A DNA stretch of 64,000 nucleotides. Origin: Ophelia neglecta. Lineage: Eukaryota. Positions 1-64,000 of this stretch are shown here, one piece after another. A program made the translations under genes and the position numbers. Positions within the stretch are counted from its first letter, which is position 1. Every line of letters starts with the position of its first letter. The notes under the pieces were generated by a model. The model was not told the origin of the DNA and ran no database searches. It saw nothing but the letters and a program-made list of their open reading frames with translations. The DNA is taken from positions 93,310,001 through 93,374,000 of the forward strand of contig OZ260663.1 of the NCBI GenBank assembly GCA_965285935.1. Direction: 5' to 3'.

Positions 1-168
1 TTATATTATCTTGTTTAATGATTTTAACCTAGGCTGCCAGGTAACCTCTCCAGTGTTTTGCTGTTCATTCCGTGAAAAAGTGCTCATTGTTTATTTGTGT
101 TTTATTTTACACATTGGCTGAAATATCAATTAAACTATCATAACAAATAACAAACAATTTCAACCCAG

Positions 169-2318
169 ATCCCGCCAAGGGTTCTATCCCCCTGTGTGGT
201 ATCGAGACAAGAGAGAAGGTAGTCTACCTCTCGGAGACCGAGGGCGTTCAGATCACCTTAAGCAATCCCAAGACGACCAAACATGGGGCGTATTTCCTAC
301 TTGGTTACGAAAGTGAGTAGGCATACTTAAAGTTAACTCCTAAAAGTCGTTTAGAAAAAAATATTGTTCCTTCATTTGTCGAAAATATTAAGCAAAAAAT
401 GAGCGTAGGGAGAGATTGGTCTAAATGAATACCATATTTACATAATTCAACTTGTGCAACCGTGGAAATGTCACGAAGATAATAGAACTTTTTATTGTTT
501 AATCTTTTATTCCATAACAGTTATAGGGTGTCCCACTTACATACCTCCTGAAGGCGGCGTTGTCACGCGTCACGGGAAAGATATCTCAGTGAGATGCTCC
601 ACATCTGGAAGTGAGTGGCGCTTGTCCTGTGAGGGGTCGAGCTGGAATTCAAAGGGGGCTGTCATAGAATGTGCAGAAGCAGGTTTGTAATACCAGTATT
701 ATATGTCATCGTTTAACGGACACGCGAATAATGCTAAACAATATACGCGGCATTTATTTGCTTTATTATCTGCCTGGCATCAACATTAGGCATGTAAAAT
801 CTGACAGTTTGAATGAAGTGGGAACCCGTACGTTGCCTAGTTAACTAAGCGTATACCCTTAGATTCTGGGGCTGTTCAATACTTGAAACAGTATAGAAGT
901 CTGATGTCCAACAAACCCGCTTGATATGTATGATATTAAGACCCAGAGATTGTTCTGCAAGGACAATTAAAATTTAGATGCATGATTGCGATACAACACC
1001 CAGAGCCAATAGTTTCATTTAACAGCATAACCTATCATTTCTACACGTGAGGAATGTTTCATCGTGAAATGGATTAAATTTGTATTTAACACATTTGGCG
1101 TGAGTAATGCGGCACTTAAAACCAACAAAAAAGGCTATGGCACAAATGACACGCACATATATTTCTATGAATACATATCATTGTGAAGTAGAAAAACATA
1201 ATGGCCGTTGTGCGTGGCAAACCTTCATTCCAAATTGCAGTCGACAGTACACAATATGTTATTTATAATTTCATATGTGTACACTCCATTCATCGTTGAA
1301 AGTTGGTGTCTATCTTGTTTACAGATGGTCCCTCTATGTCAATTGGTGCTCTCTTTAAGAGTGCTCTGACCCTACCACAATGTGAGTAAGCAAACGTTGG
1401 TCATTAGCCTCCAAAATAAATAATTACTCAATTAAACTAGCTTCTCACATTGTAACTTTTTTATAATAAAAATATATTTCAGGGTTACTCATAGTGATCA
1501 TCATCGCTGCTGCTGTTATCGTTGCACTCCCTATACTTGTGATAGGCATATTAAGTTTCCGAAGGTAAGTGCCACGGTTTTTTTAAATTTCATATCTCAA
1601 AATATATACGTACGAGTTAGCCATAAGAGATTTTGTTTAATTAATTGATGGTAAACAGTTCTAAGAATCGCCGTCATACGAATCTTAAATACCTACGTTC
1701 TTTGATATTGTACCGTACATGGCAATATCCTACAAGTTCCAGCCATTTATTCTCAGGCTGGACAATGAACCAACCCTTGCGATTGATCATAATAACATTA
1801 TTATATATGTCCATCATAACAGAAGACATGACCAGGTGATAACGTGTGACCCAAAACGCCAGTTTGACGCTGATGAGTGCTTGTCACATTCGGGGTATTG
1901 TGCAAAAGAGCAGGATCCAATGTTGAATAAAAACGATTTACCGGGAAGATCTGTACCAGGCAGGGAGTATATTACTACCGCACAAAGACACATGGCTGTT
2001 CGTCCGGGCGCTGTGACCCCTGTGACCCCTGGTGATGATATTCCGAGTCTGCCTTTTGTACCGAACGCGTGCTCCGTTCATACAGGGAACAAAAGCATGC
2101 GCGGAAAAATAGGTCAAGACAGTTATCCAGCGGAAGGTAGAAATACTACATTACAGCAAGATTACATCGATGATAAAAATGAGGCACCAATTGATTTGCG
2201 GCGCATGCGCAGTGAGAGCAACAGTAGCGAACCGTTCTACAATGAGGTATACGAGGAGCATACCAATTCGCTTACCAAGTCACCGCAAGAAACATTGATG
2301 CAGAGAGCGAGACGATAA
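169..2318 (+). CDS. Lectin-CUB-CCP-TM receptor paralogue 1 (5'-partial; C-terminus frameshifted)
   Basis: Exons 169-312 (CUB-B), 521-682 (CCP-like), 1325-1381 (stalk), 1483-1564 (TM), 1823-2318 (tail), all with AG/GT and a continuous frame. Upstream exons lie outside the window. A 1-nt deletion near 2290 gives ...QETLMQRARR*. Confidence 0.85.
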
Positions 2319-3389
2319 GCCAAGACCCTATAACGTAGTTATTCATATTTCAACAAATAAGTGCCGGAATATTTTGTGGCCATTTTATTGGAAAGTGGAA
2401 ATTTCGTTTGAGAGGAATGTTGCTATAACAATCTCTCAAAGAATTGGCGCCAGTTTGATATTTATCGCTTATGCTCGTTTGTTCATTCACAACTGTGAGG
2501 ATTACACTGTCCACCAAGTTCACATATGTTACAATGTTTTGTGAAAGATGATTAGAATGGTCTTTAAAAGTTCGTGAATCCTGTTTGGATGCAATGTAAA
2601 TATTAAGTCGAAGCTGGAATTGTGCTTCAGATTGCAAAGACTGTTTACAGAATTTTAAAACTGGTTCAATTGATAATATCCACTTTTCCACTTGCTTATT
2701 GAACCATTTTTGATGCCGCTTATCTTAATCAATTGTTCCATTGTCGTTTATTATGTAAGTATATTATAAACAAAACTATTCCTAATTGACGTGCAGAAAT
2801 GCGTATCGCTGTGGGCATGCTAATTATATTGTTGCCTATTGAAAATAAACTTGATCCCAAAAGTCAAGCTTTCGCATGATCACAGAATGCAGAATGGAAA
2901 TTTTGGCGACGGTAGGTTGCTGGGAAAGTGAAGGACTGAAGCAATCCCAATAAAACGCTCCGGGAACAAAAAAAAACATGCTGATGGTTCACGGAATTGA
3001 AAATAAAGTCGCTATTTTATGGATAATGCTTGCACACGAACATGCTTATATGTTTATCGAAGAAAGATCATGGTCACATATCTGCTTCCAACACGTCGTC
3101 AGTGGGTGTGATTTGTTTCATTGTCATATTACATAGCTCAGATCATTGTCAATAGCATCTAATGTATTCATATGGAAAATGTAAATTAATAAATAGTACA
3201 ATTCAGGAAATGATTTTTATAATTAAACGAAAACGCGTCTCCTTTCACTGAGAAATGATCGAGTGTTTTCCTGATAATAATCTGCATGAGAATGTCTTTA
3301 TTTCCCTTTATGAGCCACACCCGCCATATTGACCTCCTCTCGTTTGCCCTTAGTGGTTTAAATTCTATGTCATTTTGACATAGAATACG

Positions 3390-3505
3390 TGAGCTGCGAG
3401 CATAGCGAGTGCCGCGCACTGCGCCGACGCTTTGTGCACCACCCATTGCATTAAGCCGCGTTGTTGTGTATATTGAGTTCTAATACTAACACTACCAGAT
3501 TGTGA
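3390..3505 (+). promoter_or_regulatory. Conserved upstream element of paralogue 2
   Basis: GC-rich block GCGCACTGCGC...CCACCCATTG (3439-3448)...GAGTTCT...ACACTACCAGATTG, shared by all eight visible gene starts; 189 bp before the ATG. Confidence 0.7.
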
Positions 3506-3627
3506 ACGAACGGTATGTGGAATACAGACATAATGAGCACCGCATAATAAAATGAGGATTATATCTTGCTGATAATAATACAGTTGTTCATCGAAGAAGT
3601 TAGTGTGGTGATATATTCAGTGTTGCA

Positions 3628-6600
3628 ATGGATACCCTGCAGAAAGACTTCATTATTAGCTTGGCGTTAGTGGCAGCTTGGATAACAACAGTTAGCTCGA
3701 GTAAGTACTGCACATTATTATTCAATAACAAAGGACGCCATCATTCACGTGTATCAAGCAAATTCGCGAACATACTCGGCATGCGTCCTTCCTTGTTAGA
3801 ATCTCCATTAACATTACCTCGCAGTACGCCGTCTATAGTCTATACTGTGCTCTGGACTATTGGGGTCACATCGTTTATTTTGGTAGTACTGGAAGCATGT
3901 TTAAGGTGTCAATACTGTCCCGAGAGTTGATCGGTCTAACGTAGTAAAACTGCCTTGAATTGAACGAGGTTCAACAGTATGTTATTGGAAATGTAATACG
4001 TTACCTTCTTATGCTCGGTTAAGGAGTATATAAGGGCAACTATATGTACCTTTTGTAATGAAAACCATTCCTTTCACGATAGCTTCAAACTTGAAATACG
4101 CTTTTCATGACGTTCATATGCTAAACACTGGCCATGGCCATGACCAAAACATTTTCAGGATATAATACCTCAGCTTAAAACCCATATTATAATCTATGAC
4201 ATAATCCTGTACGTCATAGTCTAATATAGAGTTTTAAAAATATTAAATAAAACGCTTTTACATAATTTATGGGGAAACTGTTCTGCGAAAAATAACCGTA
4301 CATTGTTATATGAAAAAAAGGACACACAAAAGACAAAGCGACATCGATAATAAAGATGTTTCATTAAATCCGGGTGAAATCATGGGTAACGGCCTGTCGA
4401 TCCCTGGTCAACAATAGGTAAAGTAGATACAAAATGACTCTTTAGTTGGAAGGCGTCGGATGAAAGACCGTCAGGGAGTGTATAGTAAACTGTAAGTAAC
4501 AGTTTGATTCGGATATGTGATCTTAACACTCGGAGCAGTAAAATACTGCAATAGCTTTGATGATACATTCCGTTCATCCTAGAACAGGGGTCATGTGCAT
4601 ATACCTAATACTGATATAATATCGTATGTTACAGATGCACTCGGTCAGCCACAATAAAAATGTAATTGGTTCACTTTTCAAAGTCAAAATTACACTCTCG
4701 AGGATATTTAATAACCATTTCATTTTCAAAAACTCTCCCCCCACCACCTTGAACCACCACCATCTCGCTGCTCTATGTTTATTAAGAATTATATAGTGTC
4801 ATCTTTAGAATGTAAAATTGGAAGAGCGCTTAGCCCATCATAGGCTATCCTGGGACATATTTCGTACTCGTTTGTCTTGATTTATGCCTGTTTTCTTCTC
4901 AAAGGAATTGTGATTATGGATCTCTCTTAGCAAGGCAGGAAAGCCACAGAATGTTTCACCGCTTCAAAACACTGATAGCATGATAAATCATAAACCCTCC
5001 TGCGATGAGGAGACCAGGAGATTATAAAATGAGGATATTGCGTTCGATACCTTAATTCTTCTAAAGACGCACGCTGCGCTGCGACGCACGGCGTTACGCG
5101 GCGTGGCGAGAACGACGTGCCGTGTAGCAGACCGCCCAGAAGTCTTGCCCTGAGTTGCTTCAATAAACTTAGAAACTATATCAACTGCCGGGCCTAGCAT
5201 GTAAACCCTGCCAATCTTTATTCAAGACGGACAAAATCGCGCATGGTGGTATCTCTGTAACATTTACTTTAGTATTTACTATGATAAACATTCAGTTGTC
5301 GGCTCCGGGCATGGAAACTAGCCAATTATTATAGTTAGTCTGAGATGGGCAAAAATCGAGAATGGGCGTATCTTTGTATATTGTACTTGAATAATTTATT
5401 TCTTGTTAACTTTAATTAAAAGCGCATTACTTTCATCCCCATTATGGTACTCTTCTTAACAACTCTCTCATCTATACCGTGAAGCTTGAGTATTGAAACA
5501 GGCAGATATGAATATACTAAGAAAGGCAAGGCAAAGATTTTTTTCGGATAAATTCATTCTTACCATTTATCTGACACGGTATATTATTCTGACTATGTGT
5601 CCTATCATGATATCTGATTGACCCCATTTTCAATTGGCCATATGTAAATTAATACCAAAACAAAAGTAAATCTACTATCTATATAAGGAAATGTATACTC
5701 GAATTTATAACTTAACTTGTTGGCCAAGCCTAAAAAAAGTTTTGCGGAATTTTGTATAAAAATGTCCATAGTTTTATGAGTGATATTACACCGGCTAAAT
5801 AAGTCATGTACTCATGTTTGTTTCTAAATCGACCCATGTCCTTTTAATGTATATAAATGTCTTTTTTATTCCAAAGTGTATTCCTCGGGATTCTACAATC
5901 CACTCATTTGATGTTTTACCGGCGGCGCGCCCTCGCGTGAATGGTGTACGTGATATCAGCCGTTTTGGCCTGAAAGAAGTGCATCTTATTAATTAACGCG
6001 AATGCTGAATTGTAAATAAATACACTGTGTGTAATTTGTCTCGGTATGTACTTGGGTTGTGTGTTTCCTATTTCCCCTAATGGAATATATCTACATATAT
6101 TAAATGCATGTCTTTCATGACGTTTCAGCTGTACAGGACATTTGCTACTTTAATAAATACAACGTAACCTGTGCAGAGAACGAGGTTATACAGATGGAGC
6201 ATGCAAACTACGGCCGGATGTCAGTAGGACGCTGTATACCGGAGGCTCATAAGATGGGATGCCAGGAAGACGTGCTGGGCTATTTGGACTCAGTTTGCTC
6301 CGGGAGACAATCCTGTCATCTCGAACTGCCAGATAAACACCTGGCGGCCGGACATCAGCCTTGTCCTCGAGGGCTAGAGTCATACCTGAAGGTTGAATAC
6401 AAATGCATAAAAGGTGTGTAAAACAGATAGTTTTCAAAATGTGAATCTTTGGATTTGAATATGGGGATCCTTATCTCAATTCAAAGCCACATCCGATGCA
6501 GCACACGGGCTGTCCGACTGCATAACTGAACCTTGAGGTTTAAACTAGAGGTAGACATAGATTCCTTTGCTGACTTCTCAGATCTGCAAAAAATAAGTGT

Positions 6601-9600
6601 ATATTTTTGCAAAATTCAATATATGGCTGCAAGCAAATGACAATAAGGGAAGAATTAATTTCCTGGGGGATGTACGAAAAGAAATGCTTAAAACTGAAAT
6701 ATTCATATAAAACTGTTGAATGAGCAAGCGATAGATTAGTTAACGTTCCGTTTTAAACGAACATACATGTCATTGTTTTGATAAAAGTTTATTTCTTTAG
6801 TTGTAATTTCCAGTACAAGTCTACCCATCACCGTGTGCAGACAACCCTCTACGCGTCTCGGGAACGCAAGGCTTGCTGGCCAACTTCGTAACATCACGGA
6901 CTAGTCAGGGGTCTTCAGGATGCCCCTGGGAGGTCCGCGGGTCACCAGGGCAGAAGGTCCGTCTCACGTTACACGATTATGGGGTGCGGCCGCCTCACAC
7001 TGGAGCTCGGCGGCCGGGGTCCCTTCCACCAGATAGGTTGGGTATTTGCCACATATACGCAAGGGTAGCAGAAGGTTGGTAAATTTAGTAGCGAATTCCA
7101 TCCGTATAAACTGTTATCGGAACTGGTTTAAATCATAATGACTTGTGTACTATATCTTTTGTCGCCTTCAACAAAATTAGCCCATGTTTTACGATTATTT
7201 TCAGTAATGGAGCAGGGGATTGATGTTTTTGGACAAATTTAATGGTCTATTTCCGATAATGTATAAGATAATGTATTTATATTATCTCGTTTAATTATTT
7301 TGCCTAGGCTGCCAGGTAACCTCTACAGTGTTTTGCTGTTTCTTACGTGAAAAAGTGCTCATTGTATATTTGTGTTTTAGTTAACACAATCGCTGAAATA
7401 TCAATTAAACTTGTCGTATCATAACAAATAACAAACCATTTCAACCCAGATCCCGCCAAGGGTTCTATCCCCCTGTGTGGTATCGAGACAAGAGAGAAGG
7501 TAGTCTACCTCTCGGAGACCGAGGGCGTTCAGATCACCTTAAGCAATCCCAAGACGACCAAACATGGGGCGTATTTCCTACTTGGTTACGAAAGTGAGTA
7601 GGCATACTTAAAGTTAACTCCTTAAAATCGTTTAGATAAAAAATAATTACTCCTTCTTTTGTCGCAAACATGGAGCAAATGATGAATGCAGGGCCGAGAC
7701 TGCCCTAAATGAATACCATATTTAAATAAATCATTCCATGCAACCGTGGAAATGTCACGCAGATAATAGAACTTTTTATTGTTTACTCTTCTATTCCATA
7801 ACAGTTATAGGGTGTCCGAATTACCTACCTCCTGAAGGTGGCGTTGTCACGCAACACGGGAAAGATATATCAGTAAGATGTTCCACATCTGGAAGTGAGT
7901 GGCGCTTGTCCTGTGATGGGAAAAGCTGGAATTCAAAGGGGGCTGTTATAGAATGTGCAGAAGCAGGTTTGTAATACGAGTATTATAAGTCATCGTTTAA
8001 CGGACACGCGAATAAAGCTAAACAATATACGCGGCATTTATTTGCCTTGTGATCTGCCTGGCATCAACATTAGGCATATAAAATCTGCCAGTTTAAATGA
8101 AGTGGGAACCCGTACGTTAACTAAGCGTATTCCTTTATAATCTGAGGCTGTTTATGTTTGAAACAGTATAGATGTCTGATGTCCAAAAAACCCGCCTGAT
8201 ATGTATAATAGAGAATGCTGCAAAGACAATTAAAATTTAGATGTATGCTCGCGATACGACACTCAGAGCCATTAGTTTCATTTAACAGCATAACCTATCA
8301 TTTCTACACGCGAGGAATGTTTCCACGCGAAAAGGATTTTATTTGTATTTAACACATTTGGCGTGAGTAATGCGGCATTTAAAAACCAACAAAGAAGCTA
8401 TTGCACCAATGACACGCACATATATTTCTATCAATACATATCATTGTGAAGTAGAAAAACTTAATGACCGTTTTGCGTGGCAAACCTTCATTCCAAATAG
8501 CAGTCGACAGTACACAATATGTTATTTATAATTTCATATGTGTACACTCCATTCATCGTTGAAAGTTGGTGTCTATCTTGTTTACAGATGGTCCCTCTAT
8601 GTCAATTGGTGCTCTCTTTAAGAGTGCTCTGACCCTACCACAATGTGAGTAAGCGAACGTTGGTCATTAGCCTCCAAAAATAAAGAATTAATCAATTAAA
8701 CTAGCTTCTCACATTGTAACTTTTTCATAATAAAAATATATTTCAGGGTTACTCATAGTGATCATCATCGCTGCTGCTGTGATCATTGCACTCCCTATAA
8801 TTGTGATAGGCATATTAAGTTTCCGAAGGTAAGTGCCACGGTTTTTTAAATTTCATATCTCAAAATATATACGTACGAGTTAGCCATAAGAGATTTTGTT
8901 TAATTGATGGTAAACAGTACTATGAATCGCCGTCATACGAATCTTAAATACCTACGTTCTTTGATATAGTACCGTACATGGCAATATCCTACAAGTTCCA
9001 GCCATATATTCTCAGGCTGGACAATGAACCAACCCTTGCGATTAATCATAATAACATTATTATATATGTCCATCATAACAGAAGACATGACCAGGTGATA
9101 ACGAGTGACCCAAAACTCCAGTTTGACGCTGATGAGTGCTTGCCATATTCGGGATATTGTGCAAAAGAGCAGGATCCAATGTTGAATAAAAACGATTTAC
9201 CGGGAAGATCTGTACCAGGCAGAAAGTATATTACTACCGCACAAAGACACATGGCTGTTATTCCGGGCGCTGTGACCCCTGTGACCCCTGGTGATAATAT
9301 TCCGCGTCTGCCTTTTGCACCAAACGCGTGCTCCGTTCAAACAGGGACCAAGAGCATGCGCGGAAAACCAGGTCAAGACCGCTATCCGCCGGAAGGTAGA
9401 AATACCACATTAAAACCAGATTACACCGATGATAAAAATGAGGGACCAAATGATTTGCGGCGCATGCGCAGTGGAACTAACACTAGCGAACCGTTCTACA
9501 ATGAGGTATACGAGGAGCATACAAATTCGCTTACCAAGTCACCGCAAGATAACATGGATGCAGAAAGCGAGACAATAAGCCAAGACCCGATTGCTGCTAA

Positions 9601-9607
9601 TACGTAG
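3628..9607 (+). CDS. Type I membrane receptor paralogue 2: signal peptide, SUEL-type lectin, CUB-like, CCP-like, TM, Tyr-motif tail (529 aa)
   Basis: join(3628-3700,6129-6413,6814-7074,7450-7593,7805-7966,8588-8644,8747-8828,9082-9607)=1590 nt, open frame, canonical splice sites. SUEL: ANYGR, C..DVL..LD..CSGRQSC, PC...YL.V.Y.C. CUB-like: CPWEVRGSPGQKVRLTLHD...FLLGY. TM: WLLIVIIIAAAVIIALPIIVIGILSF followed by RRR. Confidence 0.9.
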
Positions 9608-10599
9608 TTATTCATATTTCAACAAATTAGTGCCGGAATATTTGGTGGCCAATATATCTGAAAGTGGAAATTTCGTTTGAGTTGAGAGGAATGATGCTAT
9701 AACGGTCTCTCAAAGAATTGACGCCAGTTGAATATTTATCGCTTATGCTCAAGTGTTCATTCACAACTATGAGGATCATACTGTGTATCAAGTCCATATA
9801 TGTTACATTGTTTTGTGAAAGATGGCGAGGGTTGTCTATCAAAGTTCGTGAACCATGTTATGACTTTATGTAAATATTAAGTCGAAGACGGAATTCTGCT
9901 ACAGATTGCAAAGACTGGTTACAGAATTTTAAACTGTTTCAGTTGATAATATCCAATTTTCCACTTGCTGATTGAACCATTGTTGATGCCGCTTTTCTTA
10001 ATCAATTGTTCCATGGTCGTTTATTATAAAAGTGTATTATAAACAAAACTGTTCCTAATTGACGTGCAGAAATGCGTATCGCTGTGGGCATGCTAATTAT
10101 ATTGTCGCCCATTGAAAATAAACTTGATCCCAAAAGTCAAGCTTTCGCCTGATCATAGAATGCAGTCTGGAAAATTTGGCGGCGGTAGGTTGCTTGGAAA
10201 GTGAAGGACTGAAGCAATCCCAATAAACGCTCCGGGAACAACAAAAAACATGCTGATGGGTCACGGAATTGAAAATAACATGGTCACATATCTGCTTCCA
10301 ACACGTCGTCAGTGGGTGTGATTTGTTTCATTCTCATATTACATAGCTCAGATCATTGTCAATAGTATCTAATGTATTCATATGGAAAATGTAAAATAAT
10401 AAATAGTACAATTCAGGAAACTAATGATTTTTTTTATAATTAAACGAAAACGCGTCTCCTTAAACTGAGAAATGATCGAGTGCTTTACTGATAATATGAG
10501 AATGTCTTTATTTCCCTTCATAAGCTACACCCGCCTTATTGGCCTCCTCTCGTTTGCCCTTGGTGTTTTAAATTCTATGCCATTTTGACATAGAATACT

Positions 10600-10715
10600 T
10601 GAGCCGCGAGCATAGCGAGTGCTGCGCACTGCGCCGGCGCTTTGTGCACCACCCATTGCATTACGCCGCGTTATTGTGTATATTGAGTTCTAATACTGAC
10701 ACTACCAGATTGTGA
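10600..10715 (+). promoter_or_regulatory. Conserved upstream element of paralogue 3
   Basis: CCACCCATTG at 10649-10658, 191 bp before the ATG, with the same flanking blocks. Confidence 0.7.
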
Positions 10716-10839
10716 AGGAACGGTATGTGGAATCCAGACATAATGAGCACCGCATAATAAAATGAGGATTATATCTTACTGATAATAATACAGTTATTCA
10801 TCGAAGAACCTGGTGTGGTGATATATTCACAGTGTTGAA

Positions 10840-13800
10840 ATGGATACTCTGCTGAAGGACTTCATGCTTAGTCTAGCGTTCATGGCAGCTTGGATAACAA
10901 CAGTTAGCTCGAGTAAGTACTGCACATTATTATTCAATGACAAAGGACGTCATCTTATACATGTATCAAGCAAATCGCGAACATACCGGGCATGCGTCCT
11001 TCCTTGTTAAATTCACCATTAACATTACCTCGCAGTACGCCGTCTACAGTCTATTCTGTGCTCTGGACTATTGGGGTCACATCGTTTATTTTGGTAGTAC
11101 TGGAAGCATGTGTATTTGTTTGAGGTGATAATACTGTCCACAGAATTGATCGGGTTAACGTTTAAAAACTGCCGTTAAGTGAACCAGGTTCACCAGGGTT
11201 GTAAATATATTCCCACCGTATGTAAGTGGAAAAGTAATACATTACTTTTATTTGCTCAGTGTAGGGATTTATAAGGCTAATGTATGTACCAATTGTGATA
11301 AAAATTGGTCATAACCATTCTTTTCATGAAGGCTCTGTAATGGATACTCGTTATTCTTGACCTTAATATGATAAACGCTCGTCAGAGCTATGACCAAAAT
11401 ATGTTCAGCAAAGCATGCTTCAGCGTAACACCCTTGGTATTTTTCTATAAGATATCCCTCTGCATCATAGTGTAATATAAAGTTTTAAAAATATCAAATA
11501 ATACACTTTGGCGAAAAAAATTCTCGGGGAAACTTGTCTGCGAAACATATATGTTCATTGTTATGCAAACAACTAGGGGCCATGTGCATATGCCTCATAC
11601 TGATATAATATTATATGTTTACAGATTCACTTGTTAAGGCACAATAAAAGTGAAAATGGTCCACTTTACAATAAAGTAAATATTATATTGCAGTTTCGAG
11701 GATATCAAATAATCTTTTGATCTTTAGGGCATTGTTTGGACCTCCCACATCCCCACCCCTAACCTCACCTTTGATAAGCCATCTGTCTTTGCAACGAAAG
11801 AAAACCACAGAATGATGTACATCTGCTTTCAAACCCAAATAGCATGATATATCATATACCCCCCCCCCCACCCAACCCCCCCGCAATGATGAGATTTTAT
11901 AATGAGGATTTTCCGTTCGATACCTTTACTTATTCCAATACGCACGCTGCCCTGTAAGGCACGGCGTAACGCGGCGTTGCGAACTGCAACGTGGCGCTAA
12001 ACGTGTAGAACAAGCTGTGCGTCGAGTATTCCAGCACGTATATACTTCTATAAATGAAACTGAAAGAATATGACCCCCCCCCCCCCCCCTTCACGATGTA
12101 ATTGTGCAATTTGTTCAGGTGGAGGTAAAAGTCTTAAGCTTAAACACGAGTTTACAAATTGGAATCATATCTATGTAATATGCGGGTAGTAATTCGAACT
12201 TTAAAGTGTGAATATGTGTCGTTTTGTAATATAAAATGCCGCGATAATTGTAGACCCCATTGTCAAACACACCAATATATATAGTTAATGAAGCACTTCC
12301 TCTTAATCTTCGCAAATACATGGATAAAAATTGCCCGTAACATGTGGCTGCACTGTGAAGAATGCAGAATACATTTTCAACTGCAGGTCCTAGCATGAAA
12401 ACAAGCCAATGAAAGTAGTCAGTTATCAAAGATGGATAAAATCGTACATAGTCGTATCTCTGTAACATTCATTTTACTTTCATTATTAACTCAGATATAC
12501 ATTCAGACGTCTGTTCTTGCATGGAAATTAGCCATTTATTATAGTTAGTCTAAGATGGGCCAAAATAGCGCATAGTCGTTTCTCTGAATTTAACATTTCT
12601 TTTACGCGAATAATTAATTTCTTGTTAACGTTAATTTAAAAGCATATTACTGCCATCCTTATTATGTAACTCTCTTATACACCGCTCTGGCATATCTTAC
12701 TGTACGTAAACACATACGGCGATTGTATAATTTCTCTCTTTAAGTTTGATGGAATCCTTCAAGGGAGTCCTCAGGTCCATAAGGCGGGGGTTATACTTAA
12801 ATAAACTGGTGTTGATTTTATTCGAATAAAGATAACCCCTATTCTATACACAAGTATAGCAGGAAGCTTGAGTATTGAAACATGCAAGTGGGAATATACT
12901 GAGAAAGTAAGCAAGGTAAAAGAATTTTTTCGGCTAAATTCATTCTTATCAACGATCAGGCAGATCTGACATGGTTTATTATTATGACTGTTCCCTATCA
13001 TGATATCTGTTTGACCCCTTTCTTAATTTGTCGAATGTAAAATAATACAAACATATTTTTAAGTATATACTATTCAAATACGGAAATATTTACTCACCAA
13101 ACCGATAATAAATTTGCTGGCCAATCCTGAACTATTTTTGCCTTATTTGTAAACGTCGCCGATAAATCCGGTTGATACATAGTTTTTGTGAATTTCAATA
13201 GTTTTATGTCTGAAATAGCATCGGTAAAATAACTCCTGTGCTTAGTGTTATTTCTAAATCGAAATGTGTCCTGTTAATATATATAAATGCCAATACTTTT
13301 CCAAAGTTTATTCCTCGAGATTGTTCTCATTTGATGTTTCCAGGCGGCGCGCCCTTGCGTGAACAGCGTACGACGGCATCAGCCGTTTTGGCTTAAAAAT
13401 TATGCTTATATTTGTTGAACGCGAACCTGAATTGTAAATTATTATACTCTCTGTTTTCTTCCGGGACTGTACTTTTGTGGAGTGTTATCTATTAAATACA
13501 TGTCTTTCATGACGTTTCAGCGGTACAGGACATTTGCTACTTTAATAAATACAACGTAACCTGTGCTGAGAACAAAGTTATACAGATGGTACATGCATAC
13601 TATGGGCGGATGTCTATAGGACGCTGCATTCCGAAGGACGTTGGTTTCAGGATGGGATGTCAGGAAGACGTCTTGACCTATTTGGACTCAGTTTGCTCCG
13701 GGAGACAATCATGTCATCTCGAACTGCCAGATAAACACCTAGCTGCCGGACATCAGCCTTGTCCTCGAGGGCTAGAGTCATACCTGAAGCTGGAATACAA

Positions 13801-16536
13801 TTGCATAAAAGGTGTGTAAAACAGATAGTTTTCAAAATGTGAAGGTTTGTTTTAGTAGATATATGAATAGATATGGATTGCAACTGTACTCTCCACATTA
13901 ACCTTAGCACTGTAGAAATAGCATGCTATCATTTCGCCTCAAACACACACATATATCGTTAATTTGGTAGATTATCATATTCACTGCTATATTATCTAGT
14001 TATAATTTCCAGTACAAGTCTCCCCATCACCGTGTGCAGGAAACGCCATACGGGTATCGGAAACACAAGGCTTGTTGGCCAACTTCATAACAGAGCAGAC
14101 TAGTAAGGGCTCTCCAGACTGTCCCTGGGAGGTCCGTGGGTCGCCTGGACAGAAGATCCGACTCACCTTACACGACTACGGGGTGCGGCCGCCTCACACT
14201 TCCCAGGGAGGCCCACCTGGAGCTCGGCAGCCGGGGTCGATTATACCAAAGAGGTCGGATATATGCCACATATACGCAAGGGTTTCAGAAGGTTGGTCAT
14301 TATAGTATGGCATTTCTTACCTATTACCTGTCATTGGAACATGGATGAATCACAATGAATTGTGTACAAAATGGATATTAGAGGTTTTCTAAGATTCAGG
14401 GGCATCAGAGTTTGTGGGGTGCTTATTAACAGCTAGGGAAGAAAGCTGTTCCAGTTGGTCATTATATATTCGTGTTTTATTTAACACATTGGCTGAAATG
14501 TCACTTAAACCTGTGTTATTATAACAAATAACAACCTTTCAACCCAGATCCCGCCAAGGGTTCTATCCCATTGTGTGGTATCGAGACAAGAGAGAAGGTA
14601 GTCTACCTCTCAGAGACAGAGGGCGTTCAGATAACCTTAAGCAATCCCAAGACGACCAAACACGGGGCGTATTTCCTACTTGGTTACGAAAGTGAGTAGG
14701 CATACTTAAAGTTAACTCCTTAAAGTCGTATAGAAATAATGACTCCTTCTTTTGTCGCAAACATGGAGCAAATAATTAGTGCAGGGCAGAGACTTGCCTA
14801 AATGAATACCATATTTAAATAAATCATCTCATGCAACTGTGGAAATGTCACGAAGATAATCGAACTTTTTATTGTTTACTCTTCTATTCACTTACAGTTA
14901 TAGGGTGTCCCAATTACATACCTCATGAAGGTGGCGTTGTCACGCGACACGGGAAAGATATCTCAGTGAGATGTCCCATGACTGGAAGTGAGTGGCGCTT
15001 GTCCTGTGAAGGGACAAGCTGGAATTCAAAGGGGGCTGTTATAGAATGTGCAGAAGCAGGTTTGTAATACGAGTATTATATGTCTTCTTTTAACGGACAC
15101 ACGAATAAAGCTGAACAATGTACGCGGCATTTATTTGCCTTATGATCTGCCTGGCATCAACATTAGGCATGTAAAATCTGACAGTTTGAATGAAGTAGGA
15201 ACCCGTTGTCTAGTTAACTAAGCGTATACCCTTAGATTCTGAGGCTGTTCAATGTTTGAAACAGCATAGAAGTCTGATGTCCAACAACCCCGCTTGATAT
15301 GTATGATACATGTATTAAGACCCAGAGATTGTTCTGCAAGGACAATTAAAATTTAGATGCATGATTGCGATACAACACTCAGAGCCAATAGTTTCATTTA
15401 ACAGCATAACCTATCATTTCTACACTTGAGGAATGTTTCAACGTGAAAAGGATTTAATTTGTATTTAACACATTTGGCGTGAGTAATGCGGCACTTAAAA
15501 CCGGTGTCTATCTTGTTTACAGATGGTCCCTCTATGTCAATTGGTTCTCTGTTTAAGAGTGCTCTGACCCTACCACAATGTGAGTAAGAAAACATTGGTC
15601 ATTAGCCTCCAAAAATAAATAATTAATCAATTAAACTAGCTTCTCACATTGTTACCTTTTAACAATAAAAATATATTTCAGGGTTACTTATAGTGATCAT
15701 CATCGCTGCTGCTGTTATCATTGCACTCCCTATAATTGTGATAGGCATATTAAGTTTCCGAAGGTAAGTGCCACGGTTTTTCTATTTCATGTCTCAAAAT
15801 ACGCCCCAGTTAGCCATAAGAGTATGTTTAGTATAAAGGTGAACAATACTATTAATGGCCCTCAGACGAATCTTAAATACCTACGTTCTTTGATATAGTA
15901 CCATATACGACAATTTCCTATAAATTCCGCCCAGTTTTTCTTTGGCTGGACAATGAACAAACCTTTGCCATTAATCATAATAACATTATTATATATATCC
16001 ATCATAACAGAAGACATGACCAGGTGATAACGTGTGACCCAAAACTCCAGTTTGACGCTGATGAGTGCTTGTCACATTCGGGATATTGTGCAAAAGAGCA
16101 GGATCCAATGTTGAATAAAAACGATTTAACGGGAAAATCTGTGCGGGGCAGGGAGTATATCACTACCGCACAAAGACACATGGCTGTTCGTCCGGGCGCT
16201 GTGACCTCTGTGACCCCTGGTGATGATATTCCGCGTCTGCCCTTTGCACCGAACGCGTGCTCCATTCATACAGGGAACAAAAGCATGCGCGGAAAACTAG
16301 GTCAAGACCGCTATCCAGCGGAAGGTAGAAATACTACATTACAACCAGATTACACCGATGATAAAAATGAGGCACCAATTGATTTGCGGCGCATGCGCAG
16401 TGAGAGTGACAGTAGCGAACCGTTCTACAATGAGGTATACGAGGAGCATACCAATTCGCTTACTATGTCACCGCACGAAAACATTGATGCAGAGAGCGAG
16501 ACGATAAGCCAAGATACGATTGCTGCTATAACGTAG
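10840..16536 (+). CDS. Lectin-CUB-CCP-TM receptor paralogue 3 (537 aa)
   Basis: join(10840-10912,13521-13811,14013-14291,14548-14691,14898-15059,15523-15579,15682-15763,16011-16536)=1614 nt, canonical splice sites, same intron phases as paralogue 2. Confidence 0.9.
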
Positions 16537-17556
16537 TTATTCATATTTCAACAAATAAGTGCCGGAATATTTTGTGGCCATTTTATTGGAAAGTGGAAAT
16601 TTCGTTTGAGAGGAATGTTGCTATAAAAATCTCTCAAAGAATTGGCGCCAGTTGGATATTTATCGCTTATGCTTATGTGTTCATTCACAACTGTGAGGAT
16701 CACACTGTCTATTAAGTTCACATATGTTACAATGTTTTGTGAAAGATGGTGTGGTGGGCTTTAAAAGTTCTCGTATCCTGTTTTTATGTTATGTAAATAT
16801 TAAGTCGAAGCTGGAATTCTGCTACAGATTGCAAAGACTGGTTAACGGAATTTTTAAACTGGTTCAGTTGATAATATCCACTTTTCCACTTGCTGATTGA
16901 ACCATTGTCGATGCCGATTATCTTAAAGTGTATTATAAACAAAACTATTCCTAATTTACGTGCAGAGATGCGTATCGCTGTGGGCATGCTAATTATATTA
17001 TCGCCTATTGAAAATAAACTTGAACCAAAAAGTCAAGCTTTCGCCTGATCACAGAATGCAGAATGGAAAATTTGGCGGCGGGAGGTTGCTCGGAATCTGA
17101 AGGACTAAAGCAATTCCAATAAAACGCTCTGGGAACAACAACAAAACAAAAAACATGCTGATGGGTCACGGAATTGAAAACAAAGTTCCTATTTTATGGA
17201 TAATGCTTGCACACGAACATGCTTCTATGTTTATCTAAGAAAGATCATGGTCACATATCTGCTTCCAACACGTCGTCAGTGGGAGTGATTTGTTTCATGG
17301 TCATATTACATAGCTAAGATCATTGTCAATAGCATCTATTGTATTCGTATGGAAAATGTAAAATAATTAATAGTACAATTCAGGAAATGATTTTTATAAT
17401 TAATCGAAAACGCGTCTCCTTTCAATGATCGAGTGTTTTCCTGATAATATGCATGAGTATGTCTTTATTTCCCTTTATGAGCCACACCCGCCATATTGAC
17501 CTCCTCTCGTTTGCCCTTAGTGGTTTAAATTCTATGCCATTTTGACATAGAATACG

Positions 17557-17672
17557 TGAGCCGCGAGTATAGCGAGTGCCGCGCACTGCGCCGGCGCTTC
17601 GTGCACCACCCATTGCTTTACGCCGCGTTGTTGTGTATATTGAGTTCTAATACTGACACTACCAGATTGTCA
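17557..17672 (+). promoter_or_regulatory. Conserved upstream element of paralogue 4
   Basis: CCACCCATTG at 17606-17615, 191 bp before the ATG. Confidence 0.7.
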
Positions 17673-17796
17673 AGGAACGGTATGTGGAATACAGACATAA
17701 TGAGCACCGCATAATAAAATGAGGATTATATCTTGCTGATAATAATACAGTTATTCATCGAAGAAGCTAGTGTGGTGATATATTCACAGTGTTACA

Positions 17797-20700
17797 ATGG
17801 AAACTCTGCTGAAAGACTTCATCCTTGGCTTAGCGTTCATGGCAGCTTGGATAACAACAGTTAGCTCGAGTAAGTACTGCACATTATTATTCAATGACAA
17901 AAGACGCCATCTTTTACGTGTATCAAGCAAATCGCGAACATACCGGGCATGCGTCCTTCCTTGTTAGGTTCTCCATTAACATTACCTCGCAGTACGCCGT
18001 CTACAGTCTATTCTGTGCTCTGGACTATTGGGGTCACATCGTTTATTTTGGTAGTACTGGAAGCATGTTTATTTGTTTAAGGTGTCAATACTGTCCCGAG
18101 AGTTGATCGGGCAAACATAGTAAAACTGCCTTGAATTGAACGAGGTTCACCAGTATGTTATTGGAAATGTAATACGTTACCTTCTTATGCTCGGTGAAGG
18201 AGTATATAAGGGCAACTATATGTACATTTTTTAATGAAAACCATACCTTTCACGATAGCTCCAAACTTGAAATGCGCTTTTCATTACCTATATATGCTAA
18301 ACACTGGCCATGGCCATGACCAAAACATTTTCATGATATAATACCTCAGCTTAAAACCCGTATTATAATATATGACATAATCCTGTACGTCATAGTCTAA
18401 TATAGGGTTTTAAAAATATTGAATAAAACGCTATTACATTATTTATGGGGAAACTGGTCTGCGAAAAATAACCGTACATTGTTATGCGAAAAATAAGGAC
18501 ACACAAAAGACAAAGCGACATCGATAATAAAAACGTTTCATTAAATCCGGGTGAAATAATGGGTAACGTCCTGTCGTTCCCTGGTCAACAATAGGTAAAG
18601 TAGATACAAAAAAAATGACTCTTTAGTTGGAAGGCGTCGGATGAAAGACCGTCTAGTTAATTCAGCGAGTGAATAGTAAACTGTAAGTAACAGTTTGATT
18701 CCGATATCTGATCTTTACACTCGGAGCAGTAAAATACTGCAAAAGCTTTAAGTGATACATTCCGTCCTCCCTAGAACTAGGGGCCATGTGCATATACCTA
18801 ATACTGATATAATATCGCATGTTACAGATGCACTCGCTCAGCCACAATAAAAATGTAATTGGTTCATTTTTTAAGTCAAAATTGCATTGTCGATAATATT
18901 GGATAACGATTTCACTTTTAGGACAAGGTTTTGCACTCCTCCTCCCACCCCACGCCACCCCCACCCCCACCCCCACCCCCCTACACCACCACCACCATTT
19001 CGTTGTTCTGTGTTAATTAAGAATTATATAGTTTGATCTTAAGTCTGTTACATTATAAGAGCCCTTAGACCATCATAGGCTATCCTGGGATATATTTCAT
19101 ACTCGTTTGTTTTGATTTGTGCCTGTTTTCTCTTCTCACAGTTATTGTGATTATGGATCTCTCTTGGCAAGGCAGGAAAGCCACAGAATGTTTTACCGCT
19201 TCCAAACACTGATAGCATGATAAATCATAAGCCCTCCTACGGTGATGAGACCAGGAAATTATAAAATGAGGATATTGCGTTCGATACCTTAATTCTTCTA
19301 AATACGCACGCTGCGTTGCGACGCACGGCGTTACGCGGCGTGGCGAGAGCTATGTGGTGGGAAGCAGATTGCCCAGAATTCTTGCCCTGAGTTGCTTCCA
19401 TAAACTTATATCAACTGCCGGGCCTAGCATGTAAACCCTGCCAAACTTTATTTTTGGACAAAATCTCGCAGGGTGGTATCTCTGTAACATTTACTTTCGT
19501 ATTTACTAAGATGAACATTCAGTTGTCGGCTCCGGGCATGGAAACTAGCCAACTGTTATAGTTAGTTTGAGATGGGCAAACATCGCGAATGGGCGTATCT
19601 TTGTGTATTGTACTTGAATAATTTATGTCTTGTTAACTTTAATTAAAAGCGCATTTATTTCATCCCTATTATGGTACTCTTCTTAACAACTCTCTCATCT
19701 ATACCGTGAAGCTTGAGTATTGAAAAAGGCAAATAGGAATATACATGTACTAAGAAATTAGGCATGGCAAAGATTTTTTTTCGCATATCTGACTATGTTT
19801 TCTATCATGATATCTGATTGACCCCATTTTTAATTGTCCATATGTAAATTAATACCAAAAAAGTAAATCTACTATCTATATAAGGAAATATATATTCGAA
19901 TTTATAACCTAACTTCTTGGCCAAGCCTGAAATAGTTTTGCGGAAATTTGTATAAATGTCCATAGTTCTATGAGTGATATAACATCGGTTAAATAACTCA
20001 TGTACCCATGTTTATTTCTAAATCGACCCATGTCCTTGTAATGTATATAAATGTCTTTTTTATTCCAAAGTGTATTCCTCGGGATTCTACAATCCACTCA
20101 TTTGATGTTTAACCGGCGGCGCGCCCTCGCGTGAACGGTGTACGTGATATCAGCCGTTTTGGCCTGAAAGAAGTGCATCTAATTAATTAACGCGAATGCT
20201 GAATTGTAAATAAATACACTGTGTGTAATTTGTCTCGGTATGTACTTGGGTTGTGTGTTTCCTATTTCCCCTAATGGAATATATCTACATATATTAAATG
20301 CATGTCTTTCATGACGTTTCAGCTGTACAGAACATTTGCTACTTTAATAAATACAACGTAACCTGTGCAGAGAACGAGGTTATACAGATGGAGCATGCAA
20401 ACTACGGCCGGATGTCAGTAGGACGCTGTATACCGGAGGCTCATAAGATGGGATGCCAGGAATACGTGCTGGGCTATTTGGACTCAGTTTGCTCCGGGAG
20501 ACAATCCTGTCATCTCGAACTGCCAGATAAACACCTGGCGGCCGGACATCAGCCTTGTCCTCGAGGGCTAGAGTCATACCTGAAGGTTGAATACAAATGC
20601 ATAAAAGGTGTGTAAAACAGATAGTTTTCAAAATGTGAATCTTTGGATTTGAATATGGGGATCCTTATCTCAATTCAAAGCCACATCCGATGCAGCACAC

Positions 20701-23700
20701 GGGCTGTCCGACTGCATAACTGAACCTTGAGGTTTAAACTAGAGGTAGACATAGATTCGTTTGCTGACTTCTCAGATCTGCAAAAAATAAGTGTATATTT
20801 TTGCAAAATTCAATATATGGCTGCAAGCAAATGACAATAAGGGAAGAATTAATTTCCTGGGGGATGTACGAAAAGAAATGCTTAAAACTGAAATATTCAT
20901 ATAAAACTGTTGAATGAGCAAGCGATAGATTAGTTAACGTTCCGTTTTAAACGAACATACATGTCATTGTTTTGATAAAAGTTTATTTCTTTAGTTGTAA
21001 TTTCCAGTACAAGTCTACCCATCACCGTGTGCAGACAACCCTCTACGCGTCTCGGGAACGCAAGGCTTGCTGGCCAACTTCGTAACATCACGGACTAGTC
21101 AGGGGTCTTCAGGATGCCCCTGGGAGGTCCGCGGGTCACCAGGGCAGAAGGTCCGTCTCACGTTACACGATTATGGGGCGCGGCCGCCTCACACTGGAGC
21201 TCGGCGGCCGGGGTCCCTTCCACCAGATAGGTTGGATATTTGCCACATATACGCAAGGGTAGCAGAAGGTTGGTAAATTTAGTAGCGAATTTCATCCGTA
21301 TAAACTGTTATCGGAACTGGTTTAAATCATAATGACTTGTGTACTATATCTTTTGTCGCCTTCAACAAAATTAGCCCATGTTTTACGATTATTTTCAGTA
21401 ATGGAACAGGGGATTGATGTTTTTGGACAAATTTAATGGTCTTTTTCTGATAATGTATAAGATAATGTATTTATATTATCTCGTTTAATTATTTTGCCTA
21501 GGCTGCCAGGTAACCTCTACAGTGTTTTGCTGTTTCTTACGTGAAAAAGTGCTCATTGTATATTTGTGTTTTAGTTAACACAATCGCTGAAATATCAATT
21601 AAACTTGTCGTATCATAACAAATAACAAACCATTTCAACCCAGATCCCGCCAAGGGTTCTATCCCCCTGTGTGGTATCGAGACAAGAGAGAAGGTAGTCT
21701 ACCTCTCGGAGACCGAGGGCGTTCAGATCACCTTAAGCAATCCCAAGACGAACAAACATGGGGCGTATTTCCTACTTGGTTACGAAAGTGAGTAGGCATA
21801 CTTAAAGTTAACTCCTTAAAATCGTTTAGATAAAAAATAATTACTCCTTCTTTTGTCGCAAACATGGAGCAAATAATGAGTGCAGGGCCGAGACTGCCCT
21901 AAATGAATACCATATTTAAATAAATCATTCCATGCAACCGTGGAAATGTCACGCAGATAATAGAACCTTTTATTGTTTACTCTTCTATTCCATAACAGTT
22001 ATAGGGTGTCCGAATTACCTACCTCCTGAAGGTGGCGTTGTCACGCAACACGGGAAAGATATATCAGTAAGATGTTCCACATCTGGAAGTGAGTGGCGCT
22101 TGTCCTGTGATGGGACAAGCTGGAAGTCAAAGGGGGCTGTTATAGAATGTGCAGAAGCAGGTTTGTAATACGAGTATTATAAGTCATCGTTTAACGGACA
22201 CGCGAATAAAGCTAAACAATATACGCGGCATTCATTTGCCTTGTGATCTGCCTGGCATCAACATTAGGCATATAAAATCTTCCAGTTAAAATGAAGTGGG
22301 AACCCGTACGTTGTCTAGTTAACTAAGCGTATACCTTTATAATCTGAGGCTGTTTATGTTTGAAACAGTATAGATGTCTGATGTCCAAAAAACCCGCCTG
22401 ATATGTATAATAGAGAATGCTGCAAAGACAATTAAAATTAAGATGTATGCTCGCGATACGACACTCAGAGCCATTAGTTTCATTTAACAGCATAACCTAT
22501 CATTTCTACACGCGAGGAATGTTTCCACGTGAAAAGGATTTTATTTGTATTTAACGCATTTGGCGTGAGTAATGCGGAATTTAAAAACCAACAAAGAAGC
22601 TATTGCACCAATGACACGCACATATATTTCTATCAATACATATCATTGTAAAGTAGAAAAACTTAATGACCGTTGTGCGTGGCAAACCTTCATTCCAAAT
22701 TGCAGTCGACAGTACACAATATGTTATTTATAATATCATATGTGTACACTCCATTCATCGTTGAAAGTTGGTGTCTATCTTGTTTACAGATGGTCCCTCT
22801 ATGTCAATTGGTGCTCTCTTTAAGAGTGCTCTGACCCTACCACAATGTGAGTAAGCGAACGTTGGTCATTAGCCTCCAAAAATAAATAATTAATCAATTA
22901 AACTAGCTTCTCACATTGTAACTTTTTCATAATAAAAATATATTTCAGGGTTACTCATAGTGATCATCATCGCTGCTGCTGTTATCATTGCACTCCCTAT
23001 AATTGTGATAGGCATATTTAGTTTCCGAAGGTAAGCGCCACGGTTTTTTAAATTTCATATCTCAAAATATATACGCACGAGTTAGCCATAAGAGATTTTG
23101 TTTAATTGATGGTAAACAGTACTATGAATCGCCGTCATACGAATCTTAAATACCTACGTTCTTAGATATAGTACCGTACATGGCAATATCCTACAAGTTC
23201 CAGCCATATATTCTCAGGCTGGACAATGAACCAACCCTTGCGATTGATCATAATAACATTATTATATATGTCCATCATAACAGAAGGCATGACCAGGTGA
23301 TAACGGGTGACCCAAAACTCCAGTTTGACGCTGATGAGTGCTTATCACATTCGGGATATTGTGCAAAAGAGCATGATCCAATGTTGAATAAAAACAATTT
23401 AACGGGAAAATCTGTACGTGCAAGGGAGTATATCACTACCGCACAAAGACACATGGCTTTTCGTCCGGGCGGTGTGACCCCTGTGACCCCTGGTGATGAT
23501 ATTCCGCGTTTGCCTTTTGCATCGAACGCGTGCTCCGTTCAAACAGGGAACAAAGGCATGCGCGGAAAACCAGGTCAAGACCGCTATCCAGCGGAAGGTA
23601 GAAATACTACATTTCAGCAAGATTACATCGATGATAAAAATGAGGCACCAATTGATTTGCGGCGCATGCGCAGTGGGAGCAACAGTAGCGAACCGTTCTA

Positions 23701-23809
23701 CAATGAGGTATACGAGGAACATACCAATTCGCTTACCAAGTCATCGCAAGAATACATGGATGCAGAGAGCGAGGCGATAAGCCAAGATCCGATTGCTGCT
23801 ATTACGTAG
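17797..23809 (+). CDS. Lectin-CUB-CCP-TM receptor paralogue 4 (529 aa)
   Basis: join(17797-17869,20323-20607,21008-21268,21644-21787,21999-22160,22790-22846,22949-23030,23284-23809)=1590 nt. Ectodomain almost identical to paralogue 2. Confidence 0.9.
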
Positions 23810-24845
23810 TTATTCATATTTCAACAAATAAATGCCGGAATATTTTGTGGCCATTTTATTGGAAAGTGGAAATTTCGTTTGAGAGGAATGTTGCTATAAC
23901 AATCTCTCAAAGATTTGGCGTCAGTTGGATATGTATTGCTGATGCTCATGTGTTCATTCACAACTGTGAGGATCACAGTTCACATATGTTACAATGTTTT
24001 GTGAAAGATGGTTAGAATGGTCTTTAAAAGTTCGTGAATCCTGTTTTGATATTATGTAAATATTAAGTCGAAATTGGAATTGTGCTCAGATTGCAAAGAC
24101 TGGTTACAGAATTTTAAAACTGGTTCAGTTGATAATATCCACTTTTCCACTTGCTTATTGAACCATTGTTGATGCCGCTTATCTTAATCAATTGTTCCAT
24201 GGTCGTTTATTATATAAGTGTATTATAAACAAAACTATTACCTATTTACGTGCAGAAATGCGTATCGCTGTGGGCATGCTAATTATATTGTCCCCTATAA
24301 AAAATAAACTTGATCCCAAAAATCAAGCTTTCGCCTGATCACAGAATGCAGAATGGAAAATTTGGCGGCGGTAGGTATCTTTAACATTGAAGGACTGAAA
24401 CAATTCCAATAAAACTCATCAAAAATACAAAAACAGGCTGATGGGTCACGGAATTTAAAAAAAAAAGTTGCTATTTTATGGATTATGATTGCACACGTAC
24501 ATGTTTATATGTTTATCTAAGAAAGATCATGGTCACATATCTGCTTCCAACAAGTCGTCAGTGGGTGTGATTTGTTTCATTCTCATATTACATAGCTCAG
24601 ATCATTGTCAATAGCATCTAATGTATTCATATGGAAAATGTAAAATAATAAATAGTACAATCCAGGAAATGATTTTTATAATGAAACGAAAACGCGTCTC
24701 CTTTCACTGAGAAATGATCGAGTGATTTCCTGATAATATGCATGAGAATGTCTTTATTTCCCTTCATGAGCCACACCCGCCATATTGACCTCCTCTCGTT
24801 TGCCCTTGGTGGTTTAAATTCTATGCCATTTTGACATAGAATACG

Positions 24846-24952
24846 TGAGCCGCGAGCATAGCGAGTGCTGCGCACTGCGCCGGCGCTTCGTGCACCACCC
24901 ATTGCATTACGCCGCGTTGTTGAGTTCTAATACTGACACTACCAGATTGTGA
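24846..24952 (+). promoter_or_regulatory. Conserved upstream element of paralogue 5
   Basis: CCACCCATTG at 24895-24904, 182 bp before the ATG. Confidence 0.7.
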
Positions 24953-25076
24953 AGGAACGGTATGTGGAATACAGACATAATGAGCACCGCATAATAAAAT
25001 GAGGATTATATCTTGCTGATAATAATACAGGTAATCATCGAAGAAGCTAGTGTGGTGATATATTCACAGTGTTACA

Positions 25077-28000
25077 ATGGATACCCTGCTGAAAGACCTC
25101 ATCCTTTGCTTAGCGGTCATGGCAGCTTGGATAACAACAGTTAGCTCGAGTAAGTACTGCACATTATTATTCAATGACAAAAGACGCCATCTTTTACGCG
25201 TATCAAGCAAATTCGCGAACATACCGGGCATGCGTCCTTCCTTGTTAGATTCTCCATTAACATTACCTCGCAGTACGCCGTCTACAGTTTATTCTGTGCT
25301 CTGGACTATTGGGGTCACATCGTTTATTTTGGTAGTACGGGAAGCATGTGTATTTTTTTGTGGTGTTCCACTGTACTGTCCCGAGAGTTGGTCGGGTTAA
25401 CGTGGTTAAACTGCCGTGAAGTGAACGATGTTCAACAGGGTTGTAAATATATGCCCACCGTATGTTATTGGAAATGTAATACGTTACCTTCGTACGCTCA
25501 GTTAAGGAATATAAGGGCAAATATATGTACATTTTGTGATGAAAACTGGACAAAACCCTCAGTATAATCTATTACATATTCCTGTATTTCATATAGAGTT
25601 TTAAAATTATGCAATAATACGCTTTGGCGAAAATAATTAATGGGAAAACTGGTCTGTGAACAATAACTGTATACGGGAGAGGATACACAAAAGAAAAAGC
25701 GATATCCTTAAAAAAAAATTCATTAAATCCTTTGGAATCATGGGTAACGGCCTGTCGATCCAAGATCCATAATTTTAAGTAAGCTAGTAACAAAATGACT
25801 AATTAGTTGGAAGGCGTCGGATGAAAGAGCGTCTAGTTTACTCAGGGAGTGTATTGTAAACTGCAAGCAAAATTTGAATCGGATTTCTGTTATTTAAACA
25901 TGAAGCATTTAAATAGTGCAATAGTTTTGAGTGATACATTCGGTCTTCCCTAGAACTAGGGGCCATGTGCATATGCCTTATAGTGATATAATATCGCATG
26001 TTACAGATGCACTCGGTCAGCCACAATAAAAATGTAATTGGTTCACTTTTCAAAGTCAAAATTCCACTCTCGAGGATATTTTATAACCATTTCATTTTCT
26101 AAAAATTCTCCCACCCCCACCTTGAACCACCACAATCTCGTTGCTCTGTGTTTATTAAGAATTATATAGTGTCATCTTTAGTCTGTAAAATTATAAGAGC
26201 GCTTAGCCCATCTTAGGCTATCCTGGGACATATTTCGTACTCGTTTGTTTTGATTTATGCCTGTTTTCTTCTCATAGTAATTGTGATTATGGATATATCT
26301 TAGCAAGGCAGGAAAGCCACAGAATGCTGTACCGCTTCCAAACACTGATATCATGATATATCATAAGCCGTCCTGCGATGATTAGACCGGGAGATTATAA
26401 AATGAGGCTATTCCGTTCGATACCTTAATTTATGTGAATACGCACACTGCGCTTCGACGCACGGCGTTACGCGGCGTGGCGAGAGCGACGTGGCGTGAAG
26501 CCGACCGACCAGAATTATTGCACTGAGTTGCTTCCAGAGGCTGAGATATTATATCAACTGCCGGGCCTAGCATGCAATATTTCCTATCATGATATCTGTT
26601 TGACCCCTTTCTTAATTTTCCATATATAAATCAATACAAAATAAATAAGTAAATCGACTATCTAAGGAAATGTCTAATCGAAATTTTAACCTAACTTGTT
26701 GGCAAAGCCTGAAATAGTTTTGCCGAATTTGGGAACGTCGCCGATAATTGCGGTGAATACATATTTTGTATGAATGTCAATAGTTTTATGAGTGATATAA
26801 AATCGGTTAAATAACTCATGTACTCATGTTTATTCCTCGGGATTCTTCAATCCACTCAGTTGATGTTTTACACGCGGCGCCCCCTTGCGTGAACAGTGTA
26901 CGCGGCATCAGCTTTTTTCGCCTGAAAGAAGTGCATCTAATTAATTAACGCGAATATTGAATTGTAAATAAATACACTGTCTGTAATTTTTCCTATTTCC
27001 ACGTAATAGAATATATATACATTGATCAAATACTTGTCTTTCATGACGTTTCAGGTGTACAGGACATTTGCTACTTTAATAAATACAACGTAACCTGTGC
27101 AGAGAACGAAGTTATACAGATGGAGCATGCGCAGTACGGCCGGATGTCTATAGGACGCTGCATACCGGAGGACGTAGGTATTAGGATGGGATGTCAGGAC
27201 GACGTGTTGAGCTACTTGGACTCAGTTTGCTCCGGGAGACAATCCTGTCCTCTCGAACTGCCAGATAAACACCTGGCGGCCGGACATCAGCCTTGTCCTC
27301 GAGGGCTAGAGTCATACCTGAAGCTGGAGTACAACTGTATTAAAGGTGTGAAAACACATAGTTTTAAAAATGTGAAGATTTGTTTTGATTTAGTAGATAA
27401 ATGAATAGAAATGGATTGCAACTGCATTCGTCACATTAACCTTAGCACTGTAGAAATAGCATGCTATCATTTCGCCTCAAACACACACATATATCGTTAA
27501 TTTGGTAGATTATCATATTCACTGCTTTATTATTTAATTATAATTTCCAGTACAAGTATCCCCGTCACCGTGTGTAGGAAACCCCATACGGGTATCGGAA
27601 ACACAAGGCTTGTTGGCCAACTTCATAACAGAGCGGACTAGTCAAGGCTCTCCGGACTGTCCCTGGGAGGTCCGTGGGTCGCCTGGACAGAAGATCCGAC
27701 TCACCTTACATGACTACGGGGTGCGGCCGCCTTACACGTCGCAGGGAGGCCCATCTGGAGCTCGGCGGCCGGGGTCGATTCTACCACAGAGGTCGGATAT
27801 ATGCCACATATACGCAAGGGTTTCAGAAGGTTGGTAATTTTAGTAGGGCATTTCATACCTATTACCTGTCATTGAACATGGATGAATCACACTGAATTGT
27901 GTACAAAATGGATACAAGAAGTTTTCTAACATTCAGGCTTATGAGCGTATGTGGGATGCTTATTAACAGCTAGGGTACTGGGCATTTATGCGTGCAGGTG

Positions 28001-31000
28001 ACAATTCCTTATGATTTTGGACCCATTTTGCGGTTTGCTGGTATCAAATCCGTTTTTTTGTAGTTGTATAATTCAATTAAAGATAGAGTATTAATTCTAT
28101 CCTGTGTATCAAGTGCTCATTTTGTTCAATTTCACATTTGATGAAATGTTAGTTAAACCAGTGTTCTTATAGTGAGTAATATTTTACCTCAGATCCCACC
28201 AAAGGTTGGATTCCCCTGTGTGGGGCGGAGACAAGAGAGGAAGTAGTTTACCTCTCGGAGACAGAGGGCATTGAGATCAGTTTAAGTAATCCCAAGAAGA
28301 CCAATCACGGGGCGTATTTCCTACTTGGATACGAAAGTGGGTCCATTAAGTTAACTCTCTTTAATCGCAGGAACTATATAAAATGTTTTTCTGTGGGCGT
28401 AAATAGTGATTGCAAGTTGACGGCGTTATAATGACTTGCCTAGAAAAAGATCTCAAAAACGTGCACTGCGTCATGCAATAGTAGAATTTATTATCACACA
28501 ATCGTAATAATTATTGCTTTTTGTTTTTTCCATATCAGTTATAGGGTGTCCTAATTACATACCTCCTGAAGGAGGGGTCATCGAGCGCCACAATAATGAT
28601 ATAACAGTGACATGTCCCGCAACTGGAAGTGAGTGGTTCTTGTCTTGTGAAGGAACAAGTTGGAGCTCAAATGGGGCTGTTATAGAATGCGCAGAAGCAG
28701 GTTTGTGATACATGTGTTATGTCATAGTTCCGTGACAAGCAAATAAAGCTTAAGCAGAGAGATGTTGTTCTACTGCCCGATTATCTGGAATAAAGTGGAA
28801 ACATCCACACACATACAGTTCTGCTTACGACAGACCGTGATGATATCGCGACATGAGGTCGGAAAGATGCCGGTTTAAGGCCGTGATAATGTCGCAAGAT
28901 TATCGGTAACTTTGCCGGTATTACCGCGATATATTCCCGGCCTGTGTCGCAACTTTGTCGCTGGTTCGCAGTATCGCCACGACGGCCTGTGTGCCTATTT
29001 ACCGCAGCTGTGTGTAACAGAGAAACAAAAAGTAGTTCGCCTATCTGTTCTCGATCACTCGTTGAACTTCGAGCTATAATCATGGTAACTGCGAGCATAG
29101 AGTCTCATTCTTGAACTGTTATAACTATTACGGGGCTTTAGTCTCAGAATGAGTTTTTCGGTCCGTGTCAAGTTAGGATTGAGGTACCCCCCCCCCCCCC
29201 CTCCAACACAATGTCCCCGCCATATGCACGTGGCTCCCTATATACATGTATCACTTGGAGAATTTCGTATTGATAAACTAAATTGCTCCATTTATGTATA
29301 GCACCATATTATTTATCTTTCCTCCGCACACACGGGTGGTGATCGCTAGGCTTCTATGGGACATAGGCCTAATCATCATGCCAAACATTTGCCTGAAGAC
29401 GCGAGTAATCACCAGACGTCCAGTTGATTAGACAAACACATCAAAGCCACCAAAGACTACACGAGGCGACGGCTTGTGTATTTATCCAGAAACAATAGAC
29501 GCCTTCGTAATTTAATCAATTTTAGTGCAAGGGTTGAAAATCACCGTTTTAATTCTTCAGTATATGGACAGTGTCTAGAACTACAACCCAATTTAAAAAC
29601 TAAATTATGCTTACATCTTACATGACAAGTTTACAAGTAAATTCACAGAAAACGCCAGATTGCCTGATTATCAATAATATATATTGCTACTGGCCGCCTG
29701 AATGCCTCTGACAGTTAATCAACTGCGTCGGTAAAAGTATCCCCATATGCCCGCACATTGTATTGACTTCAGATGTTATTTACCCCGAAATTAATTGTTA
29801 TCATTATTATTTTCTTTGTAAAACAAGTATGTAACACATTATTTATAACTGTATTTGCACTTATCTAGCTTCAGTCTGGAGGTGATACATGTAAGTGGAT
29901 ACACCACAACCCTTGATATCTTTAAGTGCTGATCGCAATTGCTTTAGTTCGCATAAAGAAAAAGCCACATCAAACGTTCACACCTACCAACCAATGTTTC
30001 CTGCATTGCAATCATCAAAGGTGGAGAAAGTCACTAACCATTTCTCACCTATAGGATCCCTATCTCTTTGATTCAGACTAGTTTGTCACGGGGATTTTTG
30101 CAATTCGTATGCCAAAATTCAGAGTGTCTTACTTTGAGATTTATTCGATATAAGTTTCGGGGCTAGAAATTTAGAAAGATTGTATACCACAACGATGAAT
30201 GCTACCTAAGTTGGGATTTCAACTTATTCAAGATAGAATACAGATAATTTTGGAAATATGCTGACACAACACAATCTGATAATATAAGGACACTTCTTCA
30301 GTTTGTACAATTTTATTATCAACAACTGGGATAAACAATGATAACTTTAACAGAACTTGGTCTTTTATCGCATATACTATATCTGCATGTGAATCCATCA
30401 ATGCTCTGACAGGTATTAAATAGATCTACAATACAAGGAAACCTTAACTGCTTATCCCGGCTGGTTTTCGGTAAATACTATGTAATACATGTTTTCAGAA
30501 GTAGAGTAGCGGCATTTAACACCCGGTGTATCCTCCGTTAGCCTCACACACTTTAGGCAGCACCTGAAAAAGCGAAAAAATACCACATTGTAGTAATGAT
30601 ATACGGTTTTGGGCCGTGGAAGGCTTAACAGCGTTAACACCAATTAAGAGACGCTATACACACACACATCAAAGACACCGCGCCTTAGAGTAGACGACTA
30701 GCTAGAGTAGCTTGTTTACTAAACAAACGATACACAACCTAAAGACGCCGCGCCTTACAGCAGACGGCAGCTTGTTAATTAAACAAACAGAGAACAATGG
30801 CAGTACACAACTGACAACACACAGTCCAGGTAAGATTGTTGGTATGTAAATTTGGCCCTTCGCCTTTTTTATATTCAGTGACTATAGTAGATGTCAATTT
30901 GGAGTAGTGAAAGAACCTGCCACAATTACCTTTGGTATATGATCTATATATTTGTTGCATTGATCGACGGTGAGATGTTCCTCCCACGCCTTCACAATCG

Positions 31001-34000
31001 CCGCTTTTAGTTCTTCTTTGGTGTTGACTTTAGCCTTTGCCACTCGGTATTTCATAGCATGCCATACCAATTCTATAGGGTTGAGGTCTGGGGACTCTGC
31101 GGGACTGCGGAACCATGGTAGATTATGGTCCTATAGAAAACGCAAACAGGTAAGTATGTGAAATACAAGGAACGGATAAGCTGTTTTTAAATTAAGATGA
31201 TATCCAGGGTTTGATGGATACACATACAGTAGGTTTACGGCGATGAAAACAGATTTATTCATTCGCCAGAAAGCTAACAGATGTTACTGGCATAGTTTTA
31301 GATGGGCATATTAGAAAAATACTATTGTAAATATTATTTTCTGTTACCTGGAGATATCCTGATGCTAATCTGCTCGTGTGTTTGGGGTCATTATCAGCCC
31401 ACATGCGACATCCCTCTGGGTACAGGTCTCGGACTGATGGAAGATAGGCCTGGTCAAGTATCGTATTGGTGTAAAACTCTGCGTCCATGATACCTTCAAA
31501 GACAGCCAGGCATGTTGGTCCTCTGCGGCTAATTCCTCCCCACACATGCATCTTGACGCAGTTTTTGGCTTTGATACCATAGTATCGAGACTTTGAAACA
31601 TTGCCCTCTTCGTCACAGGAAACCTGAAAGAGACAAATGTGTGAGGTACATAGTTACTTTGCTGATAAAGTACTATACAATTTCATCTGTAAGTGATGTT
31701 AATCAAAGAGTGTTAATGCATGCGTATACACGTAGGCCTGCCATTACATTTAGGGCTATATTCACCACATAAATAAATAAATAAAGTACCTTCACGAGTG
31801 ATTTTCCATAATTGGCATGCGTCTGGAATGTCGATTCATCGGTGAAAACTACGTCATGAAAGGTTTCCCCCGTCCGCATCAACATCTCAGCGAATTCCAG
31901 TCTCTTTGGCTTATTGGCGTCTCGTATCATGGGCAGTACACGGATATTCTCTGCACTAAATCCCATCTTCTGTCTCATACGCCGAATACTCACTGCCGGT
32001 ATGTTAATATCGAAACGCTCGAGTATGGCATGGGACATCTCAGCTGATGTGACCTTAAATGGGGAAATAAATAGTACATCACACTAGCATGATTTTCTAC
32101 AGTGTAAAGCCCATAACTGAAAAATAAGATAGTTTTATGCCCACATGTACATGTATTGTCCATACAGGTACATGTTCGCCAGCCGATGTAAATGTACACG
32201 TATGATATGACTATAGGTGATAGTGGCTAAAAATGTATTTACCTGTCGATTTTCGAGCTTGTCGTACTCTGATTCAATGAACCTGAGAACTTCTGGTGTG
32301 GCTCTGGAGAAGTGTTTTCTGGGTGAGTCGATCAGGCTGCCGGTGTCCATGTAACGACGCACGGTGTCCGCTATAGTCTGCCGGCCGATCTTAAACCCCT
32401 CTTCCGTCATTTCTCGATAAACTTCGGAAACTGTTTTCCCATTCATGTACCGTATAACTATCTGCTGGCGTGTATGTATCGAATGGCGTGGCATTTTCTC
32501 ATCTGTTGATTGGTTCTATTGGGAGCTTGTAACTTTACAGAAATGTAGTGAATCCAAGGTTAAAGATGGGTATATTTATAAGCGTTTACACTTTCTTGGT
32601 GATCCGAGTATGCTTTCGCGGGAATTGTATCGCCGGGGTGAAATAAACAAAGTGACACGCAATGGGAGCACATCAGTGGTACCAGCATCGGGGCAATCCG
32701 GTTGTGATATCCCTGGATATCAAAGAAGTCTTAATTGGAAGTTACCCGGTCTGTAACAAACAATGCCGCGTAACCGGATTGATATGCTCCAAATAATGTT
32801 CAATATCTACTCACTTCAAAGAAACACAGGTAATTGCTTCTTTCAGATTAGCTTCACACTCTTTCCCAGGCAAGGATTTGAAAGGATTGATATGCTCTTT
32901 TTGTTTAATATTTACTCGAAACAAAGAAAGTCAGTATATACTACCTATTTGATGAGCTCCGAGCTCTCCTACAGTCAGGCATAAAACTGACACCTGCCAT
33001 CAAATTCTTCACTCTCATGAGAAACAGACAGCTCTAACACATCGACGTTTCAACATGCCACGAATAATTTTACCTAGAATGGCCCTCGTCTATTGTCCCA
33101 GTGATGAAACCACCTCTGTAGTTGACATCAAGAAAATTACTACATCTCGAGAGCTAATCAAGAAAGACGCATTGGTAGAGGTTGAGCACCAAGAAGAGAC
33201 ATTTGAAGCCCGAATATTAGCCTTGAGTGGTAAGCATAGTACCAAAATGGTTAATAAAATATTAAAAACGTTTAATGTGTATTTACTGGGAACATAAGTT
33301 ACTAAGGCATTTTATTAAATCATTCTTGTTCTCTTTTACAGATAGTCTGAAGGAATTGACGGAGTCGGAGAACGCGTTTTGGCAAGACGAGTCTGAGAAT
33401 GATGGAGGAAACTGCGACCCACCGTCACTTGAGTCCACGCCCAGATGTCCGACCCCGCCGCCGAGAAGCCCGACACCACCACCTACTAGACTACCCAGGC
33501 GAAAGTACGAGCAGAGCAAGCCTCTTAAGTCTGGCAAGCCACCAGTACGTACTAGCGTAATATTTATTTAAATACACGTCTATGTATAAAATAACTTAAT
33601 AATGGCATTCATTTTCCCATAAACGAAATATTAATAACGATTTCTTGGTGGTTGTTTAAGAAGTAAAGGCTTACATGTGTATATGCCTTTAAGACATTGT
33701 GAATATTATCGACAATATTGTATCAGTGTTTTTTTTCTATAGGCGAAATGTTTGACAATATATCGGCCTACTCTGCTGAGGACTACGGAGGACACGCCCT
33801 CCATTATAGGAGAGGCTATGAGAGCCCTCACAGAGCCTGTGATCGTGCAGGAGGAGGACCATCACGCACCCGGGGCGAGCGCTTTTCCGGCCCCGGGAGT
33901 ATCCACCTCGGGATCCACCTCCACCGAGACCAGGCCATCCTCGGGGTCCACCTCCTTCTCTAATTTAGTGAAATCCAAGGTAAATAAAAGAATGTATAGC

Positions 34001-37000
34001 ATTGGACATGATAGTAATATTTAGGATTTATCCATACGCTCGTAAAAACAATTCTTAAAACGTGATCAGAACCTATAAGTTTAACAGTAGGCCTACATTA
34101 AAAAATTATATTGTTCACCATTGAAGTACAGAAAATAAATCAAGGGTGTATTTAGTTCATTTCTCTTTCTTCTTTTGTAGGAGCCGCATGTACAGGCCGA
34201 TGGTAACATCCTCCCTGACCGCACTGTCCCAATCAGGAGGGAGGAAACATCACTTGCGGACCGATTAGGCATTCTGGAGAAGAAGATGGCCCGACTGGAG
34301 ATCCTGGAGCGGACTGTAGCGGAGCAACAGGCGGAAATCGAACGCCTTCGGTTGGCACTCAGTACACGGGGTGACCAGGCTCCCCTACAGCCACCAACCG
34401 TGCCTGAGGAAGGTCAGGCAGAGGAAGCTGTTCCGGTCCAGCCACCCTTTCGGGGCCATGCCGCTCCCCAGGCCGCTGCACCAGAGACAGACGCTCCCCA
34501 GGCCGCCCCTCTCGAGGCGGTTCCCCAAGCAGCCGCACCCCAACCCGCAGGTGCTCCCCGGGCCGCAGCTCGCCAGGCAGCCCAGCCCCAGCCCACGAGA
34601 CACCTCAGGCCTGAAGACGCGCGGTGCCTGAATGAGCTCGACGTCATTCAGCCAAACTATGAAGCGGACCCTGAGCTTGTCAGGCAACTCATTACGGACA
34701 GGTGTACGGCCCGTGTATTCATATCGCAACTAGCCAGGTCCATGTATTCGGTGCATGAACGGGCAGCCGACTGCAATGTCATGGGCCGAGGCCGGCCTTC
34801 CATTTCACCTCAGAAGCGTAGACTTCAGACCATCACTGAAGTGTACCGGCGAACATTCGGCATTACTTCAATCAAGGACTCCCGGAACCTTGTAAGAACC
34901 ACGATCGATGACATAAACCGACATTACAGGATTCTGCTGCGCAAGGCACTGGACAGGGACTAATTGTGGCTTCGTGTGATTATGATTGTAAACAGAACTG
35001 ATTTAGACGTTTCATTGCAGAAACATAGCCTATATATATTGTTCGTGTTTATTGGTGGGGGTCTGTGAATGTACTGTACATATACTGTCGCACTTTAAAT
35101 TTGTCGCAGTTTTCTATATTATGTTTTTATTATCCATATATTTATGTTCATTAAAAAAAATTATCTAATATTTCAGTATGCAATAAAGTGTAACACATTT
35201 AGAGCAAGTTTACTGTTTTATATTACAATACACATAAATGATGTTTCTTCATCTTTATATAAAGACTTGAATATTATTAGGGCGAACACTAGAATAGCTT
35301 AACATCCATATATGGCCAGTGTACAAGGGCATGCCAGGCTACAATTGGCTTTCGACTATCTGAAATTACATTCAGACTAAACTTTATTGCTGACAGCATA
35401 CACTAACGTTAGGCCTACGCTAGACCATCGACTGCCGCGTAGTAATTTTGGCATGGTATACCGCAGTCCGGCTATCGCCCACAGCCAGACTGGTCAGTGC
35501 CGGCACATATCGCGGCCGCAACTCCGACAATATTGCGATACGGACCGCGGTTCTGCCGGCAAAAGTTGTAAAATTGTCGGGCTCCTATCGCGATATTATG
35601 GCCGATGTTCCGTGATATTATCCCGATAATACAGCGATATCATCACGGTCTGTCGTAAGCAGAACTGTATCTAGATTATAAGGCTCATACCTTCATGCTC
35701 AGAAGGATGTTCAATGCCTGTAATAGTTGAGAAGCATATGGTCCAATAAACTAATCGAATATGTAATTATAAAAGATCAGATGCTGCTAGAATGATAGTT
35801 TAAATTTAGCTGCATGATCGCTTTTTTTTCAAACGCATAGCCTACCTTTTCTAATCACGTGTAATTTTTCATTGGGAAAAAAATTATATTTGTATTTGAT
35901 AGACTTTACGTTGGTAATGCGGCATTTCCAAATCAAGATATTGCGACTGCACAAATGACAAACACATTTAGACCAACGAAAACAAACCATTGTAAGGTAG
36001 AAAATATAACAGACCGTAGTGCGTGGCCTCCCTTCATTCTTATTTGCAGACGACATGAAACGAAATGTTTATGTATAGGTTCATACGTACGGATTTCATC
36101 ATCAAGGTAAATTTTTTTTTTTACAGATGGTCCGTCTATGTCTATTGGTGCTCTGTTTAAGAGTGCTCTAACCTTACCACAATGTGAGTAAACAAACTTT
36201 AGTTAATTGATATCAAATTAATAATAAACTAAGCCATCAACATCCTCCCTTCGTATGTATCAGAAAGAAAAAAAAATTTAAACTAGCTTCAAACATTCTT
36301 ACCATTTCTCACTCATAATACTTTTCAGGGTTACTCATTGTAATAATCATAGCTGCTGCAGTTATCATAGCATTGCCTATAACTGTGATCGGCATTTTAA
36401 GTTTTCGAAGGTCAGTGCCACATGTTTTTTATTACATTTTTCAAAAGATGCAAGACCCAGTTAACTTTGTAAGCTTCCATTTAGTATTGAAATAGACAAC
36501 GCTATTCATCGCCGTCGAATGATCCTCGAATACCTACCTTTTTTAATATAGTACCGCTCATCAATGAACATTTTATGTAGGTTCCTGTCTGGTTTTCTAA
36601 GGCTGGAAATTAAAACGACAACAAAATCAATAACCATTGATCTTACGTTATTCCATATTTCTTTCTGAACAGAAAACATGACCAGATATCAACGTATGGC
36701 CCAAACCAGCAGTTGGACGCTGATGAGTGCTTGTCACATCCGGGGTATTGTGCAAAAGAATATGATCCAATGCTGAATAGAAACGATTTAACGGGAAACT
36801 CCTTTCGAGGCAGGGAGTATATTACTACCGCGCAAAGACATAAGGCTGCACGTCCGGGCGCTGTGACACCTGGTGGTGATTTTTCCCATCTGCCTTTACC
36901 ACCGTCCGCATTTTCCGCAGAAACCGGGAACAACACCATGAGCGCAAAACCAGGTGGAGAACGGTCTCCACGGGATAGTACGAATACTTCATACAAAGTA

Positions 37001-37132
37001 GATTGCAAAGACGATAAATATGAGTCACCAATTGTCTTGCGGCGCACGCGCAGTGAGAGCGATTCTAGCGAGCCGTTCTACAACGAGGTATACGAGGAGC
37101 ATACCAATTCCCATAACGAATCCCCGCAATAA
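25077..37132 (+). CDS. Lectin-CUB-CCP-TM receptor paralogue 5 (515 aa; transposon in intron 5; shortened tail)
   Basis: join(25077-25149,27055-27345,27551-27829,28193-28336,28539-28700,36127-36183,36329-36410,36673-37132)=1548 nt, open frame. The stop at 37130-37132 is ~20 codons earlier than in paralogues 2-4. Confidence 0.85.
28816..28849 (+). repeat. Left terminal inverted repeat
   Basis: CAGTTCTGCTTACGACAGACCGTGATGATATCGC, the exact reverse complement of 35634-35667; begins CAGT as is typical of Tc1-like TIRs. Confidence 0.96.
28836..28985. repeat. Left subterminal degenerate ~11-bp CpG-cored repeat array
   Basis: CpGs start at 28849, 28860, 28871, 28882, 28893, 28904, 28916, 28927, 28938, 28948, 28959. 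Confidence 0.75.
30516..32494 (-). CDS. Tc1-like DD34E transposase, 5 exons, 346 aa, intact
   Basis: complement(join(30516-30563,30930-31130,31348-31623,31790-32053,32243-32494)), four phase-0 GT-AG introns. N-terminal HTH region with SPRK, then VVFTDESTF, VWGGIS, ADNDPKH, SPDLNPIELVW (34 residues between the second D and E), ending NGGYTGC*. Confidence 0.93.
32495..33054. promoter_or_regulatory. Divergent promoter region between the transposase and BEN genes
   Basis: 560 bp between head-to-head ATGs. TATAAA on the minus strand at ~32575-32580, TTTCGCGGGAA at 32614-32624, and an imperfect ~47-bp direct repeat starting GGATTGATATGCTC at 32776 and 32884. Confidence 0.55.
33055..34963 (+). CDS. 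BEN-domain protein (BEND5-like architecture) encoded inside the transposon, 4 exons, ~465 aa
   Basis: join(33055-33229,33342-33544,33743-33979,34181-34963)=1398 nt, open frame, canonical splice sites (the start could be the second Met). N-terminal ALVYC..DETTSVV...FEARILALSDSLKEL resembles the BEND5 N-terminus. Then a Pro/Ser linker, a coiled coil (LADRLGILEKKMARLEILERTVAEQQAEIERLRLAL) and a C-terminal BEN pattern (FISQLARSMYSVHER..CNVMGRGRPSISP..RLQTI...F...IDDINR). AATAAA at ~35182. Confidence 0.82.
35500..35650. repeat. Right subterminal degenerate ~11-bp CpG-cored repeat array
   Basis: CpGs at 35501, 35513, 35525, 35536, 35546, 35557, (TG at 35567), 35578, 35589, 35603/35611, 35624, 35635, 35646. 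Palindrome TATCGCGATA at 35586-35595. Confidence 0.65.
35634..35667 (-). repeat. Right terminal inverted repeat
   Basis: GCGATATCATCACGGTCTGTCGTAAGCAGAACTG followed by TA. Confidence 0.96.
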
Positions 37133-38081
37133 AACACGGATCCTTTGGGCTAGACGATAGGCCAAGACCAGATGGTTCCTCCCACTATGTAGTTTTTCGG
37201 GGCGACAATATTATGGGAAAATTTCGCTAAAAAAAATTGTATTGGTTTATAAAGCCGCTTATGGAATTGAACACAAGTTGGGTATGTGCCGCTTATGCTT
37301 ATATTTTCATTCACAAATATGAGAAGGCCACCACCTTTATAGTTCATACATGTTTCATTGCTTCAAGAACGATTGTGAAGGAGGAATTTGAAAATTCGGA
37401 ACTCCTGTCAGCTTAAAATGTTTTGACTGTATTATAAACGAAATATTTCCTAATAGTACTGTACTGACAGTACATATGTTTAGCTGTAGGCATGTGTGTT
37501 ATATTGTCGGCTATTCTAATAAGAATTGTATCAATAGCCAAACCTACGCCTGATCACATCATGAAGTAAATGGCAATTTTGGCCGCGGGAGGTTGTTAGG
37601 AAACTGAAGAAATGAAGGAAATCCAAAATCGGGCACGGGATGTAACCAAAAAAAACGGAAGATGAGGGACCGAATTGCCTAATAAACGTTCCTATTATAT
37701 CGACAATGCATTTATGCCTGATCTTGTATAGATGAAAAGTTCATAGACCATAGGTGCTTCAGTAGGTGTTACTTCATTATCATGTTACATAGCTTCAATC
37801 GTTTTCAATAACATCTATTGCAACCGCTGCGTTAGACACTGCCAAGAACATCTAAGAGTTTGTGCCTGGTAAACGCTATGTACACTACAGCCGATATAAC
37901 TGATAAAGATATATTTCATGGTCAAAGTCAAACTCTTCTAAAACGGAGAAATGATCGAGTGTTTTACTGATAATATGCACGAGAATTTCTTCATTTTCCT
38001 TTATGAGCCACACCCGCCATGTTGACCTCCTTCCGTTTGCCCTTGGTGGTTTAAATTCTATGCCATATTGACATAGAATAC

Positions 38082-38197
38082 GTGAGCCGCGAGCATAGCG
38101 AGTGCTGCGCACTGCGCTGGCGCTACGTGTACCACCCATTGTAATAAGCCGCGGTTCTGTGTACACCGAGTTCTGATACTAACACTGCCAGATTGTG
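38082..38197 (+). promoter_or_regulatory. Conserved upstream element of paralogue 6
   Basis: CCACCCATTG at 38132-38141, 183 bp before the ATG. Confidence 0.7.
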
Positions 38198-38314
38198 AAG
38201 GAAAATATTTGGAATACAGACATAATGAGCATTGGATTATAAAATGGGATTATATCTTGCAGATAATATTATGGTTATTCATCGAAGTTGTTAGTGTATA
38301 TTCACAGTGTTACA

Positions 38315-41300
38315 ATGGATACTCTGCTGAAAGACTTCATTCTTAGCTTGGTTTTCGTGATAGCGTGGATAACAACAGTTAGCTCGAGTAAGTACTGCAT
38401 ATTATTAGCCAATGACAAAGAACGCCATCTTACACAGGCATCGACTAACTCATGGCCGCGTTTAAACATACCGGGCATACGTCCTCCTATGCTAAATTCG
38501 AGATATAAGCATAAGTGAGTTGATTATATACTCTGGACTGATGAGGTCACATTGTATATTTTGGTAGAAATGAAAGCATGCTTATTCTTTTAAGCTGTAT
38601 ATACTGCCCTGAGCATAGATCTACATGCTATTGGGTAGAGGTGTTGAATCTGGACATGCCGTTAAGTGGACCAGGTTCAACAGAGTGTTAAATATAAGCC
38701 CACCTAATGTCAATGGCAATATGTTACCTGTAGATGCGCTATTCCAATGAAGGAATACATATATTAACACATCGCCCGCATATTTCAATTAGACATGTAG
38801 TGGCTAATTCTCTAGCTGAAATCCTTATTATAATATACGGTTTATTACTTTGGTAGGTTGCTTATGCGATGAAGAAATTAAATTTCAAGGAGTTATCATA
38901 TAGAATATCATTATCTCGTAATTATCAATATTGATTATAAATTAAACAATGGTTAATAAAACTTGGTATATTAAATATTGATTACCAACTTAAGGTTCGA
39001 TTGTCAATAGTACCTTCTAATGATGATTATTAGGTGATACATACTATCAAGACTAATGTAATATGCAGTGGACTATAAACTGATATAAATAGTTTTATAA
39101 TGAAATCATGTCATCTTGAACTTCAAGCGGTAAAACTCCACAGTCAGGACCAAAATGTTTTCAGGATATTAGGCCATAGCATAGTATCATTGAACATTGT
39201 AATAAAAACACGATATATCCTTGTATCGATGGTATTATCAACAGTTAATTAAATATTGAATAATACTCATTAAAAAAAACAATGCATTGAGATACTTGTC
39301 TGTGAAGAATAACAGTATATTGTGATACGAAAACGAAGTGGATACCGGTAAGACAAAGCGATATCGTCACTTAAATCTTTCACTTACTCCTTCCGAATTT
39401 ATCGGATACCTAAGCAAGGCCCAAATTGGTGATCCCTGGTTCCATAACTGTATATAGATAAGTAAAAAAAAAATCATTATTCATAGAGCGATTGAATGGT
39501 AAACTTAGTTTTTAATTCGGACCAGGAAAAGTCTGCTATAGGCTTGAGTAATATATTCTGCTCTTTCTTGGGCTGGGGGTCTTGTGCATACGATTCCTAC
39601 TGATATATCAGTATGTGTTGCAGATGTATTCAGGGACCTTTTCCACCCCTACATGGTTCTGTGATTATTGGGACAATTTCACCTTTATTCTTTAGTTTTT
39701 AAAATTATTACAGAGCTTGGACCAAACTAGACTGTACTGTGGCAAATTGCCTCTGTTCTACGTTGGCCACTGACTATCAATGTTATGTTTTGTTTCATAT
39801 TATTATGTAGGTCTGTCACTGCACTTTCCAGATGCTTTCGGACAGATTTAATGGAATTTTCGTGATAAGTGAATTTGCGGTGTCTGCAGGGTATGCGCTC
39901 CCGTTTTTAAGTCCAACATTCAGGGAATTACTTAAATAATTGATATACAAGTTGGTTATAGGTGCATATTAATATAACTTGAGAGAAATTACATGGCGAT
40001 TGCTTCTGTCATGGCATATCTGTGTACCATTTCACATGTTTTTCCATTACAAGTCAGACCCCAACTATTAGCCCTGAATGCGACTCGTTATGTTGTATTG
40101 AAACAGCTTTTCCCTAGCATGTGCTTAGGGAATTAAATGAATTATGTAGGTTTTCTCTTTACACCCATTGTTATTAGCTTCCTTGGAAGACAAGTAAGTC
40201 ATAAAATGTACCGCCTGCTTCAAACCATTGGGAGCGGGCTATACTCTAAGCACTACCAGATTAGACAGAGGGATTAATAAATGAGGATTTTCCTTTAGAT
40301 GCCACTGTTTGAATACGCATACTGTGCTGCGAGGCTAGGCGTTGCGCGACGTAGCGAGCAGCGGCTTGGCGTTAAACGTGTAGCACAAACTGAGTGCCAA
40401 GAACTCTTGCACAGCGATACGTGTATGCATTAAACTGAGAGTGTGATATCCCCTTGTACAATATAATGGATGCTTCAGGTAGAGCAATCAGACCTAGGCG
40501 TAAGCAGACACATACTAGGTGGAATAATATCCATGCAACTGCCGGGTAGTGTCCCCGAATTCATAATATGACCACTAACCGCTGTATAGTAAAATATCCC
40601 CATTAATTGTGGCCCCAATGCCAAACACGCACATCAATAATTCACGAAGCATTTTTTTATTAATTGATACTGGTTTCTCGGCCCATCACTAGTTGTGTGT
40701 ATTTATTTAAGAAAAAAGTGCACTAAAATTTGTTCTTTAGTAGAAAATCTTGCTTCAACCCTAATGCGCTTCGTCAAAATATATATCATGGCCGAGATTT
40801 TTTAAAATTTGCTTTTTCAACCTAATGAAAAGGATTTATGTGGAATGGCAAAGTATGAATCACCAAACAGGCGATGTAACTGTCACACTTCTAACCCTAC
40901 TACTGCATTATGTGTTACCCAATAGAGTGTACTGGAATATCAGTGGAGAAACGTAATTACATAGAAAGGCTTCCGTATGATGTTTATGGCGCCCATGTTT
41001 TCCACGCAAATACGCAATGCATATTATCATTTGGTGTCCGGCTTCAACTAATATCCAGTTTAAAAATAAATTGGTATTTATATTCATTAAGAAAACTTAC
41101 AAAAGAAAGTATTGTGCTCTGAAAGAAAGCCAATGAAATTTGGAACTAGATTTTTGGTTAAAACCACATACCATTCCATGGAGGATCCAATGCACACAGT
41201 GCGCTGATACCTTATCCGCACATTATGATCGAGATATGCCAAGATAAGTCGAGACAGAGGTAAAATTCAAATCGGTTCAACGACAACAGGGGTAATAATA

Positions 41301-44300
41301 CTGCCAATTACCCAGTGTAACATGTTTATAAGAATTAGCACGCATTTTAGCATATGCATTCCGTCACCTTTGGTATAAAAGAAGCTTTTGCAAAGAGAGG
41401 CGGTATCCTAGACTTACATTTTCCTGTTGAATTGGACTATGGCATATTAATGCAGAACATCAGTAGTTTGGGCACAGCTATCTTATGTAGCACTATCTGG
41501 TTGAATGCATGCCTCTTAATGACAAGTCAATCTAAAATTCATCCCCATGTTACGTTATTTAAATCACGACATATGTTCGAACCTATATTACGAAGAATGT
41601 AAGAGAATGCAAAACGACCTTAAAAATATATTTTAGAAAAGAAAACGACCAAATAAGTAACACCTCACTAAGCAGGAGCTCTCTGTTTCTTGTGAATATA
41701 TTCTGTTTTATATAGCTATCGCCTGTATGAAAGAGCAATCTAAAATTATCATTTTTGGTCTGACATTATCATACAATCGATGTTTACTTGCAGGAAAACA
41801 AGAGGTTTGTGTTTATAAAACATACAATGCAACTTGTGCAGATAACGAGGTTATACAAATGGAGCTTGCGCACTACGGCCGAATGTCGGTTGGTAGTTGC
41901 ATACAAGATGCTTTCAAGATTGGTTGCCAAGAAGACGTGTTGGGCTATTTTGAATTCCTTTGTTCTGGAAGACAATCATGTCAGGTAGAACTCCCGGATA
42001 AACGCCTAGCAGCCAGACATCAGCCTTGTGCCCGAGGCTTAGAATCATACTTACAGCTGGAGTATAACTGTATAAATGGTAGGTTAAATCAAAGGTATGA
42101 ACTCTACACTAGTTTGGTCTAAACCGTAGCGATAGTTTATTTGGTCTAATCCACATCGATATATTTCACGTTTAAGCCAGTACTAATATAATGGTGTAAT
42201 GCAAACACTGGTCTCCTGGCTCTTTAGTCCCCCGGACACAAAACCAAAGGGAAGTAAGGCCCCGGGGACGAAATTTACCAGGGGTTTGGGACAGGCGGAT
42301 GTAATGAACCAGGATTTCGAGACCGGATCCTTTATATACTAGATATTTCTAGACCGCCGGACTTAAAGTACTAGCGTTTCAAGACTAGTTTTCATCTGAT
42401 TGTTTGTAAAATCCTATGCTTTGGGTTTATACACATATTTATTTATTTGCTTATCAATGAACTATCTTAATCTAGTACATACCTCGACAAGGGCGTGTGG
42501 CGGCAACCCAATCCCAGTCTCGGGAACACAAGGCTTGCTGGCCAATTATATAACAGGGCGGACAGGGCAGGGTTCAGCGGAATGTCCCTGGGTCGTCCGG
42601 GGATCTCCTGGGCAGAAAATCCGCCTCACATTACACGACTACGCGGTGATACCACCTCTCAAGTCTCAGAGAGGCGGCGCTGGAAGGCCGAATTCAGGAT
42701 TCCGACAACCAGCAAGGTCGGATATATGCCATATTTACGCCAGAGTTACAGAAGGTAGGTCATCTGAAAACATCAAACAAATCATCATGACTTTAAGGAT
42801 ACTTCCAAATGTACTATAACGTTAATTTGCTCAGAGTTTATAATAGTCTAAGGGTCCATTCTCAGTTTTGGTATTACTTGTATATTTGGAAGATATAATG
42901 ATTTTCACACAAACCGGTTTGTAGCCTTTTATTGACAAGTATTTGAAAACATATAATAATGGGTTTTTACACTTAACTCGGCAATATTCCAACTCATCAG
43001 CGGTCAATTTGTAATAATAATATTAGCAATAGCGTCGTATTTTCGCTTCTGAGAGCAACATTGTATAATTATTTCATACCATCTCTGGAGCATACCCTGA
43101 ACTTTAATGACTATATTTTCGAACAGATAACACACGTACTTAATATTTTCACTGTATTGCGGCGTATGAATTAAGTCCTATCGAATCTGCCGTGCAGTCC
43201 TGTTTCCTACTCCCAAATAGCTTTAATTCCTATCCTGTACCTTATGCACTCAAGAGAACTCTTTGGATATTCATGTACAGGAGTGGTCATAATGGGCCTC
43301 GCCAAAGTTGGGTAAATCTGTTAACTGATAAGTTGTTATATGGGTTACTATTCCCCTAATCATTACTTTTGAACGCCACCATATTATGCCGGGCTTAAAA
43401 ATTAAATGGTCTTTAATGTGGCTTGCTTTCCCAAATGTCTGAACATTCACCAGGACAATTAGTAGGCGATACTTAAACATTTCCCTTTAGGTGTGTTGGG
43501 AAAATGATATAAAACAGGATTAAGGAACCATGCGATGGAAAACTATTATGCACATTAATTGTGACAGAGAACAATAGTCCTCAAATGATTTGTGTAATCA
43601 TGATTCACTGTGACACTTCTTTTGTGTCTGAAAACAATACAGTGGCGTGAGTCATGAAGCAGATCCTTTCTATTGTGAGAGCGACAGGTGCACTTCCATT
43701 GTGACGATAAACATCGTACGCGTGTGGCCTTGACAATGTACACGTACGAAGGCCATCACGACAATTATTTGGGCAGGTGGCATAGTTGATTCATGCGCTG
43801 TACCGATGGAAACAACAACTGATCTCTAGAGTGTCTAATAGACTGCATTCAATAGGCATCCCGTCCAGTGTACACACCATTAGCTGGAAGCATCCCACAA
43901 TTTAGTCCCACATAAAACCCCGTTAAACGCCCCTGAATATTTTGCCTGTTTTATTAGTATCAATAACAAAGTGTTTTTCTTTCTATAACTGCAATTTACC
44001 TGTTATTTTAAGTAATTATCATTATCTGTCGTCAGACACCTCAAAGAGTTCCATCCCACTGTGTAGGGGTGAGACAACAGAGGCAGTAGTGTACCTCTCG
44101 GAGACAGAAAGCATAAACATCGCCGTAACCAACCCCAAACACACACAACATTCGGCATATTTCCTGCTTCGTTACGAAAGTGAGTAAACTTCGTTTGAAC
44201 ATGTGAATAGTGGGCACACAGATATAATCCATCATTTGGTTCAATTTTTAATTTCAAATAATTGTTAAAGTTAAAAGTGTTACCTCGATTTCGTCTATGA

Positions 44301-45882
44301 AAGAGTGCCAGTCAAAACTGTTTCTATTTTTCCTTTATTCACTGCAGTTGTAGGCTGTCCTAAGTACGTACCACCGGACGGAGCTGTCATTTCACACCAA
44401 GGTAGCGTTATATCCGTCTTATGTCCTGACACAAATGCTGAGTGGCATGTGTCTTGCGAAGGTACCCGCTGGACGCCAGAACAGACAGTCACCAACTGTA
44501 CCTTGCCAGGTTTGTAAAACGATATATACTGAATAAATTCAATGCTTCAACTAATAAAGTGGATATTGAGCAGATAAACTATCATTAGTAGGCAGAAAAA
44601 TATCTAATACATATAACACGATTTATCGAGAATGGTCAGTAGGAGACCTACAAGCAGTCCCTCTTGGAAAATTTCGTATGAGAGTCACAGACAGGCGTGG
44701 CCTCAAGTGCCGGTATTTTAAAAGAAACACATTATTTCAGTATCATTTCATGCGTCTAAACACAATTTATCACCAAATAATTGTTTATATTTACCACAGG
44801 TGAAGCGTCTTTGGCAATAGGAGCTTTGTTCAAGAGTGCTCTGACCTTACCACACTGTAAGTAATTAACTACTGGTAAATTAAACTTAACATATATTTTT
44901 TCAATGCTATGTAGTATCAAAATTGTTCTTATTATAAAACTTATTAAAACGTGTTCTGTTTCTTCTCAATAAGGGATTATATACAATCAGTATACGCGTT
45001 GTTATAGTTATCATTAAGCTGGTTGGCGTTAGTAAGCATTGATACCATTTTATTTATGCCACATTTATTTAGTGGTGCCAATTAATACCTAGGCTACTTT
45101 TCAGGGATTCTTATTGTGCTAATCCTAACCGCTGCCATTATCATAGCAGTCCCTATTCTTGTGATCGGCATTTTACGTTTTAGAAGGTAAGTCTAAAATT
45201 ATTCTCACTGACTTTCACAGCATATATGCAGAGGTTACTGATTATTATATATATAACCAGAAAGCAAGATTTGATCATTGCTGCTATATAAAACAGGCAG
45301 ATCTGTTCAATTACCGTGGGCATCAACATATCTTTCGATTGTGTTTCTCTGTCTTTCTTTCATAACAGAAACAGTGACACTGTAATAACGTCCGTGACAA
45401 ATACTCAGATGGATGCTGAGAAGTATGTATCACCACCTGCAACTAAAGAGTACCATCCAATGCTAGATAAGTGCGATAGATCAAACAAATATATCGGCGG
45501 CAGGGAGTATACAACTACTGTACATAGACATATGGCCGTACGTCCTGACGCCGAAACACCCGGTGTACGAGCATCGCCAACCTCTGGATTACCGGTGGCT
45601 TTATTCCCAGACGCCGATAACGAAACCGGTCAAGAGACACCGAGTTATGAGCGATACCCTCAGGACAATAGACATAGTTCATTCAAACCATATTTCATGG
45701 AACATAAGTATGAGTCTCCAATGGTGTTTCAGCGCACGCGCAGTGAGAGTGACACCAGTGAGCCGTTATACAACGAGGTGTACCAGGAGCAGACCGATTC
45801 CTGCACCAATCAAAATGGAGAACACACAGGATCTGACACAGGGGATGTGGACCAGGAGTCAGCAGTGTCTTCGACATCGTAG
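38315..45882 (+). CDS. Lectin-CUB-CCP-TM receptor paralogue 6 (531 aa, diverged)
   Basis: join(38315-38387,41794-42078,42476-42754,44036-44179,44348-44509,44800-44856,45105-45186,45369-45882)=1596 nt. Exon sizes and phases conserved; introns largely unalignable with copies 1-5. Confidence 0.9.
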
Positions 45883-47070
45883 TTGGCCGTATCTTGAACG
45901 ATTATTGTCATGAAGACTGGCCAAGCTTTTATTGCGGAAACAATCAAAAATTAAGAATAGTAATGTACATGGCTAAAGAATGCAATTAGAGTTGTATACG
46001 TGCTGCTTTAAGGTTATTCGTTTTTTGAACTGTGGGGAAGAGTTCATATATGGATCATTGTTTATTGTGAGGGTGCGAAATTGTGACTTTCAAACGCAGC
46101 ATTTGTGTTTGATTATTTTTCAACGGACCGACAGTCGAAGCTTTATGCGACGGCTATACAAGCGGCTTAAAATGTATTAACTGCTTCACATTATATCATG
46201 TGGCTGTCTCCATCACAGGTTTAATCATCATATATACTTAGCTTATTGTTCCCCATTACCATTGTATTATTAGGAGGTGTATTATGAAATGACATGAACT
46301 ATAAAGTGTTATATAAGCTCAAAGATTCTTAGTTACGGTGTCCAACCCATAACATATATATGGCGGGTTAAGCAGATACTTCATAACGTTAGTCTTCTAT
46401 CCAAGTCTTCGCAACATAAACAGTGGCTATAACTAATTTCAAGCTATTCATGGACAAGCCTTGAAGTATATGACAGTTGTCACATTTGTGGCGAACTATT
46501 TTACATGGTTTCATGAACACCCGGGTAGTAAAAAGTGTAGAGCACTTGGTTGTATTAACATAGGGTTGTGTTGAAGAACTGCGTATACCGTGCAAGCTAA
46601 TTGTTCATCATAGAATGAATTGTTGACCAAAACTTACACAGATATTTGCCTTCAAAATGATATAATACTTGATATTTAATGAGTGTTTAGAATATGACTG
46701 AACAAATCACAAGTAATAATAGAAAGCCTAATGCGCTCTTCCAGCCCATTATTAGAATTTTTTCCGGTCTGGTGTTGGTTGCAATGTGATACACTTTGGG
46801 CCCAGCTATCAGGCAAACAACAATCAGCTCCTATCGGTCAAAGTTGAGTACAAAATGCTGATTATTGAAACCATTTTTTCTTGACATAGTTGTATGCTGA
46901 AACATTCTGTAAAGACCAAGGTCCCAAGCAATACGTCTATGTTTTTGCGTTGAAGTGAACGGTGCTCTTATTGAGTTGAGGATAATAAAATAATTAATCA
47001 ATCAATCAACTGTTTTCCCTTGCATACACTGAAGATATCGCTGTCCCTTCTATGGTGTACATTTTTTCAG

Positions 47071-47152
47071 GGATTCTCGTGGTGGTTATTATAGCCACTG
47101 CTCTTATCATAGCGATCCCTATAAGTGTGATCGGCATTGTAAGGTTCAGAAG
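47071..47152 (+). other. Orphan TM exon of the same family (alternative exon, or remnant of a deleted paralogue)
   Basis: ttttttcag|GG ATT CTC GTG GTG GTT...TTC AGA AG|gtcaac. It is 82 nt like every TM exon here and encodes (W)ILVVVIIATALIIAIPISVIGIVRFRR. No neighbouring family exons were found. Confidence 0.8.
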
Positions 47153-47389
47153 GTCAACCAATAGTTTTATTTTGTAACTATTGATATAACATATACGTGC
47201 GTTCAAAAAAAAGAAATGCCCCATCAATGTCCCTCATGTTGCTCATTTCCGACGACTCGAGGCTCAGTAAGTGGTAACACGAATAATACAAGATCATCGA
47301 TATAACCTTATACATTTATACTTCAGGACTCGCGGCACAGGGATATCGATCGTAACAAATGCCCAAAAGGAAGCTGATCGTAATTTCGG

Positions 47390-48132
47390 AATGAAATAAA
47401 CTTCCCTTTTGCATCAGACTAAGTCAGAGTAAAGCTATTTAAGAAACGCATCTCCTCCGCAACCCAGAGACCTCCCTCCTGGTTTTTCATGGGCTCGAGA
47501 CCTACACAAATTTTCTTAGCGCAGTGCCGGCTGGGCTGTTCTTGCTTAAATGAGCATCTTTATCTTAAACACTGTATATCGTCCCCTGCATGTCAATGCG
47601 GTGCAGTCAGTGAAAGCGTTAGTTACTTCTTTTTATTTTGTGAAAAATATTCCCGCCCGCGACTTCCACTATTTGAAAAATTCAATCGTCATTACATACC
47701 CAGCAATAATCATGTTTAAACAATTCTCCATGGGCCTGCTTTAACTCCTTGCCGGAGTTTGTAAATCTAATCGATGTCTACGTCAGCAATTCTGGCCGCT
47801 TTGCCAACTAATATACTGTTTAAATTATATTATTGATTTCATACATTTTCCATTTCATTCATCGATTCGCCATTGTACATATATTCTTAATCATCTTTCC
47901 TTCGTTTGTCATATTATTTTCACAGTATTTGTGAAACAAAATAGATGCTTAAATTAAGATACATACCTTCATCCATTCTTTTTCGAACCTATCGGTGCAT
48001 GCAATATTTGTTCTTATTCTGTTGGCGCATGTTATAGATGTAATATAAACATTTCTGTTGTTTTTACGTGATACTTACTTTTGTTAGCATTTGCTATTGT
48101 AAAAATCACGTTAAATAAATATGTTTAAACCA
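47390..48132 (+). mobile_element. 5'-truncated non-LTR retrotransposon (CR1/L2-like) relic
   Basis: Broken frame ...FKKRI...PSWFFMGSR...LAQCRLGCSCLNEHL....ISSPACQCG..ESVSYFFLFCEKY...SGRF, typical of the C-terminus of LINE ORF2. Followed by an AT-rich 3' UTR ending AATAAATATGTTTAAACCAAA. Confidence 0.68.
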
Positions 48133-49995
48133 AATGTAAGCTGATAAGTGCATGCCATATCCGAAAGGTGCATATAATAAGAACGGACCATTGCTGGCTA
48201 ATATTGATACATAACAAATGTCTCCCCGGGAAGAGAGTACACAAGTACAGGGGACAGACACATGGCATCAAGCCCGGTAATCGTGAAACCAGGGCAACAA
48301 CACCAACCCATAAACTGTGATTAAAAAAATTTAAAATAGTTTTTAACAATTTTACGAAAAGTTAATCTTTAAGGGGTGACAAATCATTTGTCTCAAGTAA
48401 CCGAGCAACCTTAGGAAGACTATTTGACAAGTTTTAGGCAAGGGATCTGTTGTTTTGAATTGTTAAAACTTTGCTCGAACACCTGGCACTTTCCCAGAAT
48501 CAAAATTAGGTCTAAAAAGCGCTCAAACACAGGCTTTCGGGCCACGCACACCAAGAAACAAATAAAATGTTCATCCAGTACTTTTAATAGTCTCTGAATT
48601 GTCTTTACTTGTCTCCGAATTGTATTTGAATTCTCTCCGAATTATTCGCATTAGTTGGCGTATCAATCTATCCAAACTATGCTTTAAGCAATCTAGTCGG
48701 ACCATCTGGAATAGACTTGTGAGGTAATAAATTATGTAAATATACAAATAATGAAGGATGGAGTAGCGGATGATGAGTAGTTTGAAGGGCTAACTGGTTA
48801 ATTAGGGTGGAATAGAATCAGCCAAGCAATAAGTAAGGCCCCAAATTGTGCTGCCAGGCTCGCCATGAATCGCTCAAGGCTGGATGCCAGGCCGGACGTA
48901 TTGAGTTCCAGTCTACTCCGATCAGAGGAATGAAGCTTAACGTGTGGTCAGTTGAATTGAAGATTACTTCATATTAATGCAGGGTTTCTACTTTAATATA
49001 TGATTGAAATATATTCCTTTGGAGGGAATTCTAGTTGGATTTAGTGGGACGGCGACGAACTGGCTAATTATCTTGTAGAAAAGTGTCAGCTTTGCCCTAT
49101 TGTCTGCCAAGGTCCTCGAGCATGGATGTTAGAAAGTTCGTGCTGTGATATCTATTTGTGACATACCACGCTGCTCTCCGGATCATATTGATGTAATGTG
49201 TCAGTGGTTTCCTCGCTTCTTGAGGTGTTATGGTGAAATTTGTTGTCGAGTTGATTCTTTCAGGCTAACAAATTGGGCTGGTTTTGTATAATTTATTATA
49301 CAAACACACATTCGCTTAGTTCTTTATAATATAGGACTATCTATGTTAACTCACGGTACATGAGGCTTCTGAACTGGGTAAAGACTGGCATTATGTGAAT
49401 ATTACAAAAGAACGTAATTCAATCATATACTCAAGCTTTATCCAATAAACCCAGTAAGGTATGCTTACGGCTGGTCCAACCAACACTCTTAGATGAACTG
49501 ACCGGCTACACATGTATTGGATTTGCATAAATAATGCATTATAAATTAAGTTTCGAGTTGGTATTTTTTAACATTCGGGATCTCAGTAATACAAACATTT
49601 ACGCGAGTGTATCACCGATGGCATGCACGTGGAAGGTCAAGGGTAATACCAATAGACCGGAAATCATAGTACACAGAAAACAAAGACTAACGCTATACTA
49701 GGACGTTGATTTCATTGCTTACAGCTATGACAACTTTTTTTGTCAATTGTTCTTGCTACGTTTTTTTGGATTCAGTTATTTCCCCTAGAAACCTTTAATT
49801 TCCGAGTATATCTTAGATTCGGAAAGGACATGTATACCGATTTTATTGGAATACACATTATTTGTTGAATAGCTGTGGCAATCGTCAATTATATAGCTGT
49901 CTGTTAAAGTCTGATCCTTAATTGCCATTGAATAATATAGTCGTTGTGTATTAGAATCTACATATAATATTGTTTCGGTCAAATATAACATAAAC

Positions 49996-50171
49996 TGGGC
50001 CCGCTTGATGGAAATGTTTTGAACTCAAAACTAGGATTAAATCACGATAAAAATGCTGATTTTTGACTTTACTAATCGGGGTTATTGGAAGTTGGATTTG
50101 GTCTTAAACCTAAACATGTTGTTCTTGAATTTAATCCTGGCCAATGGAATTTCGATAAATAGGGCCTCAGC
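49996..50171. mobile_element. Small degenerate MITE-like palindromic element
   Basis: Imperfect inverted ends (GGCCCGCTTGATGGAAA versus reverse complement GGCCCTATTTATCGAAA) plus an internal inverted pair AGGATTAAAT/ATTTAATCCT. Confidence 0.4.
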
Positions 50172-51309
50172 TAATCGGTAATTGGCTAATCTAATCAAAA
50201 AACTTTAACACGCTTTATTTTCAAATATATTAAGCACGTCATTATTTTTACTCAAAGTTTAATGATAACCGTATGAATAACAAATTTTACTGCTATATTG
50301 TTATCAGCTTTTATGGCAATGACCGATGCGGTAGGCCTGTCGCATATTCTCTTATTGGTGTTATGTAAGTAGACCATAATTCGGCCATTTTTATCAAGTT
50401 AAGGGATCAACTATAGCAGGGCGGGCACCGAAAAAAGGCCCACAAAGTTTCTTCAGAAGGCTTATGAGGTCCAAATATTTGGTCTGGGTCTACGAGAATT
50501 AATTTATCTATGTGTTGAAGAAATAAAGTTGTCCCGCTTGTCTAAAGCGTGGATTTTTATCTAACCTCTACTGTCAGATCGACAACTCTAGGGATAGAGA
50601 TTAGGGTGTGTCCGGTGTAGTTCTTGTAGATTCGGGCCGCCAGATTCACGGCGCATCCCCGTCTATAGTGGTGTTCCCTGCTGTCTCTCTTCCCGCACGC
50701 GCCAAACGTTTTCATCATACTACTAGCACCCGGAATACGGATTATCGCATTTATTTTGGAAAAATAATCGGTTGGTTCGTGGTATTTGTCTATCCGGACT
50801 CATAGATAAACTATTTTTATTTACCTACCTACCAAAATTGCATTTTACTGTGGCTTTCTCAATAACCCAATGAGCGAATTGCTCATCAATGGAGGACTAA
50901 ACACGGCATTTTCTAAAATAGGGACCACATTGCAGGTTTTGCCGGAGCCGGAGACCTTACTACGGTTCGCTGAGCTTTTTCATCTTTACATTAAAGCAGA
51001 TTCATTTTCTTCTAAGGGGACCACATTTTTAAGACCCGTCTTAGAGCATTTCACTTACACAGTGTTGAGTATTTTTAATCTATACCTAATGCTTCGGAAT
51101 ATACGTTGAATCACGTGTAATTTGCTAATAAATAACATGAAAACGAGGAAGGCACACAGATAAAGTCACTTATCACTTCATTTCTACAGCGTTCTAAAGT
51201 GGATAATAGTTTTGTGCGATAACTTCCTTCCACTAACCAGCCACTTGCAATGTTTATCAAAAGTAAACCGATTGTACAACCCTGTCGGCTGAACTTACCC
51301 AGATCATGT

Positions 51310-51428
51310 GAGGAGCGGCGAGCACAGTGAGTAGTGCGCACAGCTCCTGCGCTGTTCTCACCACCCATTGCACTGCGCCGCAGTGAAAGCCTGCATCGAG
51401 TTCTGAACGTGACACTCCCAGTTTGGGA
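51310..51428 (+). promoter_or_regulatory. Conserved upstream element of paralogue 7
   Basis: CCACCCATTG at 51361-51370, 197 bp before the ATG; GAGTTCT and GACACTCCCAGTTTG follow. Confidence 0.7.
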
Positions 51429-51557
51429 TTGAACTCAGAGCGTAATATACAAGCTAAAGCTGCGTATTATAATCATTATGATAATTACAAAATGAGGATA
51501 TAGCACTAAACGTAGCAGGTTAACATTCAAACGGCGGTTTTGTGGTTTGTGTTTGTA

Positions 51558-54500
51558 ATGGATCCGCTGCTGAAAAACTTCCCTCGATGTTTATTGGCAG
51601 CGGCGATGTGGATTACGTTAGGAAGCACGAGTAAGTACTGTATATTTAATGTACATTGACCAAAAAACGCCATCTTGCTTATCGCTTCCTAGTCCCGCTT
51701 TATCCGTGTTTTTTTATTTTTTTATTGAAAATAAATAATGATAACATTTACTTACTGTCAAATCCCCTTATGGAAGGTTAATAAGTATGAACTGCGGAGT
51801 TCTTTGCAATAGGAAAATGAATAAAAACACCCTCTTGCTAGGAATGGTATCTTAGTTACAAGGTCAGCTTAAAACCTGACCCATACAATAAACTATTCAA
51901 TTGATTATAAATGAATATATTTGAAAATACATTATTGGCAGGAAGCAGATCTGTATTGATACTTTTGGAAATACCCGAAAGGGTCGAAACGCAATTCTCC
52001 GTGAGATAACATAAGATCCCCTGCCGATATATGGCTCCCAAAAATATCCCAGCAATGATACACGAAAGCCTTTCATTTTTTCAGAATGCGCTGGCCAGGG
52101 CCTGTAAATGGTGAAACATCTTAGTTGTGTTGAATTCTGTCAAGTAATGTCCTCTAACTAAAACCATAGTTCGTTGCCCGAAAGAACTCGCACTCCTTCG
52201 ATTCCATCTTTCTATTATATATCTATCAATTATCTATCAATATTTTATTGTTTGACAGCGGCTAGACATTTGCAAGCTCTATGATGGAACTAGCAGCGCC
52301 GCGTGTTTGGCGCTAAATAGAGAATGCAATTTGAATACATAGCTTCGAAACTACATAGAGAAACTTTCTATCAATATTCGCTGGCTCTAATGTATACCTT
52401 AAAAAGACTAGATGGCACTTAATGCCTGACAAAGTATCCTTTCTGCCTAGTAAGAAGTTTCTTACAGAGAAGGTACAACGGCATTCAAGACTTTGTAATA
52501 TGAATTACAGGGCGGCTTACAGTGCGATTTTGTACAGCACAGTGGTTTGCAAATGCCAAAATGTTCAGAGTACATATTTGTAAAAAAAAAAGGTACTATG
52601 TAAATATTTATACAAATGTATGCTACAAACATTCTTGTCTTCACCATGGAACAGCGGATGTCTTTGATTTGATTTGAGTGTATCTAATATTGCGCTATGC
52701 AGCATATGCAGTTTTCGTTCGGTCTCATTATCATTTTACCCGAGTCGGCAGGCAATGAATCGTGATGAATCCCACCATCATAGGGCATTTCCAAAGAAAT
52801 ACATGAACAGGTTCTTATAAGTTAAAGGCTCTGAAAGCTAGCTGAATTCAATGTTCTTTATAGCTTAATCATGCTAGAATACCAATGCATTTTTTTTTAA
52901 AGTAGAAATATGCTAGAATATTAATGCATTTTTTAAATGTGGAACTATGAAGCCATATCCAGTATTTGCTCCGTGTTCCTGTTGGTCGTACACCCATACA
53001 TGGAAGTGAGATATATTAGGCAAAATACATTAATAGCAAAAGGATTGTTCACCTAAATTTCGCACAATCCGGGATTGTTTGCTGTTTGTACCTCTCACTT
53101 ACTCTTCCACGCTATCTAAACATAAACTGAAGTAGATCCCTGACAGATAAGTGCCGTGTGCAAACTGGGCCAGCCTAACAGATGGTTTACGTACAACCTA
53201 CTCAACCCCTGATGGGCAACTAAGGGTTTGATGAAGGTTTCATTTACAAATAGGAACATGCCAGATGGAGCTTTTACTGACATGTTTCAGATATCAGTGT
53301 GAAATATCTTGACTTAACAGAAAGACATACACTTAAGGACATCATTTCACTATCACTATATAAACCAAATGAAAATAAATCCTAAACTGATATTTTGTCC
53401 AAATAAATGAAGTCCGTGTATTGGTATAAAACAGAAATATATTTTAGTTTCTTATATGAATTATCAGGTTAGTTGTGTCCTATTGCGTCTAGAAGTATTG
53501 ATTTCGTTTACTAATTTTACAGAAGAACATGATATTTGCTCCTACGAAACAATTCATCCTACGTGTGGAGACGCGGAGGTAATCCAGATGGAGCAGGCGA
53601 AGTACGGGAGGATGTCAGTAGGACGATGTGCACCGGATGACCTGGGTTACATCGGCTGTAAGGTGAACGTATTGGAGTACTTAGAATCTATTTGCTCGGG
53701 AAGACAGACTTGTCAGATAAGCCCCTTGGATAGGCAGCTGATGTCAGGCTACCAACCCTGCCGGCGAGGTTTGGAGACCTACCTACAGATACAATACAGT
53801 TGTGTCCAAGGTAAGCAAATGTACACAAATAACACATTTTCGCCATGAAAATTATAAAAAAAAATGTGTATGCGCCAACAGTAAGGAAATACATTACCTT
53901 GCTTCCTAATCTAGATCAAATGATGTACTTAATGCTTTAAACCTAATAGTAGTAACTTTTATATGTAACCCGTTGCTTTGGGATCTGCATGACCAAAAAA
54001 AAAAGATAAATTATTTCACAATCTGGTTAATATAACTGGTGTAATTTATGCCCTTCATCTAGCTCAACTTGAATCACACGTCTACTTCTTTCCGCAGTTA
54101 TATATCTGGCAAGTGGTTTCGATGTTATCATTGACAATATAAATTCATGATATTGACCCGGAAATATAATTTTAAAGTTGCCTTTTTGGAAAACCCAACT
54201 TTTAGCCTATACAAGGGAGCCATCATTTTGTCATTTTCCTGTTATATTCAAGGAATACTGAGACTTCCTGTACTCGTCCTTGACTTTTAACCTCAATGTC
54301 AAGTCATTGAATACTTATAAACCTTCACTGCGAAAAATACCCATATACAACCATTTTGATCCCCAGCTATTAAAGGTATAAAAATTAGTTTCAAATATCA
54401 AATATCTAGTGATCTAGATGTGCCTTAATTTGTAGCTGCAAAATAGTAAATCCGCCTAAAGCCATCTAAATAGTCACTGTCTATAATTACCTATTTCACA

Positions 54501-57360
54501 ACTGGGCTCATAGTTACCACTATATAAACCACCTCTATAATCAGACCACCTGTCAATCCAGACCACTGATATTATGAATGTGCTGTTCAATTTTAATGTT
54601 AAATAGCTTGTCTAAACAGACCACTTCCAAAATCGGACCAGTATTTTCCAGTCCCTTTGGTGGTCTTAATTCACAGGTTTCACTGTATTTGTATCGGTAA
54701 ATATTCCGAACCTACATCATGTTTCATCATTTAATCTTTTATTTATTGAACATATCTGTTTAATAATTGTGCCTGATCGAAAAATGCACAAAGTAGGTCA
54801 CGACAAGGCTGTATACTTTATGTTACTTTTTGTAAGAATCAATCGGAGACACAATATTCAGCTTTTAATTTCAGTGTATGTGCCTGCAACACCGTGTGGC
54901 GACAAACCCATAGAGGTCTTGGGACGAAAAGGTTTGCTGGCCAACTTCATCACGGAACGGACGGGAAAGGGATCTGAGGAATGTCCATGGCAGCTCAGAG
55001 CGTCCGAAGGACAGAAGATCCGACTCACGCTACATGACTTCGGCGTATGGACGCCTCCAATGTCCCAAGGTGCCGGCTCTGAAGATCATGTGAATGGTAG
55101 CAGGTTGCCGGACACATCGGATAATTGTCATCTATACGCCAGCATCAAAGACCGTAAGTTAAGCTCACCAAATGTTTTAATTGGACAAAATGTAATACGA
55201 TTTTAACAAGGGAAGGATTAAATATATTCAAATGGTCCATTATTTTTATAATTTTAAGAGGGGGAGTCATAAACTATTATTCTAAGCCAAAGCGCATTCT
55301 AAAACGGTACAAAATTAATCCTTTCATTTTTTTATAACTTGATACTGAATAAAGAAAATAACCATGCATTTAACATGAAAATATATTAATTGGAAGTCTG
55401 AATCAGTGATTGTATAATGAAATGTAATGTTGCTCGCAAAATCCGTTCTCTGCAGATAATGTGCTAGTGAGTTTTGTAATAATTGTGTTTTACCATTTTA
55501 CTTCTTTGATACCAGCTACCACCCAGGGTATTGTTCGCGTCTGTGGGGGTGAGGCACGAGAGAAAATAGTATACACCTCAGGTACCGAGAGCCTGCTGAT
55601 ATACGTGAACAACCACAAACATTCCCGATTCCAGTCATATTTCCTACTGCAGTATGAAGGTGTGTGATTCAACTAAGATAGAAAAGTTGGCATTTGTTTT
55701 GCCTTTGAAACAATGGTCAACTCCATTTACTATCACATTTTTGACATCAATGTTTTTATTGCAGTAGTTGGATGTCCAACGTACAACCCACCAGAAGGCG
55801 CTGTTATCGACAAACATGAAAACGAGATTTCGGTGAGATGTCCCGATTCGAGAAACAAATGGCTAGTTTCGTGTGACGGTACCAAGTGGAAAGCAACGGG
55901 ACAGGTTACCAAGTGTAATGTGCCAGGTTTGTTAACTAACTATGTTAGAAATGATAAGCAAAGTACGCCAACTTTGGCAACAAGGACTTAATTTAAGCAA
56001 AGGCATGGAATGGAATACAAGTTCAGGATCATAAATTCTATAGGTTGTCGGGGTTCGAAACTCAGCTCATCGGACATTCAATGCTACATCGTCTGATTAT
56101 AGGTGACTCCTCTGTGTCCAACGGTGCTGTGTTTCGTGGATCTCTGACCTTACCACAAGGTGGAAAAATAAATCACTAGTGTTCAAATTTAAGATAAAAG
56201 TAACCGATAGTTAAAATGGAAAGTTTCATTTACTTTTTATGGAATGTAATGAAGAGAAATGAAAATTGTGCCAAACATTGTCAGCTATGTGTATAGCTGT
56301 GTATAGTATAGTATAGTATAGTATGTGTATAGAATATTCAAGCCTGTTAGTTTCATTTGAACAAAATTATGCTTTTGTTTGCTGTTAAGAATTTGATTAA
56401 CTTCGAACTTCACAATAACAAGTTTTCGTCTGTTTCTAGGGATAATGGTTATACTCATCATATCTATTGCTGTTCTAATAGCTGTCATTATACTTGTCTT
56501 CGGCGCTATTAGTCTCCGGAGGTTAGTGTCATGTTTCTTATATTAACGAAAATGTCACCACAGTATGCACCGACTCGTAACTTTAGATTAAACATTTCCA
56601 TAAGCCCATATTTAATACCCTGCATCATATAAAACTGTGGAGAAGGTTGCACACTTAATGTAATGTAGAGTAAAATATTTATATTGTTTAACTGAGCCTC
56701 AATCTAAGGCGAGATGTCCGCAAAGACTTTTTTAAATAGAACTCTTAATGATAATTTATTGTCACTATTGTTTCTCTTTCTTCGATAAGATATAGATAGG
56801 AATTTCGATGGTTGCTCTATTGCAGGAAACGAAACGCAGCAATTGAATTCATGACGAATCCTCTAATGAACTCAGAGAACCTCACGTCACTTTCGGAATA
56901 TTCCGCTAAGAATAATGTTCACATACCTATGACTACACAAGCGCAGCAGTCTCAACTGGGAAGAGAATATACTTGTACCCCACGTGGACAGGTGGCGGTA
57001 CCTGGCGGGGCGTTTTTAACTGATGGCGAATTGATGTCACTGCATCTTCCACCGACGACACCATACCCAGACTCCTGTAACTGCTTCCTTCATGATTCAT
57101 CACGAAACGAAATTCCAGCAAGGAAGAGTAACAATACGTATAGACCTCCATACACTGAACATTTGTTTGATTCGCCAAACTTCTTATGGCGCAGTTGCAG
57201 TGAAAGTCACACTACAGAACCGTTCTACAACGAGCTGGACCCGGAGTTCACCGGAGTTGGGATTATCAGTGGGACAAGGCGGGTGCATAAGGACTGTGAT
57301 AATGTGATATTTCGACCTGACACCCCAGTGGCTTCAATTCCTGAGGCTGTTTCCCCCTAG
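51558..57360 (+). CDS. Lectin-CUB-CCP-TM receptor paralogue 7 (539 aa, most diverged complete copy)
   Basis: join(51558-51630,53523-53810,54875-55153,55516-55659,55765-55926,56103-56159,56440-56521,56826-57360)=1620 nt. Cys patterns, exon lengths and phases conserved. Confidence 0.88.
54510..54687. mobile_element. One-ended relic of a non-autonomous Tc1/mariner/pogo-type element
   Basis: Ends GGTGGTCTTAATTCACAGGTTTCACTG-TA (reverse complement TA-CAGTGAAACCTG..., a common TIR type) with internal AGACCAC repeats; no matching other end seen. Confidence 0.4.
56291..56332. repeat. (GTATA)n microsatellite
   Basis: gtatagctgtgtatagtatagtatagtatagtatgtgtatag in an intron of paralogue 7. Confidence 0.8.
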
Positions 57361-58139
57361 AATCTGGTACATTGACAAAGTGCCCTACTGTATTTTCTAC
57401 CCAGATTGGGGTCATTTTTGCTAAGAAAACCATTCCTTTGATTTTGAATTTGCTTTCAAGATTTATATCCATGAACACATTAAATACTGAGGCTACAATC
57501 ATATTCAACAGTATATTTTGTGTCCAAATGCCAACCGGCTGACAATGTTCAAGCTTCTAAAACATTTCAGTATGCGTATACCTCAAAGATGAACTTCCGC
57601 TAGAAATCAATAGAACTCATTTCTTTAGCAGCATACAACAAGTAATTAACTAGAATTGACAGAAACAATAAGCCATCGCAGTGTATAAGGCATAACGTAT
57701 TCATGACTTAATATTTAGTCTTCTTTAGCGTATAACTGTGATTCAAAAGACCTCCATGCAGAGGGCCCGGCAAGGTAAGCTAATACTTTTCATGTTAGTA
57801 TTAAGGCATTGTAATATTGAATTCCCAAGGAGTAATGTGAAATTCGGCAAATACCAATATTTAACAAAGTGAATCCTATTATATCGAAGGAGAACTACTG
57901 GGTGAACCTACACATGTGCTTAAAACATAAGGAAGTGCATGAAACGCACAGATGCTGTTTGATTTATGTGCTTAATGTCGCTTTTACATTTAGTGGGGGT
58001 TGATCAACGGTTAATTAGTGTGTGGTTGAATTGTAACCAGTGTAATATTTTACGCAATCGGACCACGATCCTAACCAATCTGGCGTCTTCCGGAAAATAC
58101 CTCCTCCAGACGTGAAATTCGCCGACGTCGGTGACACGT

Positions 58140-58260
58140 GCTATGAGAGCGGCTAACACGGTTAGAGGTGCACACTGCGCTGTAATCGCCACCCATTGCA
58201 CTGCACGGCATGCCAACGGGCGAACCCCCAAATCTAACAATGACACTCCCAGTTTGAGAT
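58140..58260 (+). promoter_or_regulatory. Conserved upstream element of paralogue 8
   Basis: CCACCCATTG at 58189-58198, 201 bp before the ATG; TGACACTCCCAGTTTG follows. Confidence 0.65.
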
Positions 58261-58389
58261 TGAACTCTGGGTGAAATATACACAAAGTACCTTCTAGATT
58301 ATTGCACTGGGATAATACCACTAGGATTGATAAAACCTTAAGATTTGGATTTGTGTAAAATCGGATATTTATCTCGATTAATCGAAAAC

Positions 58390-60409
58390 ATGGACATACT
58401 GCTGAAGAATTTCTCCCGAGGAGGCTTGGCGATTGTTGCAATATGGATTACAATGGGAAGCTCGAGTAAGTACTCGCCATTTATTATACCGTCTCAAGGA
58501 ATAATACGGCAAACAGCTAGGAACTCGGTGTTAACAGCTTAGTCGAATAATTAGTGACGTAAAAGAGCAAGTCCTTAATTGTATGATCTACCGTCATTAA
58601 TGTTTTTCTGCTCACAATTTTTTGTCTGTTTGCAGTCTCCTACTGTGCTTGTAGGTTGCATTGAAATCGAATTGTTTTATTGATGAATTCGTTTCAAATC
58701 CCATATACTAGTATCATTACTAGTATCATTATATGAATTACAACACATAGTCGTATATATCATATATCAACCCTCTATACAATTTCTTTCAAGTCGCCGG
58801 ATAAGGGTGAAGAATTCTATGAATTCTCAGTTTTCACAATCGGATAATGTGCCATCTAAATGTTCTTTGTCCGTGTGTGTGTGTCAACGGGCACGTACAA
58901 GGCACAGTCTCGCGTGGACTACTTGAACGAATGTATTAATATATTCATTTGACTAAGCCACAAATTCCAGAACAAAGTACACAAAGGCGCCAACAAAGGT
59001 TAAACCTATATATTCGGTATCCATCTTGATTCAGTGATAGATTTAAACCCGATCTTTAATCTTTAACCATACTCCTATACCCCATAACCTCTTAGGTTCT
59101 ACCTTTCATCGCTATCCTGTAAGTAGCCTTAAAAGAGGTGCAATGAAACAATGGAACTAGAATGTAATTGACAAATATTAAGTTGAGTAATATTTGTTCA
59201 GAAAAGATGTCCCTAATATTTGATAATTATATAATTACCCAGATACCCAGTTGGGAATTGCATGTATACGAAATATTTCTTAAGAATATTTTAATGTTAT
59301 TCGGGTTAAGTATAAAACGGAGGTGTCTTGGTTAGGATCCTCGCTCAGCCCTACGATTGAGTATAATATCTTTTTTTTTTTTTTTGCACTCAATGCTTTA
59401 ATAAAAATGGCAACGTTTTAGCCCATCCTTTAATCCCCTATCCCCCTCCCCCTACTTGCCAACGGTGACAAGAACAGACTACGGACAATATGTGTGAGGA
59501 CAACAGGCGTTATGACCTCAAATTAGGTTCTTATCTCGCACATAGTAACATTTTGTAGACGACCAATTCATTTTAAGATATAAACCTGACGAGTCATTCG
59601 TTACCTAGGATGTGCTGTTAATCGTTTTGTTATCTGATAGTATAATCATATGTTGACAAATACAAGATAGCACTACGATGTGACTCTCGCAATATTTATC
59701 TGCGGTGGACAGCTGTTACAGTTATAGTAATCTGACCCTGTTGTTCATAACACTCTGTTATATTACTGCAGTATCTCCCTAAAAAAAGGCCAACATTGCA
59801 TATTTTGAAACGTTCATTTGAATTTGATGCTGCGTTTGTGATATAGGCAGAATTTTTATTTTACAATTTGTTCTTATTTGTTCGCTAACAAATTTATGAA
59901 CATTTATTGAATGTGCACATGCATTTATATTGCCGTCATACTTCCTTCAAAACTGGTGAAGAAAGATTTGATCTCGGACCCAGTAATACTGTTATCGGTG
60001 GTAATGTAAAATAATTTCTGGTTACGATAAATTAGTTTATACGTTGTCCGTATCATGATAATCATGTATTGGTGCATTACCCTTATAGAGGCTTACAAGG
60101 TTCCCCAGTCAGTGCGCGGACATTTAGCTAGCGCCTGTCGGTTTGGGTTTATAGCATGATGAGCCAGCCAGTCGGATGACGCTATCGGGCTCATCGCCAC
60201 TTGCCGGGTTTCTAGAATATTTGTTCGTTTGGCAGTATAAATGGTCTTTCGTCGAGAAGAGTAATTCCAAACCATCTTACACCGAACATATATATGAGCT
60301 ACCAAAGTTTCTACGGCGCACGCGCAGTTTGAGCGAAAAACACGACCCTTTCTACTATGAATATGACCCGGGACACACAGGCTTTCACAGTGAGGAACCA
60401 CGAGAATAA
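58390..60409 (+). pseudogene. Paralogue 8, internally deleted
   Basis: Intact signal-peptide exon 58390-58465 (MDILLKNFSRGGLAIVAIWITMGSS, gtaagt donor), then only the 3' part of the tail exon at ~60255-60409 (SYTEHIYELPKFLRRTRSLSEKHDPFYYEYDP). No lectin, CUB, CCP or TM exons in the 1.8 kb between. Confidence 0.75.
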
Positions 60410-60914
60410 ATATATTTGCGTGGACACAATTTCCCATTCTTAATTCGCCGACAGAAGGTTTGGCAAACGGTGTAAGGATCTTACAGGTGTCAATTTTGAA
60501 GAGTTCTATAACTCTTATAGGATAATATAAATTTTCAACGATGTAACATTTCAAGCTTGTGAATGCGTTGGCTTCAGACACATATATTATGGAACACGTA
60601 TCATGCTTGAAGTGCCATTATATTTATATGCGACTTTCCCTCAGACATATGCCACATGGAATCATTTCATTAACTCCCACCCATACTCGCTGGATTTGTG
60701 AGATATAGTTAAAATGAACAAAGTCAAATAAACTATTGCCAAAACAACTCCTTGTCAATAACAGCGACAGATTATAAATGATACTTTCCATTTTCATTGT
60801 CATCAATATATCTCCACTTAGCATTCCGTTTTTCGTATGCCCCCCGCAAAGTTCATCGAGAGACTTGGCCAGAACCTAAAAGTTACCGTCCTTTTTTCGA
60901 TCACAGATAGAGTA

Positions 60915-61040
60915 CGAGAGCGGAGTGCCGCGACCAAAGCCAGTGGTGCGCACTGAACCTGCGCTTCACACACCACCCATTGCATTGCGCCGCCATGAAG
61001 CGTACGTCGAGTTCTAACAATGACACTCCCAGTTTGGGAC
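60915..61040 (+). promoter_or_regulatory. Conserved upstream element of paralogue 9
   Basis: CCACCCATTG at 60973-60982, 202 bp before the ATG. Confidence 0.68.
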
Positions 61041-61174
61041 TGAACTCTTAGCGGAATATCGCACTATTACTCTGGATTATAGCATTAAGTTTATAGTCTG
61101 GAAACTTCGTTATGGCGATTTAGTATAGAGGGGAGTGTTTGGATTACAATTCATATTGGTGTGCATTCATAACC

Positions 61175-61247
61175 ATGGAGAGACTGCAGAAAAGATACAT
61201 AATGACCTTGGTGAGCGCGGCACTATGGATACCACTGGCAAGCTCGA
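61175..61247 (+). CDS. Paralogue 9, signal-peptide exon (remaining exons not in the window)
   Basis: 73-nt exon MERLQKRYIMTLVSAALWIPLASS ending AGCTCGA|gtaagt, as in the other copies. Confidence 0.75.
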
Positions 61248-64000
61248 GTAAGTACTGTTTATTCAATATATATAGTGATAGGGAACTGGTATCTAACATT
61301 TTCCATATGGCAACGTTTATTGTGTACTTTATTTGTCGTTTAGGTAGGACTTATCATATTTAAGCACATCCCTTGCTTGTGCATTTTTTTAAACTCGCAA
61401 GGACTTATCGTCAGTCCTTCTATCTTGCCGCCAACACAGAAAACATGCCTTTTATAGAAAATTTTAATATAAATATTGGCTTTTAATTAATGGGTTTCCC
61501 TGTACTAGTAAAGTTTCAAATATCTAGATTTACTTAAAAAGTGACTAAGCCATTAACGTCGCCATGTATAAAAATGATGGGCATAGAAAATAACGCACCA
61601 TCGCTCTGTTTAAAGGAGAACATGCGGATTATATAATAATCTAACTAATAATTTCCTCTTCATTTGCGGCCATATTTAATCATCGGGTGGCCATAATTGT
61701 CGCGCATCACTCAATTTGGTAAAGAGTTGTAATTGACTCTATATTGAGGCGAAGCGCTATTGTAAGCTGGACCTAACTAAATTACATCGATAGTTGACGT
61801 CGATATGCTATGTATGTATGTAGATATAACGGTGACATATAAGTGGCCGCACGCTCGTTTCTGTGTGTCGACCGCGTACCCATATGATTAGTGCTTTGAC
61901 TCGCAGCATCAAAAACTGGTAATAACTTCTCAGTGTAATTGATGTCATTTCTGTTTGTAACCGGATTTCCCAACTGTCTTGGTGCCTCTTAACTTTAAAT
62001 GGTGGATAATGAAAGTTTTGTGGCAACTCTGACGGATGAGACAAGTCAAGTTCGTTTTTTGATCACACCACAAGATTCTTCCGCCCTAGTTTCCCTTAAC
62101 ATCATTTAATATTCGCATACCGGTCGCTAGACAATTCAGTAATATTTTACAACTGATTCTATGTAATGTAACACGGATAAGGGACAAGAAGCAGATTACT
62201 AGTAATTCAACGACATTCATCTGACAGTAGTTTTACATCACCACAACCTCTAATCGCGTCGAGCTCACAATTTTAATCTATATTCTCGAATATAATAATG
62301 CAATAAATCATGTCATAATTTCCATGTACCTTGACACTACAGCATCACAATACTTTGCTACAAATGATTGTGGTGCAACTTAGCCAACTTTAGATCAATA
62401 TGTTACTTGTGAAGGCAGTATTAAGGAGAAATAAGCTCACGAATTCCTAATCGTGTATTTTTTCAGGGTAGACAGCGACAGGCGTATATACAATAAATGT
62501 TTATGCGCGGTGATTGTGTAAGCGTTAATATTCATTCCAGGAAAAAAGGCCGGTCATGTATATCTCCTTAATGTGCTTTCGACACAGGGTTGAATGAACA
62601 ATAGGTACTGTAATTTAGATTTCTGGTGTAATATACAGCAACACTTGTATAAAGAGCAGGCAATCACGTTGATTATGTTTACTACCATTTGTACCGCATG
62701 TTGCCCCTTGTTTTTAGTGTTTATCCCAAATGGGTATGCATATAACTGAGCTATTTATCTGAAAGATACCCTCGTGAAACAAACGTTTTTTTACATGCAG
62801 CCATAGCTAAACTTATATATATATAGGTTTTTAATCTTGGATATATAGAGAACAGAAAACCTCAGTAAACATTAAGTGTTACAGTGGCGTCCATAAACAC
62901 ACATGCTATTACTACCACTTTGGTAAACAGCAATGTTTTCGTCAGTGGGTGCTGTTTAATATAATCTTGCTGGCGAGTATCCACGGTGAGTCAACTGGAT
63001 ATTTAAAGGGCCTGATGGTAAACCATTGCCTGTCTAGACAATCAACCAGCTTGAGTATTGGGCTCGATATGTATACTACATCAGAAGTGGGGTAGACTGA
63101 GTGAAGACAGCCCGTAAACCGTTTGGCGATACATGTACTTTACTTATCACAATGCATGCAAATCATCCTGAGAATCTACAGAAACCAGTGCTGAACTGAT
63201 GAGCTACCGAATTGGCTGCTGACCTATTTTGTTTTACACACAGCACATTCGTATTGAACTTTTGAGAGCACAGTTAAAACGTTATAGTCCAAAGCCTGTC
63301 CTGTATATGAGTATCAGTTCGTTCAATTGCATGATCAAGTTTGGCGACCTACCTGAGCAGCTGAGGTTTACAAATTAATGTTGAGCTCAGGTTTGATTTG
63401 GGTTAGAAATTATTGGTTACCAGAAGACAAGACCTAATCAAATATCAATAATGAATCGGTTTAATCAACCTGAATGAGATACTGACAGTTTTAAGATTCT
63501 TAACAATCCAGGTCCAGTACAGCAGTTGAAAGCAGTTTGTAACTAAAGTTTAATGCTCAACACACCGATGTATGATATTATTTCCGATAGGAAGTTGCCA
63601 AACATTGTCTATAAAGTATATCAAGTCACAAAACCATCGAGGCAGATGTCAAAGTAGGGCGAGAGTACAACTAGTGTGGACTGATTTCACAAACAACAAC
63701 AGTGCGAACCTTGAAAGTGCGAAAATGATTGGCAACTGAATTGTTTACTATTTACAGATCAAACTAAATCTTGAACGTTTGGCAGAGTCACCCTCTTGAG
63801 ATTTTGATATTGTACACACCCGGATCTCTTTGTTTCTACATACAAGCTAGCATGACTAGTGTGATTGGCAAACTGGATAAAATAAGCCATGGTGATTATT
63901 AACCTGACGTAAACGCCACGAAATATTTCTTTGTTACTAAACAGGGTCGGGCTGTTTGCCAAGTACTATCTAAAAGCCAGGTCGATTAGTGAAATACACA

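Follow-up and report, generated by a model that had tools for sequence, protein, structure and literature searches.

The question raised by this locus is how many genes of one receptor family it holds, how they evolve and what their products do. The window (the whole stretch of 64,000 nucleotides of Ophelia neglecta DNA that was analysed) had been described in a first-pass annotation as an array of at least nine genes. The clustered, same-strand type I receptor family was recognized correctly but its size was not: a genome-wide copy count showed that the 64-kb window is the distal slice of a cluster of ~95 genes of the same family within ~1 Mb of one chromosome. We consider it fairly probable that this cluster arose by lineage-specific expansion of the Gal-binding/CUB receptors of annelids and codes for recognition receptors that are most likely immune.

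The genome search with the family-specific tail exon gave 94 matches, all located at C5:92.53-93.52 Mb, of which 86 carry no in-frame stop. The left-hand matches are on the minus strand and the right-hand ones on the plus strand, forming two divergent arms. The same ~1-Mb span contains ~95 SUEL exons with an identity of 52-100%. Full annotation covers 264 kb of the cluster and comprises 38 loci; 26 of these are full-length and open, coding 468-544 amino acids. All 182 acceptors of the annotated gene models are AG while the donors are 181 GT and one GC. With ~95 intact genes under constraint, it is among the largest single-family receptor clusters imaginable in an annelid, and the genomic layout of this SUEL-CUB-CCP cluster appears to be undescribed.

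Exon-by-exon mapping defined a gene of eight exons with AG/GT at every homologous boundary. The exons of copy 2 measure 73, 285, 261, 144, 162, 57, 82 and 526 nt and its introns have phases 1,1,1,1,1,1,2. The nine same-strand loci with conserved exon sizes and phases that had been proposed for the window were confirmed, together with a tenth remnant that had been missed (Table 1). The six copies described as complete and open have intact reading frames (copies 2-7, 515-539 aa), and the one reported as deleted is copy 8, a remnant that lost exons 2-7. The two copies cut by the window edges continue outside: exons 1-3 of copy 1 lie just upstream, the full gene being open (527 aa), and exons 2-3 of copy 9 are found ~12 kb downstream of its exon 1. 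Intron 5 of copy 5 (28701-36126) is enlarged to 7.4 kb, versus the usual ~0.6 kb, because a mobile element inserted there. The stop codon of this copy occurs ~20 codons earlier than in its sister copies. No RNA family was found in an Rfam scan of the window.

Table 1. Features of the receptor gene array in the window (positions count from the first nucleotide of the window).
Feature	Position	Strand	Description
Copy 1 (g29), exons 4-8	169-312, 521-682, 1325-1381, 1483-1564, 1823-2318	+	whole span 169..2318
Conserved upstream element of copy 2	3380..3515	+	identified by sequence conservation
Copy 2 (g30)	3628..9607	+	8 exons, 529 aa, open
Copy 2, exon 1	3628-3700	+	signal peptide
Copy 2, exon 2	6129-6413	+	SUEL
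Copy 2, exons 3 and 4	6814-7074, 7450-7593	+	CUB
Copy 2, exon 5	7805-7966	+	CCP
Copy 2, exon 6	8588-8644	+	stalk
Copy 2, exon 7	8747-8828	+	membrane helix
Copy 2, exon 8	9082-9607	+	tail
Copy 3 (g31)	10840..16536	+	8 exons, 537 aa
Copy 4 (g32)	17797..23809	+	8 exons, 529 aa
Copy 5 (g33)	25077..37132	+	8 exons, 515 aa
Copy 6 (g34)	38315..45882	+	8 exons, 531 aa
Remnant (g35)	47071..48324	+	exon 7 (47071-47152) and exon 8 fragment
Copy 7 (g36)	51558..57360	+	8 exons, 539 aa; exon 8 at 56826-57360
Copy 8 (g37), remnant	58390..60409	+	exon 1 (58390-58465) and exon 8 fragment ending at 60409
Copy 9 (g38), exon 1	61175..61247	+	
Starts of the invariant motif CCACCCATTG before copies 3-9	10649, 17606, 24895, 38132, 51361, 58189, 60973	+	

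The proteins are type I membrane proteins in which a signal peptide and a SUEL-fold domain are followed by a probable CUB domain and one probable CCP module. A short stalk leads to the single membrane helix, and the cytoplasmic tail has ~170 residues. The SUEL domain, already noted in the first reading of the window, is matched by Pfam on exon 2 (PF02140, E 8e-13). It was the sole Pfam call on single exons; the CUB, which is split over half-domain exons, and the CCP were not called. These two assignments are indirectly supported. Pfam CUB scores of two homologues fell just under threshold, and all eight PDB matches of an exon-3 profile were CUB proteins, the best one being cubilin (E 0.005). 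The CUB includes a Pro/Gly-rich insert of 20-27 residues with indels. The exon-5 profile gave nothing meaningful against PDB sequences. A structure model of exon 5 (pLDDT 80) retrieved nearly exclusively CCP modules as top Foldseek folds, with weak scores (E 0.3-2, TM 0.45-0.65), the top matches being modules of MASP-1, C6, factor H, CR1 and CD55. The sequence hallmarks of a CCP/sushi module (four Cys, Trp, Gly, ~60 residues and a phase 1-1 exon) are all present: the exon has 162-168 nt, and across 23 paralogues C3, C25, C36, C50, W41, G2 and G38 never vary. The modelled structure of a homologue from Arenicola marina (see below) matches MAP-1, SUL-I, the latrophilin Lec domain and C1s CUB2-CCP1, as well as CUB domains of MASP, C1s and NETO. 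A CUB directly followed by a CCP is also found in C1r/C1s/MASP and in SEZ6/CSMD-type proteins, whereas the O. neglecta proteins have a single CUB and a single CCP and lack a protease domain and EGF.

These likenesses bring in the possibility that the proteins are auxiliary or adhesion subunits of neuronal receptors, like the CUB/CCP membrane proteins NETO and SEZ6. SEZ6-type proteins have the order CUB, CCP, membrane helix and a tail with short motifs, which the domain order of the cluster proteins resembles, and NETO2 CUB domains are among the top matches of the homologue model. Such a role is nevertheless unlikely: 95 paralogues far exceed the known families of auxiliary subunits, there is neither an LDLa domain nor repeated CUB/CCP units, and the named relatives appear to stem from a transcriptome study of immune cells.

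The fold of the SUEL domain is kept. Cysteines C5, C14, C35, C44, C56, C62, C78 and C92 are invariant in 22 paralogues, as are Y27 and G28 of the YGR motif, while R29 is conserved in at least 90% of them. The SUEL profile matches SUL-I (E 4e-19) and the LAT-1 Lec domain (E 3e-12), and the eight-cysteine fold and the YGR motif are common to the cluster proteins, the SUEL-type/rhamnose-binding lectins and the latrophilin Lec domain. The primary sugar contacts in CSL3 and LPHN-1 are made by the DPC-x-GT-YKYL motif and by the Glu after Cys1 (PMC3269628). This motif is absent from the cluster paralogues, whose consensus is QPCPRGLESYL. No copy retains the Lys of the motif, which gives way to Ser/Ala/Thr (KYL to S/A/T-YL). 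The Asp has become Gln, Glu or Lys in all copies but one (DPC to QPC/EPC), and Tyr, Phe, Leu, Val or Ser stands in place of the Glu after Cys1; three residues listed as sugar contacts in CSL3 and LPHN-1 are thus gone. Since most canonical sugar-contact residues are lost, the label "lectin" initially given to the domain is doubtful. Instead of rhamnose/galactose, the receptors may bind a protein or a non-canonical glycan. The proteins differ from the SUEL-type lectins and latrophilin also in being membrane-anchored together with CUB and CCP, whereas those domains are secreted or carried by a GPCR.

The view that this architecture is unrecorded, or exists only in hypothetical proteins, was not upheld. 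GenBank contains homologues of ~30% identity from A. marina named "Gal-binding and CUB domains containing receptor" 3, 13 and 14 (receptor 3 is UCK81586.1). Local blastp of the gene models against these receptors gave E values of 1e-36 to 1e-52 and 27-33% identity over ~340-400 residues, from the SUEL to the membrane helix; for UCK81586.1 and its relatives, the E values over this span were 1e-42 to 1e-52. Full-length homology and the presence of the SUEL domain assign the cluster proteins to the annelid Gal-binding and CUB domain-containing receptors. The A. marina receptors share the signal peptide, the SUEL, a probable CUB with four Cys and a CCP-like module with a Trp and four Cys. They also have the single membrane helix and, in the tail at a similar distance from the membrane, a proline-rich patch. 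Their tails are otherwise unrelated (HIWETPLP and FLYHPGRP there; PFYxEL, ExxPML and RRxRS in the O. neglecta cluster). How the A. marina genes are organized in the genome has not been recorded, whereas the O. neglecta genes number ~95 in 1 Mb and have private upstream elements. The same ectodomain order and cysteine framework are found in hypothetical SUEL proteins of Capitella teleta (ELU10382.1, ELU09978.1, ELT90059.1) and Helobdella robusta (HELRODRAFT_190717), which are ~22-35% identical, have different tails and are unnamed and unstudied. A literature search on the GenBank family name retrieved no text. The source of the A. marina receptors is probably the work of Stanovova, Gazizova and Gorbushin on the coelomocyte transcriptome, published in 2022. 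The link to coelomocytes comes from the GenBank names of a family ~30% identical in another species and from its presumed source study.

The divergence of the copies increases from left to right as first described. dS is 0.07-0.22 among copies 1-4, ~0.35-0.39 from these to copy 5, ~0.95 between copies 5 and 6 and ~1.7 between copies 6 and 7. To call the left copies near-identical was an overstatement, the exception being a 3.2-kb tract in which copies 2 and 4 are 98-100% identical. This tract spans exons 2-7 with their introns and is a conversion tract, which implies gene conversion besides birth-and-death evolution. The latter, proposed at the outset, fits the remnants, the transposon insertion and the young duplicates. 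The array grew as units of one or two genes were duplicated in tandem; gene conversion patched it, and copies were lost through deletion, frameshift and transposon insertion.

The near-identity of the copy 2/copy 4 tract, and a depth of DNA sequencing runs that rises over exons, are also what would be seen if alleles or collapsed repeats had been taken for paralogues, or if the array were mostly pseudogenes. However, dS between neighbouring copies is 0.07-1.7, their introns and tails are distinct, 26 of the 38 loci are open with dN/dS well under 1, and the depth peaks fit k-mers common to the paralogues. An assembly artefact or a dead array is thereby largely refuted and very improbable.

Pairwise dN/dS amounts to 0.22 in the SUEL, 0.25 in the CUB, 0.33 in the CCP and 0.53 in the tail, and no codon has a significant excess of replacements (3 of ~540 codons reach p<0.1 uncorrected, fewer than given by chance). 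Diversifying selection, of which the "variable loops" had been taken as a sign, is therefore not borne out; the majority of copies are intact and evolve under purifying selection. This argues against reading the locus as one of allorecognition or gamete receptors in a broadcast spawner, systems in which positive selection is typical, and makes that interpretation distinctly improbable, even though CUB domains are known from spermadhesins and the locus is large, tandem and of fast turnover. The SUEL lectins speak for it as well, since they were first discovered in sea-urchin eggs (PMC8878817).

Each unit is preceded by a conserved element of 119 nt (30 of 30 units), whose mean pairwise identity is 75% versus 38% in the flank. 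Its motif has eight sites in the window, where 0.02 would be expected, and the distance from CCACCCATTG to the ATG is 182-202 nt in each copy. The 30 strict copies of the element present genome-wide all lie within the cluster, on the gene strand. Open frames recur in this block on the minus strand, but a coding exon was rejected there because 3-nt periodicity is lacking, indel lengths are not divisible by three and the frame changes from copy to copy.

A conserved sequence element ahead of each variable exon is also a feature of the clustered protocadherins. By analogy, stochastic choice of promoters might lead each neuron or immune cell to express one or a few of the ~95 genes, with the ectodomains serving self/non-self discrimination between cells. 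The cluster would then provide a combinatorial surface code of immune cells or neurons, protocadherin- or clonal-receptor-like and built of SUEL-CUB-CCP. The dozens of tandem paralogues at one locus, each with an upstream element that has invariant blocks and is exclusive to the cluster, are consistent with such a code. It is improbable, however, as a conserved promoter also fits simple co-regulation and the protocadherin arrangement of variable first exons with shared constant exons was not found: every unit has its own eight exons, membrane helix and tail. Cadherin repeats are absent too.

In the recognition receptors that we favour, the tail would couple binding to internalization and/or signalling. 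The tyrosine-bearing tails emphasized in the first-pass annotation do have a conserved motif, PFY(H/N/R)E(L/V), found in 24 of 26 full-length genes and conforming to the generic YxxPhi pattern, but they do not match the immune consensus sequences. The ITAM consensus (YxxL/I, 6-12 residues, YxxL/I) is absent from the tail, the second Tyr in YNEVYEEH being located 3 residues on without L/I at +3. The ITIM consensus (S/I/V/L-x-Y-x-x-I/V/L) is absent as well, position -2 being Pro, His or Ala. Further candidates, which like the YxxPhi are pattern matches only, are an acidic ExxPML motif, a proline patch (PPLPxPP) and the site RRxRS. In the AlphaFold model of the A. marina homologue the pLDDT of the tail is <50, which suggests that the tail is disordered.

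The proteins are probably recognition receptors with an immune role and would act at the cell surface, the immune cells (coelomocytes) being their most likely site. Immunity and cell recognition in lophotrochozoans are poorly understood processes, and the part that SUEL-domain proteins play in them has been termed elusive (PMC8878817). The locus opens the questions of which ligand is bound given the lost contacts, of co-expression versus expression of one gene per cell, and of how duplication and conversion shape such arrays. The relation to the named Arenicola family, apparently derived from coelomocytes, makes these cells the first tissue to examine. A search for RNA runs of O. neglecta found none; the three matching runs cover introns and show no splice joints, and thus behave as DNA. 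Their contigs are short and broken at differences between paralogues, and their rise in depth over exons fits k-mers shared by paralogues. A homologue from another organism was found in two runs on intronless 1.9-kb contigs, indicating that it is transcribed and spliced there.

The receptor family at this locus is genuine and very large; its genes are mostly intact and under constraint. In the 762-Mb genome the tail exon (exon 8) has 94 matches, all at 92.53-93.52 Mb of contig OZ260663.1 (C5), and no in-frame stop is found in 86 of them. Those up to ~92.92 Mb are minus-strand matches and those from ~92.94 Mb plus-strand ones; the cluster is therefore composed of two divergent arms. The first-pass annotation had proposed a tandem array of at least nine single-pass receptors. 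The array is real but its scale was set too small, the window being a slice of a locus that spans ~1 Mb. The SUEL exon (exon 2) has ~95 matches of 52-100% identity in the same span and many more distant ones (36-50% identity) elsewhere on C5, C2 and C1, as counted among the best 150 of 211 candidates. The distant exons form further clusters at 34.8-35.2, 67.9-68.06, 93.585-93.616 and 104.98 Mb of C5, at 16.3-16.5 Mb of C1 and at many C2 sites, and SUEL-exon candidates in the genome number more than 200. The tail exon of the cluster family is absent from these scattered clusters on C5, C2 and C1.

A repeat scan of the window, which spans C5:93,310,001-93,374,000 and has no runs of N, identified a ~7.2-kb unit repeated along the plus strand. 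The gene model of copy 2, read by eye and by script, has 8 exons, AG/GT sites at every intron, intron phases 1,1,1,1,1,1,2 and a product of 529 amino acids. When its exons were mapped one by one to the remainder of the window, their boundaries recurred in every copy.

Exons of copy 2, in window positions
Feature	Position	Strand	Encoded segment
Exon 1	3628-3700	+	Signal peptide
Exon 2	6129-6413	+	SUEL domain
Exons 3 and 4	6814-7074, 7450-7593	+	Jointly, CUB-like domain
Exon 5	7805-7966	+	Four-cysteine module
Exon 6	8588-8644	+	Short stalk
Exon 7	8747-8828	+	Hydrophobic membrane helix
Exon 8	9082-9607	+	175-residue tail

The nine loci listed earlier for the window were all recovered, together with one remnant missing from that list, an orphan exon 7 and part of exon 8 (47071-48324) between copies 6 and 7. 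Copies 2-7 are open and complete. Copy 1 becomes a complete gene of 527 amino acids once the DNA upstream of the window is added, copy 8 retains exon 1 and part of exon 8 only, and copy 9 has exon 1 alone inside the window, with exons 2-3 placed 12 kb past that exon. Copy 5 stops ~20 codons early and its intron 5 measures 7.4 kb versus ~0.6 kb in its sisters. This intron (28701-36126) carries a minus-strand ORF (31706-32038) with a sub-threshold match to a Tc3-type transposase HTH (E 0.002), and an adjoining ORF has a weak HTH_23 match.

The window and 200 kb adjoining it (264 contiguous kb) were annotated by script with per-exon profile HMMs and phase-aware splice refinement. Joined coding sequences served for translation, alignment, dN/dS and local blastp, while database searches were run exon by exon. 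All 38 loci found are on the plus strand: 26 are full-length open genes (468-544 amino acids), two are cut by the ends of the stretch and about ten are fragments or broken copies. Exon sizes are near-constant (73; 282-291; 255-285; 144; 162-168; 57 or 84; 82; and variable nt for exons 1-8), the 84-nt exon 6 marking one subfamily. In the stretches upstream of the window at 93.12-93.25 Mb (L001-L013) a clade with this exon alternates with a clade whose exon 6 has 57 nt, and partial copies (exons 5, 7 and 8 only) lie between some genes. Acceptors are AG in 182 of 182 cases and donors are 181 GT and one GC, a uniformity that is partly by construction because the refinement step demanded such sites. 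The GC donor (GCGAGT) belongs to exon 4 of locus g3 (L002:7350-7493) and is at the conserved position.

Pairwise Nei-Gojobori dN/dS, computed for pairs with dS <0.6, is 0.22 in the SUEL domain, 0.25 in CUB, 0.33 in CCP, 0.18 in stalk plus helix and 0.53 in the tail. A tree-based parsimony count of changes gave an overall ratio of 0.44; in this crude count, where synonymous sites are saturated between clades, only three codons had excess replacement at p<0.1 uncorrected, which is no signal. The tree has four clades plus g36 (copy 7). Members of two clades are interleaved on the chromosome, and the correlation between distance in the tree and distance in the genome is weak (rho 0.29). Between copies 2 and 4, identity is 88-94% in the promoter, in exon 1 and over most of intron 1, 98-100% over ~3.2 kb comprising exons 2-7 and their introns (~5858-9098 vs. 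~20025-23265), and 81-92% in exon 8. In agreement with this tract, dS is 0 in exons 2-5 and 0.19 in exon 8. The tract points to a recent conversion or exchange event that covered exons 2-7.

Exon 2 is identified as SUEL by Pfam (E 8e-13); Pfam called no domain in the remaining exons searched singly. A profile of 23 exon-3 peptides matched eight PDB entries, all of CUB proteins: cubilin (E 0.005), NETO2, TSG-6, four enteropeptidase heavy-chain entries and PCPE-1. Between the conserved LTLHDYG and C-x-IYA strands of CUB (e.g., 6970-7050) exon 3 encodes an insert of 20-27 residues, rich in Pro and Gly and often altered by indels, with the greatest length variation within the ectodomain. Folding of exon 5 with the paralogue alignment gave a four-strand model (pLDDT 80). 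Its top Foldseek matches are to CCP modules, those of MASP-1, C6, factor H, CR1, CD55 and beta2-glycoprotein; E-values are weak (0.3-2), as can be expected from a length of 53 residues. The invariant pattern of the module, G-C-P...C...C-x-G-x-x-W...C, fits a CCP.

The primary sugar contacts in CSL3 and LPHN-1 are the Glu after the first Cys, the Tyr of YGR, the Lys of KYL and a main-chain Gly, with an Asn and the Asp of DPC as additional contacts in CSL3 (Ogawa et al., PMC3269628). Alignment with SUL-I, LAT-1, CSL2 and ADGRL3 showed that the cluster family retains the eight cysteines and YGR but has QPC or EPC for DPC, S/A/T-YL for KYL, and an aromatic or aliphatic residue in place of the Glu. 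The same losses are common to the annelid homologues. It would be unsafe to assume that the domain binds rhamnose or galactose in the canonical way.

With the SUEL exon as query, a full HMMER search across 1.8 billion representatives found no near-identical protein. It did find several proteins of 420-500 amino acids that align from SUEL domain to membrane helix with ~30% identity to the cluster models. Exact look-up identified one as UCK81586.1, [quoted passage not shown], and three as Capitella teleta hypothetical proteins; five of the other six derive from public runs assembled in Logan, the sixth from JGI/IMG. The A. marina protein as query added A. marina receptors 13 and 14 and a Helobdella hypothetical protein. 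Its whole-protein model matches MAP-1 (CUB-EGF-CUB-CCP), the rhamnose lectin SUL-I and the latrophilin Lec domain, as well as NETO2, MASP-2 CUB and C1s CUB2-CCP1. The cluster family belongs to an annelid family of putative receptors that already has a name in GenBank. The name probably traces to Stanovova, Gazizova and Gorbushin (2022), a paper on the coelomocyte transcriptome that is cited in PMC9985225 and PMC9410094; the link between accession and paper is one that we infer.

No RNA runs are on record for Ophelia neglecta. The three runs with the sequence are from one sample; in them introns too are covered and splice joints are absent. At 6020-6419, 7420-7619 and 9020-9419 the summed contig depth of exons in these DNA runs is 3-10x that of introns, an excess explained most simply by k-mers common to paralogues and not RNA evidence. 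Two runs contain one Logan homologue on 1.9-kb contigs that lack introns; this homologue therefore represents mRNA, and relatives are thus transcribed and spliced elsewhere.

Alignment of the 500 nt upstream of exon 1 at 30 loci revealed a core of ~119 nt with three conserved blocks, of which CCACCCATTG is invariant in 30/30, two remnants included. Mean pairwise identity is 75% in the core, 38% further upstream, 56% from core to ATG and 68% in exon 1. Within the window the CCACCCATTG motif has 8 occurrences (0.02 expected), each of them 182-202 nt ahead of an ATG. A strict composite pattern of the element has 30 occurrences in the genome, all within the cluster and in the same orientation as the genes; its reversed control has none. 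The element is non-coding, since it lacks codon periodicity and varies freely in length; no Rfam family was found in the window. This private conserved promoter of each gene is the one argument that keeps alive a reading of the family as a cell identity code. We infer that immune receptors are the most likely reading.

Alignment of 26 proteins defined conserved tail motifs: K-E-x-x-P-M-L, which is acidic dileucine-like, R-E/G-Y-T/I-x-T, PPLPxPP, RRxRS followed by Ser/Asp-rich residues, and PFY(H/N/R)E(L/V), present in 24/26 genes. These are candidate adaptor, SH3/WW and kinase sites; the tail matches neither the ITAM nor the ITIM consensus. A. marina receptor tails have in common a set of motifs of their own, and their likeness to the cluster tail is confined to a proline-rich patch. 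In loci g23 and g25 (L014-L016; C5:93,255,822-93,278,083), otherwise intact, the exon-8 reading frame is shifted and the protein terminates ahead of the PFYxEL tyrosine motif. The two are either natural variants with a truncated tail or pseudogenes of recent origin.

What the first reader, a model, noticed from the sequence alone, without database searches (positions are those of the whole stretch)
28836..35654. Helically phased (~11 bp) CpG arrays with CGCG palindromes at both transposon ends: candidate binding platform for the element's own BEN protein
Seen: left-end CpGs fall at 28849/60/71/82/93/904/916/927/938/948/959, in degenerate T[A/G][T/C]CG[C/G]-like units. The right end shows similar spacing (35501-35646) without being a simple inverted copy beyond 34 bp. 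TATCGCGATA lies at 35586-35595, TATCGCGACA at 28844-28853 and TACCGCGATA at 28922-28931. Known: the BEN protein BANP binds TCTCGCGAGA-type elements in a CpG-methylation-sensitive way, and the Harbinger Myb protein binds subterminal repeats. Inference: spacing of one helical turn is conserved while sequence drifts, as expected if an oligomeric protein coats one face of the DNA. This could make the ends a methylation-sensitive switch for transposition.
Basis: partly seen in the sequence, partly recalled or inferred. Interest (0 to 1): 0.78.

Follow-up and report, generated by a model that had tools for sequence, protein, structure and literature searches.

The report
Phased CpG arrays at transposon ends
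Both ends of a two-gene Tc1-type jumping gene carry a conserved row of about a dozen CpG-centred 11-base units locked in register with the element's tips, most likely a docking platform for the element's own DNA-binding protein(s), though which protein binds is unproven and the proposed methylation switch has no support.

Summary
Window 28816-35667 is a 6,852-bp Tc1-type transposon, not a Harbinger: TA duplication, 34-bp terminal inverted repeats (TIRs), and an intact four-exon DD34E transposase on the minus strand. It also has a divergently transcribed four-exon gene whose C-terminus has a BEN fold.

From about base 21 to 165 inside each tip, CpGs sit on an 11.1-bp lattice. None of 5000 shuffles reached the left-end signal; the right end gave p=0.003. 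The units are degenerate 11-mers (wATrYCGsnAT): a CG core with an AT-rich patch half a turn away.

Left and right ends share the same phase relative to the tip, although they do not align beyond the TIR. Three subfamilies at 69-76% end identity keep the lattice without indels. This argues for a selected cis-acting platform.

- The binder is unknown; both the BEN partner and the transposase's two-part HTH are plausible.
- Two other BEN-plus-Tc1 lineages from metagenomes lack the lattice.
- CGCG is not enriched beyond CpG density.
- 11.1 bp is not the 10.5-bp B-DNA repeat.
- CpG decay in dead copies is only 1.5-fold.

I rate it a new variant of a known kind, of moderate interest.

The parts
28814..28815 (.). 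TA target-site duplication, left
   Evidence: TA immediately flanks the terminus in nearly all of the 22 ends examined. The sequence was read.
28816..28849 (+). Left 34-bp terminal inverted repeat (CAGTTCTGC...GATATCGC). Its inner half already holds lattice CpGs at positions 21 and 32.
   Evidence: Perfect inverted repeat I1. It is 100% conserved in many copies.
28835..28849 (+). TIR-inner 15-mer CCGTGATGATATCGC. It spans two lattice units and is a candidate outer transposase site.
   Evidence: It is repeated directly at 28881-28895 with 13 of 15 bases identical (read). A comparable inner repeat occurs about 46 bp further in, in the subfamily B and C left ends.
28881..28895 (+). Inner direct repeat CCGTGATAATGTCGC of the TIR-inner motif (IR-DR-like)
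   Evidence: Read.
28836..28985 (.). Left lattice: about 14 degenerate 11-bp units. Lattice CpGs lie at positions 21, 32, 45, 56, 67, 78, 89, 101, 110, 123, 133, 144, 152 and 165 from the tip.
30894..32494 (-). Tc1-like DD34E transposase gene of 342 codons plus stop. Four exons: 32494-32243, 32053-31790, 31623-31348, 31130-30894. All introns are GT-AG.
   Evidence: DDE_3 hit at E 2.5e-8, above the Pfam cut-off; HTH_Tnp_Tc3_2 hit at E 7e-4, below it. Exons are 76-85% conserved at protein level between subfamilies A and B. Frames are open and splice signals canonical.
32495..33054 (.). Region between the two divergent start codons; presumed bidirectional promoter
   Evidence: Inferred from gene orientation only. 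No RNA run was available.
33055..34963 (+). Accessory gene of 465 codons plus stop. Four exons: 33055-33229, 33342-33544, 33743-33979, 34181-34963.
   Evidence: Frames are open and introns GT-AG. Exon 1 is conserved between subfamilies A and B at 70% and the BEN exon at 68.5%.
34286..34360 (+). Predicted coiled-coil segment (MARLEILERTVAEQQAEIERLRLAL) upstream of the BEN-fold domain
   Evidence: A heptad-like sequence, conserved in paralogues. Relatives give weak coiled-coil family hits. Its role in dimerisation is inferred.
34622..34945 (+). BEN-fold DNA-binding domain (divergent; not hit by Pfam PF10523)
   Evidence: AlphaFold2 model with pLDDT 85. VIA-align places nine BEN structures on top at Z 7.0-8.0, the next unrelated chain at 5.6. 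ESM Atlas feature hits are BEN clusters at 0.92. hhalign to a Pfam-BEN protein gives E 5e-9.
35497..35647 (.). Right lattice. Lattice CpGs lie at positions 21, 32, 43, 56, 64, 76, 89, 110, 121, 131, 142, 154 and 166 from the right tip, in the same phase as the left end.
35634..35667 (-). Right 34-bp terminal inverted repeat
35668..35669 (.). TA target-site duplication, right

Best explanation
The arrays are a selected, cis-acting protein-docking platform at each end of a two-gene Tc1-type (DD34E, TA-inserting) transposon. Each platform has about 12-14 degenerate 11.1-bp units: a YCGS core, with an ATwAT patch half a period away. It starts inside the 34-bp TIR and runs to about 165 bp from the tip, in fixed register with the cleavage site.

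I propose that element-encoded protein binds these units cooperatively. The favoured candidate is the accessory protein, which has a coiled coil followed by a BEN fold. It would act as a dimer or higher oligomer, possibly alongside transposase bound at the TIR and at the inner direct repeat. Because 11.1 bp exceeds the 10.5-bp helical repeat, such an array would underwind or wrap the DNA into a filament-like end complex. That complex would mark true ends and help pair them for excision.

Shown: the lattice, its phase lock to both tips, its conservation, both gene models, the BEN fold, and the long-term linkage of the BEN gene with the transposase.

Inferred: that any protein binds the lattice, which protein it is, cooperativity, wrapping, and a role in synapsis.
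For: Periodicity:
- It exceeds every one of 5000 shuffles at the left end; p=0.003 at the right.
- Whole-sequence 11/22/33/44 autocorrelation is seen in six ends.
- The unit logo shows information at CG and at A(-4), T(-3), A(+4), T(+5).

Phase and conservation:
- Left and right ends, unalignable beyond 34 bp, share the lattice phase relative to their own tips. So do subfamilies B and C (mean phases within about 1.4 bp of each other; pooled power 24.6 at 11.1 bp).
- Subfamily B (about 75% identity at the ends) scores 11.4 at 11.3 bp. The subfamily C right end scores 9.9 at 11.0 bp.
- The ends align without indels over the first 90 nt (left) and about 127 nt (right), at 25-30% divergence.

The accessory protein:
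- It has a BEN fold and a homology link to Pfam BEN.
- A basic loop (NVxGxxxRPxLSPxKxR) and helix residues (D..NR) are invariant across all lineages.
- The BEN-like gene and the Tc1 transposase lie divergently about 3 kb apart in lineages down to 33% BEN identity in this genome. The same pairing occurs in metagenome contigs of other organisms.
- BEN domains are sequence-specific binders. BANP prefers AAATCTCG or TCGCG next to an A-tract (PMC10206803), which loosely resembles the unit AATATCGC.

Precedent: helically phased subterminal repeats nucleate a transposase filament that captures the other end in IS1535 (PMC6188088).
Against: - There are no binding, expression or transposition data. No RNA runs were available.
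- Two other BEN-plus-Tc1 lineages keep the same invariant putative DNA-reading residues, yet their right ends lack any 11-bp CpG lattice. L076 has power 1.7 and two 16-bp direct repeats instead. L082 has 6 CpGs in 200 nt.
- The TIR-inner 15-mer recurs about 46 bp further in, like a Tc1 IR-DR transposase site. The two HTH subdomains of Tc1 transposases naturally read grooves about 11 bp apart.
- Pfam BEN does not hit the protein directly.
- Exact 10- and 11-bp CpG arrays are common in this genome: 1033 and 1339 places, mostly tandem repeats and other repeat families. The architecture is not unique to this element.
Confidence: 0.45

Rival explanations
1. A transposase-only platform. The lattice is a run of overlapping or iterated binding sites for the transposase's bipartite (PAI+RED-like) helix-turn-helix domain, an extended version of the IR-DR ends of Sleeping Beauty-type Tc1 elements. 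The BEN-fold protein would do something else, such as regulating transcription or acting on host chromatin.
For: - The lattice begins inside the TIR, with units at positions 21 and 32.
- The 15-mer CCGTGATRATRTCGC of the TIR recurs about 46 bp further in, in the left ends of subfamilies A, B and C, and in inverted form at the right end of A.
- BEN-plus-Tc1 lineages elsewhere lack the lattice although the BEN reading residues are unchanged.
- From general knowledge: the two HTH subdomains of Tc1/mariner transposases contact successive major grooves about one turn apart.
Against: - From general knowledge: known Tc1 elements use one or two sites per end, not 12-14 units over 145 bp.
- Most units share only CG plus AT with the TIR-inner motif.
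- The partly symmetric outer AT..CG..AT pattern suits a symmetric binder better than an asymmetric bipartite HTH.
Confidence: 0.3
2. Structural DNA without a dedicated binder. The alternation of CG and AT-rich patches at 11.1 bp gives the ends a curved or superhelical shape, or disfavours nucleosomes, and so keeps the ends accessible.
For: - CG cores and ATwAT patches alternate half a period apart.
- The period of 11.1 bp is clearly off the roughly 10.2-bp nucleosomal repeat (general knowledge). Pooled power falls to 2.6 at 10.5 bp.
Against: - Conservation of specific bases (Y before CG; A, T at fixed offsets) goes beyond what composition alone would need.
- The strict phase lock to the cleavage site points the same way.
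- No curvature or nucleosome data were obtained.
Confidence: 0.1
3. A methylation-gated switch. CpG methylation of the lattice would block binding by the BEN protein and so turn transposition off.
For: - Every unit centres on a CpG.
- All four subfamily D copies have TG in place of CG at the first five lattice sites of the right end, as deamination would give.
- The genome has at least one C5-cytosine methyltransferase exon.
- In vivo, BANP binding is reported to be methylation-sensitive, as cited in PMC10206803.
Against: - CpG transitions in 17 family-A end copies are only 1.5 times non-CpG transitions.
- CpG observed/expected is about 0.9 in the element and the window, and about 1.5 in the ends.
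- Isolated BANP and BEND6 BEN domains bind methylated and unmethylated DNA about equally.
- No methylation data exist for this locus.
Confidence: 0.1
4. A neutral relic. An ancestral 11-bp minisatellite at the ends has simply decayed, and its register persists only because the subfamilies are homologous.
For: - 10- and 11-bp tandem repeats with CpG are abundant in this genome.
- The A, B, C and D ends are positionally homologous, so shared CpG positions are partly inheritance.
Against: - Left and right arrays are not alignable, yet they share period and phase relative to the tip.
- About 85% of lattice slots (71 of 84) hold a CpG, against about 44% expected at that CpG density (and arithmetic).
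- There are no indels over the first 90 nt (left) and about 127 nt (right), at 25-30% divergence.
- Hypermutable CpGs are retained in the active-looking lineages.
Confidence: 0.05

Closest known systems
IS607-family IS1535 ends (bacterial serine transposase)
   Same: Short direct repeats lie in helical phase, starting about 20 bp from the tip. They nucleate a cooperative nucleoprotein filament that captures the second end (PMC6188088).
   Different: - IS1535 has four 9-bp motifs over about 40 bp, bound by the transposase itself. Here there are 12-14 units over about 145 bp.
- It uses a prokaryotic serine recombinase and has no TIR or target-site duplication.
- Here the transposase is a eukaryotic DDE enzyme, with a separate candidate binder.
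En/Spm (CACTA) TnpA and PIF/Harbinger Myb-like proteins (own knowledge, not tested here)
   Same: The transposon encodes a second, non-catalytic DNA-binding protein. That protein binds multiple subterminal repeats and helps bring the ends and the transposase together.
   Different: - These belong to different superfamilies: 3-bp target-site duplications and other transposases.
- Their repeats are not arranged as a regular one-turn lattice.
- Their partner proteins are TnpA or Myb/SANT, not BEN.
- A Harbinger membership test fails here (TA duplication, DDE_3).
IR-DR Tc1 elements such as Sleeping Beauty (own knowledge)
   Same: Same superfamily features: TA duplication, CAGT... tips and a DD34E transposase with a bipartite HTH. 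There is an inner direct repeat of the TIR-inner motif.
   Different: - IR-DR elements have two transposase sites per end, roughly 160-200 bp apart, and a single intronless gene.
- Here there is a continuous 11.1-bp lattice, a 6.85-kb element, a four-exon transposase and a second gene.
BANP / BEND3-type BEN domains reading CG-containing motifs
   Same: A BEN fold, with Z 7.3-7.5 to BANP structures. The candidate sites are CG-centred with an adjacent A/T-rich stretch; BANP's optimum is AAATCTCG or TCGCG.
   Different: - No TCTCGCGAGA was seen in either end, and CGCG is not enriched.
- Identity to BANP is only 18-20%.
- The protein is transposon-encoded and preceded by a coiled coil.
- Methylation sensitivity of the isolated BEN domain is disputed.
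Ac/Ds subterminal AAACGG hexamers (own knowledge)
   Same: Many short CpG-containing subterminal motifs, whose occupancy by transposase is affected by cytosine methylation.
   Different: Ac/Ds is a hAT element. Its motifs have irregular spacing and orientation and are bound by the transposase itself.

Membership tests
Tc1/mariner superfamily (Tc1-like, DD34E) | TA target-site duplication and TIRs beginning CAGT | tested here: met
   TA directly flanks the tip in nearly all of 22 ends. The TIR is a perfect 34 bp.
Tc1/mariner superfamily (Tc1-like, DD34E) | DDE_3-type catalytic core with 34 residues between the second D and the E | tested here: met
   PF13358 scores 34.3 bits against a cut-off of 28.6, E 2.5e-8, on exon 4. 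DNDPKH at the end of exon 3 and SPDLNPIE in exon 4 give 35 positions from D to E across a GT-AG intron.
Tc1/mariner superfamily (Tc1-like, DD34E) | N-terminal paired-like bipartite HTH | tested here: inconclusive
   HTH_Tnp_Tc3_2 scores E 7e-4 at 20.3 bits, below the 31.5-bit cut-off. HTH_23 and HTH_28 are weak.
PIF/Harbinger with Myb-like partner | 3-bp TWA target-site duplication, DDE_Tnp_4 transposase and a Myb/SANT partner protein | tested here: not met
   The duplication is TA. The transposase hits DDE_3. The partner protein has a BEN fold, not Myb.
BEN domain (PF10523) | Match to the Pfam model at its gathering score | tested here: not met
   No BEN hit even at E up to 10, for the protein or for 9 paralogues. 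PDB sequence searches were also blank.
BEN domain (PF10523) | Demonstrable homology to proteins that do match the model | tested here: met
   The profile search reaches Limulus LOC106472319 (E 4.3e-4). Residues 550-618 of that protein hit PF10523 at E 9.6e-9. hhalign of the profile against it gives probability 95.9%, E 5.2e-9, over residues 517-621.
BEN domain (PF10523) | All-alpha BEN fold | tested here: met
   The model has pLDDT 85.2. Nine BEN entries rank 1-9 at Z 7.0-8.0, rmsd 2.7-3.8 Å over 82-92 residues; the next chain scores 5.6. Foldseek E-values alone are not significant. Z below 8 is middling for helical folds.
BEN domain (PF10523) | Sequence-specific DNA binding | not testable with these tools
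   Needs EMSA, DAP-seq or SELEX.
BANP-type CGCG element | TCTCGCGAGA-like palindrome, enriched at the sites | tested here: not met
   No TCTCGCGAGA was seen in either end as read. The TCGCGA core occurs once per end. CGCG occurs 2 and 3 times against 2.2 and 2.5 expected from the ends' own dinucleotide content.
Helically phased subterminal binding platform (IS1535-like logic) | Repeated motif at one-turn spacing, in fixed register near the tip, at both ends | tested here: met
   The period is 11.1 bp.
Helically phased subterminal binding platform (IS1535-like logic) | Cooperative occupancy by an element-encoded protein and a requirement for transposition | not testable with these tools
   Needs footprinting and transposition assays.

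The most novel reading that the evidence does not exclude
A eukaryotic cut-and-paste Tc1 transposon has recruited a coiled-coil BEN-fold protein. This protein polymerises on a 145-bp lattice of CpG/AT units phased at 11.1 bp at each end, wrapping or underwinding the DNA. The result is a filament-type end complex that licenses synapsis. It would be a two-protein transpososome architecture not described for Tc1/mariner, with CpG status of the lattice as a possible gate.
Probability: 0.2. Interest if true: 0.8.

Novelty: new variant of a known kind. Interest (0 to 1): 0.55.

Why it matters
Tc1/mariner elements are the textbook minimal transposons: one gene and short ends. They are also the basis of tools such as Sleeping Beauty.

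A lineage that keeps a second DNA-binding protein over long evolutionary distances would suggest that this superfamily can also use accessory-protein end complexes. In one branch that lineage has built a long lattice phase-locked to the tip at both ends. Such complexes are otherwise known from CACTA, Harbinger, Mu and IS607 elements.

The lattice gives a clean experimental handle. Phase shifts, CG-to-TG changes and presence or absence of the accessory gene can each be tested. These tests could show how BEN domains read DNA in arrays and how transposon ends are told apart from stray sites. Without experiments it remains a well-documented sequence architecture with an inferred function.

Tried and rejected
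- Harbinger identity was rejected: the duplication is TA and the transposase is DDE_3.
- Direct BEN assignment by Pfam, PDB sequence search and the word-indexed protein search all came back blank. It was settled by fold search and a transitive profile link instead.
- CGCG or BANP-motif enrichment is not above local CpG density.
- There is no strong germline methylation signal. The CpG transition excess is only 1.5-fold.
The F-lineage loci already held do not reach the terminus.
- A scan of JGI metagenome contigs with a degenerate TIR pattern, and another with the BEN profile, found nothing.
- Four further contig look-ups gave gene context, but DNA for only one. That one, L089, shows 10-bp CGTGCGAGC repeats, but its terminus could not be defined.
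- Sequencing runs comprised three DNA runs of one sample and no RNA. Laying contigs on the left junction showed no empty-site allele, only flank heterozygosity.
- Exact-spacing pattern counts across the genome showed that 10- and 11-bp CpG arrays are common. They come mostly from tandem repeats and other repeat families. Genome-wide rarity therefore cannot be claimed.

Full report
**What is there**

Window 28816-35667 is one 6,852-bp DNA transposon.
- It has perfect 34-bp terminal inverted repeats (TIRs) starting CAGTTCTGC. These are 28816-28849 and 35634-35667.
- It is flanked by a TA duplication. The same TA is seen at nearly all of 22 ends from other copies.
- That feature and the protein evidence make it a Tc1-like member of Tc1/mariner, not a Harbinger.

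The transposase lies on the minus strand in four exons with GT-AG introns and open frames: 32494-32243, 32053-31790, 31623-31348 and 31130-30894 (342 codons).
- Exon 4 hits DDE_3 above Pfam's cut-off (E 2.5e-8).
- Exon 2 weakly hits the Tc3-type HTH.
- Counting from DNDPKH to SPDLNPIE across the inferred splice gives the DD34E spacing.

A second gene is transcribed divergently. Its exons are 33055-33229, 33342-33544, 33743-33979 and 34181-34963 (465 codons).

**The second protein**

Pfam's BEN model does not hit it, even at E up to 10. PDB sequence searches and the word-indexed search were also blank. Three other lines converge on a divergent BEN domain at 34622-34945:
1. ESM Atlas feature hits are BEN clusters, best score 0.92.
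2. An AlphaFold2 model built on nine paralogues from this genome has pLDDT 85. By VIA-align its nine best matches are all BEN-domain structures: Insv, Bsg25A, BEND3, BANP, BEND6 and NACC1. They score Z 7.0-8.0 at rmsd 2.7-3.8 Å over 82-92 residues; the next chain scores 5.6. Foldseek E-values alone were not significant.
3. The profile search over 1.84 billion representatives found 53 relatives. One is a Limulus protein whose matching region is a Pfam BEN domain (E 9.6e-9). hhalign of my profile against it gives probability 95.9% and E 5e-9.

A basic loop (NVxGxxxRPxLSPxKxR) and helix residues (D..NR) are invariant in all lineages. A heptad-like coiled-coil segment precedes the domain.

**The observation**

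- CpG positions give spectral power 9.3-11.5 at 11.1 bp in the left end; 0 of 5000 dinucleotide-preserving shuffles reach it.
- The right end gives 7.0 at 11.0 bp (p=0.003).
- These are the strongest such windows in the 64 kb.

The periodicity is not confined to CpG. Base-identity autocorrelation in six ends peaks at 11, 22, 33 and 44 (0.42, 0.375, 0.354, 0.335) with troughs near 0.18. So these are degenerate 11-bp tandem units.

Aligning 71 units on their CpG gives wATrYCGsnAT. Between successive CGs the spacer reads S-N-A-T-A-A-T-R-Y. That is, a CG core alternates with an AT-rich patch half a period away.

**Conservation**

About ten left ends and seven right ends of the same family exist in the genome. 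The younger ones keep the lattice; the older ones have lost CpGs.

Three diverged subfamilies keep it:
- B is a 6,190-bp two-gene element on another chromosome, about 75% identical at the ends. It scores 11.4 at 11.3 bp.
- C is about 69% identical. It scores 9.9 at 11.0 bp at its right end.

In all six ends, lattice CpGs fall at about 21, 32, 43-45, 54-56, 64-67, 76-78, 89, 100, 110, 121-123, 131-133, 142-144, 154 and 165 from the tip.
- 71 of 84 slots are filled.
- Pooled power is 24.6 at 11.1 bp and 2.6 at 10.5 bp.
- Left and right ends do not align beyond the TIR, yet they share period and phase relative to their own tips.
- Between subfamilies the ends align without indels over the first 90 nt (left) and about 127 nt (right).

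I read this as selection on spacing and on the CG/AT pattern. Part of the shared register between subfamilies is simple homology.

All four copies of a fourth subfamily, D, have TG instead of CG at the first five lattice sites of the right end.

**Linkage of the two genes**

BEN-like exons and Tc1 transposase exons lie divergently about 3 kb apart at many places in this genome. This includes lineages with only 33-42% BEN identity and 62-68% transposase-exon identity.

Relatives on metagenome contigs from other, unnamed organisms show the same pair of genes. So the partnership is old.

I found no paper on a BEN partner in Tc1/mariner elements in the searchable library. Other first-stage notes of this scan flag BEN-carrying transposons in this genome.

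1. For two of the foreign lineages I could place the right terminus, by finding where copies diverge.
   - One has the TIR CAGGTAAGAC and two 16-bp direct repeats, with no lattice (power 1.7).
   - The other has only 6 CpGs in 200 nt.
   - Their BEN domains keep the same invariant residues. So the lattice is specific to the lineage in this genome and is not a general requirement of this BEN protein.
2. The TIR-inner 15-mer CCGTGATGATATCGC recurs at 28881-28895, and comparably in B and C. This looks like an IR-DR transposase site. A bipartite HTH reads grooves about one turn apart, so the transposase is a credible binder.
3. CGCG is not enriched beyond CpG density.
4. The 11.1-bp period means about 20 degrees of drift per unit on relaxed B-DNA. 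'One face' therefore requires underwinding or wrapping.
5. Evidence for methylation is thin.
   - The CpG transition excess in dead copies is only 1.5-fold.
   - CpG observed/expected is about 0.9 in the window.
   - One C5-methyltransferase exon is present in the genome.
   - Isolated BANP and BEND6 BEN domains are about methylation-insensitive in vitro (PMC10206803).
6. Exact arrays of six CpGs at 11-bp spacing occur 1,339 times in the genome, and at 10-bp spacing 1,033 times. Most are in tandem repeats and other repeat families. One-turn repeats are a common motif of repeats in this genome.

**Most likely mechanism**

I favour (0.45) a cis-acting docking platform that is occupied cooperatively by element-encoded protein. 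The coiled-coil BEN-fold partner is the leading candidate. Transposase would sit at the TIR and at the inner repeat. Together they would form a filament-like or wrapped end complex that marks true ends and aids pairing.

IS1535 is a precedent: helically phased subterminal repeats nucleate a filament that captures the other end (PMC6188088). From general knowledge, En/Spm TnpA and the Harbinger Myb-like protein are analogous accessory binders.

Rivals are a transposase-only platform (0.3), structural DNA (0.1), a methylation gate as an added layer (0.1) and a neutral relic (0.05). Only the sequence architecture, the gene models, the fold and the linkage are shown. Binding and function are inferred.

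**Limits**

I therefore could not read the ends of lineages E and F or of BEN-less Tc1 relatives, which would be the decisive in-silico comparison.
- No RNA or methylation data were available.

**Verdict**

This is a new variant of a known kind: a Tc1-like element with an accessory BEN-fold gene and long ends carrying a lattice phase-locked to the tip. Interest is moderate (0.55).

Noticed in passing
G000 places listed, e.g. C1:27939724, C1:28036140, C1:44916842 (CGTATGGCTAG-type units); C1:14466/14596 and C1:35998396/526; C1:36280746 (CCCGTGATT...TCTCGGTCATAG 22-bp units): Several other multi-copy repeat families of this genome carry degenerate CpG arrays at exact 11-bp spacing. One resembles the CCGTGAT TIR-inner motif of this element. 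One-turn subterminal repeats may be a general design among this genome's transposons.
   Followed up: partly
L039 (G000:C7:107332548-107338458) versus window 33376-34296: The only other near-full-length copy is 97-98% identical. It lacks 921 bp running from exon 2 to the start of exon 4 of the accessory gene. The window copy is therefore the only family-A copy seen with both genes intact.
   Followed up: partly
window 33055-33229 (exon 1 of the accessory gene) and P0051 residues about 17-80: The N-terminal segment (ALVYCPSDETTSVVDIKKI...FEARILALS) resembles the N-terminus of the Limulus BEN protein and of several metagenome relatives. It may be a small beta-rich (Tudor- or chromo-like?) module. 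Pfam gave no hit.
   Followed up: no
window 28514-28708 (+): An open frame just left of the insertion (…GCPNYIPPEGGVIERHNNDITVTCPATGSEWFLSCEGTSWSS…) looks like a sushi/CCP-type exon. The transposon may sit in an intron of a host gene.
   Followed up: no
window 28470-28768: Contigs of the three DNA runs show two haplotypes of the left flank at similar depth, differing at 9-11 sites. No empty-site allele was seen at the junction.
   Followed up: partly
window 29188-29200: There is a run of about 13 C inside the element's non-coding left arm. Contigs disagree on its length by 2-3 bases.
   Followed up: no
L089:2090-2140: Another BEN-like gene from a metagenome contig is followed by three to four CGTGCGAGC units at 10-bp spacing. 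This may be a different subterminal repeat in a related element. The terminus was not defined.
   Followed up: partly
L050, L053, L054, L056 (subfamily D right ends): All four copies share TG for CG at the first five lattice sites, and L053, L054 and L056 carry an in-frame TAG in the BEN exon. They may descend from one already mutated source copy.
   Followed up: partly
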